Source: an uncultured Lentisphaerales bacterium | GTDB taxonomy: Bacteria > Verrucomicrobiota > Lentisphaeria > JABSQK01 > UBA12247 | Direction of reading: 5' to 3' | NCBI GenBank assembly: GCA_943788985.1 | Contig: CALSSJ010000012.1 | Span: forward strand, 96,001 to 160,000 | Length of the DNA stretch: 64,000 nt | In this document: piece by piece, positions 1 to 64,000 of the stretch | Position numbering within the stretch: the stretch's first letter is position 1 | Layout of the letters: every line of letters starts with the position of its first letter | Program-made: the position numbers and the translations under genes | Notes under the pieces: generated by a model | Databases searched by the model: none | The model's input: only the letters and a program-made list of their open reading frames with translations | What the model was told of the DNA's origin: nothing

Positions 1-371
1 CGCGAGCCGACAAAGGCGATCGATAACTTGTTGCACATCTCCAGCGCCTTACGATCTCCGCTCAGGTAGAGACACAGCGGTGGATCGTAGAGGTCAGTTA
101 GCATTGGCGGATAGTCATCGTCTGCCGCCGTGATGATTGTGACCCCAGACTGTTCAGCAGCCCGAATCTCGGCGACCGGATCGACCTGGCGCTGCCAGTT
201 GGCGATGGAGGCAGCGGCCGGGGCGCGCACTCCGGGGACGCGCTTGAGCTCGGCGAGTGACGAGATCAGAATGCGTTGCGGGTTGCCAAAGTGCTCCAAC
301 AAGTGCCGGACGGTGACAGGCCCAACCTTGGGCAGCATGTTAAGCGTGACGTAGGCTTCCTGTTCAGTCAC
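1..371 (-). CDS. dprA: DNA-processing protein DprA, N-terminal part (runs off the window edge)
   Basis: Manual translation from GTG at 371: MTEQEAYVTLNMLPKVGPVTVRHLLEHFGNP...DDDYPPMLTDLYDPPLCLYLSG...IAFVGSR, the typical DprA/Smf N-terminus with YP..L....DPP.L and IA.VGSR motifs. Not in the ORF track because it is edge-truncated. Confidence 0.9.
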   Translation of the reverse strand, partial: MTEQEAYVTLNMLPKVGPVTVRHLLEHFGNPQRILISSLAELKRVPGVRAPAAASIANWQRQVDPVAEIRAAEQSGVTIITAADDDYPPMLTDLYDPPLCLYLSGDRKALEMCNKLSIAFVGS

Positions 372-1475
372 AACGGTTCCGAATGGCTTCGAGGATGGGG
401 GCGCTGGGCACATCTGGTTGCATGTGAACCGTACCGATGCCGTCGGGGGACGATCAGGCGATTCTTGCCTTGCTCATACTTCTTATCCTGCTGCATAGCC
501 GCCAGAATTTGCTCCGGGGCACCGTCGCTGCGTTTGCAGCGAGTAGGGAGCCCGAGAGCTGCGAACAGCGCATCCTGGCGGGGTGCGGAGTTCGCGACGC
601 GCCTCTGTGGCGTCGACCAGAATAGCGAGGTCGGCCGCCATGGCCATGCCAATTGCGATCGCTTCGCCATGGGTGTAGAGGCGGTAGCCGGTGATTTTCT
701 CCAGCGCGTGGCCGAAGGTGTGGCCGTAGTTCAGGATCGCTCGCAGTCCATTGTCGAACTCATCTTCCAGCACCACATCCGCCTTCAACTCGCAGCAACG
801 CTGAATCACCGCCATACAGGTTTCGGCGTCGCGAGCGAGCAACTGTGGCACGATGGTCTCGAGCTTTGCGAACAGCGCAGCGTCCAAAATTACGCCGTAC
901 TTCACGACTTCGGCCAGGCCGCAGCGCAGCTGGCGATCGTCCAAGGTGCGCAGAGTCAGCGGGTCGATCATCACCAGCTTGGGCTGATGAAAGGCGCCGA
1001 TGAGATTCTTGCCCTCGGGCAAATCGACTGCGGTCTTGCCACCGATGCTGCTATCCACATGCGCGACCAGGGAGGTCGACATCTGGATGTAGTCGATGCC
1101 GCGCATGTAGCTGGCTGCCAGAAAGCCAGCAGTATCCGCCCGACGACGCCGCCGCCGAGCGCGATCACGACTGACTTACGGTCTAGTCCTGCCTCGACCG
1201 CGGCGCTATACAGGCCACAGAGGGTGGAGTGGGTCTTTGATTCTTCGCCAGCTGGAAAAATAGTCTGTGTGACGGAGTCGGCGCCAGCTGCTTGGAGCAT
1301 GCGGGTTGCGGACTCCGCATAGAGCGGTGCAACGGTACTATCGGAGACAATGAAGCACGCTCGTCCGCTGACATGGGGGCCGAGTGCAGGGCATGCGGAC
1401 TCCGCAAAAAAACGTGTCCTGAATGACGATATCGTACGCGCGATTGTAAATCGGGATGGGAATGGTTCGCATCAT
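364..1475 (-). CDS. aroB: 3-dehydroquinate synthase, split by several frameshifts
   Basis: Fragments in different frames: GEESK, ALGGGVVG, TSLVAHVDSSIGGKTAVD...KNLIGAFHQP, GLAEVVKYG, LNYGHTFGHALE, HGEAIAIGM, MQQDKK. Confidence 0.92.
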
Positions 1476-1574
1476 AGCCTACTGTACATGGGAGCGGTAA
1501 GGGCAAACCATAGCAGGTTGCGGGTTCACGCCAATCACTTGAGCATGGATACGGGAATGAACGGGAGTAAGGAG

Positions 1575-2445
1575 ATGGCGCAGCGTTTGCTGTTGACGGG
1601 GGCTTCGGGTTTTTTTGGGATCTGCGTGCCGCGCGGCATGGGCCGATGCGTACACGATCATTCCGCTTTGTTCGCGGCGTACGCTGAGTCGGCCGGGGCT
1701 GCTGCCGTGTGATATCACCGACTATGGTGAGGTGAAGGCGGTGCTGGCCGAGCACCGGCCAGACTGCGTGGTGCATCTGGCTGCGATTCGCGATGCTAAT
1801 CTGTGCCAGAAGCAGCCGCTTGCGGCGGCGCGGGGTGAACACACAGGCGACGGGGGATCTCGCCGGACTTTGCGCAGATCGCCATCTTCCGTTTGTATTT
1901 ACCTCGACGGATCTGGTCTTTGACGGTCGCGAGGCGCCGTATTCGGAGGCGGACAGTGTGAATCCGCTGAGTGCGTACGGCGAGCAGAAGGCGCTGGCGG
2001 AAGAGCTGGTGCGGGCACGGTGGCCAGCGGCTGTGATCGCCAGATTGCCGTTGCTGTTTGGGCCGGTAGGGGAGGGGACAGAGAATTACGCGGCCTCGTT
2101 CCTCGCGGCGTTGGGAGCGGGACAACCGCAGCGCCTTTTTGTGGACGAGTTTCGTACGCCACTATCTGGCACAGATGCCGCGGATGGGGTGGCGCATTGC
2201 GCTCGAAAGTGGCCACGCGGGACTACTGCATCTCGGTGGGGGCTGAGCGGGTGTCGCGCTATGAATTTGGCCAGGCAATCTGCCGGGCGGCAGGAGTTGC
2301 GGACTCCGCATTGGAGCCGATCCACCAGGTCGATTTGACGATGGCTGCACCTCGGCCGCAGGATGTCTCGCTGTCGAGTGAGTTGGCAGGAGCGCTTGGT
2401 TTCGAGCCTCGGGCGCTGGCCGCGGCTCTGCAGGACCTGGCATGA
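1575..2445 (+). CDS. dTDP-4-dehydrorhamnose reductase (RmlD/RfbD)-like SDR oxidoreductase, frameshifted
   Basis: LLLTGASGF(F)G, VVHLAA, STDLVFDG...PYSE...PLSAYGEQK, LFVDEFRTP and APRPQDVSL spread over several frames. Confidence 0.85.
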
Positions 2446-2736
2446 TGAGCTACGGCTTGGTGGTAGGCGTGACTTGCGTCTGCCTGTTCGTAGTGGCTCG
2501 CGCTGGCTTGGCGACCGGGACTCGCGTGGCGCTTGGCATGCTGCCTTTTGCGGCGGCTATGGGCCTGGCAATTATGTTGCTGTTCGGAGAGAGCGAGGTG
2601 CGCGCCCCCGGGGAGCGGCGTGACTGCGGTTGAGAAGACCGCAGATCTTCACCACACCGCCACTGGCGTGGTCTTGCTGGGGACTGTCTGTACCTTTCTC
2701 TGCCTGGGACTCGGCTATCGCCAAGATGGCAGCTAG
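2442..2736 (+). CDS. small membrane protein, probably frameshifted
   Basis: ATG overlaps the stop of the upstream gene. Hydrophobic helices in ORFs 2442..2633 and 2533..2736. Confidence 0.45.
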
Positions 2737-2899
2737 CAGTCTGTCGGACTTACGGGGATCTTGGCGAAAATTGGAGCGAATCGATCAGAATTGCGCAATT
2801 GTCGGGCGAGTATTGAATATACTTAACAAAAATTGCGCAAGAAATGATCGAAATCGCTCAGGTTTGCAGCCGATCATCCTAAGTCCGACAGGCAGCTAG
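2733..2899. mobile_element. MITE-like non-autonomous element with inverted ends, flanked by CTAG
   Basis: CTGTCGGACTTA (2741-2752) and TAAGTCCGACAG (2880-2891) form a perfect inverted repeat. CTAG at 2733-2736 and 2896-2899. Imperfect inverted symmetry throughout the interior (AATTGCGCAA at 2789 and 2831). Confidence 0.75.
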
Positions 2900-3630
2900 G
2901 CTAGGGCGTGGGCGAGGCCATGAATTCCGGTGTCGAGCGAGAAGAAGTTCTCGTGGCCCTGTTCGCGCAGCCAGAGCGTGAGATTGCGGCTGCGAATGCC
3001 TTTGGCACAGGCGAGCAGGAAGGGCCGATCAGCGGGGAGCTGCAGGTAGATGTCGGGCTCGGACATGGGCAGGTTGGGGACTGCATGCACCCAGGCTGGA
3101 TCGCCGAGCCGCTCCATGGGCTCACGAATGTCGATCAGGGTGTAGGCGGCTAGCTGAGTGAGACCGAGATGGGCAGCATGCACCTGCCATGCATCGTGGG
3201 CGTACTGCTGATGACCACAGGCGCAGTTGACCCACTCAGCAGGGCCGTCGGCATAGAACTCTTTCTTCCAGATGGGAACATGCGCTTTGACCTCGTCGAT
3301 CACCCAGCGGCAGGCTGCAAAGGCTTCCTGGCGATGCGCGGCCAGGGCGCCAATCCAGATGGCAGCATCGCCAATGGCAAGCTCGCCGATGCGATGGATG
3401 GTGCGAACTCCGCAAAGCGAAAAGCGTTTGCTGGCTTCGGCCAGAATTCGGTCGCCTTCTGATTCGGCGAGTTTGTCGTATGCTTCGTAGGTGAGGGACA
3501 GCACCTCGCGGCCAAGGTGATTGTCGCGCACGCGCCCTTCGAAGGTGCTCAGGCCGCCAGCTGCGGAGTTCGCAAGGGCAGCGGATAACTCGCCGCATGG
3601 GATTGGCTCTCGAGTCAAGGAAAAGGGCAT
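2896..3630 (-). CDS. moaE: molybdopterin synthase catalytic subunit MoaE fused to a C-terminal rhodanese domain
   Basis: FEGRVRD, LTYEAY, HRIGEL, AAHRQEAF, KAHVPIWKKEFY (MoaE); then LIDIREPME...LLACAKGIRS...LDTGI (rhodanese). Confidence 0.9.
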   Translation of the reverse strand: MPFSLTREPIPCGELSAALANSAAGGLSTFEGRVRDNHLGREVLSLTYEAYDKLAESEGDRILAEASKRFSLCGVRTIHRIGELAIGDAAIWIGALAAHRQEAFAACRWVIDEVKAHVPIWKKEFYADGPAEWVNCACGHQQYAHDAWQVHAAHLGLTQLAAYTLIDIREPMERLGDPAWVHAVPNLPMSEPDIYLQLPADRPFLLACAKGIRSRNLTLWLREQGHENFFSLDTGIHGLAHALA

Positions 3631-3631
3631 G

Positions 3632-3871
3632 TCAGCCTCCGGCCAATGGCGGGATCAGGGCGAGGGTGCAAGCTGCGGGTAGTGCGGAGTCTGCAGGCTG
3701 GTACTGGCCATTTACGGCAAAGCGCACACGATCCAACGGCAGTGAGAAGCCGTAGCGATGGCTGACTTCTTGATAGGCGGCGGCGGGCGTGGCGGCGCTG
3801 AGTTCGAGAGTTTCTTGATCTTTGCCAGTCTGCTCACGAAACAGGGCGAAGTAACGGATGGTGACGGTCAC
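3632..3871 (-). CDS. moaD: MoaD/ThiS-family sulfur carrier protein
   Basis: GTG start overlapping the MOSC stop; IRYFALFREQTG...FAVN...LALIPPLAGG with C-terminal GG. Confidence 0.9.
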   Translation of the reverse strand: MTVTIRYFALFREQTGKDQETLELSAATPAAAYQEVSHRYGFSLPLDRVRFAVNGQYQPADSALPAACTLALIPPLAGG

Positions 3872-4347
3872 TGGGCGCTGACGGCCAAGACACCGTTGCT
3901 TAAGATCCGGGCGCGCAGTCCGCCACGAGCTCTCAGTGCGTCCTCGGTACCTTCGGCGAAGACTTGATTCATCCAGTAGCAGGGGCTGCATTCTTCCATG
4001 CCGAAGAAGGTGATGCCTTGCAGGACAAACTCCTTGCCGATCAGATCACTGAGGTCAACCCCGTCGAGGATGACGTTGCGCCGAAAGACGGCGGGCTCTT
4101 TGTCGGTGACGTGGAAGGTCTCACACAGTTCTTGGTAGACCCGCAGATCGAAGAAGGTGATCTGGCCTTTGAACTCGTCCTTGAACCCAAAAAAGCGGTC
4201 GCCCACGAGGCCTTTACCGGCGACGCATTCGACCTCCTGTACTTCGTTTTCGTGGTGGCTCAGTGCGGTGAGACCGTGCCGGCCCTTAAAGTTGTGACCG
4301 GGGGAGACGTAAATGTGACGAATGCAAGAATCAGGCAAGTCTGCCAT
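3868..4347 (-). CDS. MOSC domain protein
   Basis: GLVGDRF, QITF, FRRNVIL.GVDL..LIG, C.PC.WM, GGLRARIL motifs. Confidence 0.88.
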   Translation of the reverse strand: MADLPDSCIRHIYVSPGHNFKGRHGLTALSHHENEVQEVECVAGKGLVGDRFFGFKDEFKGQITFFDLRVYQELCETFHVTDKEPAVFRRNVILDGVDLSDLIGKEFVLQGITFFGMEECSPCYWMNQVFAEGTEDALRARGGLRARILSNGVLAVSAQ

Positions 4348-4358
4348 GGGGGCTCTCC

Positions 4359-4568
4359 TTAGCGTTCGTCGAACAGTTCTTCGTCCAACTCCATGCCTGG
4401 GGCTGCCATAGTCGCCATTTCGACCATAGAGAGCACGGGCGTGCTGAGGTTTGCGATGATCTCGGAGCGTACACAGCGTTCCTGGGGATCTTTGGTCTTC
4501 TCTAGGGTGCGGAGCTCTTCGAGTAGCTCTTTTGCGAGGCGATCCATGATCTCGTCCATCTGGTCCAT
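4359..4568 (-). CDS. small acidic helical hypothetical protein
   Basis: GGAGA RBS upstream of ATG 4568 (MDQMDEIMDRLAKELLEE...); lies in an operon-like run. Confidence 0.6.
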   Translation of the reverse strand: MDQMDEIMDRLAKELLEELRTLEKTKDPQERCVRSEIIANLSTPVLSMVEMATMAAPGMELDEELFDER

Positions 4569-4623
4569 GCGGTCATTCTCCAAGGTCCTTTCGGTTTCTT
4601 CCGCGGGTACCATACATGACGCG

Positions 4624-5890
4624 TCAAAATTGGTCATAAGTTTGATCCTGAATGATTGCTGAAATGTGCCGCGCGTAGGCTTCCGGCTGCCAGGCTTGAC
4701 GGGCGAGGATGCGAAAGAGTGGCGTGCGCAGGACTGCCATGCGGCCGAATGAGTGGTCGATCGCGGAAATGCCGAACTGGATGTCGGCGTCGTTAATCTC
4801 GGTTTTGCGGAGTTCGCAAAGCGCGCGCCATCTGGCGGCACCGACAATGAGCGGCACTGTCAGGGCTACGGAGCGCAGGCCTTCGAAAAATTCCAGGCCG
4901 AAGTTTGCCGAACCGTAGAACTGCTGGGTTTGGAGCCTGACTTTTAGCAGGCGAACGATGCGTGCTGCGGACTCAGCAGGCGGCGCTGCTGCCGGCTCGC
5001 CGAGGAGCTGTAGATGACCAATGATTCCGTCGGGGTAGTCCTTGTCCAGTTCGCGCAGGTTTCCTTTGCCGAGGGTGAGCTTGCGCAGGGCGTTTGCATT
5101 GCGGATACGCGCCGGTAGACCGCCGCCAATGAGCGCTTCGTCACGCCGTAAGTAGGTGGTAAGTAGAGACATGTAACGCCATTTCTCGACGATGTTCTGC
5201 TTGCGCAGTCTGAGCTCAGGGACGTCGGTGAGGACGCGCGTGAAGAAGGTCTCGAGGACCTCGTCTCGGATTGGCTTATCGTTCAGAAAGATCGCGCCTA
5301 GACACTCGAGGCGCGAGGCGGCGAGGTTGAGCGCGATGGCTTTCTGGCGGAGCGGCACATCGGCGTCGAGGATGCCCGCGCTGAGTGCAGCCAAGACGAC
5401 ATGAACGGTGTCGGGCGTGAGGGTAGAGGCGTCTTCCTTGGAGGGCACGGGCAATTCAGGCATGCTGCGCAGGAGCTTTTCGGCGTCTTTGCGGGAGGCG
5501 CTGAGCAGCGGGCCGGTTTCTGCGACGACGGCCGGGCAGTCGGCGCGAGCGGAGAGGGCGTGCTGGCCGGATGCGAGCCGGGAAAACTGCAGGGGGTAGA
5601 GCCGACAGCCCAGCGGCTTGGCATCGGCCCCGTGCTTGGCGTGGATCCGGCAGTTGCCAGCGGCGGTGTCGAAGTAGGCGCAGGTGCCGTCCGGACGATG
5701 CGAGACAAAGGTCTTGGCCTTGGAACCGAAAGACGGGCTTCGCCGGTGGATGATCCCCGTCATCCCAGCGGAGAGCCCGCAGCTCGGTGGCCTCTTCCGC
5801 TGTGACTTCGACGTGCCAGTCCCTGCAGCACTTTCCACAGTCGGTGCAGTGGTAGTGCTGGTCGGCAGCAATGATTTTGGGGCTGGCCAT
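4624..5890 (-). CDS. YkgJ-family (CxxCxxCC) cysteine-cluster protein, frameshifted near the N-terminus
   Basis: CTDCGKCC in ORF 5456..5890, continued by C.YFD....CRIH..HG...KPLGCRLYP and DCP in ORF 4624..5871. Confidence 0.8.
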
Positions 5891-5896
5891 AGAGAG

Positions 5897-7894
5897 TTAG
5901 CCGTGGCAAAGCCAGTGGTGTTCTGCTGGCGTGAGGGGAACGGTGAGGTTGCCGAGCGAGGAGCGAAGCTCTGAAAGGGTGCGAGGGCCGAAGAGGGAGA
6001 ACGCGGGGAATGGCTGATCGAGCACCCAGGCTCCGGCGATGTTAATCGCGAGGCAGCCTTTGGCTTGGGCCAGCTCTGTGGCGCGTTCGAGCCGGGCGAA
6101 GTTGTCGTCGCTGTACCAGCAACGCGCTAGCTGGCGGTCGTCCAGCTTGTCTGGGGCGGAGCGACCGGGGGCGAAGAAGCCACGGGCCTGACTGGACCAG
6201 GCAAAAAGGGCGATCTGCTGTTCGGCGAGCCAGTCGCGGTCTTGCTGGGCGTGGACGTGGACACACCCGCCCCAGACCGGATCGACCATGCGGGCCAGGC
6301 TGAGGTTGTTGCTGATCGCGCCAAAGCCGCGCTTGCCATTGGCCGCCGCGTAGGCGTTGGCCTCGGCGACGCGTTGGAGTGACCAATTTGAACCGCCGAA
6401 GATGCCACGAATCAGGTCCTGATCATAGAGCGCATTGAGGGCGTCCACAAACTCGCCCACGGGGATGTCGAGGTTATCACGGTGCATGAAGTAGACGTCG
6501 GCGTAATCCAGTTGCAGGCGGTCCAGCGAGATGGCGAGTTCCTCGCCGATCTTGTGGGGAAGGCAATTGGGCGTGTGGGCTCCCTTGGAGATGATGACGA
6601 GTTCATCGCGGATAGCGCGCGTCTTGATCCACTCGCCGAGGAGTTTCTCTTGGTTTCCGCCGCCGTAAACAAAGGCGGTGTCGAAGGCGTTTCCGCCGGA
6701 TTCGAAGAAGAGGTCGTTCAGGACGAAGGTGTGCGGAATGGTCTGCTGGTTGTCGTAGCCAAGGACCAATTTGGAGACTGGCTTGGCGAGGCCGGGGATG
6801 CTCTGGCACGGAATGCGCTTTGCCCTGCACGCCAGTGGTCTGGCGGCGACGGTGAGCGGGCGGCCCTCTGGCTTGTCGGCAGCGTAAGTCAGGCCGATCT
6901 CTCGACGCCAGGCATCGAGGGTCTGTGCATTCCCTAGGGAGTCGGCCCAGCTCATGGCAGGGGAGGGGGCCTGGCGATCGGCGATGTGAGTGCCAACCAT
7001 GTCGGCCTCAAGCGCGTATAGATAGTCAGGCGTATCGACTTCCAGAGTTTCGCTCTGACCGCCTGCTGCAACTTCCAGGGTGCCGACGCCGCCTTCTTTG
7101 CCCGCGCCGAACCAGGGGGAGCAAATCTTGATCCGCCCTTCGCTGCCATAGATGACAACTTCGTTCTCCAGTCCTAGACGGACGCTGGTGGTGACTTGGG
7201 CGACGATACCGCCGGGGAATTGCAGCAGCGCGGCTGCGTACTCATCGACGTCGGTTTCGCCCACATGGCCGACGGCCTTGACGGAGATGGGATCAGCAAA
7301 GCCCTGGCCCGTGGCAGCGCCAGCGATTAGACGCGCCATTGAGACGGGATAGCAGCCGACGTCAAGAATGCCACCGCCGCCCAGTTCGTTATCTAGCAGG
7401 CGACTTTTGGGGGTCCAGCCGACGCGGAACCCAAACTCGGCACGGATCAAAGTTACGTCGCCAATGCGCCCGTCTTTGATGAGCTCGATGACGGTGGCAA
7501 TCTGGGGCTGGCAGCGATACATGAAGGCTTCCATCAGAAATACGTCATGAGTGGCAGCTGCGTCGATGACGGCCATGACATCGGCCTCGGTCATCGCCAG
7601 CGGCTTCTCGCAGAGGATGTGCTTTCCGGCTTCGGCTGCTTTGATGGCCCATTGGGCGTGCAAGGGATGGGGCGTGGCGATGTAGACAGCGTCCACCTCT
7701 GGGTCGGTCAGGAGGGCCTCGTAGCTGCCATGCGCAGTGGGAATGTCAAAGCTCTCGCAGAAGGCCAGCGCCTTTTCCAGGTTGCGGCTAGCGGCGGCTT
7801 GGAGCACGCCGGTCTTGGAATGTTGCACGCCAGTGGCGAATGTGCGGGCTATATTTCCGGTAGCCAGAAGGCCCCAACGTATGCGGGTGGTCAT
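5897..7894 (-). CDS. Gfo/Idh/MocA oxidoreductase fused to an aldo/keto reductase
   Basis: N-half: WGLLATGNIA, AGKHILCEKPL, GGGILDVGCYP. C-half: FDTAFVYG, ISKG, SLDRLQLDYADVYFMHRD, GGSNW. Confidence 0.9.
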   Translation of the reverse strand: MTTRIRWGLLATGNIARTFATGVQHSKTGVLQAAASRNLEKALAFCESFDIPTAHGSYEALLTDPEVDAVYIATPHPLHAQWAIKAAEAGKHILCEKPLAMTEADVMAVIDAAATHDVFLMEAFMYRCQPQIATVIELIKDGRIGDVTLIRAEFGFRVGWTPKSRLLDNELGGGGILDVGCYPVSMARLIAGAATGQGFADPISVKAVGHVGETDVDEYAAALLQFPGGIVAQVTTSVRLGLENEVVIYGSEGRIKICSPWFGAGKEGGVGTLEVAAGGQSETLEVDTPDYLYALEADMVGTHIADRQAPSPAMSWADSLGNAQTLDAWRREIGLTYAADKPEGRPLTVAARPLACRAKRIPCQSIPGLAKPVSKLVLGYDNQQTIPHTFVLNDLFFESGGNAFDTAFVYGGGNQEKLLGEWIKTRAIRDELVIISKGAHTPNCLPHKIGEELAISLDRLQLDYADVYFMHRDNLDIPVGEFVDALNALYDQDLIRGIFGGSNWSLQRVAEANAYAAANGKRGFGAISNNLSLARMVDPVWGGCVHVHAQQDRDWLAEQQIALFAWSSQARGFFAPGRSAPDKLDDRQLARCWYSDDNFARLERATELAQAKGCLAINIAGAWVLDQPFPAFSLFGPRTLSELRSSLGNLTVPLTPAEHHWLCHG

Positions 7895-8004
7895 CAGGAT
7901 TGGTCCGATTGCGGTGTATGAACGTTGCTTCGGGACTGTGTTGCTGCGCTCTCAAAGCGCAAGCGCTGCGGAGCCTGTCCCACCAAAGCGTCAGGTTGCG
8001 GACG

Positions 8005-8032
8005 TTGACGGCAATCGTTCGGAGCCTATAGT
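8005..8032 (+). promoter_or_regulatory. sigma70-like promoter of the lacI-type gene, probably leaderless
   Basis: TTGACG (8005-8010), 16 nt spacer, TATAGT (8027-8032); ATG at 8039. Confidence 0.6.
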
Positions 8033-8038
8033 GTTACT

Positions 8039-9094
8039 ATGAACATGCGCACTACCACCGCCTCGTCCGCCGCATCGGTAAGCTTGGCCGATATCGCCGA
8101 AAAGGTGGGGGTTTCTCGGCATACTGTGGGGCGGGTTTTGGGCGATAAGCCGCACTTGCATGCAGATGGCACTGTAGAACGGATTCGCCGGATTGCCGAT
8201 GAGATGGGGTATCGGCCCAATTTGCTGGCCCGCAGTGTGCGTTCAGGGCGAACGATGACAGCGGGGATCATGCTGGATCTGCAACACGACAGTTACAGCT
8301 GCGATCTCCTGCAGGGGATGCACGACGGACTACTCAGCAGTGGCTATACGCCGCTGACCCTAGTGGGCGCGCGCGACAGCACTGAAGTAGAGCAGGTGTA
8401 TCGGTTAATGGATCGTCGCGTGGACGGACTACTCGTACGCCCCTTCTCTGTGAAGATGTCCGAGGATTACGTGCATGAAGCCTGTGAGCGCTCGATTCCG
8501 ACTGTGATTGTGAATTCCCCGTTGGATAGCATTGGGGATTTGGATTTCTGCGGGACCGATGACGTCGGTGGCGGGCGTAAGGCAGCGAGGCATCTGCTTG
8601 ATCTTGGCCATCGCCGTATCCTGCACCTGACCTATCTGCACCAGTGTACCGATGTGTTGTCCCGAGAGGAAGGGTTTCGCCTCGAGCTTGAGGCTGTCGC
8701 CGGGACCAGTTGCCTGACGGTGCACGGCTGCGTGAGCAAGCCGACCGAGACTGAGAATGCATTGCGAGAGCTGCTGACAGGGCCAGATCGTTACACCGCT
8801 GTTTTTGTGGCGGGAGATGGACTGGCAGAGGTGGTCTATCTAGCTGCGCATCGCATTGGAATTCGAATTCCGGAAGAGTTGTCCGTAATCGGATTCTGCG
8901 ATCTTGCTCAAGCTAGATACATGATTCCACCGCTTACGACAATGCGGCAAGATGGGTATGGCATCGGCAAGCGCGCAGCGATGATGTTGTTCGACCGCAT
9001 GAGTGGCGGGGCCAAGGACGGTGAGGCCGTGAGCGTGCGGCTCCGCACTGAGATGATCGTCCGTGAGAGCACCGCGCCGCCCTCTGGTTCCTGA
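8039..9094 (+). CDS. LacI-family transcriptional regulator
   Basis: SLADIAEKVGVSRHTVGRVL HTH, MGYRPN..ARS, HLLDLGHRRI, IPEELSVIGF, PPLTTMRQ, IVRESTA. Confidence 0.95.
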   Translation: MNMRTTTASSAASVSLADIAEKVGVSRHTVGRVLGDKPHLHADGTVERIRRIADEMGYRPNLLARSVRSGRTMTAGIMLDLQHDSYSCDLLQGMHDGLLSSGYTPLTLVGARDSTEVEQVYRLMDRRVDGLLVRPFSVKMSEDYVHEACERSIPTVIVNSPLDSIGDLDFCGTDDVGGGRKAARHLLDLGHRRILHLTYLHQCTDVLSREEGFRLELEAVAGTSCLTVHGCVSKPTETENALRELLTGPDRYTAVFVAGDGLAEVVYLAAHRIGIRIPEELSVIGFCDLAQARYMIPPLTTMRQDGYGIGKRAAMMLFDRMSGGAKDGEAVSVRLRTEMIVRESTAPPSGS

Positions 9095-9116
9095 GGAGCG
9101 GGTTCCATTAGTTGTG

Positions 9117-11537
9117 ATGAAGGCCTTACTTTTTACGGCAGTCCTGAGCGGGCTGATTCTTTGTAGCTGCCAGCCGCCGCTCGCGCCTATCCCGGAAGAA
9201 CGAAAGCCGCAGGCGGAGGCGCTTCCCGAGGAGAAACTTCCGGCGGAAGGGCTGCGTGAGAAGGACCGCCTGGCCTTTCTTTTCACGGAGATCACCATGC
9301 GCTTCCCGTGTGAGGTTAAGGATCAGGTAAACGAGATGCTTCCCCGCGTCCATACCGTGACGTTCGCTGAAGAGCTGGGGCCGATTGATGGTGAGCTGGT
9401 GATCCAGATTCCGGCGGATGTGGTCCGGGTTTGGAAGCTCTTCACCAGTCTAGACATTCATGGCAGCGGGCTTGGCCTGCACGGGCAGGAGGTCACCTTT
9501 GACACGCCGCAAGGCGAGTATCACTTCGACTTCTGGCGCAAGGACGATGTCATGCTTTCCGGGCATGCAAGCAAGATGGTGATCTCCGACGGGGATGAGG
9601 ACTACAAGGGCTACCGCATGATCGTGAAAGGGCAAGGACGTATCGATCGCATCCTGCTGCGAAATGGAGGCGGGGTTTCCGCATTTTTTGACGACGGGCC
9701 TTGGTCTACGTTAGGAAAGGATAGGCCCGTCGAGCCCGTGGAGATTTTGGTGGACGCCACGAATCGCCGCGCCATCGGCGGCAGCGTCCGGCTCGAGCGG
9801 GAGAAGTTCTGGCGGGTAGCCTCACACAACAATGCCCATCCCGGCGGCCTGCTCGCCGCCGAGTACTGCGCCGAGCGTGGGTTCTTTCCAGGCCGCGGGA
9901 TTTGGAAGTTGGACGGGCTGACCCACTGGGGCTATGGCGGTCGAGTCCTTAAAGAGAATCCCAAGAAACGAGGTGTCCCGGTGTACTCCGACTTCGATGG
10001 TCTGGAGCTGGACGTCGAGACTAAGGAGACCCGTGAGGATGCGTTCCCGCGTGATTTTAAGCATGCGAACTGTTTCGATAACTGGCCGCCTTTCATGGCT
10101 CTCCAGAACACGCGCGCGAAGAATCACAGGGGCACGCCCGCGGACTTTCAGGAAGCGGCCAAGCTGGCGTCTGCAGCGATCGGCTGGCAGAAGGCGGTGG
10201 ACGGAAGGAACGACTTTTGGTGGGAGGTCAAGAATGAGTCTACGATTACCGAGGAATGGGTGCTGCACGGTGAGGAAGGCGTAGACAGCTGGGGCAAGCT
10301 GGCAGAGTTTCATAACATTATGGCGGACGCGATCAGGAGCGCGCATCCGGATGTTCTGGTCGGCGGGCCCGCCAGCGCTTGGATGGCGCTGCACCATGCC
10401 GACTTCGATCTTGCCCGCAAGCAACTGCGCTTCATGGATGAGACCAGGGGCCATTTGGATTTCTACTCGCACCACTTCTATGAAGGCAAGGAGCTGGTGC
10501 TGTCCGCCGGGGATAGCTACCCACAAGGCTATCTGATGGGCAGGCTTGAGGGCTGTCTGGACTTGTTGAGCAGCCACATGGTGATCACCGATAACGTGCG
10601 GCCGTTTTTGATCAGCGAGACTGGGACGTTGTCCGATCGAACCACGGAGCTGGGGATCTGGCTGAATACCAAGAACATGAGCAGCTATCTGATGCGCTAC
10701 ATCAAATATCCAGACCGGATTGATCTGGTGAATCTGTGGCTGGTGCCATATGCCTGGTGGGATAAGAACGGCCATGAACTATTCAACCCTGATGAATCGG
10801 GCAAGCTCGTTGTCGACGAACGCGTGGGTTACTTGCTCGAGCTCTGGCGTGACTTTCGCGGGGATCGCCTCCCGTACAGGATTCAGAGTCAGGCCACGGA
10901 TGTGCACGTGCATACAGTTGTCGACGGCAAGACAATCTGGGTGGCCATCAATAACCTCAACGCCCACCGCATCGCGGCCGACATCTCACTGCTTGCCGGC
11001 GATGCCACAGTTCAGCGAGTTGAGCAGCTTAGGCTCTATTTCGATCGCGCCAAGATAAAGTTCGAGACCCATACCCGGAGGGGCCTGACGGCCCTGCCGG
11101 TCGCGGTGGAAGAAACCAGCCTAGTCAAGATTACTTTGGATCGCGCGCCACAGACCGGCGATGTCCTGGACGAGCGCACGTATTACGGGGACAGGACGAT
11201 CCAGGCTACAGGCGAGGACGCAGAGTTCGAGGTGGCGCTCCCGTCTGGCGAATTCGAGCGAGCACAACTGCGGGTGTGCGTATCGCGGAATGGCGGCTTT
11301 CGCAGCGCGCTGAGCGTGGCCGTGAACGGTACGGAAGTCTGCCGCGACCAAGTCATCACGGCAGCGGAGAAAACTGGCAATTACTGGGGAGCGCATACGA
11401 TCGAGATGCCAGCTGCGCTGTTAGCCCAAAGCAATGCAATTCGCGTGATGATTCCCGAAGAGGGAGGGTATGTGACTTCGGTCGCGCTGATCACGACCAC
11501 GCGCCTGATAGCCAATAGCATCCTGGAACCAAGATAG
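9117..11537 (+). CDS. lipoprotein glycoside hydrolase, GH86 beta-agarase/beta-porphyranase-like
   Basis: Lipobox-like LILCSC. Clan GH-A type WEVKNES acid/base motif, DFYSHHFYE, GRLEGCLDLL and ISETG nucleophile motif. C-terminal beta-sandwich resembles porphyranase A. Family assigned from motif recall only. Confidence 0.7.
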   Translation: MKALLFTAVLSGLILCSCQPPLAPIPEERKPQAEALPEEKLPAEGLREKDRLAFLFTEITMRFPCEVKDQVNEMLPRVHTVTFAEELGPIDGELVIQIPADVVRVWKLFTSLDIHGSGLGLHGQEVTFDTPQGEYHFDFWRKDDVMLSGHASKMVISDGDEDYKGYRMIVKGQGRIDRILLRNGGGVSAFFDDGPWSTLGKDRPVEPVEILVDATNRRAIGGSVRLEREKFWRVASHNNAHPGGLLAAEYCAERGFFPGRGIWKLDGLTHWGYGGRVLKENPKKRGVPVYSDFDGLELDVETKETREDAFPRDFKHANCFDNWPPFMALQNTRAKNHRGTPADFQEAAKLASAAIGWQKAVDGRNDFWWEVKNESTITEEWVLHGEEGVDSWGKLAEFHNIMADAIRSAHPDVLVGGPASAWMALHHADFDLARKQLRFMDETRGHLDFYSHHFYEGKELVLSAGDSYPQGYLMGRLEGCLDLLSSHMVITDNVRPFLISETGTLSDRTTELGIWLNTKNMSSYLMRYIKYPDRIDLVNLWLVPYAWWDKNGHELFNPDESGKLVVDERVGYLLELWRDFRGDRLPYRIQSQATDVHVHTVVDGKTIWVAINNLNAHRIAADISLLAGDATVQRVEQLRLYFDRAKIKFETHTRRGLTALPVAVEETSLVKITLDRAPQTGDVLDERTYYGDRTIQATGEDAEFEVALPSGEFERAQLRVCVSRNGGFRSALSVAVNGTEVCRDQVITAAEKTGNYWGAHTIEMPAALLAQSNAIRVMIPEEGGYVTSVALITTTRLIANSILEPR

Positions 11538-11546
11538 GAATTTGTC

Positions 11547-12188
11547 ATGAAGCTCATCATCTCGATCACCGCCATCTTCGCGCTCAGTGCGACACTGTTT
11601 GGTGCAGATATTGATTTCAACTCGAGCCCGCTGGGGGCCGAAGAAGTTCCGGGCTGCCAGGGGCGCTACGACATCGTCGAGGTCACGGAAGGTGATCACG
11701 CGCTCCGTGTCTACTCTGATGGCAAAGAGGACTTCGGCGGCGCACGCATCCCACTGTTGGAGGGAAAAGTAATCGAGAAGAACTTCAAGCTTTTCGTCGA
11801 TTGCCAGCTTACGACAGCCCATGCTGCAGGGCGGTTGGTGTCAATCGGGGACTGGAATGCGAACGAGTGGCTCCTGCGAATCGACGCGGTAGGCGGGAAG
11901 ATGATGCTGCGCGGGACATCGTTCCGGACTGGAAAGCCCGCTGACCGTGAGCTCTGTGCCTACAAGTCTGGCGAGTGGTTGCGAGTGGGCATAGCCGTGA
12001 ACCGTAAAACTGGCACCTACGATGTTTCAATTAAGCCTCACGATTCTAAGCAGAAACCCGTGATCGTGAAACATCTTAAGCTCAATCCGAAGGGGAAGGA
12101 CGCGGTCTACCTTGATACCGGGACTTGGCCTGGCCAGAATCCCTATGCGTTCCACCTCGACAACATCACCGTCGAAGTCGCCAAGTAA
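11547..12188 (+). CDS. secreted beta-rich hypothetical protein (paralog 1)
   Basis: Signal peptide, RBS AGGA; clearly homologous to 12253..12891. Confidence 0.8.
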   Translation: MKLIISITAIFALSATLFGADIDFNSSPLGAEEVPGCQGRYDIVEVTEGDHALRVYSDGKEDFGGARIPLLEGKVIEKNFKLFVDCQLTTAHAAGRLVSIGDWNANEWLLRIDAVGGKMMLRGTSFRTGKPADRELCAYKSGEWLRVGIAVNRKTGTYDVSIKPHDSKQKPVIVKHLKLNPKGKDAVYLDTGTWPGQNPYAFHLDNITVEVAK

Positions 12189-12252
12189 CACCGCGTCATC
12201 TCAATCGGCTGACAGCACTGCATCAATACAATTTTAGAATTGGATAGAAATC

Positions 12253-12891
12253 ATGAAGCTCCTTATACCTATCTCCATCGTGGCCCTCTCAGTAGCGAGT
12301 CTGCTGGCAGCAGATTTTGATTTTAATGACACGCCAACTGGGGCTGAACCGGTCGAAGGCTGCCGCGGCCGCTTTGACATTGTCGAGGTATCCGAAGGCG
12401 ATCACGCACTTCGCGTGTATGCCGATAGCAAGGATGATGGAGGCCGAGCACGTATCGCATTACGGGCGGATAAAGGGTTCTCCGGCAGTTTTAGGCTTCA
12501 GGTGGACTGCCGTCTCGCCAAGGCATCTGCGGCGGGCCGGCTGTTTGCAATCAGTGACTGGAATGGAAATCAGCAGTTACTCAGAGTCGATGCAACCGGA
12601 GGAAAGCGTGAGCTAAAAACCTCTAGTTTTGAAAATGGGAAGTCCATTAATCACAAGCTCTGCGACTACAAGCCAGGAGAATGGCTGACCTTCTGGCTGG
12701 TGGTGGACCGCGAGACGCAGACCTACAGCCTGTCCGTGCGGCCGCGCGGATCGAGGGCGAAGGCCACCATCCTCAAGGATCTCAAACTCGATCCGAACGT
12801 GAAAAACGCGATATTCTTCGACAGCCTGACCTGGAAAGGGCAGGGCGCATACGCGTTCGAGCTCGACAATATCATCGCCCGGCCGAACTAA
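12253..12891 (+). CDS. secreted beta-rich hypothetical protein (paralog 2)
   Basis: Signal peptide; shares DIVEV.EGDHALRVY, AAGRL..I.DWN, LLR.DA.GGK, LC.YK.GEWL and YAF.LDNI with paralog 1. Confidence 0.8.
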   Translation: MKLLIPISIVALSVASLLAADFDFNDTPTGAEPVEGCRGRFDIVEVSEGDHALRVYADSKDDGGRARIALRADKGFSGSFRLQVDCRLAKASAAGRLFAISDWNGNQQLLRVDATGGKRELKTSSFENGKSINHKLCDYKPGEWLTFWLVVDRETQTYSLSVRPRGSRAKATILKDLKLDPNVKNAIFFDSLTWKGQGAYAFELDNIIARPN

Positions 12892-12902
12892 AGGACTCAA
12901 CC

Positions 12903-13142
12903 ATGCCGCGAGCTGCCATGCTAAGTGGTATCGCCGTGCTGTTCCTCTCAAGCTGTACGACCACACCCGTGGCTGACCAGAGCACGCCGGAACCGAGGCG
13001 CAGATATGATTTCTGTGCGTCTGGCACCGAATTGCGCGCGAAATATCGGCGGTGTGACGCAATCCCGCCGGGAGACGTTTATCACTATCTTTGCCGCGCC
13101 TATGGAGAACTCCATGAGCGCGGACGACTTGCACTTTCTTGA
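12903..13142 (+). pseudogene. possible truncated lipoprotein remnant
   Basis: AAGGA RBS, MPRAAMLSGIAVLFLSSC lipobox-like start, early stop. Confidence 0.3.
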
Positions 13143-14011
13143 GGAACAACTGGAAGTTCCGTATGGCCGGGGAGACGGCGGCTCGACTTGGCACCGAAGC
13201 TAAACGCCGGCCTATCCCGAGCGACCAGATCTTCTGGACGTCACTTACATTCGTGAGCATGGCGCCACCGCCCCTGCCGAGCGTAAGGCTCGCTGGCGCG
13301 ACAACGCCGCTTATTGGCGCGAGATGATTTTCTGCACACACCCCGAGTCTTTTTGCCCGTGGGTAGAGAAAAAGGCCGCGCCGTAGGGGCCATCAACTGC
13401 CGAGGTGGCACTCGAGTTTACCGCCTAGTATCTCAAAGAGACCTGGACCGATGCCGACCGCCCCCGGTACCTCGAAATGCTGGACGAGCCCATGGTGAAG
13501 CCGCGCAAGATTCGCGGCACGCCCACAGAGATTGCCATATTGCACGTCCAGACCTCAGACGGTCCTGTGTGAATTCGGGCTTTTCTCTCGCAAGAGATAC
13601 GCTCCGAGAGTCTGCGTTTGGTCTTCGCCAAGGAGCGCGCTTTGATTGCCGCAGACCTGCTGGCTGAAATGTGCGCACCGTGCCCACCGATGACCTCGCC
13701 AGCGCTTGATTCCCGCCTTTCTGTAGCATGCGATTCGTCGCCGAAGCAAGTACCCCAGCGCATAGTAAGGAAGGCAGGGACTAATAAGTATCACGATTAC
13801 AACAGACGCGCGAGTGCTCTCAGGGCTGCGACACATTACAGGGGCATTTGCGCTGTTGGTCGGCACGCTGATCGTCAGCGAAAACATATCGCCACTCCAT
13901 GTCCGTATAAATTGCAGTCGCCCGGGCAGATACCAAGCGTAGAACCGTCGGAAACCTTCCAGACAGGAAAGTACACATCAGTAGCAAGTGCGACTTCCGG
14001 CCAACGGTCAT

Positions 14012-14039
14012 TTGACATTGGTGGACTGAGCACTAGCTT
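14012..14039 (+). promoter_or_regulatory. sigma70-like promoter upstream of the iclR-type gene
   Basis: TTGACA (14012-14017), 16 nt spacer, TAGCTT (14034-14039); AAGGAGG RBS before ATG 14093. Confidence 0.5.
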
Positions 14040-14092
14040 CCGCCAACGATATCCCGGTATTGAAAACAATACTTTCCCCGTAAGGAGGCCTG

Positions 14093-14800
14093 ATGAGCAA
14101 TAGTGGCATGCCCGGGCTGCGGCGAGGCTTTCAACTTATGGAGTGGCTGGCGGATTCGCCTGACGGACTCTCGTTTATGGAGATTGCGAAGAAATTCGAC
14201 AATCTGGCACCGGCGACGTTGTCTCGGTTGCTGAAAGCGCTGCTTGAGGAGGAACTGATCAGCCAGAATGGCACGCAGAAGTATGTCTGCGGGACACGCT
14301 TTGTGACCCTGGCGCGACGGGCGCTTGGGGTGGAATCACGAGCGGAGATCGTCAAACCCGTGCTCCGTGAACTGGCGGAGGATACAGGCGAGTCGGCCGC
14401 GTATTTCGAGCAGATCAATGACAGGCACGTGTTGGTAGCAAAGCACGAAATGCCGAATTCGTTTCACTATCAGTCAAGCGGCTTCGTGTTTCCGGACCAA
14501 CCGACGGATCCGGTGCGCTGGGCGTGTGAGGGCGATGCCGCGGATTTTCCGGAGTTGCTGCGCCAAAAAGTCGGCAGCCAGGCAGTGGTTGCCGTGCACG
14601 ATCACTGTGCTGCCATGGAGAAGTTTATCCGTTTCGATGTCATTCGCATCGTGGCGCCCGTACGCTCGTGTGGGGGCAATGCAGTGAAAGGGAGCCTGGG
14701 AATTACCGCGATCAAACAGGATTGGTCGGAGACTGAGCTACAGCGCATGTGCGAGCGCGTCAGCGAAGCGGTCGCCACCTTGCGCGGCGTAGGACGCTGA
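14093..14800 (+). CDS. IclR-family transcriptional regulator
   Basis: GLRRGFQLMEWLA...LSFMEIA...ATLSRLLKAL HTH; LRELAEDTGESA; IVAPV effector domain. Confidence 0.85.
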   Translation: MSNSGMPGLRRGFQLMEWLADSPDGLSFMEIAKKFDNLAPATLSRLLKALLEEELISQNGTQKYVCGTRFVTLARRALGVESRAEIVKPVLRELAEDTGESAAYFEQINDRHVLVAKHEMPNSFHYQSSGFVFPDQPTDPVRWACEGDAADFPELLRQKVGSQAVVAVHDHCAAMEKFIRFDVIRIVAPVRSCGGNAVKGSLGITAIKQDWSETELQRMCERVSEAVATLRGVGR

Positions 14801-14826
14801 GACTAACTAGTTAAACAGGAATAAGG

Positions 14827-16346
14827 ATGATGAACATGACCCTCGGAAACATGCTAAAACTCTTGGCCCGCGACGATCCTGGCGACGAGTGCGTTTGGGG
14901 CACCGGCGGCCACGAAAGAGACCAAACGGCCCAATATTGTGCTGATTCTGGCTGATGATTGCGCGAAGAAGGCGCTGAGTTGCTATGGCAATACTGATAT
15001 TCAAACGCCGGGACTGGATCGGCTGGCCAACGAGGGGATGCGCTTCGAACACGCGCTGACGCCGAATTCGTTCTGCACGCCAGCCCGGGCAGCGGTGCTG
15101 ACCGGAAAATACTCGCACAAGAATGGGCTGACCCATTTGAACCGGCCCTTCGATGGTTCACAGCAGACGTTTCCCAAGCTGCTGCAGGCAGCGGGATACG
15201 AGACGTCGATTTTTGGCAAGTGGCATCTGCTGACGCAGCCGACGGGGTTTGATCATTACTGCGTGATGAAGATGCAGGGGATGGTGACCAATCCCATCGT
15301 CTTTGAACCGCAGCACGAATGGGTGGTGTGGGGCAAGAACACCCGCAAGACCTACAACAACGGCGGCCGAACACTGACGGGCTACAACAATGATGCCATT
15401 ACGACGGAGGCGCTCGCCTGGCTGCGCGAGAAGCGAGACACCGAAAAGCCGTTCTGCCTGCTGCTGCATCCCAAACCGCCTCACGAGCCCTACCAGCCCC
15501 CAAAGAAGTACGCGGATTTCCTGAAGGATGTGACGATTCCCGAGCCAGCTACCTTGCTGGATGACCACAAGGGCCGGACTCCGGAGGCCATCCGTGACAA
15601 GATGTCCGCCAACCGTTTGGTGCTGAAGCAGGTCTTTCAGCCGCTGCGCAAGAAGCTGGAGAAGGAGAACCCGCAGATCACGGAGGGGGAGTTGACGCGG
15701 GCGATCTATCAGCACTACATCAAGGGCTATTATCGGCTGGTGAAGTCGGTAGATGACAATGTTGGGCCGGGTGCTCGACTATCTGGCGGAGAGCGGGCTT
15801 GAGCAGAATACGCTGGTGATCTACACGTCGGATCAGGGGTTTGCGCTGGGGGAACACGGCTTCTACAACAAGCAGTGGATGTATGAGGCGTCGCTTCACC
15901 AGCCGCTGCTGGTGCGCTATCCGGGCGTGGTTAAGCCCGGGACGGTGCATGATTCGATGGTGAACCATGTCGACCTGGCTCCGACGTTGCTGGCGGTAGC
16001 CGGGCTGCCGATTCCGCAGGACATGCAGGGATATTCGCTGAAGCCCATCCTGGAAGACAAGGCTGAGAAGGTGCGCGATGCCTCCTATTACCACTTCTAC
16101 AACCATGGCGAGCGACTGCCGGAGATGATCGGCGTGCGGACGGAACGCTATAAGCTGATTCACTACCCGGGCATGAAGGGCACCTACCAGTGGGAGCTGT
16201 TCGACCTCAAGAATGATCCAGACGAAATGAAGAATCTCTACACCAATCCTGAGTACCAGGCGGTGAAGGCGCAAATGACTCGGGAGTTGCAGACGTTGAT
16301 CAAGGACCTGGATGACCCGGTTGAAGCGCCGGAATTGGTCCAATAG
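14827..16346 (+). CDS. secreted sulfatase (Cys-type), frameshifted
   Basis: RPNIVLILADD, TPGLDRLA, CTPARAAVLTGK, GKWHL, YTSDQG..LGEHG, DLAPTLL, WELFDLKNDPDEM. Frameshifts near 14865 and 15765. Confidence 0.9.
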
Positions 16347-16446
16347 CTTTTTGAAAGGCGCTTGATGATGGTATGCACAACGCGTTGATCATGAAATCTT
16401 TAGATTCTCTATGTTGCGTCTTCCGTACCGTATGGGACACAGCTAA

Positions 16447-16717
16447 ACGGCCTGTTGATTTAATCGGGCTGAAAGCCCAACAACACCTTAGCCTAGGGCA
16501 ACGCCCTAGGTTACCATTCTCCCAAAGTCGTACGCTGAAAGCGTACTTCACACGGCGTAACGAATTGGAGCGCAAGGAGTTGAGGAACGCGTTCCCTGCG
16601 GGTGTGCCTCCGGCGCTCAGCGTTCAACTCGTAGATTGCAGAGACCTGGGGCGTTGCCCCAGGCTACGATGCCAATGGGCTTTCAGCCCGCCAAATCCCA
16701 TTAAATCAACAGGCCGT
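16447..16717. repeat. composite inverted-repeat element (MITE-like ends enclosing REP-like hairpins)
   Basis: Perfect 18-bp inverted repeat ACGGCCTGTTGATTTAAT (16447-16464) / ATTAAATCAACAGGCCGT (16700-16717). Internal inverted pairs GGGCTGAAAGCCCA / TGGGCTTTCAGCCC and CCTAGGGCAACGCCCTAGG / CCTGGGGCGTTGCCCCAGG. Confidence 0.85.
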
Positions 16718-16827
16718 GAAGCGGTGAACTCCAACGGGCTGCTCCCACCCTTGACGCCTGACGGTTTCTTCCGGTCCGAAGCAGAGCGCCGCCTATTCGC
16801 TAAACTGAAAGAAGGAATGAAAACGCT

Positions 16828-19539
16828 ATGAGTACAATTCGTATAAGACTGATGTGCTTGGTCTCTTGCGCCGCGCTGGGGCTGCCCAGCCTTGGAGCGC
16901 CGGACCAGGAGGCGGCGGGCAAGCCGATGGTGAAGAACATCCTCTTTATCATGTCGGATGACCTCAAGGCCAGCGTGCTGCCGGCCTATGGCAATGGTGT
17001 CTGCAAGACGCCCAACCTGGACCGACTCGCCGCATCGAGCATGGTCTTTGAGCGCGCGTACTGCCAGGGCCTGGCTTGTCTGCCCTCGCGGCCATCGATG
17101 TTGCGCAGTATCTATCCCCGGGCTGCGGTCACCGCGCCGACCATTGGCGAGCATCTGCAAGAGCACGGCATGCACACGGCTCGGGTGGGGAAGATCTTCC
17201 ACATGGGCGTGCCCAACGCCCAGCGAGACGGCAGTAACGGCTCAGACGTCGCGGCCTGCTGGACAGAACGCCACAACACCATCTCGCGTGAGACCTTCAC
17301 GCCAGGGCTGTACCGGCTCATGAACCGGGGGATTGCCACACGGGAGCTGAAAGGACGCCAGGGCGCAGGCACAAAGGACCGCATGTACACATCCGTCGAA
17401 GCTGACCAGGAAGACGGCTCCGACCAAGCTGATTACATGGTCGCGACAAAGGCCATAGAGCTGTTGCAGCAACGAAAGGCCGCCGCCAAGCCGTTCTTCC
17501 TGGGAGTTGGATTTGTGCGGCCCCACTATCCCATGGTGACGCCGAAGAAGTACTTCGACATGTATTCGCAGGCTGAGATCGAGACTCCGCCCCAGGTAGT
17601 GGGGGACCGGGACGACATCCCAGCGGGCGGGCTCGGCAATGATGGCAGGGGGATGAACACCACCGAAGAGGGAAGGCGGCGCATGTGGCAGGCCTACTAC
17701 GCGTCGGTCAGCTTTATGGACGAGCAACTCGGCCGCGTGATCGCTGAACTCGACCGGCTTGGGCTGCGCGATACCACCGCGATCGTGTTCACCACCGACC
17801 ATGGCTACCACCTTGGCGAGCACGGCTTCTGGCAGAAGGTCAACCTGCACGAAGAGGTGGCCCGGGTTCCGCTCATGGTCAGCGCGCCGGGCATGAAGCC
17901 AGGCCGGACCCAATCGCTGGTTGAGCTGGTGGATCTTTACCCGACCTGCAGCGATTTGCTGGGACTGCCGATCCCGGCGGCCCTGCAGGGCAAGAGTCTG
18001 GCGCGGATCCTGCGGGATCCGGCGGCAAGCGTGCGAGACACCGCTCTGTCGGTCCATCACACCCGTCCCTACGCCGCCATCCGGGCGGCGGACTGGCACT
18101 ACATGAACTACGGGGACGAGGGCGAAGAACTCTACGACATGACCAAAGACCCGCATCAATATACCAATGCAGTCACTGACGCGGAGTATGCGCCGCTGCT
18201 CAAGAAGGCGCGAGCCGCGTTCCAGGCACGGATCGAGGAAGCGGGTCTGAAGCCGCCTCGTCGGGCTACAGCCCGAGCCCGGAAAAAGCCTGCTGCGGCA
18301 AAAGCGTCACAGGGTCAACCCAACATCATTCTAATCATGGCCGATGATATGGGCTACGAGTGTGTTAGAGCCAATGGCGGGACGTCCTTCCAGACGCCAG
18401 CGCTCGATGCCCTGGCCAAGACGGGTGTCCGCTTTGAGCATTGTTATTCCCAGCCGCTCTGCACGCCGTCCAGGGTGCAGATCATGACTGGGATCTACAA
18501 TGTGCGCAACTATGTGAAATTCGGTGTGTTGGACCGGAAGCAAAGGACCTTTGCACATGCGTTGAAGGCGGCGGGCTACGCTACCTGCATCGCTGGCAAG
18601 TGGCAGCTTGGCAATGAGGGCGATGCCCCCCAGCACTTTGGCTTTGACGAGTCCTGCCTGTGGCAGCATACGCGGGGCGCCAGAGACAAGAAGAAGCGCG
18701 ATACGCGCTATCCCAATCCTCACGTGGAAGTGAACGGCAAACCCGTCGATTACACGAATGGGGAGTATGGCCCGGATGTGGTCTCGGATTTCCTGTGCGA
18801 GTTCATGGCCCGAAACAAGAACAAGCCCTTTCTGGCCTATTATCCGATGATCTTGCCCCACAATCCCTTTGTCCCGACCCCAGACAGCAAGGACCCAAAA
18901 TGCCGCGACAACCAGACAAACTTCCAGGATATGGTGGCCCACATCGACAAGGTGGTCGGCAAGGTCACCGCCAAGCTGGATGCGCTGGATATCCGCGAGA
19001 ATACGCTGGTGCTGTTTACCGGTGACAACGGCACTGCCGGGGCCATTTGGGCGCAGTTGAATGGCCGGAAGGTCCAGGGGGGCAAGGGAAAGATGACCGA
19101 TGCAGGCACCCGTGTTCCCCTGATTGCGAACTGGCCTGGCACCATTCCCGAAGGGCGAGTACTCGACGACCTGGTCGATTTTAGCGACTTCCTACCGACC
19201 CTCTGCGACGCTGTGGGGATTTCGGCGCCGCCCGTACCGAAGCTGGATGGCCGGAGTTTTCTGCCCCAGCTCAAAGGACAGCCCGGCGCTCCCCGGGACT
19301 GGGCCTACTGCTGGTACCTGTCGAAGAAGAAGACTGTGGAGGAGTGGGCCCGAACCCAGCGCTACAAGCTCTACCGCACAGGCAAGTTCTACGACATCAG
19401 CAAGGACGCTCTCGAAAAGACGCCCCTGAAGAAGCTATCGCCAGAGGCGCAGCAAGCACGGACCACGCTGCAGCAGGCCCTGGATCAATACCAAGGTGTC
19501 AGGCCGGCTGCGCTTGCTGTTCCCGCAGGAGAGAAGTGA
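16828..19539 (+). CDS. secreted tandem double sulfatase (iduronate-sulfatase-like plus arylsulfatase-like domain)
   Basis: Two complete sulfatase starts and motifs in one frame: NILFIMSDD...CLPSR and PNIILIMADD...CTPSR, joined by a Lys/Ala/Arg-rich linker. Confidence 0.92.
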   Translation: MSTIRIRLMCLVSCAALGLPSLGAPDQEAAGKPMVKNILFIMSDDLKASVLPAYGNGVCKTPNLDRLAASSMVFERAYCQGLACLPSRPSMLRSIYPRAAVTAPTIGEHLQEHGMHTARVGKIFHMGVPNAQRDGSNGSDVAACWTERHNTISRETFTPGLYRLMNRGIATRELKGRQGAGTKDRMYTSVEADQEDGSDQADYMVATKAIELLQQRKAAAKPFFLGVGFVRPHYPMVTPKKYFDMYSQAEIETPPQVVGDRDDIPAGGLGNDGRGMNTTEEGRRRMWQAYYASVSFMDEQLGRVIAELDRLGLRDTTAIVFTTDHGYHLGEHGFWQKVNLHEEVARVPLMVSAPGMKPGRTQSLVELVDLYPTCSDLLGLPIPAALQGKSLARILRDPAASVRDTALSVHHTRPYAAIRAADWHYMNYGDEGEELYDMTKDPHQYTNAVTDAEYAPLLKKARAAFQARIEEAGLKPPRRATARARKKPAAAKASQGQPNIILIMADDMGYECVRANGGTSFQTPALDALAKTGVRFEHCYSQPLCTPSRVQIMTGIYNVRNYVKFGVLDRKQRTFAHALKAAGYATCIAGKWQLGNEGDAPQHFGFDESCLWQHTRGARDKKKRDTRYPNPHVEVNGKPVDYTNGEYGPDVVSDFLCEFMARNKNKPFLAYYPMILPHNPFVPTPDSKDPKCRDNQTNFQDMVAHIDKVVGKVTAKLDALDIRENTLVLFTGDNGTAGAIWAQLNGRKVQGGKGKMTDAGTRVPLIANWPGTIPEGRVLDDLVDFSDFLPTLCDAVGISAPPVPKLDGRSFLPQLKGQPGAPRDWAYCWYLSKKKTVEEWARTQRYKLYRTGKFYDISKDALEKTPLKKLSPEAQQARTTLQQALDQYQGVRPAALAVPAGEK

Positions 19540-20981
19540 TGATGACGAAGTGCTTGTGGGGCGCGGCATTGATCCTGGCTGGTGTGCTCAGCAGTGCTGC
19601 GGAGTCCGCAGCGCCAGCCAAGCCCAATATTGTCATCATCCTCGCCGATGACCTGGGCTACGGAGATTGCAGCTACAACAATCCGGACTCGAAGATTCAC
19701 ACACCGCACATTGACCGGCTGGCAAAAGAGGGGCTACGCTTCAGCGATGCCCATTCTGCTGCCGCTACCTGCACGCCCTCGCGGTATGGTCTGCTCACTG
19801 GCATTAATCCCGCCAGGACCGGGGTGAGAAACACGCTGCTGAAAAAGGGCAAGCCCATCATCGACGAGCAGGAGACCACGATCGCGGCCCTGCTGAAACG
19901 CCAGGGCTACTCCACCCAGATGGTAGGCAAGTGGCATCTGGGCTTCGACATGGAGATGTCAGGAAAGAGACCGGAGTTCGATTTTTCCCGACCGCTGACC
20001 GGCGGGCCGCTGGATCGCGGATTCGATGCGTTCTTCGGCATTCATTCATCCCCGGGCTCCCAGCCGTATTTCTATATCGACGGTCGCGCTCCTGTTGCGG
20101 CACCGACCAAGATGAGCTCTGGTTCCTCTGGCCGGCAGGGCAAGAAGACTTCTTGGGTCAAGGGGAAAATAGCCCCCGGCTATGAGCATGAGGCGGTTGC
20201 TCCCCACCTCTGTGACAAAGCGGTAGAGATGATTCACGACCATGCCGCAGCGCCGAAAGGCAAGCCGCTGTTTCTCTATTATGCGTTCAGCTCCCCCCAC
20301 GCTCCCTGGCTGCCCAGCCAAGAATTTATCGGGAAAAGCGGCGTAGGAATCTACGGGGATTTCGTGGTGCAGCTTGATCATGAAGTCGGCCGGATTCAGC
20401 AGGCGCTCCGAGATACGGGTCTGGACCAGGATACCCTTCTTATCTTCACCAGCGACAACGGCCCGAGTTCGCATGCCGCCCAGGATAGTGAAGGGGCCGG
20501 GCATGCCGTTGCAGGCGTCTTTCGCGGGGGGAAAGCCTTCGCCTATGAGGGCGGGCATCGTGTGCCGTTCATCGCCACCTGGCCTGGCAGCATCCCAGCC
20601 GGGAGCGTGACGGAAAGCACCATTAATTTGACGGATGTTTTCGCGACACTGGCAGACCTGCTGCAGCTCGATGGCCCGCACGCCTGTCCCAGCATCACCG
20701 GTGACAGTCACAGTTTCCTGGCCGCTTTGCTCGAGCCCGGAAAGCGCGCGCCCCGTCCGCCCATGGTGAATACGCTGGACTGCATCCGCATCGACGATTG
20801 GAAGCTGGTGCACCCCGGGAGAGGGCGAGGCCCCAGCGAAACCAATGTCTCGAAGTTCAAGCTGTTCAATCTCGCCAATGACCTGGCCGAAGAACAGGAT
20901 CTAGCGGCGCAGAATCCGGAGAAGCTGAAGCGCCTCTATCGGCACTACAAGGGGTTCATAGGCGAGCGGAAGCTGAAGTAA
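19539..20981 (+). CDS. secreted arylsulfatase (Cys-type)
   Basis: Signal peptide, KPNIVIILADDLGYGD, CTPSRYGLLTG, GKWHLG, FTSDNG, YEGGHRVPFI. Confidence 0.93.
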   Translation: MMTKCLWGAALILAGVLSSAAESAAPAKPNIVIILADDLGYGDCSYNNPDSKIHTPHIDRLAKEGLRFSDAHSAAATCTPSRYGLLTGINPARTGVRNTLLKKGKPIIDEQETTIAALLKRQGYSTQMVGKWHLGFDMEMSGKRPEFDFSRPLTGGPLDRGFDAFFGIHSSPGSQPYFYIDGRAPVAAPTKMSSGSSGRQGKKTSWVKGKIAPGYEHEAVAPHLCDKAVEMIHDHAAAPKGKPLFLYYAFSSPHAPWLPSQEFIGKSGVGIYGDFVVQLDHEVGRIQQALRDTGLDQDTLLIFTSDNGPSSHAAQDSEGAGHAVAGVFRGGKAFAYEGGHRVPFIATWPGSIPAGSVTESTINLTDVFATLADLLQLDGPHACPSITGDSHSFLAALLEPGKRAPRPPMVNTLDCIRIDDWKLVHPGRGRGPSETNVSKFKLFNLANDLAEEQDLAAQNPEKLKRLYRHYKGFIGERKLK

Positions 20982-21022
20982 GATGATCAGACCGCTACCA
21001 CATATTCTGCAGGAATCCCGTT

Positions 21023-21832
21023 ATGTTTAGCTTCACCTGCCCTCATTGCCAGGAAGTTCTTGAGCAGGAAGAGGACTACACGGGCAGTAAAGTCCGATGT
21101 TACGCGTGTGGCGAGAAATTCATCGTCGCGATCGACAATGATTGCGCGCCTGAACCTGCCTTGCCTCAGACACCAGCTGTTCGGTCAAGGCCAAGACCGA
21201 AACGAAGAAGTGGCCAGAGGGCTACGTCACGATCACTCCCAGAGAGAACACGACGGCCTAGCCGGAAACCAGTGCAGGCTCCCAAGAAGCCGCCAGCAAA
21301 GCGCCCCAAATTCATCTGGGTCGCTCTCGGCGTCTGCTGCATTGGCATTGCTGCGATGGTGATTTCCTCGAGCAAGACAAACACTTCGGCTCGCAGCACA
21401 AGTGCTTTGAGCAAATCAGCTGGCGACCCCAAGAAAACGGCAATGGTGGAACCCGAAGCTGTCGTGAACGGTGCCGAGGAAGAACCTTCTACCCCAGTGC
21501 AGGTAGAGCCAATCTCGGACGAAAGCCAAGTATTTACCTTCAAGGGAAAGCTCGTGGGCTGGAAGCACGAGACGAAGCATCCGAATACACTGCGGTTCGA
21601 CCTGCTGGGCTATAAGGACGATGGATCGGGTAAAATGCGCTTTCCGTCAGCAGGGGATGCCATCAAGGGCATAAACCTCGAGGGGTTCGTAGATACCTAT
21701 GTCCGGGTGGGCTTCAGGGGATGCTATGACGACACAGGCAACAAGATCTATACAGAGAAGATTTTGGACATTGAGGAGCTTGAGGCCGCAGAACTGAAGG
21801 CGTACCTGGCTGATATAGAGGAAACAGTCTGA
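21023..21832 (+). CDS. zinc-ribbon, single-TM hypothetical protein
   Basis: CPHC...CYAC N-terminus, basic linker, hydrophobic FIWVALGVCCIGIAAMVI, C-terminal beta domain. Confidence 0.75.
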   Translation: MFSFTCPHCQEVLEQEEDYTGSKVRCYACGEKFIVAIDNDCAPEPALPQTPAVRSRPRPKRRSGQRATSRSLPERTRRPSRKPVQAPKKPPAKRPKFIWVALGVCCIGIAAMVISSSKTNTSARSTSALSKSAGDPKKTAMVEPEAVVNGAEEEPSTPVQVEPISDESQVFTFKGKLVGWKHETKHPNTLRFDLLGYKDDGSGKMRFPSAGDAIKGINLEGFVDTYVRVGFRGCYDDTGNKIYTEKILDIEELEAAELKAYLADIEETV

Positions 21833-21859
21833 CCCGCGTGTTTGATCCTTCCCCCAACG

Positions 21860-22826
21860 CCTTGGCCTTTTCGGGGACCTGGGGACCGCGCATGTCGGAT
21901 TCCGTCGGCGATGCAGCCCGATGAGCTGAAACACTTCAAGGTAGGCGAGTTTGCGGCGCAGATTTCCCAACTGACGACTGCCTCCTACGTGATGGTCAAC
22001 GTCACCCAACCTGCGCATGGCAATTTTCTTCACCGGGCCGCATCCTGAACCTGGCAGAATCCCTTAAGTTGGCAAAGCCAGTATTTCCGACCCGGGATGT
22101 GCTGGGAGAGGTGTTGGAGGCAATTGCGAACGCCAACAAGAAGGCCTTGGTGTACTTTGCTGCCGAAGGGTTTCACGCCCACGGCAATGGCAGCAGTCGT
22201 GCCCCCTGGGACAGGCATGTGTAAATCATTGGGCATGACGCATGATGACGCCACTGGTGAGCTCCTGGTCGGGTATTACGCAAAGAGATACAAGACCAAG
22301 ATTCACGGTTGGTGGTTTGACGGTTCAGGCGCGTTGGACAGCCAGGAAAGACTTGCCTGGCGCAAGCTGGTGCGTGCCGAAAACCCCAAGGCGATCGTGG
22401 TCTTCAATCGCATGGCCGGTCCGCCATTTCGGTCGACTGCCCTAGTGCGATTTCTTTGGTGGGCATCCTACCCCCCAGATCCGTGCATAAGTTCTGGGAC
22501 ATGGTCAACCTGCCCATGATAGAGGCGCTCGAGGCGGGGGCTTGGATGGATCCGCAAGGCAATCCAGTTGAGCAACCAGGAAGCGGCGCCCCTGGGGCAT
22601 GTGTTCATTGGGCATGCAGGACCGCTGGAATTTTGGCAAATGTGCCTTCCCGCCTGATCAGGCTGTTGACTGGACGACACGGGTACTCGCAGCGGGCGGG
22701 ATGTACACCTGGCATGCCCCGCGAAGCGGATCCGCAATGGCAAGACAGCAGTTTAAGCTGCTACTCAAGATCAACAACGCAGTAAAACGCGCGAGAGGCG
22801 ATCAGGGGACCATCAAACAGAAATAA
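21860..22826 (+). pseudogene. 5'-truncated, fragmented fucosidase/fucanase-like (GH29/GH107-like) gene
   Basis: Fragments GTWG.R, FAAQISQLTTASYVMVNVTQPAHG, FPTRDVLGE, YAKRY...GWWFDG and GGMYTW in different frames; no signal peptide or start codon recognised. Confidence 0.5.
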
Positions 22827-23304
22827 CGGACGCATCGCGCCGAACAGCATCAAGGTTCTGAGATCAGTGGCAGGAGTTTCTTATCCACGGCAGCGCTGAC
22901 GGGAGGCGCACGGGAGCACGCCAGAAGCTGATTTTTTTAGGTTTGCGAGGCAGGAACTCACGTCTTCACTCAAGGCTTTGCGGATTGTACACCTCAAGTC
23001 GCACTCGAAGGACTTCCATGAGTAAAAGAGGGGTAGCTTGGCTCTCTGAGCCGAGCCGCGGTGTGCTATGGGGGACGCGGGTCAGAGACCCAACGCTACT
23101 TCTTCGGGGATGTCACGCGGGCTGGAGCCGGAGATGCACGGCCGTCACGGTGGGGGCGGTTCCGAATGATGCCCTTCTTGCACTCATGGGGGATGCATTG
23201 TTGCGCGTTGTGGCCTTAACTTTTTCGGGTACTATGCTGTGACGTCGACGTTTCCCGCGGACGCCCGCTACTCCCACCACTATCACCAACAGAAAAGATA
23301 TCCA

Positions 23305-24938
23305 ATGAAGCCACTGCATCTGCTTGTCACCTTGATCACCACGCTCTCCCTCACCAGCCTGGCCGACGTGAGGCCAGCGAAACTGTTTTCCGACCACATG
23401 GTGATTCAGCGCGAGACCCAGGCCCCGGTCTGGGGCTGGGCAGATCCCGGGGAAACGGTCACGGTGACCGGCGACTGGGGGGCGTCGGCAACCACGACGG
23501 CAGATGCCGTTGGCAAGTGGAAACTGAAGCTTCAGACGCCCGCTGCCGGAGGGCCGCCACGCCATTTCGATCCAGGGCCGCAATACAGTGGGCATCAAGA
23601 ATGTGCTCGTGGGAGAGGTGTGGCTGTGCTCGGGGCAGTCGAACATGGACTTTTTCGATGAAGATGCTGGCCAAGTCCAGCAAGCGGACCGAAGAAAGAG
23701 ACAAGCCGCTCGCCGACTATCTCAAGAAGGAAATGGAAACGGCCCAGGATGACCTTCTCCGCCAGTTTACGGTCCAGAAAAGGACCTCACCGTTCGCAGC
23801 GGTGGCGACAGTGAACAGGCGATTGGGCGGCATCGGCCCCGGAAACCAACCCGGAGTTCTCCGCTACAGCCTATTTCTTTGGGCGCGAACTGCGCCAGGG
23901 CGCTTGGCGTACCGTGTCGGCCTGATCGAGTGCGCCTGGGGCGGCACGCGGGTCGAGCCCTGGATGCCTGCGGAAGCCTTTGAAGACGACAAGACAATGG
24001 GCCGCCTATTTCGAGAGCAATATGTCTGCTCTCAAGGGGAAGGTCGCCGCCTGGGATCCGGCTCAGGTGGAGGGCGAAACACCAGGCCGCATTAAAGCGC
24101 TGGCAGGCGACCAAGAAGCGCCGGAAGCCCCGAAAGGCGGCGGACCCGAAAAGCAGCTCGCAAGTTTCCCGCCACACGTCTTCAACGGCATGGTCAGCCC
24201 AGTTCTTCCCTATGCGCTCAAAGGCGCCATCTGGTACCAGGGTGAATCGAATGCCGGGCACAACACTGAAAAATATGCACGCAACTTCGAGGCGATGATC
24301 AAGGGCTGGCGCGCGCGGTGGGGCCAGGGTGATTTCCCTTTCTATTTTGCACAGTTGGCCAACTTCAAGGCCCCTCCCGCGGAACCAGTCGAACATAACG
24401 GCTGGGCATCTGTGTGCGATCAGCAAAGAAGAACGCTCAGCCTCACGAATACCGGCATGGCAGTGCTCAACGACATCGGTGAACCCAACGACATCCACCC
24501 CGCACAACAAGATGGATGTGGGCAGGCGCCTGGCTCTCTGGGCACTAAAGAATGATTACGGATTGGCGATTCCTGCCTGGAGCGGGCCCTTGTATCGGAG
24601 TCATGAGGTCACGGGCAACAAAGTGATCATCAGCTTCGACCATGCAGGGGCGGGGCTAATGGCAGGCACCAAGAGTGGAATGGACAATGCACAGCAGACC
24701 GAGGCACCGCTGAAACGCTTCCAGATTTGTGGCGAGGACCGCGAGTGGCACTGGGCGGATGCCGAAATCACCGGTCCAGACGCCATCACAGTCTCCCATC
24801 CAGACGTGCGCCAACCGCTCGTGGTTCGCTATGCCTGGGCCCAGAATCCCGAGGGGCGCGAATCTCTACAACAAAGAGGGCTTGCCCGCTTCTATTTTTA
24901 CCACGGAAACGGAAATCCCCGCCAGGGAACCTCGCTGA
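23305..24938 (+). CDS. sialate O-acetylesterase (SASA/SGNH) family protein, multiply frameshifted
   Basis: [10 protein letters not shown]...[57 protein letters not shown]. Confidence 0.88.
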
Positions 24939-25185
24939 GCAAGGTTCCCACAGCACGATGGAAAGGAGAAGGATGAACGTCATGATCGCGATTGCGATGA
25001 TCGCAGCCACTCCCGCAGATGCCTTGGATGCGATTTTTCGCTTCGATGCTCTAAGTCCGGCAGACTGCTAGGCGATGGGATCAATCGAGACTTCGAGGCG
25101 TCTTACGTTGCGATCGGGCGCCGATATCTTGGGCGTACTCGCAGGGGCCGCAGGCTGGAGAGAGGTTGGAAGAGTACAGTAGTGG

Positions 25186-26059
25186 ATGAATGAGTTACGG
25201 GTTAGCAGTCAAGAAGGCGCTCCTGGGCTGGGATTGTGGGGCAGAGAGTCTTCGCTGCTGCCCTGGCTTGCGACGCTGCAGGCAAAGGGAATCAGCTACT
25301 CGTCGGCGCGAGTCGGCAAGAAGTGGCTGATCCTGGTTGATGGGTGCGATGCGGCGCGCGCACAGGCCGAGATCGCGACTCTTGAGGCGGAGGGAGACCT
25401 CTGGTTTGAGCCGCCCTTGGGGCCTGCGTTACCAACTGGCGCGGGCACGGTCGCAGTGCTATTGGGGCTGCTTCTGATGTTCTCCCTGACGGGTGCCTCA
25501 GCAGGACACCGACGTGGCTCTGCGGGCTGCCTGGAACAGCGGCGAAGCGGTGTGGGACAGGCGAGTGGTATCGCTGCTGGACGGCGCTGTGGCTGCACGC
25601 AGATGCCACACATCTAGCCGGAAACCTTTTCGGCATGGCGGTAGTTGGCTGCGGGTCTGCCAACGAAAAGGAGACGGCGTGGGCTGGCTGATGCTGTTCC
25701 TGTCTGCGGGAATCGCCAACGCCTGGAATGGCGCGTGGCAGACGCATTTGTCGATTGGAGCTTCGACCATGGTCTTCGCGGGATTCGGAATCCTGGTGGC
25801 TGCCTGGCAGGCCAGTGGGCGAGCGAGCTATGGGCAGATCGTGGCCATGCTGTTAGCATTGCTGGGGATCCTCGGGACAGGTGGTGCTCGGACGGACATT
25901 GGCGCGCACCTGTGCGGCCTTGTGTGCGGTTTCCTGATTGGGCGGGCGTTTGAGCACGCAGAAGTGGCGTTTGATAGCTTGCGGCAGGATTGGGCAGCGC
26001 TTGCGGTGCTAGGCTTGAATGTCGTAGCCTGGGGCGCGTGGGCGATTATGGCAGGCTGA
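25186..26059 (+). CDS. rhomboid-family intramembrane serine protease, frameshifted
   Basis: SIGASTMVF (GxS motif) and TDIGAHLCG (catalytic His); multiple TM segments. Confidence 0.85.
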
Positions 26060-26062
26060 GAT

Positions 26063-26201
26063 CAATATCCAACAGCCGAAGGCAGGCGAAGTCTACGAAT
26101 CTCCAATTCCCATCGGATCGATCGCCAATCCTGTGCCATCGATGGTTGGCCCTGCGTCTTCCCTTGGAAATTGGAAATTCCGTGTTGGCTGTTGGATATT
26201 G
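26063..26201. repeat. intergenic element with 15-bp terminal inverted repeat
   Basis: CAATATCCAACAGCC (26063-26077) / GGCTGTTGGATATTG (26187-26201); internal TTGGAAA tandem. Confidence 0.7.
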
Positions 26202-26202
26202 C

Positions 26203-27149
26203 TCAGGCGTTGCCAGCCTCTTGGAAGCGCACGCGTGGGTCGAGCAACCCGTAGGCGAGATCGGCGATGAGGTTGCAGATCACGATGAAGGTTCCGTAGA
26301 CGATGACGGTGCCGATTACCAGCGTGAAGTCGCGGTTCAGGGCACTTTCGACGAACTTGCTGCCCAGCCCGGGAATGCCGAAGATCATTTCAACGACAAG
26401 TGAGCCAGTGGTGACGGAGGCGATCGGCTGGCCCGAGATAGCTGACTACTGGCATCAGGGCACCACGCAGAGCATGGCGCAGAATCACGATGCGCTCGGG
26501 CAAGCCCTTGGCGCGGGCTGTGCGGATGTAATCCTGCTGCAGGACTTCGAGCATGCCAGCGCGGGCCAGGCGTGCGATGCGGGCTGCGAATGGGAAGGCC
26601 AAGGTGAGCGCGGGTAGAATCAGGTAGACCGGCGCGCGAATGCCCTCATAGCCGGTCAGTGGTAGCCAGTCGAGCTTCATGGCAAACAGAATCTGCAGCA
26701 TCGGGCCAATCACAAAGGTTGGCAGGCTGATCCCGATGACGGCCAAGAGCATGGCACCTACATCGCGCGCGGAGTTTTGGTGCAAGGCGGCGATGGTTCC
26801 CAGAATCAGGCCCATTCCCAGCGCCAGGCAGAGTGCCAAGCCGCCGAGCAACATCGAGGCGGGGAGAGCACGAGCAATAATCTCGGTGACCGAATGGCCC
26901 TTGTGCTTGATCGATGGGCCCAGATCACCTTTTGCGAGGTCCGCAAGAAAGCAGCCGTATTGCACGGCTAGCGGACGGTCGAGCCGGTACTTTGCTTCAA
27001 GTGCAGCCATGACCTGGGGATCGACATTGCGGTCGCCTGAGAAAGGGTTGCCAGGCGCGAAGCGGATCAGAAAGAACGAGATGGTGATGAGGACCAGCAG
27101 CACGACCGGTGGCCTGGAGTAAGCGAACCATTGGCATAGCGAGCCACAT
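26203..27149 (-). CDS. oppB: oligopeptide ABC transporter permease OppB, frameshifted
   Basis: ITISFFLIRFAPGNPF, GDLGPS, ARLARAGMLEVLQQDYIRTARAKGL, IFGIPGLG, DLAYGLLDPRVR. Confidence 0.9.
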
Positions 27150-28763
27150 CAGCGCTCCAGCCAGATGTACTTGAGCGGGTGATAGTCCCGCACATTGTCG
27201 TACCAGCCCAGAACTTGCTCGGCGAGCAGGCCTTGATTGACGTAGATGTAGAGCGGCAGGATAGGCATCTCCTGTTCCACTAGAATGCGCTCCATATCCT
27301 GAAACAGCGCGAAGCGAGTCGCTTTGTCTGGTTCATTAGCGGCCTGCTGCAGTAGCTCGTCGTAGGGCTTGCTGGACCAGCCGGTGCGATTGTTGCCGCC
27401 GTCGGAAACCCACATGTCGAAGAATGTATTTGGATCGTTGTAGTCGCCGATCCAGCTTGAGCGCGCGATCTGGTAATTTAGCTGATTCATGTCGCTTAGA
27501 AACACCTTCCACTCGGAGTTATGGAGGGAGATCTGCGCGCCCAAGTTGTTCTTCCATTGCTGGGATAGGGCCTCTGCCACGGCCTTGTGCCCCTCGCTGG
27601 TATTGTAAAGCAGTTCGACCTCTGGGAAGGGGTTTGCCGTTCTGGCCATAGCCGGCCTCGGCCAACAGGGCCACGGCTTTCTCTGGATCGTAGGCGAGCC
27701 CGGCTACGTGTTTGTAGCCGCCTGCGGGGGGGCAGAACCAGGTGGCTGGCTCTTGGCCGCCCTTGAGAATATGGGAGGTGATCAACTCGCGATTGGTCGC
27801 CAAGGCAAAGGCTTGACGCACGCGGGCGTCGTTGAACGGCGGCTTGGTGCAGTTGAATCGGTAGAAGTAGACTCCTAGGTATGGCATGACGTAGTAATCC
27901 GGGTCGCGTTGCGCCTCCTCGATTCTTGCTAACGGGAGCGCTGGCAGCCAGTGCAACTGCTTCTTTTTGAAGAGGTTAAAGGCGACGTTGAGCTCGGTTT
28001 GCGGACTGACTGTAATCTTCTTGAGAGTGACGTGCTTGCGGTCCCAGTAGTGAGGATTTCCGGTCAGCTCGATCCGCTGCTCCGGGAGCCACTCGCTGAG
28101 GACGAATGGGCCGTTGTTGACGATGTTGTCCTTCCGCACCCAGCGATCGCCATGTTGCTTTATTACGGCCGTTGGTGTTGGAAACAGGGTGTGGAAGGCC
28201 ACCAAGTCCAGGAAGTATGGGCACGGGCGTTCCAGCGTGGACAACGAAGGTCCGCGCGTCTGGGGCTGTGGCACCGACTTCAGCGAACTCCGCAATATCG
28301 CCACGGTTAAGGCCTCGGCGTTCTTGACCGGGTAAAGCTGGTAGGCGTAGGCTGCAGCGGTAGTTGGGGTGAGGACGCGCTCCCAGGAGGCCATGAAATC
28401 CTGGCTGGTCACGGGCGAGCCGTCTGACCACTTTGCGTTCGCTCGCAGGTTGAAGGTGTAGCTGAGTTGATCAGCGGAGATGCTCCAGGACGCGGCGACA
28501 CCAGGGCGCGGCTCAAGCGTTTCTGGGTCCAGCGAGATCAGGCCTTCGAACAGCGCATCGACAATCCGTGATTCGGGAACGCCGGTGATGAGTGCTGGAT
28601 CCAGTGTCTCTGGCTCCGTTCCGTTGTTGAAGACGAAGTGCTGCTCGGTCTCCCTCCAGGCATCGCCTTCTGGAAGCAAGCGTGCTTTCCAGGCTGGCAA
28701 TTCGGCTGCCGCTGCGGAGTTCGCAATCCACAACATGATCAAGATCATCACGAGCTGTCGCAT
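27149..28763 (-). CDS. oppA: oligopeptide ABC transporter substrate-binding protein OppA, frameshifted
   Basis: NGTEPETLDP, LFEGL, AKWSDG.PVT..DF, NGPF.L.EW, PFNDARVRQA, WIGDYNDP. Confidence 0.9.
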
Positions 28764-28786
28764 GAGAGGCTCCCGAGGCAGGCTGG

Positions 28787-31700
28787 TTATTCGCTGACTG
28801 CGGATGAGGACAGCGAGAAGATATCGCGCAACTGCTCTGTACTCAAATTCACGATCAATTGCTCGCCGGAAGGAATGATATTCGTGGCCAATTCCTTCTT
28901 CTGCTCGATCATCTGATCGACCTTTTCTTCGACAGTTCCGATGCTAATCAGCTTATGTACTTGCACGTTCCGCGTCTGGCCGATGCGGTAGGCACGGTCT
29001 GTGGCCTGGTCTTCCACTGCCGGGTTCCACCAGCGGTCGAAGTGAAAGACGTGCGAGGCTGCAGTCAGGTTCAAGCCGGTACCTCCCGCTTTCAGCGAGA
29101 GAATGAAGATCGGTGGGCCACCGTCGCGTTGGAAAGCGGTTGACCATGTCATCGCGCTGCCATTGGGGAGTGCCGCCGTGGAGGAAAAAGACCTCTACGC
29201 CGAAGTGCTGCTGCAGACGCTTCTCCATCATCTTGCCCATCTGTGTGAACTGGGTAAAAATCAGGGTCTTGTCGCCTTCTTGAAGGACCACCTCCAGCAT
29301 CTCTTCCAGGCACTGGAACTTGCCTGAACGCTCGGGTTTGAATTCGCTACCGTTCTGAGAAAAATGGAGCGGATGGTTCGTGATCTGCTTGAGCTTGGTG
29401 AGGGTGGCAAGTACGATTCCCTTGCGGGCAATTCCCTCGCGCCCTGCGAGCTTCTCGAGCATGTTGTCCACGACTTCCTGATACAAGGTAGCCTGCTCGG
29501 TGGTCAGGTTACAGTAGACCTTCATTTCCTGCTTCTCTGGAAGATCGCGGATGATGTTGCGGTCTGTCTTCAAGCGGCGCAGGATGAACGGCTTAACGAT
29601 CTTTCGGAGCAGCGCTAATTGTTCGTGGTCGCCGCCGCGTTCGATTGGCAGTGCGAAGTTCGCACGAAAGTTCCCGAGGTCTCCGAGGTAGCCCGGATTC
29701 AGGAATTCCATGATCGACCACAGCTCGGTCAAGCGGTTCTCAACCGGCGTGCCGGTGAGGCAGAAGCGGAATGCGCCCTTGAGTGAGCGCGCCGCGATCG
29801 TCTGCTTGGTGGCGGGATTCTTAATGTTCTGGGCTTCGTCGAGGACGATGTTGCGCCATTCGGTGCGCAGGAAGCTGAGTTGATCGCGGACGAGCAGCGT
29901 GTAGGTCGTGATGATCACATCAGATTCCTCCAGCGTCTGGAGAAACTGATCGTAGACGACGCGGTCGGTTCCATGGTGCACTCGTACGCGGAGGCTCGGC
30001 GAGAAGCGCTGGAATTCTCGTTCCCAGTTGCCGACTACGGACATCGGGCAGACAACCAGTGATGTGCCATTAGACTCGGCATTGTGGACATGATCTCGCA
30101 GCAGCAGCGTGATGGTCTGGATCGTTTTTCCCAAGCCCATGTCGTCTGCCAGACAGGCGCCAAAGCCGAGCTGGCGTAGAAACCACATCCAAGAGAAACC
30201 GACAACCTGATAGTCACGGAGCGTGCCGACCAGCCCGTCTGGTACGGGCAGAATTTCGAAGCCATCCCCTGGCTTGAGTTCGTTGAACAGCCGGCCGATG
30301 TCGCCTTGCACTTGGATGTCGAGAATGGGCAGGCCGCCTTTCGCAGGCATGGCCAGCCCGGCTTCGAGGGCCCCGGCCAGCGTTGCTTCTCCACTGGTGC
30401 CGTTTTCGTCCATGATCTTGACGGTGTTCTGCAGCACTTGGGCATCCAGGCGCATCCATTTTCCACCGTGGTAGACAATCTCCGACTTGCTTTCTGCCAG
30501 CTGGCGAAACTCATCCTCGGTCAGGATCGTATCGCCCACGGAGACTTGCCAGTGGTAGGAGACCAGCTGGTCGACCCCGAGGACGTGCTCGCGATCGTAG
30601 GTGATGCCGGAACGTGGCGCAATCTTAACGCGCAGGCCCAAGGCCTTCTGCGAACTCCGCAACCATGGCGGTAGGATGACCGGAAAGCCTTCCTTCTCAA
30701 GGGCGGCCACGGTCCCATCGAGGAACTCCATAGCCTCGGCCTTGCTCATTTCCAGATAAGCTGGCTCGCGATCGGCAAGTGCGCGACTGAGCGCCGGCAA
30801 CGTCGCACTGGCAGTACCCAAGCCGCCGAGAATGACTTCAGGCAGGATGGCGTTGCCGACTGATTCCTGGGGCTTACCACTCCAAACTTCGTCTGCTTCC
30901 ACGCGGATAGACGGGTCCCGAATCGAGCAGAGCATAAACTCTAGGCGCCAAATCTCGTTTGCTTCTTGCGGGCTGATCATGCGAAACCCAACGCGTAGTC
31001 CAGTTTCCCCCGGCATCGGGCGCATCCCGGCATTCCACTTGTTCACCTGCGAGGCGAATCCTGTGAGCTGCGTATTATTGGCACGCAGCTCCGTGGCCAA
31101 GACTGGCTTGCGCAGCTGCGCCACCCACTGACGTGGCAGGGTAGATTTCCCTTTACCTTTCGGGGCGGCAGCTGGGGGCCTCATTCCTAAATGATGGCGG
31201 ACCAAGTGGTCTACGCAGGCATCAATAAAAGAAAGCGCTAAAAGTTCGGGGTTGCGGCAGTTTTCCAGCTCGTCATCGAGACAGAAGTTCCGACAGATGC
31301 CTGGCACCGAGTTCGCCAGCTGCGCCCAACGGTCTTCCAGATCCGGGGGGATGACCGCGCGCCACGAGCCGTAGTACTTCTGCTGCATATCGATCACGCC
31401 CGGCATGTAGAGCCGCTCGTCTACCAGGTACTGGCTGAAGTCGGTGAGGACACGCCAGTACTGGAGGGAAGGTGCCCATTGGAGTTCATCGGCCACGTGG
31501 GTTCGCACGGAGTGCCCGAGGAGGTATTCCACGGCATCGTCAGTGAGGGACTCGGCGGTCGCAATTTTATAGCGCCGCAATTCCAGGTTCCCACTTACGA
31601 CATCGTCCGGACCCGCAGGCCGATCACCAAAGATGGGCGTATCGAGATAGCGTGTGTGTTCGGGTTCAAATGCCTGCAGGCGTTCCGGAAGTTTCTGCGT

Positions 31701-31823
31701 CAGAACATCGTAACTGCAGTTTCTTGGGTGGGCGAGGGCGGTTACAGGACGGTCTGTTTCTTCGTCCTCTTCCAACCAAAAATTTACAACGTAGCTATCA
31801 GGCAGCCAAAAAGCGTGAAGCAT
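28787..31823 (-). CDS. SNF2/SWI2-family DEAH helicase, frameshift near the C-terminus
   Basis: [48 protein letters not shown]; then [12 protein letters not shown]...[21 protein letters not shown] in a second frame. Confidence 0.95.
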
Positions 31824-31944
31824 AATCTCTAACTTGGAACTTTGGCGAATAGGGCTAGAACAGATAGTCAGATCGAGCAATGAAACAAGCGTTTTGTTAA
31901 ATTTGTTTTGTTTTGGCCAAAAATTAGAACCCATCAGTGACATC

Positions 31945-33573
31945 ATGGAAACCACGAAAAATTGCCGTAGAAGTCATCTCTGCGGGCTAACTTTTCTCGG
32001 TCTTATAGTTGTGCTTTCTCATTCGCAAGTCACTGTAAGGCAGTGGTTTCTGAAGTTTTCTGGTGTGCAGTATGGGACTGCATTGATAGTCGATGAAACC
32101 GAGATGCAGGATGACCTTTTGCCAGCGACGGAGGAGTCGGACCCCGCACATATTCGGATAGGTGATGGTAGGCGTATGGTCGCGATGCTGCGCGGCGGCG
32201 GGAGGATTAAGCTGACGGAGCCGCACGGCATCTCCGCGGAGGCGGTGAGCTACCGGATCGAGCGAAGTTCGGCGGGACTGAGCGAGCTGGCCTGGCGTTG
32301 TCCGGGGATAGGCTTGGGGCCGGGGGATCTGCTTTTGGCGGTGGGGTTTGCGGTATTCGCAATCTGCGGAGTTCGCAAACGAGCTTGGCGAAGCATGGTG
32401 CCGCCGCTGCCGGTGGTGGGAGTATTGGTCGCCGTGATCTGGTCGTTCAGTCCGCTTCGCCCCTGCGATGGCTCGTTTTTGGAGCCCGATGTAATGACTG
32501 GCCTAAAGGAGTTGGTACAGATGATGCTAATTTTGGTCTGCGGATTTTGTACCGTGAGGCGATTGTTGCGGATCAAAGGTGCAATTCCGGTAGTGCTTTG
32601 GACTTGGCTGTGTTGCGGCCTGTGCTGTTGCGTAGTGGGGCTGGTCGAGTTGCAGCAGATCCTGCGGAGTCCGCAACCAACTCTGCAGTACTGGGATTCC
32701 ACGTTTGGCTTTCTCTACAACCTCACGCAGAGCGGTGCCGTGGGCAGCGAATCGTCGCAGCATGTCTTTTCGGCATATCTAGGCCTGCTGCTGCCAATCG
32801 CGTTTGGCTGCTTGGTGCATGGCGAGGGCCGGTTGCAGTTGCTGGGGGCGCTCACGGCTGTTGCCGCACTGAGTTGTCAGTTGCACCTTGGCTTCTTGGT
32901 GGGCAGTGTGCTCGCGGTGGGTTGTGTTGCGAACTCGGCAAAGCGCAGCTGGGTGCTGCCAGCGGCGTTGCTCGGCTGCGTGATCGTGGTCGGCACTCTC
33001 GTGGCGGTTCAGCCGGTGCGTGGACAGGCGCTGGTGAACTCGGTGGCGCTGCATCGAATGGCGGATAGCCTGGGCTTGATGCCGCCGCCGAACACGCATG
33101 CGACTGCGGACATGGAGCTGTGGGAACCCGTGCAGCAGAAGTACCTAGAATCGCAGGCGGCGCTAAATGCAGCATCATTTTCGCCGTTGGTGGGCTACGG
33201 GGCGGGAAGCTACCAGCTGCGAATCAACGCGTTCTATGCCGCGGCAATTGACCCGGCGCTGGCTTTGCGCAAGGCACCGGTGAATCTGATGGAGCGTGAT
33301 GCCCACAGCCAGTACAAGGTGGCACTGGTAGAGACGGGCGTGCTTGGGGTGCTTGCCTGGTTGTGGTTATGGTTCGGGGCGTTGCGGAGTTCGCAAAGCC
33401 TGCGTGACCCGTTGTTGCGAGCGGTGACGGCTGGGGCTCTGGTGGCGCTTTTGGCGGGGGCCTGTTTCGGGACATTCTCGGTGCGTGGCCTGCAGACTTT
33501 GATGATGGTTGTACTGGCGTTGGCGATGTCCACGACAGCGGAGCCCGGGGCGCCGAGTAAGCGGGAGTGCTAA
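31945..33573 (+). CDS. O-antigen ligase/Wzy_C-like polytopic membrane protein
   Basis: Many TM helices; PLVGYGAGSY and AHSQY...LVETGVLG, resembling the O-antigen ligase periplasmic motif. Confidence 0.7.
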   Translation: METTKNCRRSHLCGLTFLGLIVVLSHSQVTVRQWFLKFSGVQYGTALIVDETEMQDDLLPATEESDPAHIRIGDGRRMVAMLRGGGRIKLTEPHGISAEAVSYRIERSSAGLSELAWRCPGIGLGPGDLLLAVGFAVFAICGVRKRAWRSMVPPLPVVGVLVAVIWSFSPLRPCDGSFLEPDVMTGLKELVQMMLILVCGFCTVRRLLRIKGAIPVVLWTWLCCGLCCCVVGLVELQQILRSPQPTLQYWDSTFGFLYNLTQSGAVGSESSQHVFSAYLGLLLPIAFGCLVHGEGRLQLLGALTAVAALSCQLHLGFLVGSVLAVGCVANSAKRSWVLPAALLGCVIVVGTLVAVQPVRGQALVNSVALHRMADSLGLMPPPNTHATADMELWEPVQQKYLESQAALNAASFSPLVGYGAGSYQLRINAFYAAAIDPALALRKAPVNLMERDAHSQYKVALVETGVLGVLAWLWLWFGALRSSQSLRDPLLRAVTAGALVALLAGACFGTFSVRGLQTLMMVVLALAMSTTAEPGAPSKREC

Positions 33574-33637
33574 GGTGGCAGATGAAAGGGTGGCAAGGCG
33601 CGCTTGGCGTTTGGCAGCGTGCGAGTACAGTTAGTGT

Positions 33638-35473
33638 GTGTCTGCTGCGCCACTGGACCCTCGTTCTATGAAAAAGATTTTCCTCGCTCTACTTGTCGCT
33701 TTGGCGGCGAGCGTCTGTCAGGCAAACTCTGTGATCCCGCTGTCCCACAAGGATGCGATGGACTGGTTTGCCGCAAAAGGCGGGACGGTCGAGAAGCTGG
33801 ACGACGGGACGCACGCAGTTCGGGTGACGAGAGAGTCACGCAACCATTGGCAGCGCGGCTGGGAAGGCACGGTCCGCGATATCGATGTTATTGCCTACAT
33901 CGATAACGTTTCGATCATCGAAGTGGATGGGGTGCCAATTGATGACGCGCGGTTGGTAAACATTGCCACGGAGCGGGAACTGACGGAGTTGGTGATCAAC
34001 AGTGCCGAACTGAGTGACACGAGCATGGAATTGGTGGCACAGCTGTGCCCAAGTTTGACCAAGCTGGCGTTGCAGGGATCTAGGGTGCAGGGCGCACACT
34101 TTGCGGCACTAGCACGGCTGCCAGCATTGCGTGAGCTAGACGTTAGAGGGGCACCGCTTGAGGCCAGATACCTGAGGATCTTGTGGCGGTTGAATTCGCT
34201 GCGCCGCTTGGTACTGGCCGATACGACTGTGGGGGACCCGGACGTTGCGGAGCTTACGCCGTTGAAGCAGTTGGAGTACCTGGATCTGTCCGGGACAGCG
34301 GTGACGGATGCCGGAATCTCGCTGCTGCGCGATTTGCCTGCGCTTACGCATCTCGAGCTAGCGCGCACCGCAGTGGAAGCGCGCGTGCCGCTGGGGCGGA
34401 TGCCGCTGCGCTACCTTGGGCTGGCAAGGACGGCGATCGATGATGACTCGCTGCCAGTGCTGGGGACGCTGTGGGATCTTAAGAATTTGGATCTGAGCTA
34501 TACGAAGGTCACAGATAAAGGAATGGCCAAGATGCGGACGCTGGCGCTGCACGGTTTGCGCTTGGAGGGCGTGCCACTTTCGAGTGCCGGGCTGGTTTAC
34601 TTGAGTGACATGCCGCAATTGGAGCGCCTGTTTCTCGATGGTGTGCAGGGACATCAACTGGCTGCACTGCAGCGGCTGCGAAAGGTGCAGGATCTGACGT
34701 TGCGGAATTCGCAGATTGAGTTGGTGCGTTTGAGTGGCATGCCCGCGTTGCGCCGGTTGGAGATCAGCGGCGAAGTTTTTGCGTTGGAGCTAAACGAGAT
34801 GGCCGGGATGCGCGAGTTGGAGCTGGAGGATTGCAAGATCCGGACGATTGAGCTGAGCGTGCTGCCAGAGCTAAGGGTAGCGAGGCTCCCGGGGCATCAT
34901 TACAACTTGCCGTCGCCGGACGCGGAGCGGTTGGTGCAGTCTCCATTACCGGAGATCGTGTCAGTCAAAATGCGCAAAGTTGGGGTGTCCACGCTGCGCA
35001 TCGCTGCGCGCATAGACCAACTGGACTTGATCGATATGCCCGGATTGCATCATCTGGATGTGGCTTTCTCGAAGATTCGCGAGCTGTCGCTGGATGTGGA
35101 CCATCTAACGCATTTGCGTGTAGGAGGACAAACGGTGGCAGCGCTGCCGACGGATTTTTTCTTTGCGCAATCTTCGCTCACCAATGTCTTTCTCTGGGGT
35201 CCGAGCATCACGGACTCTCATTTGGCGGAGGTCGCAAAGTCGGAGACCTTGCGGGGTGTCCACTTGCGGCAGGCAAGTGTGACGCAGCACGGCGTGCGTT
35301 TTCTGCGCTGGATCCCGACGCTGTCGGGCGTGTATGCTGACGAATACTACGTGCAGCTCAATGGCCTGCCTGACTTCGAGGAGGGAGAGTTTGCAGCGCC
35401 GTTTCTAATTCAGAATGACGATCAGATCGCGGCTGCGTGGCCGACTCCGTGGTTCGACTCAAACGCCCGCTAG
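33638..35473 (+). CDS. secreted leucine-rich repeat protein
   Basis: Signal peptide (MKKIFLALLVALAA); repeated L..L.L..T.V.D units. Confidence 0.88.
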   Translation: MSAAPLDPRSMKKIFLALLVALAASVCQANSVIPLSHKDAMDWFAAKGGTVEKLDDGTHAVRVTRESRNHWQRGWEGTVRDIDVIAYIDNVSIIEVDGVPIDDARLVNIATERELTELVINSAELSDTSMELVAQLCPSLTKLALQGSRVQGAHFAALARLPALRELDVRGAPLEARYLRILWRLNSLRRLVLADTTVGDPDVAELTPLKQLEYLDLSGTAVTDAGISLLRDLPALTHLELARTAVEARVPLGRMPLRYLGLARTAIDDDSLPVLGTLWDLKNLDLSYTKVTDKGMAKMRTLALHGLRLEGVPLSSAGLVYLSDMPQLERLFLDGVQGHQLAALQRLRKVQDLTLRNSQIELVRLSGMPALRRLEISGEVFALELNEMAGMRELELEDCKIRTIELSVLPELRVARLPGHHYNLPSPDAERLVQSPLPEIVSVKMRKVGVSTLRIAARIDQLDLIDMPGLHHLDVAFSKIRELSLDVDHLTHLRVGGQTVAALPTDFFFAQSSLTNVFLWGPSITDSHLAEVAKSETLRGVHLRQASVTQHGVRFLRWIPTLSGVYADEYYVQLNGLPDFEEGEFAAPFLIQNDDQIAAAWPTPWFDSNAR

Positions 35474-37656
35474 CGCCGCTACTGGCGGCGTTCTTCCTGG
35501 TGCCGTGCATGGTATGCGGGGTGACGCCTGAACAGGTTCAGGGGCGGATCGACGAGCTGGCTAAGAGGATCAAGGGCAGCCAATCTGGGAACGGTGCGTG
35601 GAATTATCCTGGCCGCAGATCGGGCTTCACGGCGTTGCAACTGTTGGCGTTGGGACATGCAGGGCTAACCGAGGAGGATCGGGCGGTTTCAAGAGCCTGT
35701 AAATTTCTCCAAAGAAACTTTCCCAATAACGATACGTACGGGGTCGGGCTGTATGCCGCGGCGTTCGAAGTGATTAACCCGAAGAAGTATCGAGCGGAGA
35801 TCCAGAAAGCGGCGAAGTGGCTGATCGAGCGGCAGGCAAGGAATGGTACGTGGGATTACCAAGGGGAGAATAACGGCGATAACTCCGTGACACAGTTTGC
35901 GCTATTGGGCCTGAAGGCGGCGTTGAATGCCGGGGTGGCCGTGGACCAGAAAGTGCTGGACCTCAGCGAAAGTCATTTCCGGCGAACGCAACTGGGCGAT
36001 GGTGGCTGGGGCTATTCAGACCAGGTGGCACAGATGTCCCCCAGCATGATTCCGGCAGGACTGACCGCCTTGCACGTAGCAGGCGTGAAGGAGCGAAAAT
36101 CGCTGGAGCTAGAGAAGGGCCCCGAGTTTATCGGTAGATACGAGATGGATCCGGCGGTGAGCAAAGGGATCGCGGCGATGTCTCGTAGCCTGGGGTTCAG
36201 CAATGCGTACCTGGCGTATGGGATCGAGCGCGTTGGAATTTTTTATGACCGGCAGTTTCTGGGGAACGTCGAGTGGTATCCTACTGGCTGCGCAGCCATC
36301 GTGAGGCGTGAGGTGGCCGTGCCCAAGCTCGGGCGCGGGCGCGGGTTGTTCGGGAGACAAGTCGGGGGAACGAGCCAAAACTTGGCGTTCAACCTGCTAT
36401 TTCTGGCCAAGGGCGACAAGCCGCAGCTATTGACCAAGGTCCGTTGGGGGGCGACCAATGATTGGAACTTACGGTTCCACGACTCAAGAAACATGATTCG
36501 GGTCTTGTCTCTGCAGTTTCAACAGAAGCTGGATTGGCAGAGCGCGACTCTTCAAGATGAGCCGGCCCGCATGAACCGGACGCCAATCGTGTACATCAGC
36601 GGGCACAAGTCGTTCGCCCTAACCACCACAGAGCGCCAGAATCTGTTCGATTTCGTGGAGACTGGCGGCACCGTGATGATCGCCCCGAATTTGTTGCAGC
36701 GTTCGTTCATCCGGGACCTGAGGACCGAGTTGGGAACGTTGTATGCGGGCGGAAAGTTCGTCAAAATCCCGGCAGAGCACGAGGTGCGCGGTATGTATCA
36801 CGACCTCTGGGGAAAGGAATTGCCGATGCGGGTCTGGCGGGACGGCTGTATGCTCCGGCGCATTTTTATTTTTGAGCAGGACTTTTCATTGGATTTCGAG
36901 AGAGAGAGCCCGGGGCAAACAAGTCGGCAGTTGCTTGCGAATGTGGCGCGCTTTGCGCTCCGTGAAAAGCCTTTGGTAAATCGTTTGGCAGAGATTGCGC
37001 GACCGCAGGCGCGCCAGCAGCAGAGTGGCGGGCGCTACGAGGACACGCGAGGCTCACGAGAAGGCGCATTTACGATCGCGCAGGTGCTGTATGGCGGGGA
37101 GGACGACATTGATCCGCAGGCGGTGAACAATGAGCTGGGGTTTCTGCGCCAAGCGTTGAAGTTACCCACCGCACCTAAGCGCGCTACGGTCAATCCGTCG
37201 ACCGAAAAGCTGCATCTGCACCCGCTGCTCTACATGTGCGGGCACGAACCTTTTAGTTTTGACTTTACCGCGCGTCGCAGATTGCGCGATCACCTGCAGC
37301 GTGGCGCGGTGTTGCTGGCGAATGCCTGCTGTGGATCCGAGGAATTCGATCAGGCCTTCCGGGCGGAAATGAGCGAAATGTTCCCTGGCAAGGAGCTGGT
37401 CCGGGTTCCCACCAGCAGCCCGGTCTACCACGAGCCGTTCGAACTCGTGCCGGAGCCAAACTCAAGTTTAAGGCGAAAGGGCGTGGATACTGAATATGTC
37501 TGGGGGATCCGCCACAACGAGCGCTACATCGTGCTGTACTCACCGTACGACTACAGCTGTGCGATCGAGACCACGCAAGATGATATCGAGGCATTTACAG
37601 AGGAGTTTGGGTATCGGTTATTCACCAACCTCGTGTCCTACGGGATGACCTACTGA
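35437..37656 (+). CDS. DUF4159-domain protein with N-terminal prenyltransferase/squalene-oxidase-like repeats
   Basis: Q..NG.W.Y and Q..DGGWGY repeats, DNSVTQFALLGL; two P.LY..GH..F...GG DUF4159-like modules. Confidence 0.78.
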   Translation: MADSVVRLKRPLAPLLAAFFLVPCMVCGVTPEQVQGRIDELAKRIKGSQSGNGAWNYPGRRSGFTALQLLALGHAGLTEEDRAVSRACKFLQRNFPNNDTYGVGLYAAAFEVINPKKYRAEIQKAAKWLIERQARNGTWDYQGENNGDNSVTQFALLGLKAALNAGVAVDQKVLDLSESHFRRTQLGDGGWGYSDQVAQMSPSMIPAGLTALHVAGVKERKSLELEKGPEFIGRYEMDPAVSKGIAAMSRSLGFSNAYLAYGIERVGIFYDRQFLGNVEWYPTGCAAIVRREVAVPKLGRGRGLFGRQVGGTSQNLAFNLLFLAKGDKPQLLTKVRWGATNDWNLRFHDSRNMIRVLSLQFQQKLDWQSATLQDEPARMNRTPIVYISGHKSFALTTTERQNLFDFVETGGTVMIAPNLLQRSFIRDLRTELGTLYAGGKFVKIPAEHEVRGMYHDLWGKELPMRVWRDGCMLRRIFIFEQDFSLDFERESPGQTSRQLLANVARFALREKPLVNRLAEIARPQARQQQSGGRYEDTRGSREGAFTIAQVLYGGEDDIDPQAVNNELGFLRQALKLPTAPKRATVNPSTEKLHLHPLLYMCGHEPFSFDFTARRRLRDHLQRGAVLLANACCGSEEFDQAFRAEMSEMFPGKELVRVPTSSPVYHEPFELVPEPNSSLRRKGVDTEYVWGIRHNERYIVLYSPYDYSCAIETTQDDIEAFTEEFGYRLFTNLVSYGMTY

Positions 37657-37716
37657 GTCCGCTGCGCGCGCGAGCCTCGCGGCAAGAGGAATGGCCCGCT
37701 CCGGTGAGAGTGCGAT

Positions 37717-38234
37717 CTAGTCGAGCGCTCGTTTGGCATTGCAACGTGTGTGTGGGGGGGCATGCGGGCGCAGGCGCAGCGCGCGAATCAAAACATGCGT
37801 GCCCTCATCGTTCCGAAAAAGCCAAAGCAATCCGGCTGCAAGGTTGTTGTTGAAGCTGTGCTCAACAGGAGAGCGCGCCACGGCCAGTCGAAACTGCTTC
37901 ACTGCTTCGGTTATACCGCCTGCCTCTTCGTATCCCAGGCCGAGCTTATGGGGCCTCAAGCCGTGCCATCATACTTTGCGATCGAGTCCTGCTACAGAGT
38001 GAAACTGGATTGCCAGACGCGAACCCGCGAAATCGACAATCCGGTCAGGATCAGTAGCATGATGACTGCAGCAACTATACGCATCTTCCGAGTGGGAAGC
38101 TGTGCGGATGCCAAGGCCAAAAGCAGAAATGGCCCAAAGCAGGCGAGGTATCGATAGCGATCTGGACGTACGGTCGAGATGTGAGTCAGGTTGGCGACCG
38201 ACGCAAGAGCGGGCACCGATTTATTTAAACGCAC
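37717..38234 (-). pseudogene. remnant of a TMTC-like TPR membrane protein
   Basis: Fragments DRYRYLA, RVRVWQSSFTL and TPR-like LGLGY...EAVKQFRLAV...NNLA; internal stops. Confidence 0.45.
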
Positions 38235-38352
38235 AGCAAGTCAGGAGCTGAGAACACATCTCTGCCCAGACGATGGTGATGGAAAAACGACCAGAGCCCG
38301 GAAACTGTGCGGGTGCGCGGAGCGGGCAACCATTTCGTGCTTGGTGCGGCCG

Positions 38353-38694
38353 TCAGCCTACGGCGCCGTGGCCCCGTTCTTCGGTGCGAATGCGAATGCA
38401 TTGCTCAAGGTTTGTGACGAAGATCTTGCCATCGCCAATCGCGCCTGATTTTGCGCCGTTGATGACCGCCTGGATTGTTCGATCGACAAAGTCTTCATTG
38501 ACTGCGATCTCGATCCGCACCTTATCCAGCAGATTCACAGTATGGACCTGGCCGCGATAGCTTTCTTCGATGCCGCCTTGGGTTCCGCACCCGCGCACGC
38601 GGCTTACGGTCATACGTTTGACATCAATCGCAGTAAGTGCGTTCTTTACGTCGTCCAGCTTTTCCGGCTGAATGATTGCTGTAACCATCTTCAT
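38353..38694 (-). CDS. glnK: P-II nitrogen regulatory protein
   Basis: MKMVTAIIQPEKLDDVK, T-loop YRG, GAIGDGKIFV, IRIRTEE.G; directly downstream of amtB. Confidence 0.93.
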   Translation of the reverse strand: MKMVTAIIQPEKLDDVKNALTAIDVKRMTVSRVRGCGTQGGIEESYRGQVHTVNLLDKVRIEIAVNEDFVDRTIQAVINGAKSGAIGDGKIFVTNLEQCIRIRTEERGHGAVG

Positions 38695-38706
38695 CGTCAA
38701 TGCCTC

Positions 38707-39990
38707 CTAAAGGGCTTCTTCTGGATTGGCTTCAATGTGGTGAACGGTCAAGTCCGATCCCATGCTTTCCTGCTGTTCGTTGAGTCGGATTCCCACTGTC
38801 ATCTTCAACGCACCATAGACAACGAACCCAGAAACAGCCGCAAAAGTGGCAATCCCCACACTTATCAGCAGCTGTGACCTCAGGCTCACGCCACCGAGGC
38901 CACCCAACGATTCAGCGCCGAAGATGCCAGCAGCGATCCCCCCCCACAGTCCACAGACACCATGCAACGGCCAGACGCCGAGCACGTCGTCGATCTTCCA
39001 TTTATTGGTTTCGATCTCGAAGAGAAAAACGAACAATGCACCGGCAATCGCGCCGACAGCGAGAGCACCGAGCGGATGATAAAGATCCGAGCCAGCGCAG
39101 ACTGCGACCAATCCTGCGAGGGCACCGTTGTGGACGAAGCCAGCGTCATTTTTAGAAAAAAGCATCGCGGCAATCGTACCACCAACCATGGCAAGGAGTG
39201 AATTCATCGCCACGAGCCCCTGGATGTCCTTAATCGCCCCCGCGCTCATGACGTTAAAGCCAAACCAGCCGACAATGAGAACCCAGCTTCCCAAGGCGAG
39301 AAACGGAATGCTGCTGACTTTGATCCCGCTGTTCTGGCCGTAGCGCTTGAGCCGTGCGCCCAAGAGGATGATGGCTGGCAGTGCGATCCAGCCGCCAGTG
39401 GCGTGGACAACCGCGGAACCAGCGAAGTCATGAAAAGGCGCGCCAAACTTGGTCGCGAGCCAGCCAGTGTCAGACGCGATGCCAGCACTGAATCGTCCCC
39501 AAGTAAATCCCTCGATTAGTGGATAAACAAGACCGACAAATATCATGCCAGCAATCGAGTTGGGCCAGAATTTGGCGCGCTCGGCGACACCACCGGAGAT
39601 AATGGCTGGAATGCAGGCTGCAAAACCAAGAAAGAGGAAGAACCTAATGTATTCGATGCCATTCAGCCCGCTGACGTCCGCGATCGGCCCAATGAGATTC
39701 ATGCCGCGGGCGAGGGGGTAGCCGATGAATAGATAGAGAATGGTAGAGAAACACCATTCTCCCAGAATCTTGTTGAGGGCGTTTACCTGATTCTTCTTTC
39801 TGACCGAGCCCACTTCAAGAAAGGCAAAGCCAGCGTGCATGGAGAGAATCATTACCCCGCCGATGAGGATGAAGAGCGCGTCAGATGAGCTAGCAAGAGC
39901 ATCTGGTGCGGCTTCCTCCGCGCTTGCTGAGATGCCTAGGAGAAGAAATAGAAGGACCGGGAACAATCGAAATCTGAGAAGGGTAAGCAT
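38707..39990 (-). CDS. amtB: ammonium transporter
   Basis: GFAFLEVGSVR.KN, IISGGVAER, DFAGSAVVH, GWFGFN, NGALAGLVA, DDVLGVWPLHG. Confidence 0.95.
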   Translation of the reverse strand: MLTLLRFRLFPVLLFLLLGISASAEEAAPDALASSSDALFILIGGVMILSMHAGFAFLEVGSVRKKNQVNALNKILGEWCFSTILYLFIGYPLARGMNLIGPIADVSGLNGIEYIRFFLFLGFAACIPAIISGGVAERAKFWPNSIAGMIFVGLVYPLIEGFTWGRFSAGIASDTGWLATKFGAPFHDFAGSAVVHATGGWIALPAIILLGARLKRYGQNSGIKVSSIPFLALGSWVLIVGWFGFNVMSAGAIKDIQGLVAMNSLLAMVGGTIAAMLFSKNDAGFVHNGALAGLVAVCAGSDLYHPLGALAVGAIAGALFVFLFEIETNKWKIDDVLGVWPLHGVCGLWGGIAAGIFGAESLGGLGGVSLRSQLLISVGIATFAAVSGFVVYGALKMTVGIRLNEQQESMGSDLTVHHIEANPEEAL

Positions 39991-40145
39991 GGTTTTTCCA
40001 GTAATCGGTGGAGGATGCGGCTGGCTTTGGGCGCTAGAGAGTGAAGCGGGGAGATTCTCGATGTGAGAACTACAATTATGTTCATATGCTATGCAGAGAT
40101 GTATATTATGGCTTGAATCTGTCCCGGCCACTGATTCTCAGGCAT

Positions 40146-41035
40146 TTAGGAGCCAGCACGCCAGGCTCGGCAAGCTGTTTGGCTACTGAGCGGTGGCGAG
40201 CGAGCGCCAAGCTTGCTCTTCCGCGTCCGCGATGCTGAGCAAGAGCGGGTTGATCGTCTCCAGGCCCTGTGCCGGTGCTGGCGCTCCGAACTGGTGGTGG
40301 AACGAGGTTGCAGCTTCTGGCCGAAGGTTTTCGATGCGATTGAACTGCTCTGCAGCCTTGTCAAATGTGTTGTCTTTAGTGACGACAGCAACCTCGCGAA
40401 GAAAGCGGCTGAACATTGTGGCGAAAGAGCCCACTGCCGGTTCTAGCCTTGGCTTCAATGAAGACGCAGCCATTGTTCAGTGCGCTTCGGAGTTGATCTG
40501 CAGGCACGGATTCTCCCCAGGATGGCACCATTTTGGCGGGTTTGCGGAGGGCCAGAGCAAGCTAGTCCATGGCGAATTGGTGAACACCGTCACAATCTGC
40601 GATTGTGACGGTATCCGATGCGGGGGATAGCCGCAGGCGACGGCGATATACCCGCCGAAATGGAATTTATTGCCGCCGAAGTCGAAGTAGCGGAGGTAGC
40701 CCATGTCTACTTGCAGCATAACCAGCTGATTATCTTGCAAGAGCTCAAGCAAGCTAGCGCGTGCGCGCCCGAAGCTGGTGGAGGTTTTGCCCGTTACGGC
40801 CACGCCGGTAAAGGTGCCAGCGAAGTTATTCGAGGCTTGGCTTAGGCGTGGCGCAGCGTCCCAAAAAGGGCGGGGCGCCTTTCGTGTGGCAGTAGATGAA
40901 GCCGACGCCACGATTAAGGCCAAGCAGCATTTCTTCGGGTAGGGGATGGCCGTTAAAACGAACGATCTGTTGGAGGGAGCCGGTGACGCAGTGTTGGGTG
41001 GGCTTGCCCTCGGGGCCGGGAACTGTGTGCGGCAC
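40146..41035 (-). pseudogene. fragmented BtrH_N/DUF4872-like (papain-like) protein
   Basis: HCVTGSL...EEMLLGL..GVGFIY, VDMGYL.YF...HFGGY and MFSRFLRE fragments over several frames. Confidence 0.6.
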
Positions 41036-41043
41036 CAGCGTGG

Positions 41044-43464
41044 TCAGAAACGCGTGATTTTGCGCCAGAACGCGGGGGCTCGGGTCGAGCCATCCTTGGT
41101 GTCGACATGCGTGAGCCGCTTTAGAGAGCGGAGCCGGATGACGCTCTTGGTGAGCTTTGGGGGCAACGCCAAGCGTCTGAGTGTGGTGACCGCGACTAGC
41201 GAGCCGACGTCCTGAATGCCGGTGCAGTCCGAGATGAATAGCTCGGATAGCGGCAACTTCAGCAGCGGCTCCAGGGAGATAATGGCGGTGCCTCTGAGGC
41301 TCAGGCGAGTGAGCGGCAGGGCTACGAGTGGTTGAAGATCTACTACTGGGGTCTTATCAAGGGACAGCACTTCGAGCGGCATGCCAACGAGGGGCGTAAG
41401 ATCTGCGATAAGAGTTTCGGAGGCGGCGAGCTGGGTAAGCTGCATGCCGTTAAGCGGGCCAAGGTCGCTGACTAGTGAGCGTGAAATACTAAGGGCGGAC
41501 AGTTGCAGCTTTCTCAGTGGCGTGAGATCAGTGATCGGACAATCGTCGGCATACAGCTCGGTTAGCGCAGTGGCTTCAGCCAACGGTGCAAGGCTCCTGA
41601 TACCACAGTTCTGAATGATAAGCCGCTGGAGCTTCGGGCCTGGAAGCTGGGCAAGATCTGTGAGCTTGGTGCAGCCTGTGAGGTTGGCTTCTTCGAGGTC
41701 AGCTCCGGATAGTCCGCTGAGATCGCTCACGCCAGCGTTTGTCATCACGAGCTTGGCGATTCGGAGCTGCTTGAGCGGTGTAATGTCTATCAGCTCTTTC
41801 AGGTCGATGAGCTCGATGTGGACGACATTCATGCCAATCTTGAAGAACTGAACCGGCATTTTTAGTCCGGGATTCAGGGTTTCGAGGTCTGCGGAGATCT
41901 TGCGCATCTTTTGGACCATCGGATCACTGTTCAGGGTTTCTGCGATCTCGCGATCGACTTTTACCCGGTCAATTTTATTGCGGTCGGCTTCTTTGAGGAG
42001 GTGGGCCTCGAGTGCGTTCGCTGCGCGAATCTGGCGTTGGAGCTCAGCGCGGTACTCGTACTCATCCGCACCGGAGTAGTTGAAGGCTGCGTTGAAATAC
42101 TGCTTGGCTGCATCGGGTTGGAGGTGCAGCATGCTCAGTCTGCCGAGCTCGAAGAAGGCGAGGCTGGGGTTGTCATCGTGCTCCAAGGCGTAGTCCATGA
42201 CATTCTCGAGAATGCGGAGTGCATCGCCCCAGATCTTGGCGCGATCTGCGGCGCGGTCCCAGAGCATATGCTCGACTCTTGGCTTGGGAGCATTTCGTAA
42301 GCGCTCGATTTCTTCCTGGGACTGCTCCAGCTGCGCGGCCTGCATCTCTCGCTCGTCATTGGCAGCTTCTCGCTCGTCGCCGAAGGTGATGGCATCACGC
42401 ACGTTCATCGACACAGCACCGATGGTGACAATGACGGTGATCCCTAGCAGGATGAGCAGCACGCGCTGACGCATCTGATAGCGAAACAACTCGCTCATCG
42501 ATGGCGGCAGAATGGGGTCGGCGTCGCCACGAGTGAAGAGGTAGCCTTCGACTTGGCGCCGTAGTTCGGCGATACTTTGGCGGCCATCAATCGGTTGCGC
42601 GAGGGCCTGAAGTGCAGCCTGGACGAGACGACCGGGGATCTGCTTGTCAGCGGAAAAGTGGCGGTTCATCTCGACGGATTGCCGCGCCGACTGGGTGGCT
42701 TCCATCGCCAACGCGCGGTCGGCTGCGAAAAGATTGGGATCCGCGATCTGGCCATGGGCGGTGGCTTCGGTGATTTCGGCGATGGTTTCGCCAGGAATAG
42801 CCGGCCGGAGCGCGAGAATATGGTAGAGGATAGCGCCGAGGCTGTAGATGTCTGAGCTCGGGGCGGCAGGGCAGGGGGCGAGGCGTTCCGGAGCCAGGCA
42901 GCGAGCCATCTGCGGAGTTTTTGCGGAGTCCGCAACGACAGGGAGTTGGGCTTCGGCCGCGGTCGCGCCCCAATACTCAGTGACCATCATTTCACCGCTT
43001 GGGCGGACGAAGATGCAGCCGGGGTGGAGGCGACCGTGAAGGACACCAGCTTCATGCGTGGCAGCGATGGCGTCACAGACTTGGAGAAAACCATGCAAAA
43101 GCTGGCGGGACGAGGGGGCCTTTTCGGCATCGGCCTGGCCGTTAGCGACATCGTCGAGAACCTGACTGAGCGGGATGCCAACTGGCGGCTGGAACACGAG
43201 AAACGGTCGATCAGCGTTGGTCGATCTGGTGAGGACGGTCTGGATGGCGCAGTGAGCGATGGGCTCGATCCTAGTGGAAGCGGCAAAGAAGTTTTCCGCG
43301 AACTCGGCGGAGGGGACAAGGACTTGGACGTCGCGCTGTGTTCGGGTATCTTTTGCGGCAAAGATTTGGGTGGGCCCGCACTGGCATGCTTCGCCATTCG
43401 TCTCGAAATGCTCGCCGTAGCGTGGTTCTTGTGCCGTGTCTGCCATACGTCTCTCCTTGATCAT
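41044..43464 (-). CDS. pseudokinase-TM-TPR-LRR protein
   Basis: Degenerate kinase (HGRLHP instead of HRDLKP, no DFG, APE and SDIYSLG kept); TM VLLILLGITVIVTIGAV; LRR repeats DL.PL....L..L. Confidence 0.85.
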   Translation of the reverse strand: MIKERRMADTAQEPRYGEHFETNGEACQCGPTQIFAAKDTRTQRDVQVLVPSAEFAENFFAASTRIEPIAHCAIQTVLTRSTNADRPFLVFQPPVGIPLSQVLDDVANGQADAEKAPSSRQLLHGFLQVCDAIAATHEAGVLHGRLHPGCIFVRPSGEMMVTEYWGATAAEAQLPVVADSAKTPQMARCLAPERLAPCPAAPSSDIYSLGAILYHILALRPAIPGETIAEITEATAHGQIADPNLFAADRALAMEATQSARQSVEMNRHFSADKQIPGRLVQAALQALAQPIDGRQSIAELRRQVEGYLFTRGDADPILPPSMSELFRYQMRQRVLLILLGITVIVTIGAVSMNVRDAITFGDEREAANDEREMQAAQLEQSQEEIERLRNAPKPRVEHMLWDRAADRAKIWGDALRILENVMDYALEHDDNPSLAFFELGRLSMLHLQPDAAKQYFNAAFNYSGADEYEYRAELQRQIRAANALEAHLLKEADRNKIDRVKVDREIAETLNSDPMVQKMRKISADLETLNPGLKMPVQFFKIGMNVVHIELIDLKELIDITPLKQLRIAKLVMTNAGVSDLSGLSGADLEEANLTGCTKLTDLAQLPGPKLQRLIIQNCGIRSLAPLAEATALTELYADDCPITDLTPLRKLQLSALSISRSLVSDLGPLNGMQLTQLAASETLIADLTPLVGMPLEVLSLDKTPVVDLQPLVALPLTRLSLRGTAIISLEPLLKLPLSELFISDCTGIQDVGSLVAVTTLRRLALPPKLTKSVIRLRSLKRLTHVDTKDGSTRAPAFWRKITRF

Positions 43465-43545
43465 AGGGACCGTAGCACAGTACGCGCCGTGGTGCCCGGT
43501 GGCAAGCGGAATGAAGAAGGAGCGCTGCCGGTCCTGCTCAGAAGA

Positions 43546-44661
43546 TCAGGAGGTCTGGAGCAAGAGCAACATGATGATGACCAGAAGGACCAGCAGGATC
43601 GCGCCGCCGACAAGCATCAGCGACATATTCAACTGGCTGTTGGCACCCTTTTGGGCAGTGTTTACTGTGCGCTTGGTCTGCGGTTTCGGGGTCTTGGTCT
43701 GCCTGGTTCTGCCACTTGCGGCTACTTGCAGGGCGGAGATGAGTGCGCCCCAGCTTTCATAGCGGTCGTCGCGATCCTTGGCAAGCATGCGATCTACAAG
43801 GGCGGAAACTTGGGGCGAAACGCGGCTGGTTCTTTCAATGAGCGGCTGTGGCTCTTCGTCCATGTGCTTCTGCATGAGCAGAAGGGGAGCTTGCTCGACG
43901 AAGGGCAGTTCGCCAACGAGGCATTCGTATAGAACGACGCCGAGCGAGTAGAGGTCACTGCGGAAGTCCAGATCATCCGGGGTCCGAATTTGCTCTGGGC
44001 TCATATACTCGGGAGTGCCGATAGTGAAGCCCACTCCGGTTAGGCCCATGGACTGGCTCTCCGAGGACTTGGCGATGGCAAATCCGCCAAGCCTAGCCTG
44101 CCCGTCTGCGGTGATGTAGATATTCTGAGGCTTGATGTCCCGGTGAAGAATTTTTCCCTCCGACCAGGTGTATTCGAGAGCGCCCGCGATGCTCTCCATG
44201 AAACCGAGCGCTTGCGCAGGCTCGAGTGCCTTGTGCTGGGCGAGGTACTCATTCAAGCTCACCATGCCATGTTCATAGGCGGTGACGAGGAAATAGGTGT
44301 CTGTGTCTTGGCCGGCTTCAATGGCCGCAAGCAGGCTGGGGTGACGTAGGGAGCTGAGGATCTCAACTTCCTGTAGAAAACGCGTCACGGTTTCTTCGTC
44401 GCTGGTCATGCTGCCAGCGAGAATCTCGACCGTAACTGGCTCGCCACCGTCTCGAGTGCCAAGATAGATCTCCCCGAGGTGAGAATTCCCGATCTTTTCC
44501 TCGAGACGATAAGTGCCTTTTATCATGACTCCTGGGCCGATATTTTCAGGCATCTGTATGGTTTTCCCACAGCTTTTGCATGTTAGCAGTCTCCCGCGGA
44601 GCCCCGTAATTGTCGCATCGACTACAGCACCGCAAGTGGGGCAATTCAGAGGTATCTTCAT
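43546..44661 (-). CDS. zinc-ribbon Ser/Thr kinase-like protein with C-terminal TM, likely catalytically impaired
   Basis: CPTC...CKSC; HRDIKPQN, GTPEYMSPEQ and DLYSLG present; VTVE at the VAVK position and GFA at the DFG position. Confidence 0.88.
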   Translation of the reverse strand: MKIPLNCPTCGAVVDATITGLRGRLLTCKSCGKTIQMPENIGPGVMIKGTYRLEEKIGNSHLGEIYLGTRDGGEPVTVEILAGSMTSDEETVTRFLQEVEILSSLRHPSLLAAIEAGQDTDTYFLVTAYEHGMVSLNEYLAQHKALEPAQALGFMESIAGALEYTWSEGKILHRDIKPQNIYITADGQARLGGFAIAKSSESQSMGLTGVGFTIGTPEYMSPEQIRTPDDLDFRSDLYSLGVVLYECLVGELPFVEQAPLLLMQKHMDEEPQPLIERTSRVSPQVSALVDRMLAKDRDDRYESWGALISALQVAASGRTRQTKTPKPQTKRTVNTAQKGANSQLNMSLMLVGGAILLVLLVIIMLLLLQTS

Positions 44662-44755
44662 AGAAGCGTCCTGACGTCCTGTTGTTACTCCCTTGGATGC
44701 CGCGAATTTCAACTATAACCGGGACACGCTGGCGGGCAACCGGCGACGCCGATTT

Positions 44756-46117
44756 TCAACCGCCGCCTTCTGCCCAATTAGTGGAGCCATCGCGATGGAG
44801 CACGGTTACGAGGCGGGATCGGATGCTCTTGCCCTTGGCATAGAGGTCTAGGTCGCGGAGGAGTTCGCTAGCTGTGGCATAGCGCTCGTCCGCTCGCTTC
44901 TTAAGCAATCTTGCTAGCGCGTACTCCAGGATGTCCGGTAGATCGGGGACAAATTCGCGAGGAGACTTGGGGAGTTCATGGAGAATGGCGGTGCTGTAAT
45001 CGATAAGCCCGTCGCATTGAAACGGGCGTTCCCCACAGATCATCTCATAGGCCATGACGCCCAACGAAAACAAGTCTGCCTGTGCCCCAATATTTGCGGA
45101 GGCGAACTGTTCCGGCGCCATGTAGGGCAGGGTACCCATGAGATGGGAGGTCTGCGTCAGTTCCGATTCGGGCAGTTTGGCGATCCCAAAGTCTGTGACC
45201 TTGGCGTTGTTCTCATTTTCGATCATGATGTTTTCGGGTTTTATATCACGGTGGAAGATGCCGGCCTCATGAATGGCTTTGAGCGCACTTGCGAGCTGGC
45301 GGAGCAGGCACACAGATTCTTCCAGGCGTATTTTTCGCTTGGCCAACAGTTGCTTTAAGGATTGGCCATTGATGCGCTCCATGACGATGTACGGGACACG
45401 TTCGTCTTCGGCGATTCCGTAGTCCACGATACTCACGACGTGTGAGCTCTTGACGCGGCTCGCCGCTTCTGCCTCGCGCATGAATCTTTGGGTGAGTTGA
45501 TCGGTCAGGCTGTCGGGGAGCCTATTGCGTAGGACTTTGAGGGCAAATTTGCGTTTGACGCCTTTGCAGTCGCGTTCGGCGAGGTAGACGGTGCCAATGC
45601 TCCCGCGACCAAGCGTGCGGAGGAGGCTGTAGCCAGCCAGGACTTTAGTGGGCCTGTCGACGATGATCGTGGCAGTGTTGGTGAGTTTGCGCTCGAGGGA
45701 CTCATTCTCTCGCTTGAGCATCTGGTGTCCGCGGTAGAGGTCTAGAAAAATGCGAACTTTTGAGAGAAGGGCGGCTTCGTTGATCGGCTTGAGGATGTAA
45801 TCGACCGCGCCGCTCGCGTAGCCCCGGCACTCATCTTCCGTGGTCTGCGAGTTTGCCGTCAGGAAAATAATCGGCGTCACTGAGGTCGATTCAGCCATCC
45901 GCAGGTATTGGGCTACTTCGAAGCCGTCCATTTCGGGCATTTGCACATCCATGAGGATCAGCGCGAACTCGTGATTCAGCGTTGCGGTCAGCGCTTCGTT
46001 GCCTGAATTAGCCTGCACCACTTCAGCCTCCAGGGATGCAAGCAGGTGCTCGAGAGCAAACAGATTCTCTGGGCGATCGTCAACGAGAAGTATCTTCGGA
46101 GGCTGTGAGAAGGGCAT
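44756..46117 (-). CDS. response-regulator receiver domain fused to a Ser/Thr protein kinase
   Basis: LLVDD, LMDVQMPEMDG, GAVDYILKP (REC); GRGSIGTVY, ALK, HRDIKPEN, DFG, YMAPEQ (kinase). Confidence 0.93.
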   Translation of the reverse strand: MPFSQPPKILLVDDRPENLFALEHLLASLEAEVVQANSGNEALTATLNHEFALILMDVQMPEMDGFEVAQYLRMAESTSVTPIIFLTANSQTTEDECRGYASGAVDYILKPINEAALLSKVRIFLDLYRGHQMLKRENESLERKLTNTATIIVDRPTKVLAGYSLLRTLGRGSIGTVYLAERDCKGVKRKFALKVLRNRLPDSLTDQLTQRFMREAEAASRVKSSHVVSIVDYGIAEDERVPYIVMERINGQSLKQLLAKRKIRLEESVCLLRQLASALKAIHEAGIFHRDIKPENIMIENENNAKVTDFGIAKLPESELTQTSHLMGTLPYMAPEQFASANIGAQADLFSLGVMAYEMICGERPFQCDGLIDYSTAILHELPKSPREFVPDLPDILEYALARLLKKRADERYATASELLRDLDLYAKGKSIRSRLVTVLHRDGSTNWAEGGG

Positions 46118-46248
46118 AATTCTACGTAATGGGGCCTACTTTCAGTACTCGGGTGAATATATCAGCGAATGTTGGAAACTTGCAACTGGTTACGTTGAAT
46201 CGTCGAGATGGCTGTACACCTTGGCGAATTGCGCTACTGATTCGCGAG

Positions 46249-46276
46249 TTGGACAAAATTCCGCAAAGCCTATGAT
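46249..46276 (+). promoter_or_regulatory. sigma70-like promoter, probably leaderless
   Basis: TTGGAC (46249-46254), 16 nt spacer, TATGAT (46271-46276); ATG at 46283. Confidence 0.5.
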
Positions 46277-46282
46277 AGGTAC

Positions 46283-47095
46283 ATGATAAAACGAACTGCA
46301 GTCTTACACGAGAAGTATATGCTTTCCGGCGGCCTGGCTGATATCAGCTCAGGGCGTTTGGTCGATGGCACGCCCGTGGTTGTCCGAAGCCTGCAAAGGC
46401 AGCACCGTTGGAAATCGCGTGTTCGCAAGCGGTTCGTGAGCGGGATCAAGGCCCGCGCTTCGTTGCCATCTCATCCGAATGTGATCCCGTCGCTATCGTA
46501 CGCAGTGGGGCTGAATCCGTATGAGATTCTCCCCGAGATTGAGGGCTGCACGCTGTTGGATTGGCGCAATAGAAACGGTGACTTGCTGTCAAAATATGCG
46601 CCTACGATGTTGATTCAGATCGCGGAAGCGCTCGACCATGTACACCGCAACGGCTACCTGCATCTGGACATGAAGCCAGAGAACATTCTCGTGAGTTCGG
46701 TAGGGGATCATCTCCGCTGCCACCTGACCGACTTCGACCTGGTCCTAGACTCCAGCAAGATCTGGCATGACAAAAAACTGCGCTTTGGCACATTTTCTTA
46801 CATGGCTCCAGAGCATTTGCAGGACGGTACGATTTCCTTGCGCAGCGACGTTTTTAGCTACGGGGTTGTCGCGTACTTGCTGTGCTGTGGCCACTTGCCC
46901 TTTCCGGGGAACACGCCCTCGGCGTCTCGAGAGAGCAAGCTCAGCGGCAACTTCAAGCCCGAGCCGATTGGCGCGCTGTGTAAATGGCTGCCGCCGGCAG
47001 TGGCCGAGTTTATCATGCGCTGTCTCTCTTGTGATCCCGAGTTGCGCCCGGGATTTATCGGCATCGCGATCCGGGATCTCAAGAAAGTCTACTAG
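46283..47095 (+). CDS. atypical Ser/Thr kinase-like protein
   Basis: GGLADI, VVVR (for VAVK), HLDMKPEN, DFD (for DFG), GTFSYMAPE, SDVFSYG. Confidence 0.85.
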   Translation: MIKRTAVLHEKYMLSGGLADISSGRLVDGTPVVVRSLQRQHRWKSRVRKRFVSGIKARASLPSHPNVIPSLSYAVGLNPYEILPEIEGCTLLDWRNRNGDLLSKYAPTMLIQIAEALDHVHRNGYLHLDMKPENILVSSVGDHLRCHLTDFDLVLDSSKIWHDKKLRFGTFSYMAPEHLQDGTISLRSDVFSYGVVAYLLCCGHLPFPGNTPSASRESKLSGNFKPEPIGALCKWLPPAVAEFIMRCLSCDPELRPGFIGIAIRDLKKVY

Positions 47096-47267
47096 ACTTT
47101 CGTGTGTCTGCAGGCTGAAATCCCTGCGTAAATCGCACACAGCGCTCGTTTAGGATAGAGTCTCGTGATACGGTGCGATTGCCAGGTGCCGGTATTTGTG
47201 ATAGATTACACGTTCCTGTCGCGCTGCGCAATGCGGGGGTGGCAGGCTGAATCATGGCAAGTGGGCA

Positions 47268-47996
47268 ATGGAAGGTTTCTGGAAATTATACGCCATCGTA
47301 GGGCTGCTGGGCGGTGTACCTCTTTCTCTCTGGGGGTACCGTTTCTTTCGCGTGATCTTGGGACCGGTGGGGTTTTTTGCTGGTTTTTTGCTCGGAAGTT
47401 GGGGCGGTACGTTGCTGAATCTGAGTGGCTGGGCAGCACTCCTGATGGGGCTGGTCTTGGGGACCGCTGGCGGGCTAATGTCTGTCGCCACAGCAGCAAT
47501 GGTGATCTATCTATTTGGCGCCCAGGTGGGAGGCATGATCGTGGGACTCCCAGCCTTGGTGGCGATTAAGCTGTTCGATTTGTCCCTTCCGTTTCAAGTG
47601 ATGGCCGGGTTGGCCACGTTCGCTGCGGCACTGGCAGGCGGGATGTACGCGTGGCATTTTAAGCGTATGGTCGTGATTCTTTGGTCTAGTGTGGTTGGGG
47701 CGCTGTGTGTATGGTTTGGGCTTTTCGCTGCTGCCGCAAACGGGGCCGGTGGCGTAGGGAGTTTCGGTCACATTTTCAACCTTTCGATCACGTTGGGCAC
47801 GACCTCTGTGTTGATCAACTTGGTTTGCGTGGTGTTGCTGATTGATTCTATTCTGTACCAGCGCAAGGACTCCAGCGGATTGCCCGACCTGATGCTAAGG
47901 AACCCATTGGAGCGGCGTGGGAAGCGCTCTGTGGGCACCGGGACTGCCCACTCTGGGCACTCCGCTTCCCGTCGTCGCAGCGGCCGCCGTCGCTGA
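47268..47996 (+). CDS. DUF4203/TMEM198-like membrane protein
   Basis: Multi-TM, Gly-rich; GYRFFRV...GFFAGFLLG and SSVVGA motifs. Confidence 0.65.
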   Translation: MEGFWKLYAIVGLLGGVPLSLWGYRFFRVILGPVGFFAGFLLGSWGGTLLNLSGWAALLMGLVLGTAGGLMSVATAAMVIYLFGAQVGGMIVGLPALVAIKLFDLSLPFQVMAGLATFAAALAGGMYAWHFKRMVVILWSSVVGALCVWFGLFAAAANGAGGVGSFGHIFNLSITLGTTSVLINLVCVVLLIDSILYQRKDSSGLPDLMLRNPLERRGKRSVGTGTAHSGHSASRRRSGRRR

Positions 47997-47999
47997 TCA

Positions 48000-48467
48000 A
48001 TGCAGCTCGAGCACGAGCTACCCTACACAGGACTTCTCGCGGTGGATCTTGGCATGCGAACCGGTGTCGCCTGTTTTGATGGGCATGGGGAGTTATGCTG
48101 GTATCAATCTCGCTCGCTGCACAAGCGTTCCGTGCTGAAGACCATGGTTCACCGTTGGCTGGCGACTCCCGGTCTTTCGCACGTGGCCGTCGAAGGGGGT
48201 GGCGACCTAGCCACAGTTTGGGAACGCGAAGCACGCCGGCGTCAGCAGGCTTACTTGCAGTTTTCAGCTGAGGATTGGCGCGCGGACCTGATTCTGCCTC
48301 GTGATCGGAGAAGCGGAACCGATGCCAAGCATCAGGCTGAGCGGCTGGCGCTGCGTGTGATCGGTGAATCAAAGGCTCCGGCGCCAACGGGAAAAATTGG
48401 CGATGATGTGGCTGAAGCAATTCTGGCTGGCATCTGGTGGCTGCGCCACCGTAACAAGTCGCTATGA
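48000..48467 (+). CDS. RNase H-fold (RuvC-like) hypothetical protein
   Basis: LAVDLG..TGVA, VAVEG, WR, K, DDVAEAIL: acidic-residue spacing typical of RuvC-like proteins. Confidence 0.6.
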   Translation: MQLEHELPYTGLLAVDLGMRTGVACFDGHGELCWYQSRSLHKRSVLKTMVHRWLATPGLSHVAVEGGGDLATVWEREARRRQQAYLQFSAEDWRADLILPRDRRSGTDAKHQAERLALRVIGESKAPAPTGKIGDDVAEAILAGIWWLRHRNKSL

Positions 48468-49624
48468 GCGGGGATAATCTACCGTACCTCCTGCGGCTTT
48501 TGGACGATGATTCTCCCGAAATTCGATCTCAGATCGTCCAGCGGTTGCTGGCTCGCGAGGAGGAGGTGGAGGCCCATCTGGCGGATCCGAAAGCGGATTG
48601 CACGGCCAGTCCGGAGGTGCTTCGCGAGTTGCTGCACGCTCTCCGGAGTCGGCAGATTCGGGATCGTTGGCCCGAGTGGTTTATCATGCCCGAGGGGCCG
48701 AAGAAGCTTGAGCGGGCTTATGGGGTCCTATCTGAGTTTGTCACGCCTCGGTGGGCGGGAAAAAGCGTCGAGGCCCTGCTTGATCACTGGGCAGCAGAGT
48801 ATATTCGGAGGTATTCCTATCCGTCTGTGTTTCAGCTCGCGCGGTTCCTGTTTGAAGAGCACGAGCTAGCCGTTTCCGAGGAGAACTTCTATCAGCCTCG
48901 GAACAGCGACCTGCGTTTTTTGCTCGAAGGAGGCGCGGGAATTCCGATTACGCTCGTCGCGGCGTTTGAACTGGTGGGCAGGCGTCTGGGGCTGAACATT
49001 CAAGGATGTGCGTTTCCTGGCCGGTTCCTCGCCTCTACGCAGGTGGATCAAGTCACCTATGTCGTGGATTGTTTTGGCGAGGGGCGCTTTGTCCCGTTAG
49101 ACGGTTTCATCAAGGCTCAGGATCCGGCGCTTGGCGATGCCGCTGCGATGATCGCAAAAACGCCAGATAGCGAAGCGCACATGACGCGCGTGCTCAATAA
49201 CCTGCTACGTGCGTACCACGAACTGGATGATGGCGTATCGTGCGGCTTGATCGGAATTCTGGCTTGGGAGTTGGAACTGCACATGAAGCGCCGACTGGAG
49301 CCGGATGCCGCGCCGCCGGTCTTTCGGACGGGGCAGCTGGTGTCGCACCGCAAGTACGGGTACCGCGGGGTCATCGTGGATTATGATCTCGCCTGTGTTG
49401 CGGGCGAGGACTGGTATCAATCAAACAGGACGCGGCCAGATCGGGACCAGTCTTGGTATCATGTACTCGTGGATGGTGGTAGTCACACGACATACGCGGC
49501 GCAATCCAGCCTAAAGCTTGATTCTGGAGGGAGCGTGGTACGTCATCCCTTGCTACAGCACTTTTTTCTTCGGTTTCATGACCGTGTTTATTTACGGAAC
49601 GGTCGTTGCTGGCCCGGCAACTGA
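48464..49624 (+). CDS. SirB1/Transglut_core2-like domain fused to an HspQ/YccV-like domain
   Basis: NFYQPRNSDL...GIPITL...GCAFPGRFL...VDCFGEG (SirB1-like); FRTGQLVSHRKYGYRGVIVDYD...WYHVLVD...TTYAAQSSL...HPLLQHFF (HspQ). Confidence 0.85.
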   Translation: MSGDNLPYLLRLLDDDSPEIRSQIVQRLLAREEEVEAHLADPKADCTASPEVLRELLHALRSRQIRDRWPEWFIMPEGPKKLERAYGVLSEFVTPRWAGKSVEALLDHWAAEYIRRYSYPSVFQLARFLFEEHELAVSEENFYQPRNSDLRFLLEGGAGIPITLVAAFELVGRRLGLNIQGCAFPGRFLASTQVDQVTYVVDCFGEGRFVPLDGFIKAQDPALGDAAAMIAKTPDSEAHMTRVLNNLLRAYHELDDGVSCGLIGILAWELELHMKRRLEPDAAPPVFRTGQLVSHRKYGYRGVIVDYDLACVAGEDWYQSNRTRPDRDQSWYHVLVDGGSHTTYAAQSSLKLDSGGSVVRHPLLQHFFLRFHDRVYLRNGRCWPGN

Positions 49625-50140
49625 GAGCTGTCACTCTGGTGCGGAATCCGCAGTGGGTGGTGGGCGTCCTTTGTGGGCATAGACGCTAAATTCATGCTTG
49701 AGTAGTTTCAGGTTGCGCTGGAGTTGTAGATTGCCGACCAATTTTGGGATGTTCGCTGGGGCCGTGTTCCAATCAGGTGCGGGCTAGTCCCAGCCAAGAT
49801 TGGCTGGGTTTTACCCACTACCAAAGCAGCAGGTGGCCGAAAAGCTTGGCGCTCAGCGAGATGATGCTCTGCTGAAAGCCAAAGGCCTCGTAGTTCAGCA
49901 CGTCGTACATGTGGAGGCGGTGATACAGGCTAGCCGCGATCAGGTCAAAAACTGCACCCGTCAAGGTAAAGATTGTGCCCATTGCGTGGTTGTCGGCGGT
50001 CCGTGTACTGTGGAGCAAATCAGCAAAAGAGGAATCTACAGCGCAGTTGCGGATAGTCGAGGCTGGTGTGGCGGCTTGCGTCCAGCGAATGCTGGGGCAT
50101 TATGCCTCTGTCGTGAAACGCACCTGTATCATGGAACGCT

Positions 50141-51256
50141 ATGTTGCCGATAAACATACCCAGTAGATTGATTGAGGCCCACCGAGGTGAACTTGATCGC
50201 GCGCTCAAGCGGGTTCTGGACTCTGGATGGCTACTGCTGGGCCCCGAAACCGAGGCATTTGAGACCGAATTTGCAGCGTTTTGCGGAGTTCGCAATACGG
50301 TCAGCTGTGCCTGCGGAACCGATGCATTGGAGCTGATGCTGCGCGCGCTGGAGATTGGCCCGGGAGATGAGGTGATCACCGCAGCGAATGCGGGCTTCTA
50401 CAGTAGTACGGCTATTCTTCGCTGTGGCGCGCAGCCTGTATACGCCGATGTCGAAGCCAACGCCTTGTGTCTGTCTGCGGAGAGTGTGGCAGATGCAATT
50501 ACGGAGCGGACCTGCGCTGTTATCGCCACGCACCTGTATGGCCAGCTTGCGGACATCGCAGCGCTTGAGAAGGTCTGCGCTGTACGGTCGGTTCCGCTGC
50601 TGGAGGACTGCGCACAAGCGCACGGAGCAAGTCGCGATGGACGCCTAGCCGGTTCCTTCGGGAGAATGGCGGCATTCAGCTTTTACCCCACTAAGAATTT
50701 GGGCGCATTGGGGGATGCCGGAGCAGTCGTGACCTCTGACGATGAGCTGGCGAAACGACTGCGCGCCTTGCGGCAGTACGGCTGGGAGCAGCGATATGTA
50801 AGCAGTCAGCCGGGGATGAATAGCCGGATGGACGAGTGTCAAGCGGCGGCCCTGCGGGTGTTGCTGCCAGCGCTTCCGGCGCGCAACGAACGACGGAAGG
50901 CAATTCGTGAGGCGGTGCTTGAGGCTGGTTCAGGAGGGAGCTGGCGGGCGCCAGGGAGCGTGGGAGAGGATCATGTCGCCCATTTGTGCATTCTACAGAC
51001 GGAGCAGCGTGAGGCTTTGGGGATGGCGCTTGCCGAGCATGAGATCAGCACGGCAATTCATTACCCGATGGCGGACTGGCAGCAGCCCGCATTAGCCGGC
51101 CGCGAAGACCAGCCACGGCTTGAGGTTACGGAGGCAGCGTGCAGGACGGTTCTGACCGTGCCATGCTTTCCGGAGATGACGGACGAGGAGACAGAGACCC
51201 TATGTCGGGCACTGCGGAGCGTTGCAGGTGAATTCCAGAAAGGAGTAGGCGTATGA
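50141..51256 (+). CDS. DegT/DnrJ/EryC1/StrS-family aminotransferase (FdtB-like)
   Basis: [45 protein letters not shown]. Confidence 0.93.
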
Positions 51257-52176
51257 GTGCAGAATTACACCTGACAGCACGTTGTGAGACGGAGAGAATC
51301 GGTGCCGGCTGCACAATCGGCCCGTTTGTCTTTGTTGCGCCTACGGCTGAGATTGGCGATGGCGTCTGCATCGATACCCATGCCAGCGTCGCTGAAGGCG
51401 CACGAATAGGCAGAAACGTCCACGTTGGAGCTGGCGTGCACCTGCCCGCCGGGATCGTTGTCGAGGAAGAGGTCAAAATTGGCATCTGCGCAGCGTTTTC
51501 GGACACTCGGATTGTGGGCACCAAGGCGTCAGGAGATGCCCCGCCAGTTCTGCGCCGAGGATGCCGTATTGGGGCCAATGCGACGGTCTTTCCGGGGGTC
51601 ACGATCGGCGAGGGGGCAGTGGTGGATGCGGGATCCGTGGTCCGGCAGTCGGTCTCTCCGCATGCAATAGTCGCTGGCGACCCGGCACGGGTGATCGGCT
51701 TTGGGGATACGCAGGAAGCGGTTGAGTCGTCGCGTCAGGGGGCCGGTCAGGTCTCACCGCAATCTTTGCGTGTTGAGGGTGTGAGCGTGCATGAGCTGCC
51801 ATTTATCAGCGATCCGCGGGGAAACCTCACGGTCGGCGAGATGGAGCGCAGTGTGCCGTTTGCCGTGCAACGGTATTTCCTGACCTACGATGTGCCGGGC
51901 GCGCATGTGCGCGGTGAACACGCGCACAAACGCTGTCACCAGTTTTTAACCTGTGTTCATGGCAGCTGTGCGGTGGTGGTGGACGATGGCACCTCGCGAG
52001 AAGAGCTGGTGCTGGATCGAGCGACGCTTGGTCTGCATGTCCCGCCCATGGTCTGGGCCTCGGAGTATAAGCATTCGCCGGATTCGGTGTTGCTGGTGCT
52101 GGCTTCGGAGTACTATGATCCGGAGGACTACATCCGAGACTACGACGAGTTTCTGCGCTGCCGGAAGGGGCGCTAG
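51253..52176 (+). CDS. WxcM-like fusion: hexapeptide N-acetyltransferase plus FdtA-type sugar 3,4-ketoisomerase
   Basis: Hexapeptide repeats, [47 protein letters not shown]. Confidence 0.9.
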
Positions 52177-54032
52177 TAGAGGTCGTCTGGGGGACGTGGC
52201 GGTGGTTTTTTTGCCTTCAAGATAATGAGCTTGTTTTGCTGGTAGATGACGGTGTATTCTCCGGAGTCAAGCAGGTCCTGGACGCGCTGGTGAGTTTCAT
52301 CTGGGGCGGAATTCCAGGCCCCTACCTGGTAGGCGTGATACTCGGTCGCCCATTGCTTGGTGTCCGCATAGTGCAAAGCCAGCCGTCGATCCAGCAGGGC
52401 ACCGCGGCAACGATCGTCCGCGGTGACCGTGGCATCGGCTGGGATGAGATGCTGCAACATCTCGAACGCGCGCTGCTGTTCTGGAAGCCGCTCGGTCTCT
52501 GGGACCATGCCCATCGTATGAGATGTCCACGGCATTAGGGACACATGAAGACTTGCGAACAGCGCAATCATCAGCCCGGCGCCCAGAAAGGGCAGCGCCC
52601 TCACTCCCGGTTTGGGCTGGCGATATACCCCGAGAATTAGGGCCAGAAACAGCAGTCCGATGGTGCCTGTCTGATAGTGGAAGGCGATGCTGAGTGATTG
52701 GTCGTCGGGCCGTAGGCAATTGAAGAGGAAGATGGGCGAGAGCATCAGCAGAAAACGCGGTGCTGCCAGGCAGCCTCCGGCGAGGGGGAGTAGCAGCAGG
52801 GCGAGCAGATGCATGGATTGGCGGTTGAACACTGCGCCGAGAATGAGCTCCGGTTGCAGGACTAGATTGAGCGCGATCTCCGGGATGGACCCCCCCAGGT
52901 TTCCCCAAAGCCCGACATGGACGTTCTGGCCGCCGGTATGCCAGGGCATGAACCACATCATGATGAGCAGGAAGTACGCGGTGCCCGCCCCGCCCCAGAT
53001 CAGTCCCGGTTTCCAGTCCTTGCGCAGCACCAAGGTCATGCCGATTCCGGCATAGTAGACGGCCATGTGTTCCTGAATCAGCATCGTCACGATGGCCGGG
53101 AGGATCGCCCAGCGGTGCTTGCCTCGGTCAATCCAGTAGGTGCTCAAAATCAGCAAGGGCAGGGCAAGGGTTACCGGATGAAAGCCATACGAATAGTTGA
53201 AAGGAAGGTGGGTTACTGCCGGATAGAGCAGGAACAGGATGGGGACAGCAAACGTGCTCCGGGCCTGCGGTGCTTCCCGTCGTGCGATCCAAAGCAGCAG
53301 CAAACCTGTACCAGCGAGCACCACGGGTTGGACTACCATAAGAAAGTCTAGGGTGGGCCAGAGCATGAACAGCGGAAGCAGGATGGCCAGCCCGGGGCAG
53401 AAATGGTCCCAGAATGGCGGCCGATATGATTCGATCTGCAGGAAGTCTCCGTGGACCAGGGTGTTTTTCAAACGCAGGTAGTAGTAGCCGATATCGCTGT
53501 AGCCCATCAGGAGCTGGCGGTACATGAGCTGCTGGTACCAGACCGACCAAGCGATGTATGCAAGACAGGCGATGATTGCAACGCCCCAGCCGAAGCGCGC
53601 GGAAACCTGTAAGGGGCCGGGCTGGCATTCTTGCAGGACCCGCCACGCGCTGTAACCGACTAGTGCGAGCATGGTGAACAGAGCGGGAAACCCCAATGTG
53701 GTATTCATGGCCAGCGGAATTAGAAACCCGTTCAGCAGCAGCAGAGGACGGGTGGCACGCAGCAAACTAGCGAGTGAGAGGGAACCGAAGCGAACGGCAG
53801 CCACCCAGAGAAGCAGATGGGCGGCGACGGCGGCCGGGATGGGGAATGAGCGCCCTGGAATCGGGAAAACTCGGTGGATCAAGACCTCGTAGGCGAATCC
53901 ATCGCAGTACATCTCCGCGACGCCCACACCAAACAACGCGAAGGCAAGCGCAAACACGCTACCGGGAGCGAGGCTTCCCCGGGCGGCATGTTTACTGGAG
54001 ACAGGCGAGGCGTTTTTTACTGGGGCGCTCAT
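52173..54032 (-). CDS. DUF2079-family membrane protein (GT-C-like)
   Basis: [24 protein letters not shown] motifs in a polytopic membrane protein. Confidence 0.8.
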
Positions 54033-54265
54033 GGTGCGTCAAATCCGGGGACGTGGCGATGATCGGGTAAACTAGCTGCGGATCGCGAGGAGTCACGCAC
54101 AGGTTTCATGCTGGGCGCGGAATCTGACGCTAAGAGGCAGAAACACAGCCGCTGGTACCTTGGAAATCTGGCCATAGTTTTCAGAGTTGCGGGATTGCCG
54201 CGTGGCGCGGTGTTTCGCATGCAGCTATGTTGTCTTTTTTTTCCTCGCGCAGCGGAGTTTTACGC

Positions 54266-55303
54266 GTGCATTATTTTTCTATTTGGCATTTCATCGGGCT
54301 GACATTTCTGTTGCTTGTGGCGGTTGGCTGCAGCGAGCAGGTTGAGCGGCGCACGTATCAGGAAATTCATGTGGCTGTATCGGCACCGAGCGTGACTGAC
54401 CCTCCGGTAGGGCAGGCGCCCGTAGTTGCGAAGTCCGCAGAACTGGTTTGGGCACTCCCGCCAGGATGGCAGGAGAAGGCCAGCGCCCAATCGATGCGCC
54501 TGGTGACGTTTAGCAGTGGTGCCGATACAGATGGCTCGATCGTCGTGCTGCCCGGAGACGTGGGCGGTGAATTCGCCAATGTCCAGCGCTGGGCCGGTCA
54601 GGTCTCGGTGGAGATGAGCGATGACGAGCTCGTAACCTTCATCGCCGAGCAAGAGCGGCTCACTAGCGCTGGGGGCTTTCCCGTGCTATTGATTGACTTC
54701 TCGCGCGCAGTCGAAGATGATTCGCCTTCGATGCTGGTGGCGATCGTGGAGCTGCCACAGAAGCGAGCTTTCGTGAAGCTGATGGGAGCGGCCACAGTGC
54801 TGCGTGCGGAGTCCGCAAACTTTCGGGCGCTCTGCGCGAGCCTTGCGTCCCACATGCCGAGTGCTGAGGAGCCAGCCGAGAAAGGGACGATTGCGTGGGA
54901 CGTTCCGGAGGGCTGGTCTATTGAGGCCGCGCAGGGCATGCGCTTAGCGACCCTTCGTCCAGCGGCAGACCCCGATGGGCTGTGCACCATTATCGCGCTA
55001 GGAGGCGCGGGTGGGGGGCTGGAGCAGAATGTGGTTCGGTGGGCGCGACAGTTGAAAGCAGAGCTTGAGAAGCCAGCCGAGTTTATTGCGCGACAACCAA
55101 AACTGGATGCGCGCAGTGGCCCGCCAGTGCTGCTGGTTGATCTGCTCGAGCTGCAGCCCAAACAAGACGGACCGTCCATGCTGATAGGCGTCTGGACGCT
55201 GGAAGAGCAGACGATCTTTGTCAAGTTCAGCGGTTCGGTCTCGTTTCTGACAAGAAATCGGCAGGCGTTTCGCGCGCTCTGCCGGTCATTGAGAGTGGAG
55301 TAG
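54266..55303 (+). CDS. lipoprotein with two tandem copies of an uncharacterised domain
   Basis: Lipobox VAVGC; repeat W.(L/V)P.GW...MRL.T...GG...NV.RWA.Q...PVLL.D...SML....FVK..G...F..LC.SL occurs twice. Confidence 0.8.
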   Translation: MHYFSIWHFIGLTFLLLVAVGCSEQVERRTYQEIHVAVSAPSVTDPPVGQAPVVAKSAELVWALPPGWQEKASAQSMRLVTFSSGADTDGSIVVLPGDVGGEFANVQRWAGQVSVEMSDDELVTFIAEQERLTSAGGFPVLLIDFSRAVEDDSPSMLVAIVELPQKRAFVKLMGAATVLRAESANFRALCASLASHMPSAEEPAEKGTIAWDVPEGWSIEAAQGMRLATLRPAADPDGLCTIIALGGAGGGLEQNVVRWARQLKAELEKPAEFIARQPKLDARSGPPVLLVDLLELQPKQDGPSMLIGVWTLEEQTIFVKFSGSVSFLTRNRQAFRALCRSLRVE

Positions 55304-55312
55304 GGAAGCAAG

Positions 55313-56464
55313 ATGGCTAAGAAACAAAGCATAATCGCCCGGCTGCGGAAACGGTGGCTGGTGCAGCGTCTGATGGACTTGCGTCTGACCGTTAGCGGCC
55401 TGCTGCTGTTGATGGTCTTGACGGCCTGGGGGACTCTTTTCCAGAAGACGCACGGGCTGTGGGCAGCGCAAGAGCGATTTTTCTATAGCTGGTTCGTGAC
55501 GGTGGATGCATTTCCTGTTGCGCCGGGTGGGCGTCTGCTGTTATGGATAATGTTTGCGAACTTGCTGGCCGCAACGATCTTCCGGCTGCGCTACAAGCTG
55601 CTCAATATTGGCCAGATCCTGATTCATTGGGGGCTACTAGTGATGTTGGTCGGCTCATTTGTGACCTACCACTATGCCGTGGAGTCCACGGTGCCGTTGC
55701 ACGAAGGAGAGGCTACGAATCTATCGCAAGACTATCGCGCGTGGGAGCTGAGTGTTTGGGAAGCGCAGGCGGGCAACAGCCAGCAAGTGTACGCCTTTGA
55801 CGCGACGATGCTCGAAAGGGATATCCCGTTGGAGATCCCTGAGTTGGGAGTAGTGGTGACCGCCAAGGCGTATCATGAGAACACCAGACCGGCACCGGCA
55901 GGGACGATTCATGCGCAGAATAGCGTGGGCGAACAGCAGACACTGATGGCAGTAGAGGGGGCAAAGGACCCGCAGCGGAATTTGCCGGGCGGGCTGTTTC
56001 GCGTGGTTGCGGGGGACCAGCAGGCAGACGTGATCCTGTTTGGGGCAGACACTGCCCCAATTGAGGTCACGTTCGGGGGCAAGAAGATTTCCTTCCAACT
56101 GCGGCATCGGCGGTACGTGCTGCCATTTGTGATTTCTCTGACCGACTTCGTTAAGAAGGAACATCCGGGGACCAGCATGCCGAGTTCGTACGAGAGCACG
56201 GTCGAGTTGCGCTACGGTGAAATCGATCGGCCGGTGCGAATCTTTATGAACAATCCGCTGCGCCATCGCAACTTTACCTTCTACCAGGCATCGTTCGCAA
56301 ACACCGAGATGGGCGAGCAGTCCGTGTTTGCCGTGGTGGAGAATGTGGGCCGGCTGTTGCCCTACATTTCCAGCGGCATCGTGTTTGCCGGGCTGTTGGT
56401 GCATTTTCTCGTCATGTTTGCCATGCGTCGGGACCCGAAAGTGAAACGGAAGATGGAAGCATGA
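55313..56464 (+). CDS. cytochrome c biogenesis protein, ResB/CcsB-like
   Basis: LT.WGTL.Q, IH.GLL.ML.G, LPF.I.L.DF....HPGT.MP.SYES, MNNPLRHRNFTFYQASF. Confidence 0.85.
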   Translation: MAKKQSIIARLRKRWLVQRLMDLRLTVSGLLLLMVLTAWGTLFQKTHGLWAAQERFFYSWFVTVDAFPVAPGGRLLLWIMFANLLAATIFRLRYKLLNIGQILIHWGLLVMLVGSFVTYHYAVESTVPLHEGEATNLSQDYRAWELSVWEAQAGNSQQVYAFDATMLERDIPLEIPELGVVVTAKAYHENTRPAPAGTIHAQNSVGEQQTLMAVEGAKDPQRNLPGGLFRVVAGDQQADVILFGADTAPIEVTFGGKKISFQLRHRRYVLPFVISLTDFVKKEHPGTSMPSSYESTVELRYGEIDRPVRIFMNNPLRHRNFTFYQASFANTEMGEQSVFAVVENVGRLLPYISSGIVFAGLLVHFLVMFAMRRDPKVKRKMEA

Positions 56465-58446
56465 AAACAACCCGCCTCATTATCGCTCTTGCCGCACTTG
56501 TTCTGACAAGCTTCGGCGAGCCGCTGGATCCGTCTGCTCTCGGTCAGATTGCCATTCAACATACGGGCCGGATCAAGCCGCTGCAAACCTTTGCCCAAGC
56601 GACTCTGTTGCAGCTCAACGCCAGAAGCTCGCATCGGCTCGTTGCCGAAGACGGCGGTGGCGACGGTAAGCTGGATGCCACGGAATGGCTTGCTCAGGTC
56701 CTGTTCGAGCCGGAGCGGACGTTCTCGTACAAGACATTTCGCATTAATAACCCGCTCACAGCCGATGCATTGGGCATTGAGCGTGAAGAAAAGTTTCGCT
56801 ACAGCTTTGCTGAGCTGCGAGATGTGTTCGAGACGTTGGAGAGCCTGGCTCAGAAGGCGTCACGGCTTGAGTCTGACGAGCGTGACCCCGTAGATACCGA
56901 ACTGATCCGTGTGTATAATAATGTCCGAACTTATCTGCATCTCACGGACGCGCTGTCATTTCTGGCACCAAGTCCAAGATTCTCGGTGCCAGCGCCGGAG
57001 ATTGCTGCTGAACTGGGACTGGCTCCCGGGCGTAGCGAATACTCGTTCTACGAAGTACTCGCCACTGGCCCCAAGCTGGCGAGTGGCCTGCGCAGCGTAG
57101 ATCTGGCGGCCCCGGCCACCTGGAGTGAGGAAGAGGCGTCGCTGTTTGCCCTGGCACGCAGCCTTCACGAGGCAAACCGGATGCTGAGTACGACTGCTGG
57201 GATCTTGCACATCATTCCTGTCCCGGGTGAACCGTGGCGCCCACCGCACGCGGAGTTTTTTGCCGGCGAAGAGAGGCCTGTACTTACCGGGCTCGCCTTG
57301 ATTCGCGAGGCCTACCTACGGCGAGATCAGGCTGCATTCGACAGCGGCGTCGCGTCGCTGAATGCGGTTCTGAGCAGTCAGCTTCCGCCAGACGACGAGC
57401 AAGCACGCTATCTCCAGTCCGTACCTGTTGAGCAGATCTATAACCAACTGGATCCATTCTACTCGGCCAAGTTTCTCTATCTGTTCTCGTTGCTTGCTTT
57501 GGCGACTGGGGCGCTTTTTCTGCGTCGACCCTGCTACTGGCTCAGTGCGCTTTTACTGGTGACTGGCGGCGTGCTGCAGATCGTCGGAATCGGAATGCGC
57601 ATGTACATCACCAGCCGGCCGCCGATCACCAATCTCTACGAGACCTTCATTTTTGTTGGGGCGATCGGTTTTCTGATGGGGCTGCTGCTGGAGCTGATTC
57701 AGCGCAAAGGGATGGGGCTGCTGGTGGGCGGCATCTCTGCTCTCATCATGCTGGCAGTGAGCGGGAAGTTTGGGCAGGATGGCGACACGATGGAGGTTCT
57801 GCAAGCGGTCCTCGACTCCAACTTTTGGCTGGCGACCCATGTGGTGACGATCAACCTTGGCTATGCTGGCTGTTGTGTTGCCGGGGTGATTGGCCACATT
57901 TACCTCGTGCAGCGATTGCGCTATGCTCTGCGCCGAAACGCCTCGCGGCCGCAACCTACCGATGACGAACGCAAGGGGCTGACGGAAACCTACGCGATGG
58001 TTTTTGGAGTTTTGGCATTTGGCTTGATTTTTACTTTTGTGGGGACGGTCCTTGGCGGAATCTGGGCAGATCAATCTTGGGGGCGATTCTGGGGATGGGA
58101 CCCGAAGGAGAATGGTGCCCTGCTGATCGTGCTGTGGTGTGCTGCGCTCATTCACGCCAGACTGGGCAAGATGATTGGGCAAGTGGGAATGGCAGCTGGC
58201 GCGGTGCTGGGTATCGTGGTTGTGATGATGGCGTGGTTCGGAATCAACCTTCTTGGTGTCGGCCTGCACTCCTACGGGTTCACTTCCGGGGTGGCGCGAA
58301 ACCTGGTTGCCTACTGCGCTATTGAGGCACTTTTCCTGCTTGCGGTTGTGCCGTTGGTCTGGCATCTTGAGTGGCGAGCTGCTCGATGGATCAAGTCTCA
58401 GGCCGACGCAGCGGACACCAAGCGCACAGCGAAGGCACAAGCATGA
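56461..58446 (+). CDS. ccsA: cytochrome c biogenesis protein CcsA/ResC (System II)
   Basis: GRIKPLQT, RPPITNLYET, VLDSNFWLATHV, GGIWADQSWGRFWGWDPKE (WWD domain), GLHSYG. Confidence 0.93.
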   Translation: MKTTRLIIALAALVLTSFGEPLDPSALGQIAIQHTGRIKPLQTFAQATLLQLNARSSHRLVAEDGGGDGKLDATEWLAQVLFEPERTFSYKTFRINNPLTADALGIEREEKFRYSFAELRDVFETLESLAQKASRLESDERDPVDTELIRVYNNVRTYLHLTDALSFLAPSPRFSVPAPEIAAELGLAPGRSEYSFYEVLATGPKLASGLRSVDLAAPATWSEEEASLFALARSLHEANRMLSTTAGILHIIPVPGEPWRPPHAEFFAGEERPVLTGLALIREAYLRRDQAAFDSGVASLNAVLSSQLPPDDEQARYLQSVPVEQIYNQLDPFYSAKFLYLFSLLALATGALFLRRPCYWLSALLLVTGGVLQIVGIGMRMYITSRPPITNLYETFIFVGAIGFLMGLLLELIQRKGMGLLVGGISALIMLAVSGKFGQDGDTMEVLQAVLDSNFWLATHVVTINLGYAGCCVAGVIGHIYLVQRLRYALRRNASRPQPTDDERKGLTETYAMVFGVLAFGLIFTFVGTVLGGIWADQSWGRFWGWDPKENGALLIVLWCAALIHARLGKMIGQVGMAAGAVLGIVVVMMAWFGINLLGVGLHSYGFTSGVARNLVAYCAIEALFLLAVVPLVWHLEWRAARWIKSQADAADTKRTAKAQA

Positions 58447-59252
58447 TGAGCGAAGACATTGCCGATATTTTGCGACGCTGGCCGAACCGGCCTGGCGAGC
58501 ACGTGCGAAAGATTGTGGATGATATCGGCACTGAGAAGGTTCAGGTTCGCATTACGCAGGGGGCCTTCCAAGGATTGCTGCAAATGGAGCTCGAGGGGAG
58601 GCCGGATGGCTTGCGCCCCTACGGCTTCAAGTACTACTTGGACTACTATCGCCAGAGCCTGAGTCGGCACATCGAAAAGCACGGCTCGGAGCGTGGCTTT
58701 GCCTTGGATGAAAAGGGCTGCAAGCGCCTTTTTGAAGAAAGTCGCCGAATTTACGAGCGCTACGTCTTTCTGATTCAGATTCGGGAGTTTGGCCGAGTGG
58801 TCGATGATACCGAGCGTAACATGGGCCTGTTTCAGTTTGTGCATCAATATGCCAGCCGGGAGGAAGATCGTCTGGCCCTGCAGAAGTGGTGGCCATACGT
58901 GTTGCGGATGAATGCGGAGGCCAAGCTGGTGCCATTGATCGAGGAAAAACGATTCGAGCCTGCTGCTGCAGTCGTGCGCCAGGCGATTCGTCGAATCGAA
59001 GGTCTTGACAGTATTGACGCCGAGGAGTTTCGGCGCGAGCGTCGTCGCTCCTTGCGTTATCTGGGAGATATGGCTCGCAAACTGCGTACCCACGTTCCCG
59101 CCGAGCCATGCGAGCGTTTGCAGCAGGAGTTGCTGGAAGCGATTATCGAGGAGCATTTCGAGCGTGCGGCCGAGATCCGTGACGAACTCCGTGAACTTGG
59201 CGGTGAACTGCCGAAGCAGGCTTTGTCGAACCTGTCTGCTGTGCGAGTCTGA
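58443..59252 (+). CDS. UvrB/UvrC (UVR) motif-containing protein
   Basis: GLLQMELEGRPDG.RP, VV.DTERN; C-terminal LQQELLEAIIEEHFERAAEIRDEL UVR coiled coil. Confidence 0.85.
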   Translation: MMSEDIADILRRWPNRPGEHVRKIVDDIGTEKVQVRITQGAFQGLLQMELEGRPDGLRPYGFKYYLDYYRQSLSRHIEKHGSERGFALDEKGCKRLFEESRRIYERYVFLIQIREFGRVVDDTERNMGLFQFVHQYASREEDRLALQKWWPYVLRMNAEAKLVPLIEEKRFEPAAAVVRQAIRRIEGLDSIDAEEFRRERRRSLRYLGDMARKLRTHVPAEPCERLQQELLEAIIEEHFERAAEIRDELRELGGELPKQALSNLSAVRV

Positions 59253-59282
59253 CACAGGCCATTCGGGGTTCCTCAAGAACTG

Positions 59283-59645
59283 ATGGAGAGTGCGCGCATG
59301 CCCCTGGGGAAACCTCAATTGGCCTTGAGCGCAGTCGTCCTGACAACCGTCGCTACGCTTGCGCTGGTCCAGCTTTCGACCGAAATTCTGGAATCGTATG
59401 TTTTGGGTATCTTCGTCGCTACGCCGTTGATTTGCGGTGCCCCGTTTGTCCTGAGCTACAACTGGCAACATGAGCCGGTTTTTGGCGAGTCCATCTTCAT
59501 CCGTACAATGATGGAGCCAGAGCCGTATTGGGGCTGGCTGCGCGATGAGCTGATTCACTTGATCCACAAAATGGTGTTGAACCACATCAAGCACGCGTTG
59601 GAGACGAAAGCCAGCTCGGTGCTCTCACGGAGCTGGATTGGTTAG
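59283..59645 (+). pseudogene. probable internally deleted remnant of a membrane/SRPBCC-like protein
   Basis: N-terminal TM (Y..GIFVATP) joined directly to a C-terminal-type YW.W..D..IH.IH..VL.HIK segment. Confidence 0.35.
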
Positions 59646-59724
59646 GCTACTGCTGCGGCGGTTGTATTCACCACAATGACAGTTACTGACACCGTACTTG
59701 TTCGCTTATTAACCGGAGGCTTGA

Positions 59725-62700
59725 ATGTTGTTGCCTACTTTTTCCAGTAGGTTCTTGCTCTGTGTGTCGCTGTTGAGCCTGTCCTTATGGAGTGCGGCGG
59801 AAACGCTTCGTTGTGACCGCTTTGTCTTGGCTGATGTCGTCGGTGTCTTTGAGGTTCAGCACCTGGCGGGGCCGGATCAGGTACTGCGAACTTCGCAACT
59901 GCTGGAACGAAGGGCAGGGGAGGGGAGGCTGCGCGTCAGTGGCGAGGGGTTTCAGATCACTTTCTCGGTTGAAGCGCACACAAACTACCTGGTTCTGCGC
60001 CTCGAAAAGGTGGTGGAGCCAGCTCCCGGGACGCTGATGACGTTCGCCTTTCGACTGGCAGCGAACAGCGAGTACGTGCTGACCCGGCTGGACTACATGA
60101 CTGTGCCAACGGATGGCGAGCGGGGAATGTCCTGGCCCTGGATCTGGGGCCGAAATACGGCGAACCCGCTGGGGGCGTTCGCGATTCAGGCTCCGCGGAA
60201 TGACCAGGAATTCGATGAAAACCTACTCCAGATGTGGGTGGAAGATGGGCTGCCGCATCCGACCGGGGAGTGGACAATCGAGCGCGCCCGGAGTTGGCTG
60301 AGCCACTGGCAGCAGCGCTTTGCGGACCAGAGTTGCATCGTGCTTGGCGCCAAAACGCGGGGGGAACTGGAGCAGGTGACTGCCTGGGCCGATTCGCTGA
60401 AGATGAAACGGGTTTATCTGCACACCGATACCTGGCGTGGGGAATACTGGCCATACCAACACTCGTATCTGCGGGTGAATCCTGAGGTGTTCCCGGGTGG
60501 CGAGAAGGATTTGAATGACTACACCATCTCGCTGCGGGAGAAGGGCATGGGGTTTGCCGTGCACAGCACCTGCATGTCTATTGGCCGAAACGATCCGGAC
60601 TATGTACGAGACGGGGTCGATCCGCGCCTGTCGCGCTGGGTTCGAGGGACGTTGACGGAGGCCGTCGGGCAGGAGGCGAAGACGCTCTATTTTTGCCCGG
60701 CACCGGGGGTGCGCCATCCGCGCATGGTTCGCCACGTTTGGGCGGGGCCAGGGACAATGCCGTCTTGGATGGACCTTAAGATGTTTTTGGTGGGGGACGA
60801 ACTGGTGGAGGCCGAGACGGTCGACCATTCAAGGCAGGACGTATGGGTGCTGAAGGGCTGCCGCCGCGGGGCATGGGGCAAGGACGCGAGGTCGCACCCG
60901 GCGGGCACCAAATGCGAGGGCATGGTCAGACCGTATCGTCAGGTCTTTGTTCCAGATCCGGATTCTACGCTCTTCGTGGAGACGATTCAGCGGTGGGCCG
61001 AATTCTGTACGCGGAACAGTGTAGATCATCTTGAGTGCGATGCGTTGGAGGATCACGCAGACAAGCCCTGGGGCGTAGGCAAGTTCAGCTGGCTGCTCAG
61101 TTCTGCACTGAGTTTGCCTAGCACCAGCAACACCTCGAGCGGGAGCCCTCTGCCATTCCAGGTGGAGTACTGGTTCCGGGGGAGTCGGCAGGTGGTTGCC
61201 AATCATGCTCGGGGGGGAGTTGCGGGTGGCGCTAGCCTTCCGCTGTATGCACACAGCGAGATCCGGCAGGCGACCGGGCCCCTACGAGATTCTTTATAAG
61301 CCGGGGGAGATGGTCGGGCGCGGCAGTAGCAGCTTCAATGTGTCCTCTCCGTGGCCGATGTTTGGCGTCACGCCAGAAATTCTGTCCACTCAGGGGCTGG
61401 TGCCGATGGTCGAGGACTTGCTGCGCGATTGGCGAAGCGCGCTCCAGACGATCAGCCCAGGCTGTCGCAAGACGCTGGGTAAGGAATACGGCGTGTTTCG
61501 CAGCCCAATCGGGAAGGGCGGAAATCAGCCGGGGACCGATGTCCTTTTTCGGCCTGAGAGTGTGGAGGGACAAAGCCAGATTACCCCGCTGCGGTTGCTG
61601 GGCCGGAGTTCAGGCGAGTTGAATTGGGGATATGGCCAGGAGTTCGGCCCGATCGTGCCACGGCAATACCTGCGCGTGGGCGAATCGCTCCAACTGGCCA
61701 ACCCCTGGCAGGCACAGGAGCCAGAGTTTTTGATTCGGGTGATGGGAGAGTTGGCAGGGACCAATGACGAGTGGCAAGCTCCGGAGACCGCTCAGACCGA
61801 GGATTCTATTCTGGCGGCCTATGAGGCGGGGACTACGAACGATTTCAGCGCGCACCCGCTGCACAGCGCCCGCCATATCTGGGCGGCTGAAGCTGTAGAG
61901 AATGGTGCGGCAATGCCCGGTGTGGTGCAGCTGCGGCGCAGCTTCAGGGTCAATCTGCGCAAGTTCAAAGGAGCCCGCCTGTATCTCCAGCTGGATGATG
62001 AGGCCGTTGCCTATGTGAATGGCAAGAAGGTGTTCTCGGGCGGCAGCTTCGACCAACTGCAGTTTGTTGAAGTCCGCAATTTTCGCCACGGGCCGAACGA
62101 GGTTTTGATCAAGGCCACGAACGCCGGGGGGGCCGGTAGTGTGGCTGCAGCGCTGCACATTCAAGAAGGAAGCGCCACGCGTGACCTGGCGAGTGATGGT
62201 TCCTGGCAGGCCAGAATTGGCGACGGCGCCTGGGGGGCCGTCGCAGATCTGGGGGCGTACGGTGCCAGTGTCTGGCCTAAGGTTGCCCCGCAACCCGCAG
62301 TCGTCTATCGGGACTTGATGCCCGCGCTAGGAACGATCGAGCCTGGAGAAGGCCATGAGCTGACGTTGGTTGACGATGCCCTGCAGATCAGCTATCGCAA
62401 CGAGAGCAGCGCCCTGACCATGCATCTTAAGGATCGCCCTGCCTGGGCAATGTCCTTAGACATGAGCGCGGCGCGCGGCGTTGGCTGCACCGTGACTGGC
62501 GATGGCAGTGGGGCGGTCTTGGTGATTACCATTGAGGGGCATGGGTACAGGGACTACGTGATTCCGATCGATTTTACCGGCACTCGTGAGCTGCAGATTC
62601 CGACTGGTGAGGTCGCCTGGGCTATGCCCGAGTGGAGCTGGCGCGGGCACGGCAGGTTTCGTTATGACCGGATTCGCAAGGTGCGGGTTGGCTTCGGTAC

Positions 62701-63067
62701 AGTCCCGGCCGCAACGCAGGCCCAGATTACGGTCCGCGATATTCGGCCGCTGCGCGAAGTGGCGACAGAAGTGCGCGACTTGACGATCCGGATTGGCGGT
62801 GGCCGGGAACTCGTGGTACTGGGAGCAATCAACAGCGGCCAGTACCTGTGGTATCGTGGTGGAGACAGCCTGGGGATCTATGACCTGAATTGGAACAAGC
62901 TGCGGGATTGCGAAGTACGCAAACAGAAGTTCTCGGCCCCCAAGGGGCGATTTAATCTACAATTGACAGGTGCAGAAACTGGGCATCAGCCATGGCTGGA
63001 GACTCAGTTCTTCGTCAAGGGCGTTCCGATTGTGCCCAGCGCTCCCACTCCAACTGTAGGCAACTAA
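59725..63067 (+). CDS. large secreted hypothetical protein, probably carbohydrate-active; one frameshift near 61280
   Basis: Signal peptide and GGAGG RBS; ORFs 59725..61299 and 61196..63067 overlap. Internal jelly-roll-like module (IW...LRRSF...LDDEA.AYVNG...G.N.VLI.A.N). Confidence 0.7.
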
Positions 63068-63069
63068 CC

Positions 63070-64000
63070 ATGAGCCCCATGATGCCACGAGACTCCGACT
63101 ATACCTACATGTTCTGGAACCATGGCTGGCGTGGTGAATCCGCAGAAGGCAAGCGGGTGATGTCAATCCAGACGGGCCGATATGCGTGCGCGTTCGACAC
63201 GGAGCGGGCGGCCTTGCTACACTTTGGTGTGTTGGCAAAAAAAGCGGATGCCACGCAGGCTTTGACCGCTGGAAATGACCTGATTTATGACTTGCCAGCG
63301 GCGAGCCTGAGCTGGCATTTGGAAGCGGACAGCACGAGCTACCAAGTGCGTGGTTCGAGGGACACCTGCCGGACGAAGGAGAATTTAGAGGCGCTGGGCC
63401 TGCCGCTGTCGCTCTTGGATGAGCGCACGCCCGGCGAGCAAACGCGGATGATTGTCAGCGGACGCTTCGTGCAGCGATTCGATATGGAGCGGCTGTGCTT
63501 CGAGAGTGATTCAGGCGACGCTTTGCCGGTCGCTGGTAGAGTGGAGGTAACCGCACTACCCGACTACGTTGCAGTGACGATGGAGGTGACTGCCGAGCGA
63601 GACGTCGAGCTATCAAGGCTTACGGCGCGGCTGAAGCTTGGGGCTTGTGAGACTGAGGCAGGCGAGGAGTTGGTAATCTGGGTGCCGCAAGAACAGCGAG
63701 GTAGCGTGCATCGGGATGAGGCCAATGGTGCGATTGAAATCGCGGTGCCTGGCACCACGATCGGGTGCGATACCCCTCTGCGTCTTACCTTTTTCGTAGA
63801 CGCAGAGGCGTCTGAGAGTTGTGTTGGGTCTGAGGCTGAGATTCGAGCGCAGGGGATCGCGCCATACTCTGATTCAATACCAGTGGAGTATGATGCTGAT
63901 CGCGGTCTGCATTGGCTCTCTCTTCCCGAGGTGGGAGAGAATTGGGATATGGAGGGGAATCGAGATTTCATGGAGCGCGTCAGGCTCGTTATCACTAATT
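63070..64000 (+). CDS. hypothetical protein, N-terminal part; frameshift at an A-run near 63240; runs off the window edge
   Basis: Manual translation MSPMMPRDSDYTYMFWNHGWRGESAEGKRVMSIQTGRYACAFDTE..., continuing in another frame (RMIVSGRFVQRFD...) to the end of the window. Confidence 0.6.
   Translation, partial: MSPMMPRDSDYTYMFWNHGWRGESAEGKRVMSIQTGRYACAFDTERAALLHFGVLAKKADATQALTAGNDLIYDLPAASLSWHLEADSTSYQVRGSRDTCRTKENLEALGLPLSLLDERTPGEQTRMIVSGRFVQRFDMERLCFESDSGDALPVAGRVEVTALPDYVAVTMEVTAERDVELSRLTARLKLGACETEAGEELVIWVPQEQRGSVHRDEANGAIEIAVPGTTIGCDTPLRLTFFVDAEASESCVGSEAEIRAQGIAPYSDSIPVEYDADRGLHWLSLPEVGENWDMEGNRDFMERVRLVITN

Follow-up and report, generated by a model that had tools for sequence, protein, structure and literature searches.

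A near-palindromic word repeated across the genome of a Lentisphaeria bacterium, a new instance of the HIP1/uptake-sequence kind

The 64,000-nucleotide stretch of DNA analyzed here (the window) contains many copies of one 13-base palindrome in unrelated genes, which raises the question of what kind of sequence this is and why a chromosome would hold so many copies of it. A motif scan found 20 exact matches to TGCGRANTYCGCA in the window, whereas 100 dinucleotide-preserving shuffles averaged 0.02 matches and never exceeded 1. These are the very 20 copies listed in the original prediction. That prediction also named eight one-mismatch copies; such copies are present, but they number 10, as 30 matches have at most one mismatch (1.25 in the shuffles for all such matches).

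Copies in the window

Sixteen of the exact copies lie in called genes and are read as Ala-x-x-Ala, C-[GE]-[VL]-R, and L-R-x-x-Q in seven, four, and five cases, respectively, in agreement with the readings first proposed (Ala-x-x-Ala, CGVR, and LRxxQ). Ala-x-x-Ala copies are found in moaE (3562–3574; minus-strand gene; A-N-S-A, residues 19–22), a sulfatase gene (19598–19610; A-E-S-A), a solute-binding protein gene (SBP_bac_5; 28713–28725; A-N-S-A, identical in L148), an SNF2 helicase gene (29652–29664; A-N-F-A), an LRR/kinase gene (42922–42934; minus strand; A-D-S-A), and a 345-aa gene without a Pfam match (54427–54439, A-K-S-A; 54805–54817, A-E-S-A). The second reading occurs again in moaE (3402–3414; C-G-V-R, residues 73–76), in a minus-strand 379-aa gene without a Pfam match (4806–4818; C-E-L-R), in a Wzy_C-like (O-antigen-ligase-like) gene (32365–32377; C-G-V-R), and in a DegT-family aminotransferase gene (50282–50294; C-G-V-R, residues 39–42). 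The third is found in the same SNF2 helicase gene (30649–30661; L-R-S-S-Q), the Wzy_C-like gene (32663–32675, L-R-S-P-Q; 33383–33395, L-R-S-S-Q), an LRR protein gene (34701–34713; center A; L-R-N-S-Q), and a 524-aa gene without a Pfam match (59885–59897; L-R-T-S-Q). The remaining copies are located at frameshift-broken ORFs (1307–1319 and 1394–1406, both TGCGGACTCCGCA; 2298–2310, in a frameshift-split RmlD-like, SDR-type gene) or are intergenic (49640–49652, center A, directly past a YccV-like/transglutaminase-like gene).

The mismatch scan placed one-mismatch copies at 584–596 (TGCGGAGTTCGCG), 3683–3695, 4966–4978, 26933–26945, 28282–28294, 32349–32361 (16 bases ahead of the exact copy at 32365), 32928–32940, 50548–50560 (TGCGGACATCGCA), and 62909–62921. 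The copy at 50548 has the alternative half-site TGCGAT, and 42 sites of such form are present genome-wide. Another match, at 16006–16018, is within a sulfatase island and may be due to chance, given that 1.25 matches with at most one mismatch are expected per window. Exact copies are absent from 5897–19539, a polysaccharide-utilization cluster with genes for a LacI regulator, a porphyranase, an IclR regulator, and sulfatases.

Genome-wide abundance, form, and origin of the word

The word is best written as TGCGRASTYCGCA with optional T and A flanks, i.e., an inverted pair of TGCGRA half-sites flanking a G/C center (13–15 bases, near-palindromic). The T/A extension noted earlier for some copies is common, with T found at −1 in 586 copies and A at +13 in 581 (of 896 in each case), and both in 380 of 850. 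Outside these flanks, no further position within ±20 is conserved, which means that the copies do not derive from a longer element. At the center, 849 of 896 copies have G or C, such that S fits this position better than N. The degenerate positions mirror each other (R at 5, Y at 9), transitions are the commonest one-off variants, constraint is strongest in the arms of the word, and perfect copies far exceed one-off copies in number.

The genome of 4,582,059 bases has 898 copies, and 47 of its 48 contigs have at least one; the commonest 10-, 11-, 13-, and 15-mers are the word and its overlapping sub-words. Codon-aware nulls were computed on our own gene calls. When synonymous codons were shuffled within genes with the proteins kept (30 replicates), coding sequences held 15.2 ± 4.1 copies (maximum 22), compared with 783 observed; shuffled codon order gave 1.5. 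The enrichment is thus approximately 50-fold over the protein-keeping null and 500-fold over the codon-order null. This strong genome-wide enrichment, together with the unconserved flanks, upholds the original prediction of a DNA-level, frame-independent signal. No publication describing the word was found in the literature.

All three frames are used, as claimed, but unevenly (537, 134, and 108 copies), with a 4–5:1 preference for the Ala-x-x-Ala phase, which holds 69% of genic copies. Among A-[EDKN]-[FS]-A tetrapeptides, 553 of 878 (63%) are encoded by the exact 12-nt core, compared with 9.8 expected from codon usage, and T precedes the core in 528 of these 553. The peptides AEFA (193 vs. 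31.7 expected, 6-fold) and ANSA (130 vs. 26 expected) are themselves in excess; the word has altered protein sequences. Density is 0.21 copies per kb in coding DNA and 0.13–0.22 in spacers, and is even along genes. There is no strong strand or sense bias (main-phase sense orientation, 130 vs. 86), and orientation relative to GC skew, at 166 against 126, is close to the expectation from the skew alone. Spacing is clustered (coefficient of variation, 1.39), with an excess of gaps <1 kb and >20 kb and neighboring copies often 15–50 bases apart, and the 18 contigs that reach 100 kb or more showed no periodicity.

Accessory DNA in the form of lower-GC glycan-degradation islands is depleted in the word. 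An 80-kb island (fucosidases, GH95, GH20, and sulfatases; 52–57% GC) has no copies, compared with approximately 16 expected, and genes in the top GC3 quintile have 3.4 times the density of those in the bottom quintile, whereas the compositional expectation is flat. A Mu-like phage contig has 12 copies in 28 kb (0.43 per kb), above every chromosome sampled, and two of these are in its Gam-like end-protection gene.

Ortholog alignments, proposed earlier as a way of finding residues accommodated to the word, did reveal them. All three copies in the DegT and MoaE genes align gap-free to homologs with solved structures, and all four copies in GlyQS align gap-free to G005 and G001 (G004 has a three-residue insert at one of the four). 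The changes at aligned copies include amino-acid replacements, e.g., D to A in GlyQS. The copies therefore arose by point substitution, both synonymous and amino-acid-changing, and not by insertion. Mobile-element remnants were ruled out by the unconserved flanks and the lack of insertions relative to homologs. REP/BIME sequences with RAYT transposases are likewise highly repeated palindromic DNA, but REPs are extragenic and longer, whereas the word is mostly genic and a search for RAYT (Y1 transposase) genes returned none.

Range and dialects among relatives

Each lineage has its own copy positions. Other rich genomes share not one of 10 sites that the genome under study has in GlyQS and in a Mur ligase gene, and G017 built its own copy three codons from one in the genome under study. 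That Mur ligase gene has no copies in 22 low-copy genomes (20 poor and 2 intermediate). Enrichment is limited to some families of the same class. Among approximately 120 other genomes of this class, 17 hold 18–532 copies and the rest at most 13 (all but four of the rest, at most 6); no more than 4 were counted in any of approximately 200 genomes from other classes of the phylum. Dialects are apparent: T/A flank use ranges from 6 to 71% of copies among genomes, G032 has almost exclusively perfect palindromes, and GGACTT is favored in G028 and GGAGTT in the genome under study. In G028, a relative with a three-contig assembly, copies are spread across the whole chromosome. G017 holds 188 copies (82-kb sample at 34% GC; 0.06 copies expected).

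Known systems and possible roles

The original prediction of a new chromosomal signal system went too far: the word is a new instance of the HIP1/uptake-sequence kind, a counterpart in another phylum of the unexplained cyanobacterial HIP1 and of DNA-uptake sequences. HIP1 is most often read Ala-Ile-Ala. The DUS of Neisseriaceae and USS of Pasteurellaceae occur in hundreds to thousands of copies on both strands, are genic with frame preferences, and have dialects; they are rare in recently acquired DNA, have more perfect than one-off copies, and are evenly spaced and not palindromic. The Lentisphaeria word is similarly a short repeated genic word on both strands, with a frame preference, dialects, and depletion in recently acquired DNA. 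Unlike them, it is palindromic and clustered, and ComEC was not found in the incomplete assembly (83.6% complete; Pfam model and tblastn with the ComEC of two relatives). HIP1 (GCGATCGC) and the alternate HIPs are also GC-rich palindromes, hyper-abundant in genes and spacers, DNA-level, lineage-restricted with exceptions inside the lineage, and of unknown or debated function (PMC4390886; PMC5861425). Unlike HIP1, a strict octamer, the word has 13–15 bp with degenerate symmetric positions, is found in another phylum at a lower density (approximately 0.2 per kb), has no methyltransferase that tracks it and no periodicity, and has positions unconserved between families.

The reading that we favor, tentatively and at somewhat less than even confidence, is that this lineage-specific, genome-wide iterated palindrome tags self DNA during DNA exchange. 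Long-resident DNA gains the word by ordinary point substitutions, at similar density in spacers and in genes of either strand, and it fills most places that the protein tolerates. The symmetric R/Y degeneracy is consistent with a double-stranded-DNA reader of two-fold symmetry, and a word that is the same at 58% and 34% GC yet has lineage dialects would need a sequence-specific one. The putative reader may thus be a dsDNA-binding protein with both properties, kept in rich lineages and lost or changed in poor ones. The proposed binding by a dimeric protein fits this symmetry, but no candidate reader was found, and the suggestion that some gene tracks the word failed for methyltransferase, Vsr, ComEC, PilM, ParB, and RecC. 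The word would most likely act at uptake and/or recombination of incoming DNA; word-bearing DNA would be preferentially taken up or recombined, and the word would spread by molecular drive. Such drive via DNA exchange has been put forward for uptake sequences and, more recently, for HIP1, which is reported to boost transformation efficiency and to correlate with pilus and competence genes. The genome under study has the competence genes dprA and PilM; dprA is indeed at the window edge, as pointed out before, but nothing ties it to the word. Several observations count against a self-DNA tag, including the ComEC result above, the presence of ComEC, PilM, and HHH_3 in rich and poor genomes alike, which makes them non-discriminating, the clustered spacing and palindromic form, and the phage density, which simple drift to host composition does not predict. 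Natural transformation is not known to have been reported in this group.

It is unlikely that the copies are instead sites of a symmetric dimer that organizes the chromosome or nucleoid and are retained by selection, a role argued for HIP1 by Xu, Lawrence and Durand (2018; PMC5861425). The symmetry of the site, the excess of perfect copies, the distribution over 47 of 48 contigs and the whole G028 chromosome, and the HIP1 precedent are consistent with such a role, and a search of 41 genomes detected ParB_N in only 10 of them and in not one of the 11 that are motif-rich, which may indicate that the class organizes its chromosome differently. The dimer-read palindromic sites of matS/MatP, SBS/SlmA, NBS/Noc, and parS/ParB are comparable in length (12–16 bp). 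However, matS, SBS, NBS, and parS comprise tens of sites in one chromosomal region, whereas the word has approximately 900 on nearly all contigs, a number and spread that do not fit a matS/SBS/NBS-like positional role. Moreover, near-full occupancy of compatible peptides and 15–50-base spacing are not expected if spaced sites were what is needed, and the lack of periodicity, of common positions among rich lineages, of copies in the 80-kb island, and of a candidate protein also argues against it.

Repair or gene-conversion bias is an improbable explanation. In this model, set out for HIPs by Elhai (2015; PMC4390886), a methyltransferase marks the word, a mismatch-correcting nuclease converts near-cognates, and the sites are functionless. 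It would accommodate the near-saturation of compatible contexts, the prevalence of transitions, the build-up in resident DNA and in the temperate Mu-like phage, and the turnover of lineage-specific positions. However, Vsr (PF03852) and N4/N6 (PF01555), Dam-type (PF02086), and Eco57I-type (PF07669) methyltransferases were not found in the genome under study. Its only complete C5 methyltransferase adjoins an HNH nuclease, as in ordinary restriction systems, and lacks homologs in five of five rich genomes of family f3 and also in G028 and G034; Type I methylase genes are present only as fragments. The proposed methylation link thus found no supporting methyltransferase, either in this genome or tracking the word. 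Known very-short-patch repair shifts word frequencies only by small factors at 4–6-bp sites, and the phage density exceeding that of any chromosome also counts against repair bias.

A Chi-like or self-protective mark, by which a nuclease or defense system spares or repairs word-bearing DNA and both host and phage are selected to carry the word, is similarly doubtful, although Kamoku and Nielsen raise a Chi-like contribution in the case of HIP1. As with Chi of RecBCD/AddAB, sites occur approximately once every 5 kb, with enrichment in core DNA and depletion in accessory islands, and RecC is present; the phage copies, two of them in the Gam-like gene, also fit. In contrast, known Chi sites are 5–8 nt, asymmetric, single-strand-read, and replication-oriented, whereas the word is palindromic and unoriented, its weak 166 vs. 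126 imbalance being about that expected from GC skew, and RecC does not track it (34 of 41 genomes regardless of motif count; not found in rich G032).

Finally, the copies are most improbably artifacts of a protein motif, RNA structure, codon usage, base composition, or mobile-element remnants or footprints, as the Ala-x-x-Ala reading of 69% of genic copies is outweighed by the 783 vs. 15 copies under the protein-keeping shuffle, the use of three frames and both strands at equal spacer density, the main-phase sense orientation of merely 130 vs. 86, the RAYT result, and the enrichment of the same word in the 82-kb G017 sample at 34% GC.

Abundance and anatomy of the word

The pattern TGCGRANTYCGCA has 20 matches in the window, compared with a mean of 0.02 in dinucleotide-preserving shuffles, and the count reproduced all 20 positions at which the original prediction had placed exact copies. 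When up to one mismatch is allowed, the number of matches increases to 30 (i.e., 10 one-off copies), whereas the shuffles give 1.25 for all such matches. The GC content of the window is 56–61%. The genome that holds the window (G000; 4.58 Mb in 48 contigs, 83.6% complete) has 898 copies distributed on 47 of its 48 contigs, and its commonest 10-, 11-, 13-, and 15-mers are this word and its overlapping sub-words. The word is short, occurs at high density on both strands across the genome, and has more perfect than one-off copies. It is a real and very strong feature of the kind represented by HIP1 and the uptake sequences, with a distinct word.

The anatomy of the word is that of two inverted half-sites around a central base, with G or C at this centre in 849 of the 896 copies. 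The degeneracy is symmetric, with R and Y at positions 5 and 9, respectively, such that each half-site reads TGCGRA. The strongest constraint lies in the arms, above all at the GC of positions 2–3 and 11–12, and transitions are the most frequent changes among the one-off variants. A T precedes the word in 65% of the copies and an A follows it in 65%, with both present in 380 of 850. The most frequent form in G000 is TGCGGAGTTCGCA (424 sites), followed by TGCGGAGTCCGCA (239), TGCGAAGTTCGCA (109), and TGCGGACTTCGCA (78). In addition, 100 further sites of TGCGGAGATCGCA, with the half-site TGCGAT, fall outside the pattern first proposed, and TGCG-N5-CGCA has 1,749 sites in total. The hetero form prefers GGAGTT to GGACTT (424 vs. 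78 overall). The same bias outside the called genes (65 vs. 7) marks it as a DNA-level property. A long word with symmetric degeneracy points to a dimeric reader, and we infer that a symmetric protein that recognizes the word lies behind it.

Beyond the T and A, the flanks show no conservation out to ±20, indicating that the copies are not part of a longer element. Longer shared flanks, named in the original prediction as the mark of a mobile-element remnant, are thus lacking, and this origin was rejected.

Coding context and origin of the copies

Gene calling in G000 with a home-made Markov caller identified 3,158 genes that cover 80.7% of the genome, which is an undercall due to indel errors in the assembly. 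These genes contain 779 of the 898 copies, with 119 located outside. The density is 0.21 per kb in genes and 0.13–0.22 per kb in spacers of up to 1 kb. Copies are evenly distributed along genes, and divergent, tandem, and convergent spacers have similar densities, which led to the rejection of a promoter or terminator role. An RNA hairpin with a G-U pair was also rejected, given that the sense-strand preference does not exceed 130 vs. 86. The expectation that genes carry the word in all three frames is correct in that every phase is used, but the usage is uneven genome-wide. The main phase (x-GCG-RAS-TYC-GCA), which encodes Ala-x-x-Ala on either strand, accounts for 537 copies, and the other two account for 134 and 108. 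In the window, the phases have 7, 5, and 4 copies, with three more in frameshift-broken ORFs and one in an intergenic region.

Codon usage explains little of this abundance. The 783 copies in coding sequences compare with 15.2 ± 4.1 when synonymous codons are shuffled within genes and with 1.5 when codon order is shuffled. The codon-shuffled genome-wide count suggested in the original prediction therefore gave an enrichment of at least 50-fold over codon-aware nulls. The two nulls differ tenfold, which shows that the word has left its mark on the proteome as well. Particularly, the tetrapeptides AEFA (193 observed vs. 31.7 expected), ANSA (130 vs. 26), and AESA (193 vs. 50) are in excess. Among 878 tetrapeptides of the form A-[EDKN]-[FS]-A, 553 are encoded by the exact 12-nt core, where codon usage predicts 9.8, and another 153 differ from this core by a single base. 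With several tetrapeptides enriched 2- to 6-fold, the proteome is measurably altered, which is relevant to models of protein evolution and to the detection of horizontally acquired DNA in these genomes.

Alignments of orthologs, another check proposed at the outset, revealed residues that were changed to fit the word. In GlyQS, four G000 copies lie opposite unrelated codons in the orthologs of three relatives (G005, G001, and G004), and one of these copies was produced by a D to A replacement and two synonymous changes within an otherwise conserved R-D-D-F-A-D. All four copies align without gaps to G005 and G001, and for DegT and MoaE the residues encoded by the word (three of three copies) align without gaps to solved homologs. 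A 15-bp in-frame insertion footprint was rejected on the basis of these gap-free alignments. The Mur ligase of G000 has five copies and one GATC-type variant. None of these copies is found in any of the seven other rich genomes (i.e., those with high copy numbers) compared. One of these genomes, G017, has a copy of its own three codons from a G000 copy. Among the 22 low-copy genomes of the set (20 poor and 2 intermediate), the gene has no copy. For GlyQS and the Mur ligase together, none of 10 G000 sites is common to other families. One Mur ligase site in the genus g3 is present in two of four species, being perfect in G013 and having an A centre in G011, whereas the sequences of G005 and G002 are one and two bases off, respectively; V-A-E-S-A is encoded in all four. 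Taken together, the gap-free alignments and the lineage-specific sites indicate that copies originate in place through substitution, independently in each lineage.

Distribution among relatives and phages

Counts of the word cover 41 relatives within the class and a phylum-wide sample of 301 genomes. Among about 120 other genomes of the class, 17 are rich, with 18–532 copies each, and these belong to seven families (f3, f8, f9 as represented by genus g18, f12, f15, f16, and f18). Four class genomes have 7–13 copies and the remainder have 0–6, whereas about 200 genomes from other classes of the phylum have at most four copies each. As a control, the word was read backwards, which also gives a palindrome; this pattern has 0–6 copies per genome, except for 11 in G315. 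Rich (f1 and f3) and poor (f2, f4, and f5) families occur side by side in G000's own order. Furthermore, within family f9, genus g18 is rich, g15 is intermediate, and g21 is empty. Such patchiness, extending down to genera within one family, makes a search for a word-tracking gene realistic.

The word is unchanged between genomes sampled at 34% and 58% GC. For example, G017 has 188 copies, compared with 0.06 per genome predicted from the 34% GC of an 82-kb sample. The relatives have dialects that involve flank use, perfect versus hetero forms, and coupling of the centre base. The share of copies flanked by T and A is 133 of 188 in G017, 46 of 95 in G028 (a three-contig genome with copies on all contigs), 61 of 291 in G032, 70 of 532 in G245, and 10 of 156 in G283. 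Perfect palindromes account for 26 of 29 among the sites listed for G032, and GGACTT (16) is favored over GGAGTT (8) in G028. Of note, a query with the SNF2 helicase against the named genomes matched other phyla, and this gene is horizontally mobile.

Two scans over 2.9 million viral contigs (60 and 36 loci) found a single site per contig, except for one contig (L123/L191) and possibly L182; chance would explain these single-site matches. The exception is a 28-kb viral contig (G321; L123 and L147) with 12 copies (0.43 per kb). This contig is a Mu-like phage, as judged from its gene content: a head protein, a portal, transposition proteins similar to MuA and MuB, a Gam-like protein, and a methyltransferase. 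A 184-aa ORF at 15831–16382 of the same contig has four copies in two pairs, with members 18 bases apart and the pairs 294 bases apart, an arrangement that suggests an internal duplication.

Candidate readers and possible roles

Several gene families were considered as the reader. ComEC (39 of the 41 set genomes, rich and poor alike), PilM (38), HHH_3 (31; mostly Tex-like proteins), and RecC (34) do not separate rich from poor genomes and were rejected. ParB_N is found in 10 of the 41 genomes, mostly as weak matches that are probably plasmid- or phage-type, and the 11 motif-rich genomes all lack a match; it does not track the word and was also rejected. A canonical ParABS system may be largely missing from the class. 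The C5 methyltransferase was rejected for the same reason. G000 has a single complete C5 gene, adjoining an HNH nuclease, together with part of a second one, and none of the five rich f3 genomes has a homolog. Type I methylase genes in G000 are fragments only, and a profile search of this 83.6% complete assembly found no PF01555, PF02086, PF07669, or Vsr gene. At the C5 locus (C17:77721-81764), a 383-aa C5 DNA methyltransferase is followed by two overlapping ORFs of 122 and 225 aa that share a repeated segment, the second of which ends in an HNH-like motif. This arrangement probably represents a type II restriction-modification system in which the nuclease gene has been frameshifted or duplicated.

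A second, long ComEC-like protein (DUF4131 and Competence domains, 944–1214 aa) was found in L142 (G005), L143 (G011), and L144 (G017), adjoining a conserved partner (about 680 aa) without a Pfam match. The pair is common to families f3 and f8 (31–35% identity) and was seen in rich genomes only. However, it was not found in the rich genomes G000, G025, G028, G034, and G032, and therefore is not required.

A defining property of DUS and USS is that a specific receptor favors the uptake of DNA carrying them. The word resembles these sequences in its dense genome-wide occurrence on both strands, in its excess of perfect copies, and in being shared by related lineages with dialects. DprA and PilM are present in G000, whereas ComEC was not found in the incomplete assembly. 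The word is also similar to HIP1 as a palindrome that is enriched at least 50-fold over codon-aware nulls in genes and spacers alike. It differs in that the top word of G000 is a 13–15-mer, rather than GCGATCGC or another GC-rich octamer palindrome of a cyanobacterium. HIP1 is reported to raise transformation (Kamoku and Nielsen) and to correlate with pilus and competence genes (PMC13756078). A role of the word in DNA exchange is ranked first, as a tentative reading. A more specific version, which is possible but doubtful, is a methylation-independent self-DNA system of the PVC group in which a two-fold symmetric reader favors TGCGRASTYCGCA DNA in uptake or recombination. Some orders and families of the class would have kept this reader, and others would have lost it. 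With word-bearing DNA favored, the word would spread by its own drive to all positions that tolerate it, both in the genome and in resident phages, and drift in reader specificity would generate the lineage dialects. If true, such a signal for uptake or recombination would be the first from a group other than Proteobacteria and cyanobacteria, and the rich, intermediate, and empty genera within one family could reveal the reader by phylogenetic profiling.

Alternatively, the word may be bound for nucleoid organization, which is unlikely and ranks after DNA exchange. The matS, SBS, NBS, and parS sites number in the tens and occupy one chromosomal region, unlike the 898 sites of G000, which occupy all but one of its 48 contigs, and the 46 15-mer sites over three contigs of G028. 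For HIP1, selection and nucleoid structure have been proposed, with sites conserved beyond neutral expectation and periodic spacing of 10–90 kb along the chromosome (Xu et al., PMC5861425). In G000, 18 contigs of at least 100 kb, whose lengths limit the strength of such a test, showed no periodicity, with a weak 5-kb autocorrelation (z = 2.5) as the sole clear positive. Another explanation is a repair-driven bias that writes the word. High HIP1 frequency is accompanied by a cognate (orphan) methyltransferase that recognizes an inner part of the word, and methylation-dependent repair has been proposed (Elhai, PMC4390886). Gene searches of G000 (83.6% complete) found no cognate orphan methyltransferase, and a bias of this kind is improbable here. 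A Chi-like self mark appears equally improbable. Chi is asymmetric and oriented with the direction of replication, whereas the word is palindromic, and its asymmetric form is oriented 166 vs. 126 with GC skew, about what skew alone predicts; a replication-oriented signal was rejected accordingly. Finally, REPs are extragenic palindromes associated with a Y1 (RAYT) transposase, whereas 779 of the 898 copies are in called genes and PF01797 has no match in G000.

In the literature searched, 14 papers contain the word or its sub-words, in each case as part of unrelated primers, and nothing joins Lentisphaerae or Victivallales to iterated palindromes or uptake sequences. The purpose and spread of HIP1 and uptake sequences have been debated for decades based on very few independent cases. 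The word adds an independent case in another phylum, and one that has no visible methyltransferase partner.

Genomic layout and assembly state

The spacing of copies along G000 is over-dispersed (coefficient of variation 1.39). Density is correlated with GC content in 10-kb windows (Spearman 0.51), with 0.8 copies per 10 kb in the lowest GC quintile and 3.9 in the highest, and also increases with gene GC3 (0.096 to 0.329 per kb), for which the mononucleotide expectation is flat. The region before the window (C12:1-80000; L151-L154) has no copy, compared with about 16 expected (Poisson probability about 1e-7). It contains about 43 genes on one strand at 52–57% GC, including those for GH29 fucosidases, GH95, GH20, a rhamnosidase-GH20 fusion, many sulfatases, and one DDE transposase. 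Based on these genes, the region is a large island predicted to degrade sulfated fucose-rich glycans. The porphyranase and sulfatase cluster at 5.9–19.5 kb of the window also has no exact copy. In addition, C9 (25.9 kb) is the sole G000 contig without a copy, with about five expected. A second RecC gene lies on C9 and fits the family model more closely than does the one on C10. This contig may have been mis-binned or recently acquired.

A metagenome contig (L148), the sole one recovered by the metagenome scan, is 99.6% identical to positions 22590–40190 of the window, with 42 substitutions and 31 single-base indels. It shares seven of seven G000 sites identically, which at this identity is too close to be informative. 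Among the indels, 29 of 31 are extra bases in the window, mostly at 22.6–28.3 kb, which indicates that the assembly has indel errors and that the broken ORFs of the window are probably assembly errors. These are aroB without its N-terminus (483–1106), a split RmlD-like gene (1793–2445), and a split sulfatase gene (14939–16346). The substitutions cluster at 22.6–23.3 kb and 37.2–37.7 kb, and these clusters look like recombination tracts. Further along the window, four adjacent genes at 41044–47095 encode Ser/Thr protein kinases, one of which is fused to LRRs and another to a response-regulator receiver domain. The intergenic copy at 49640 lies 16 bases past the end of the gene at 48464–49624, which encodes a transglutaminase-like core fused to a YccV-like 'hemimethylated DNA-binding' domain.
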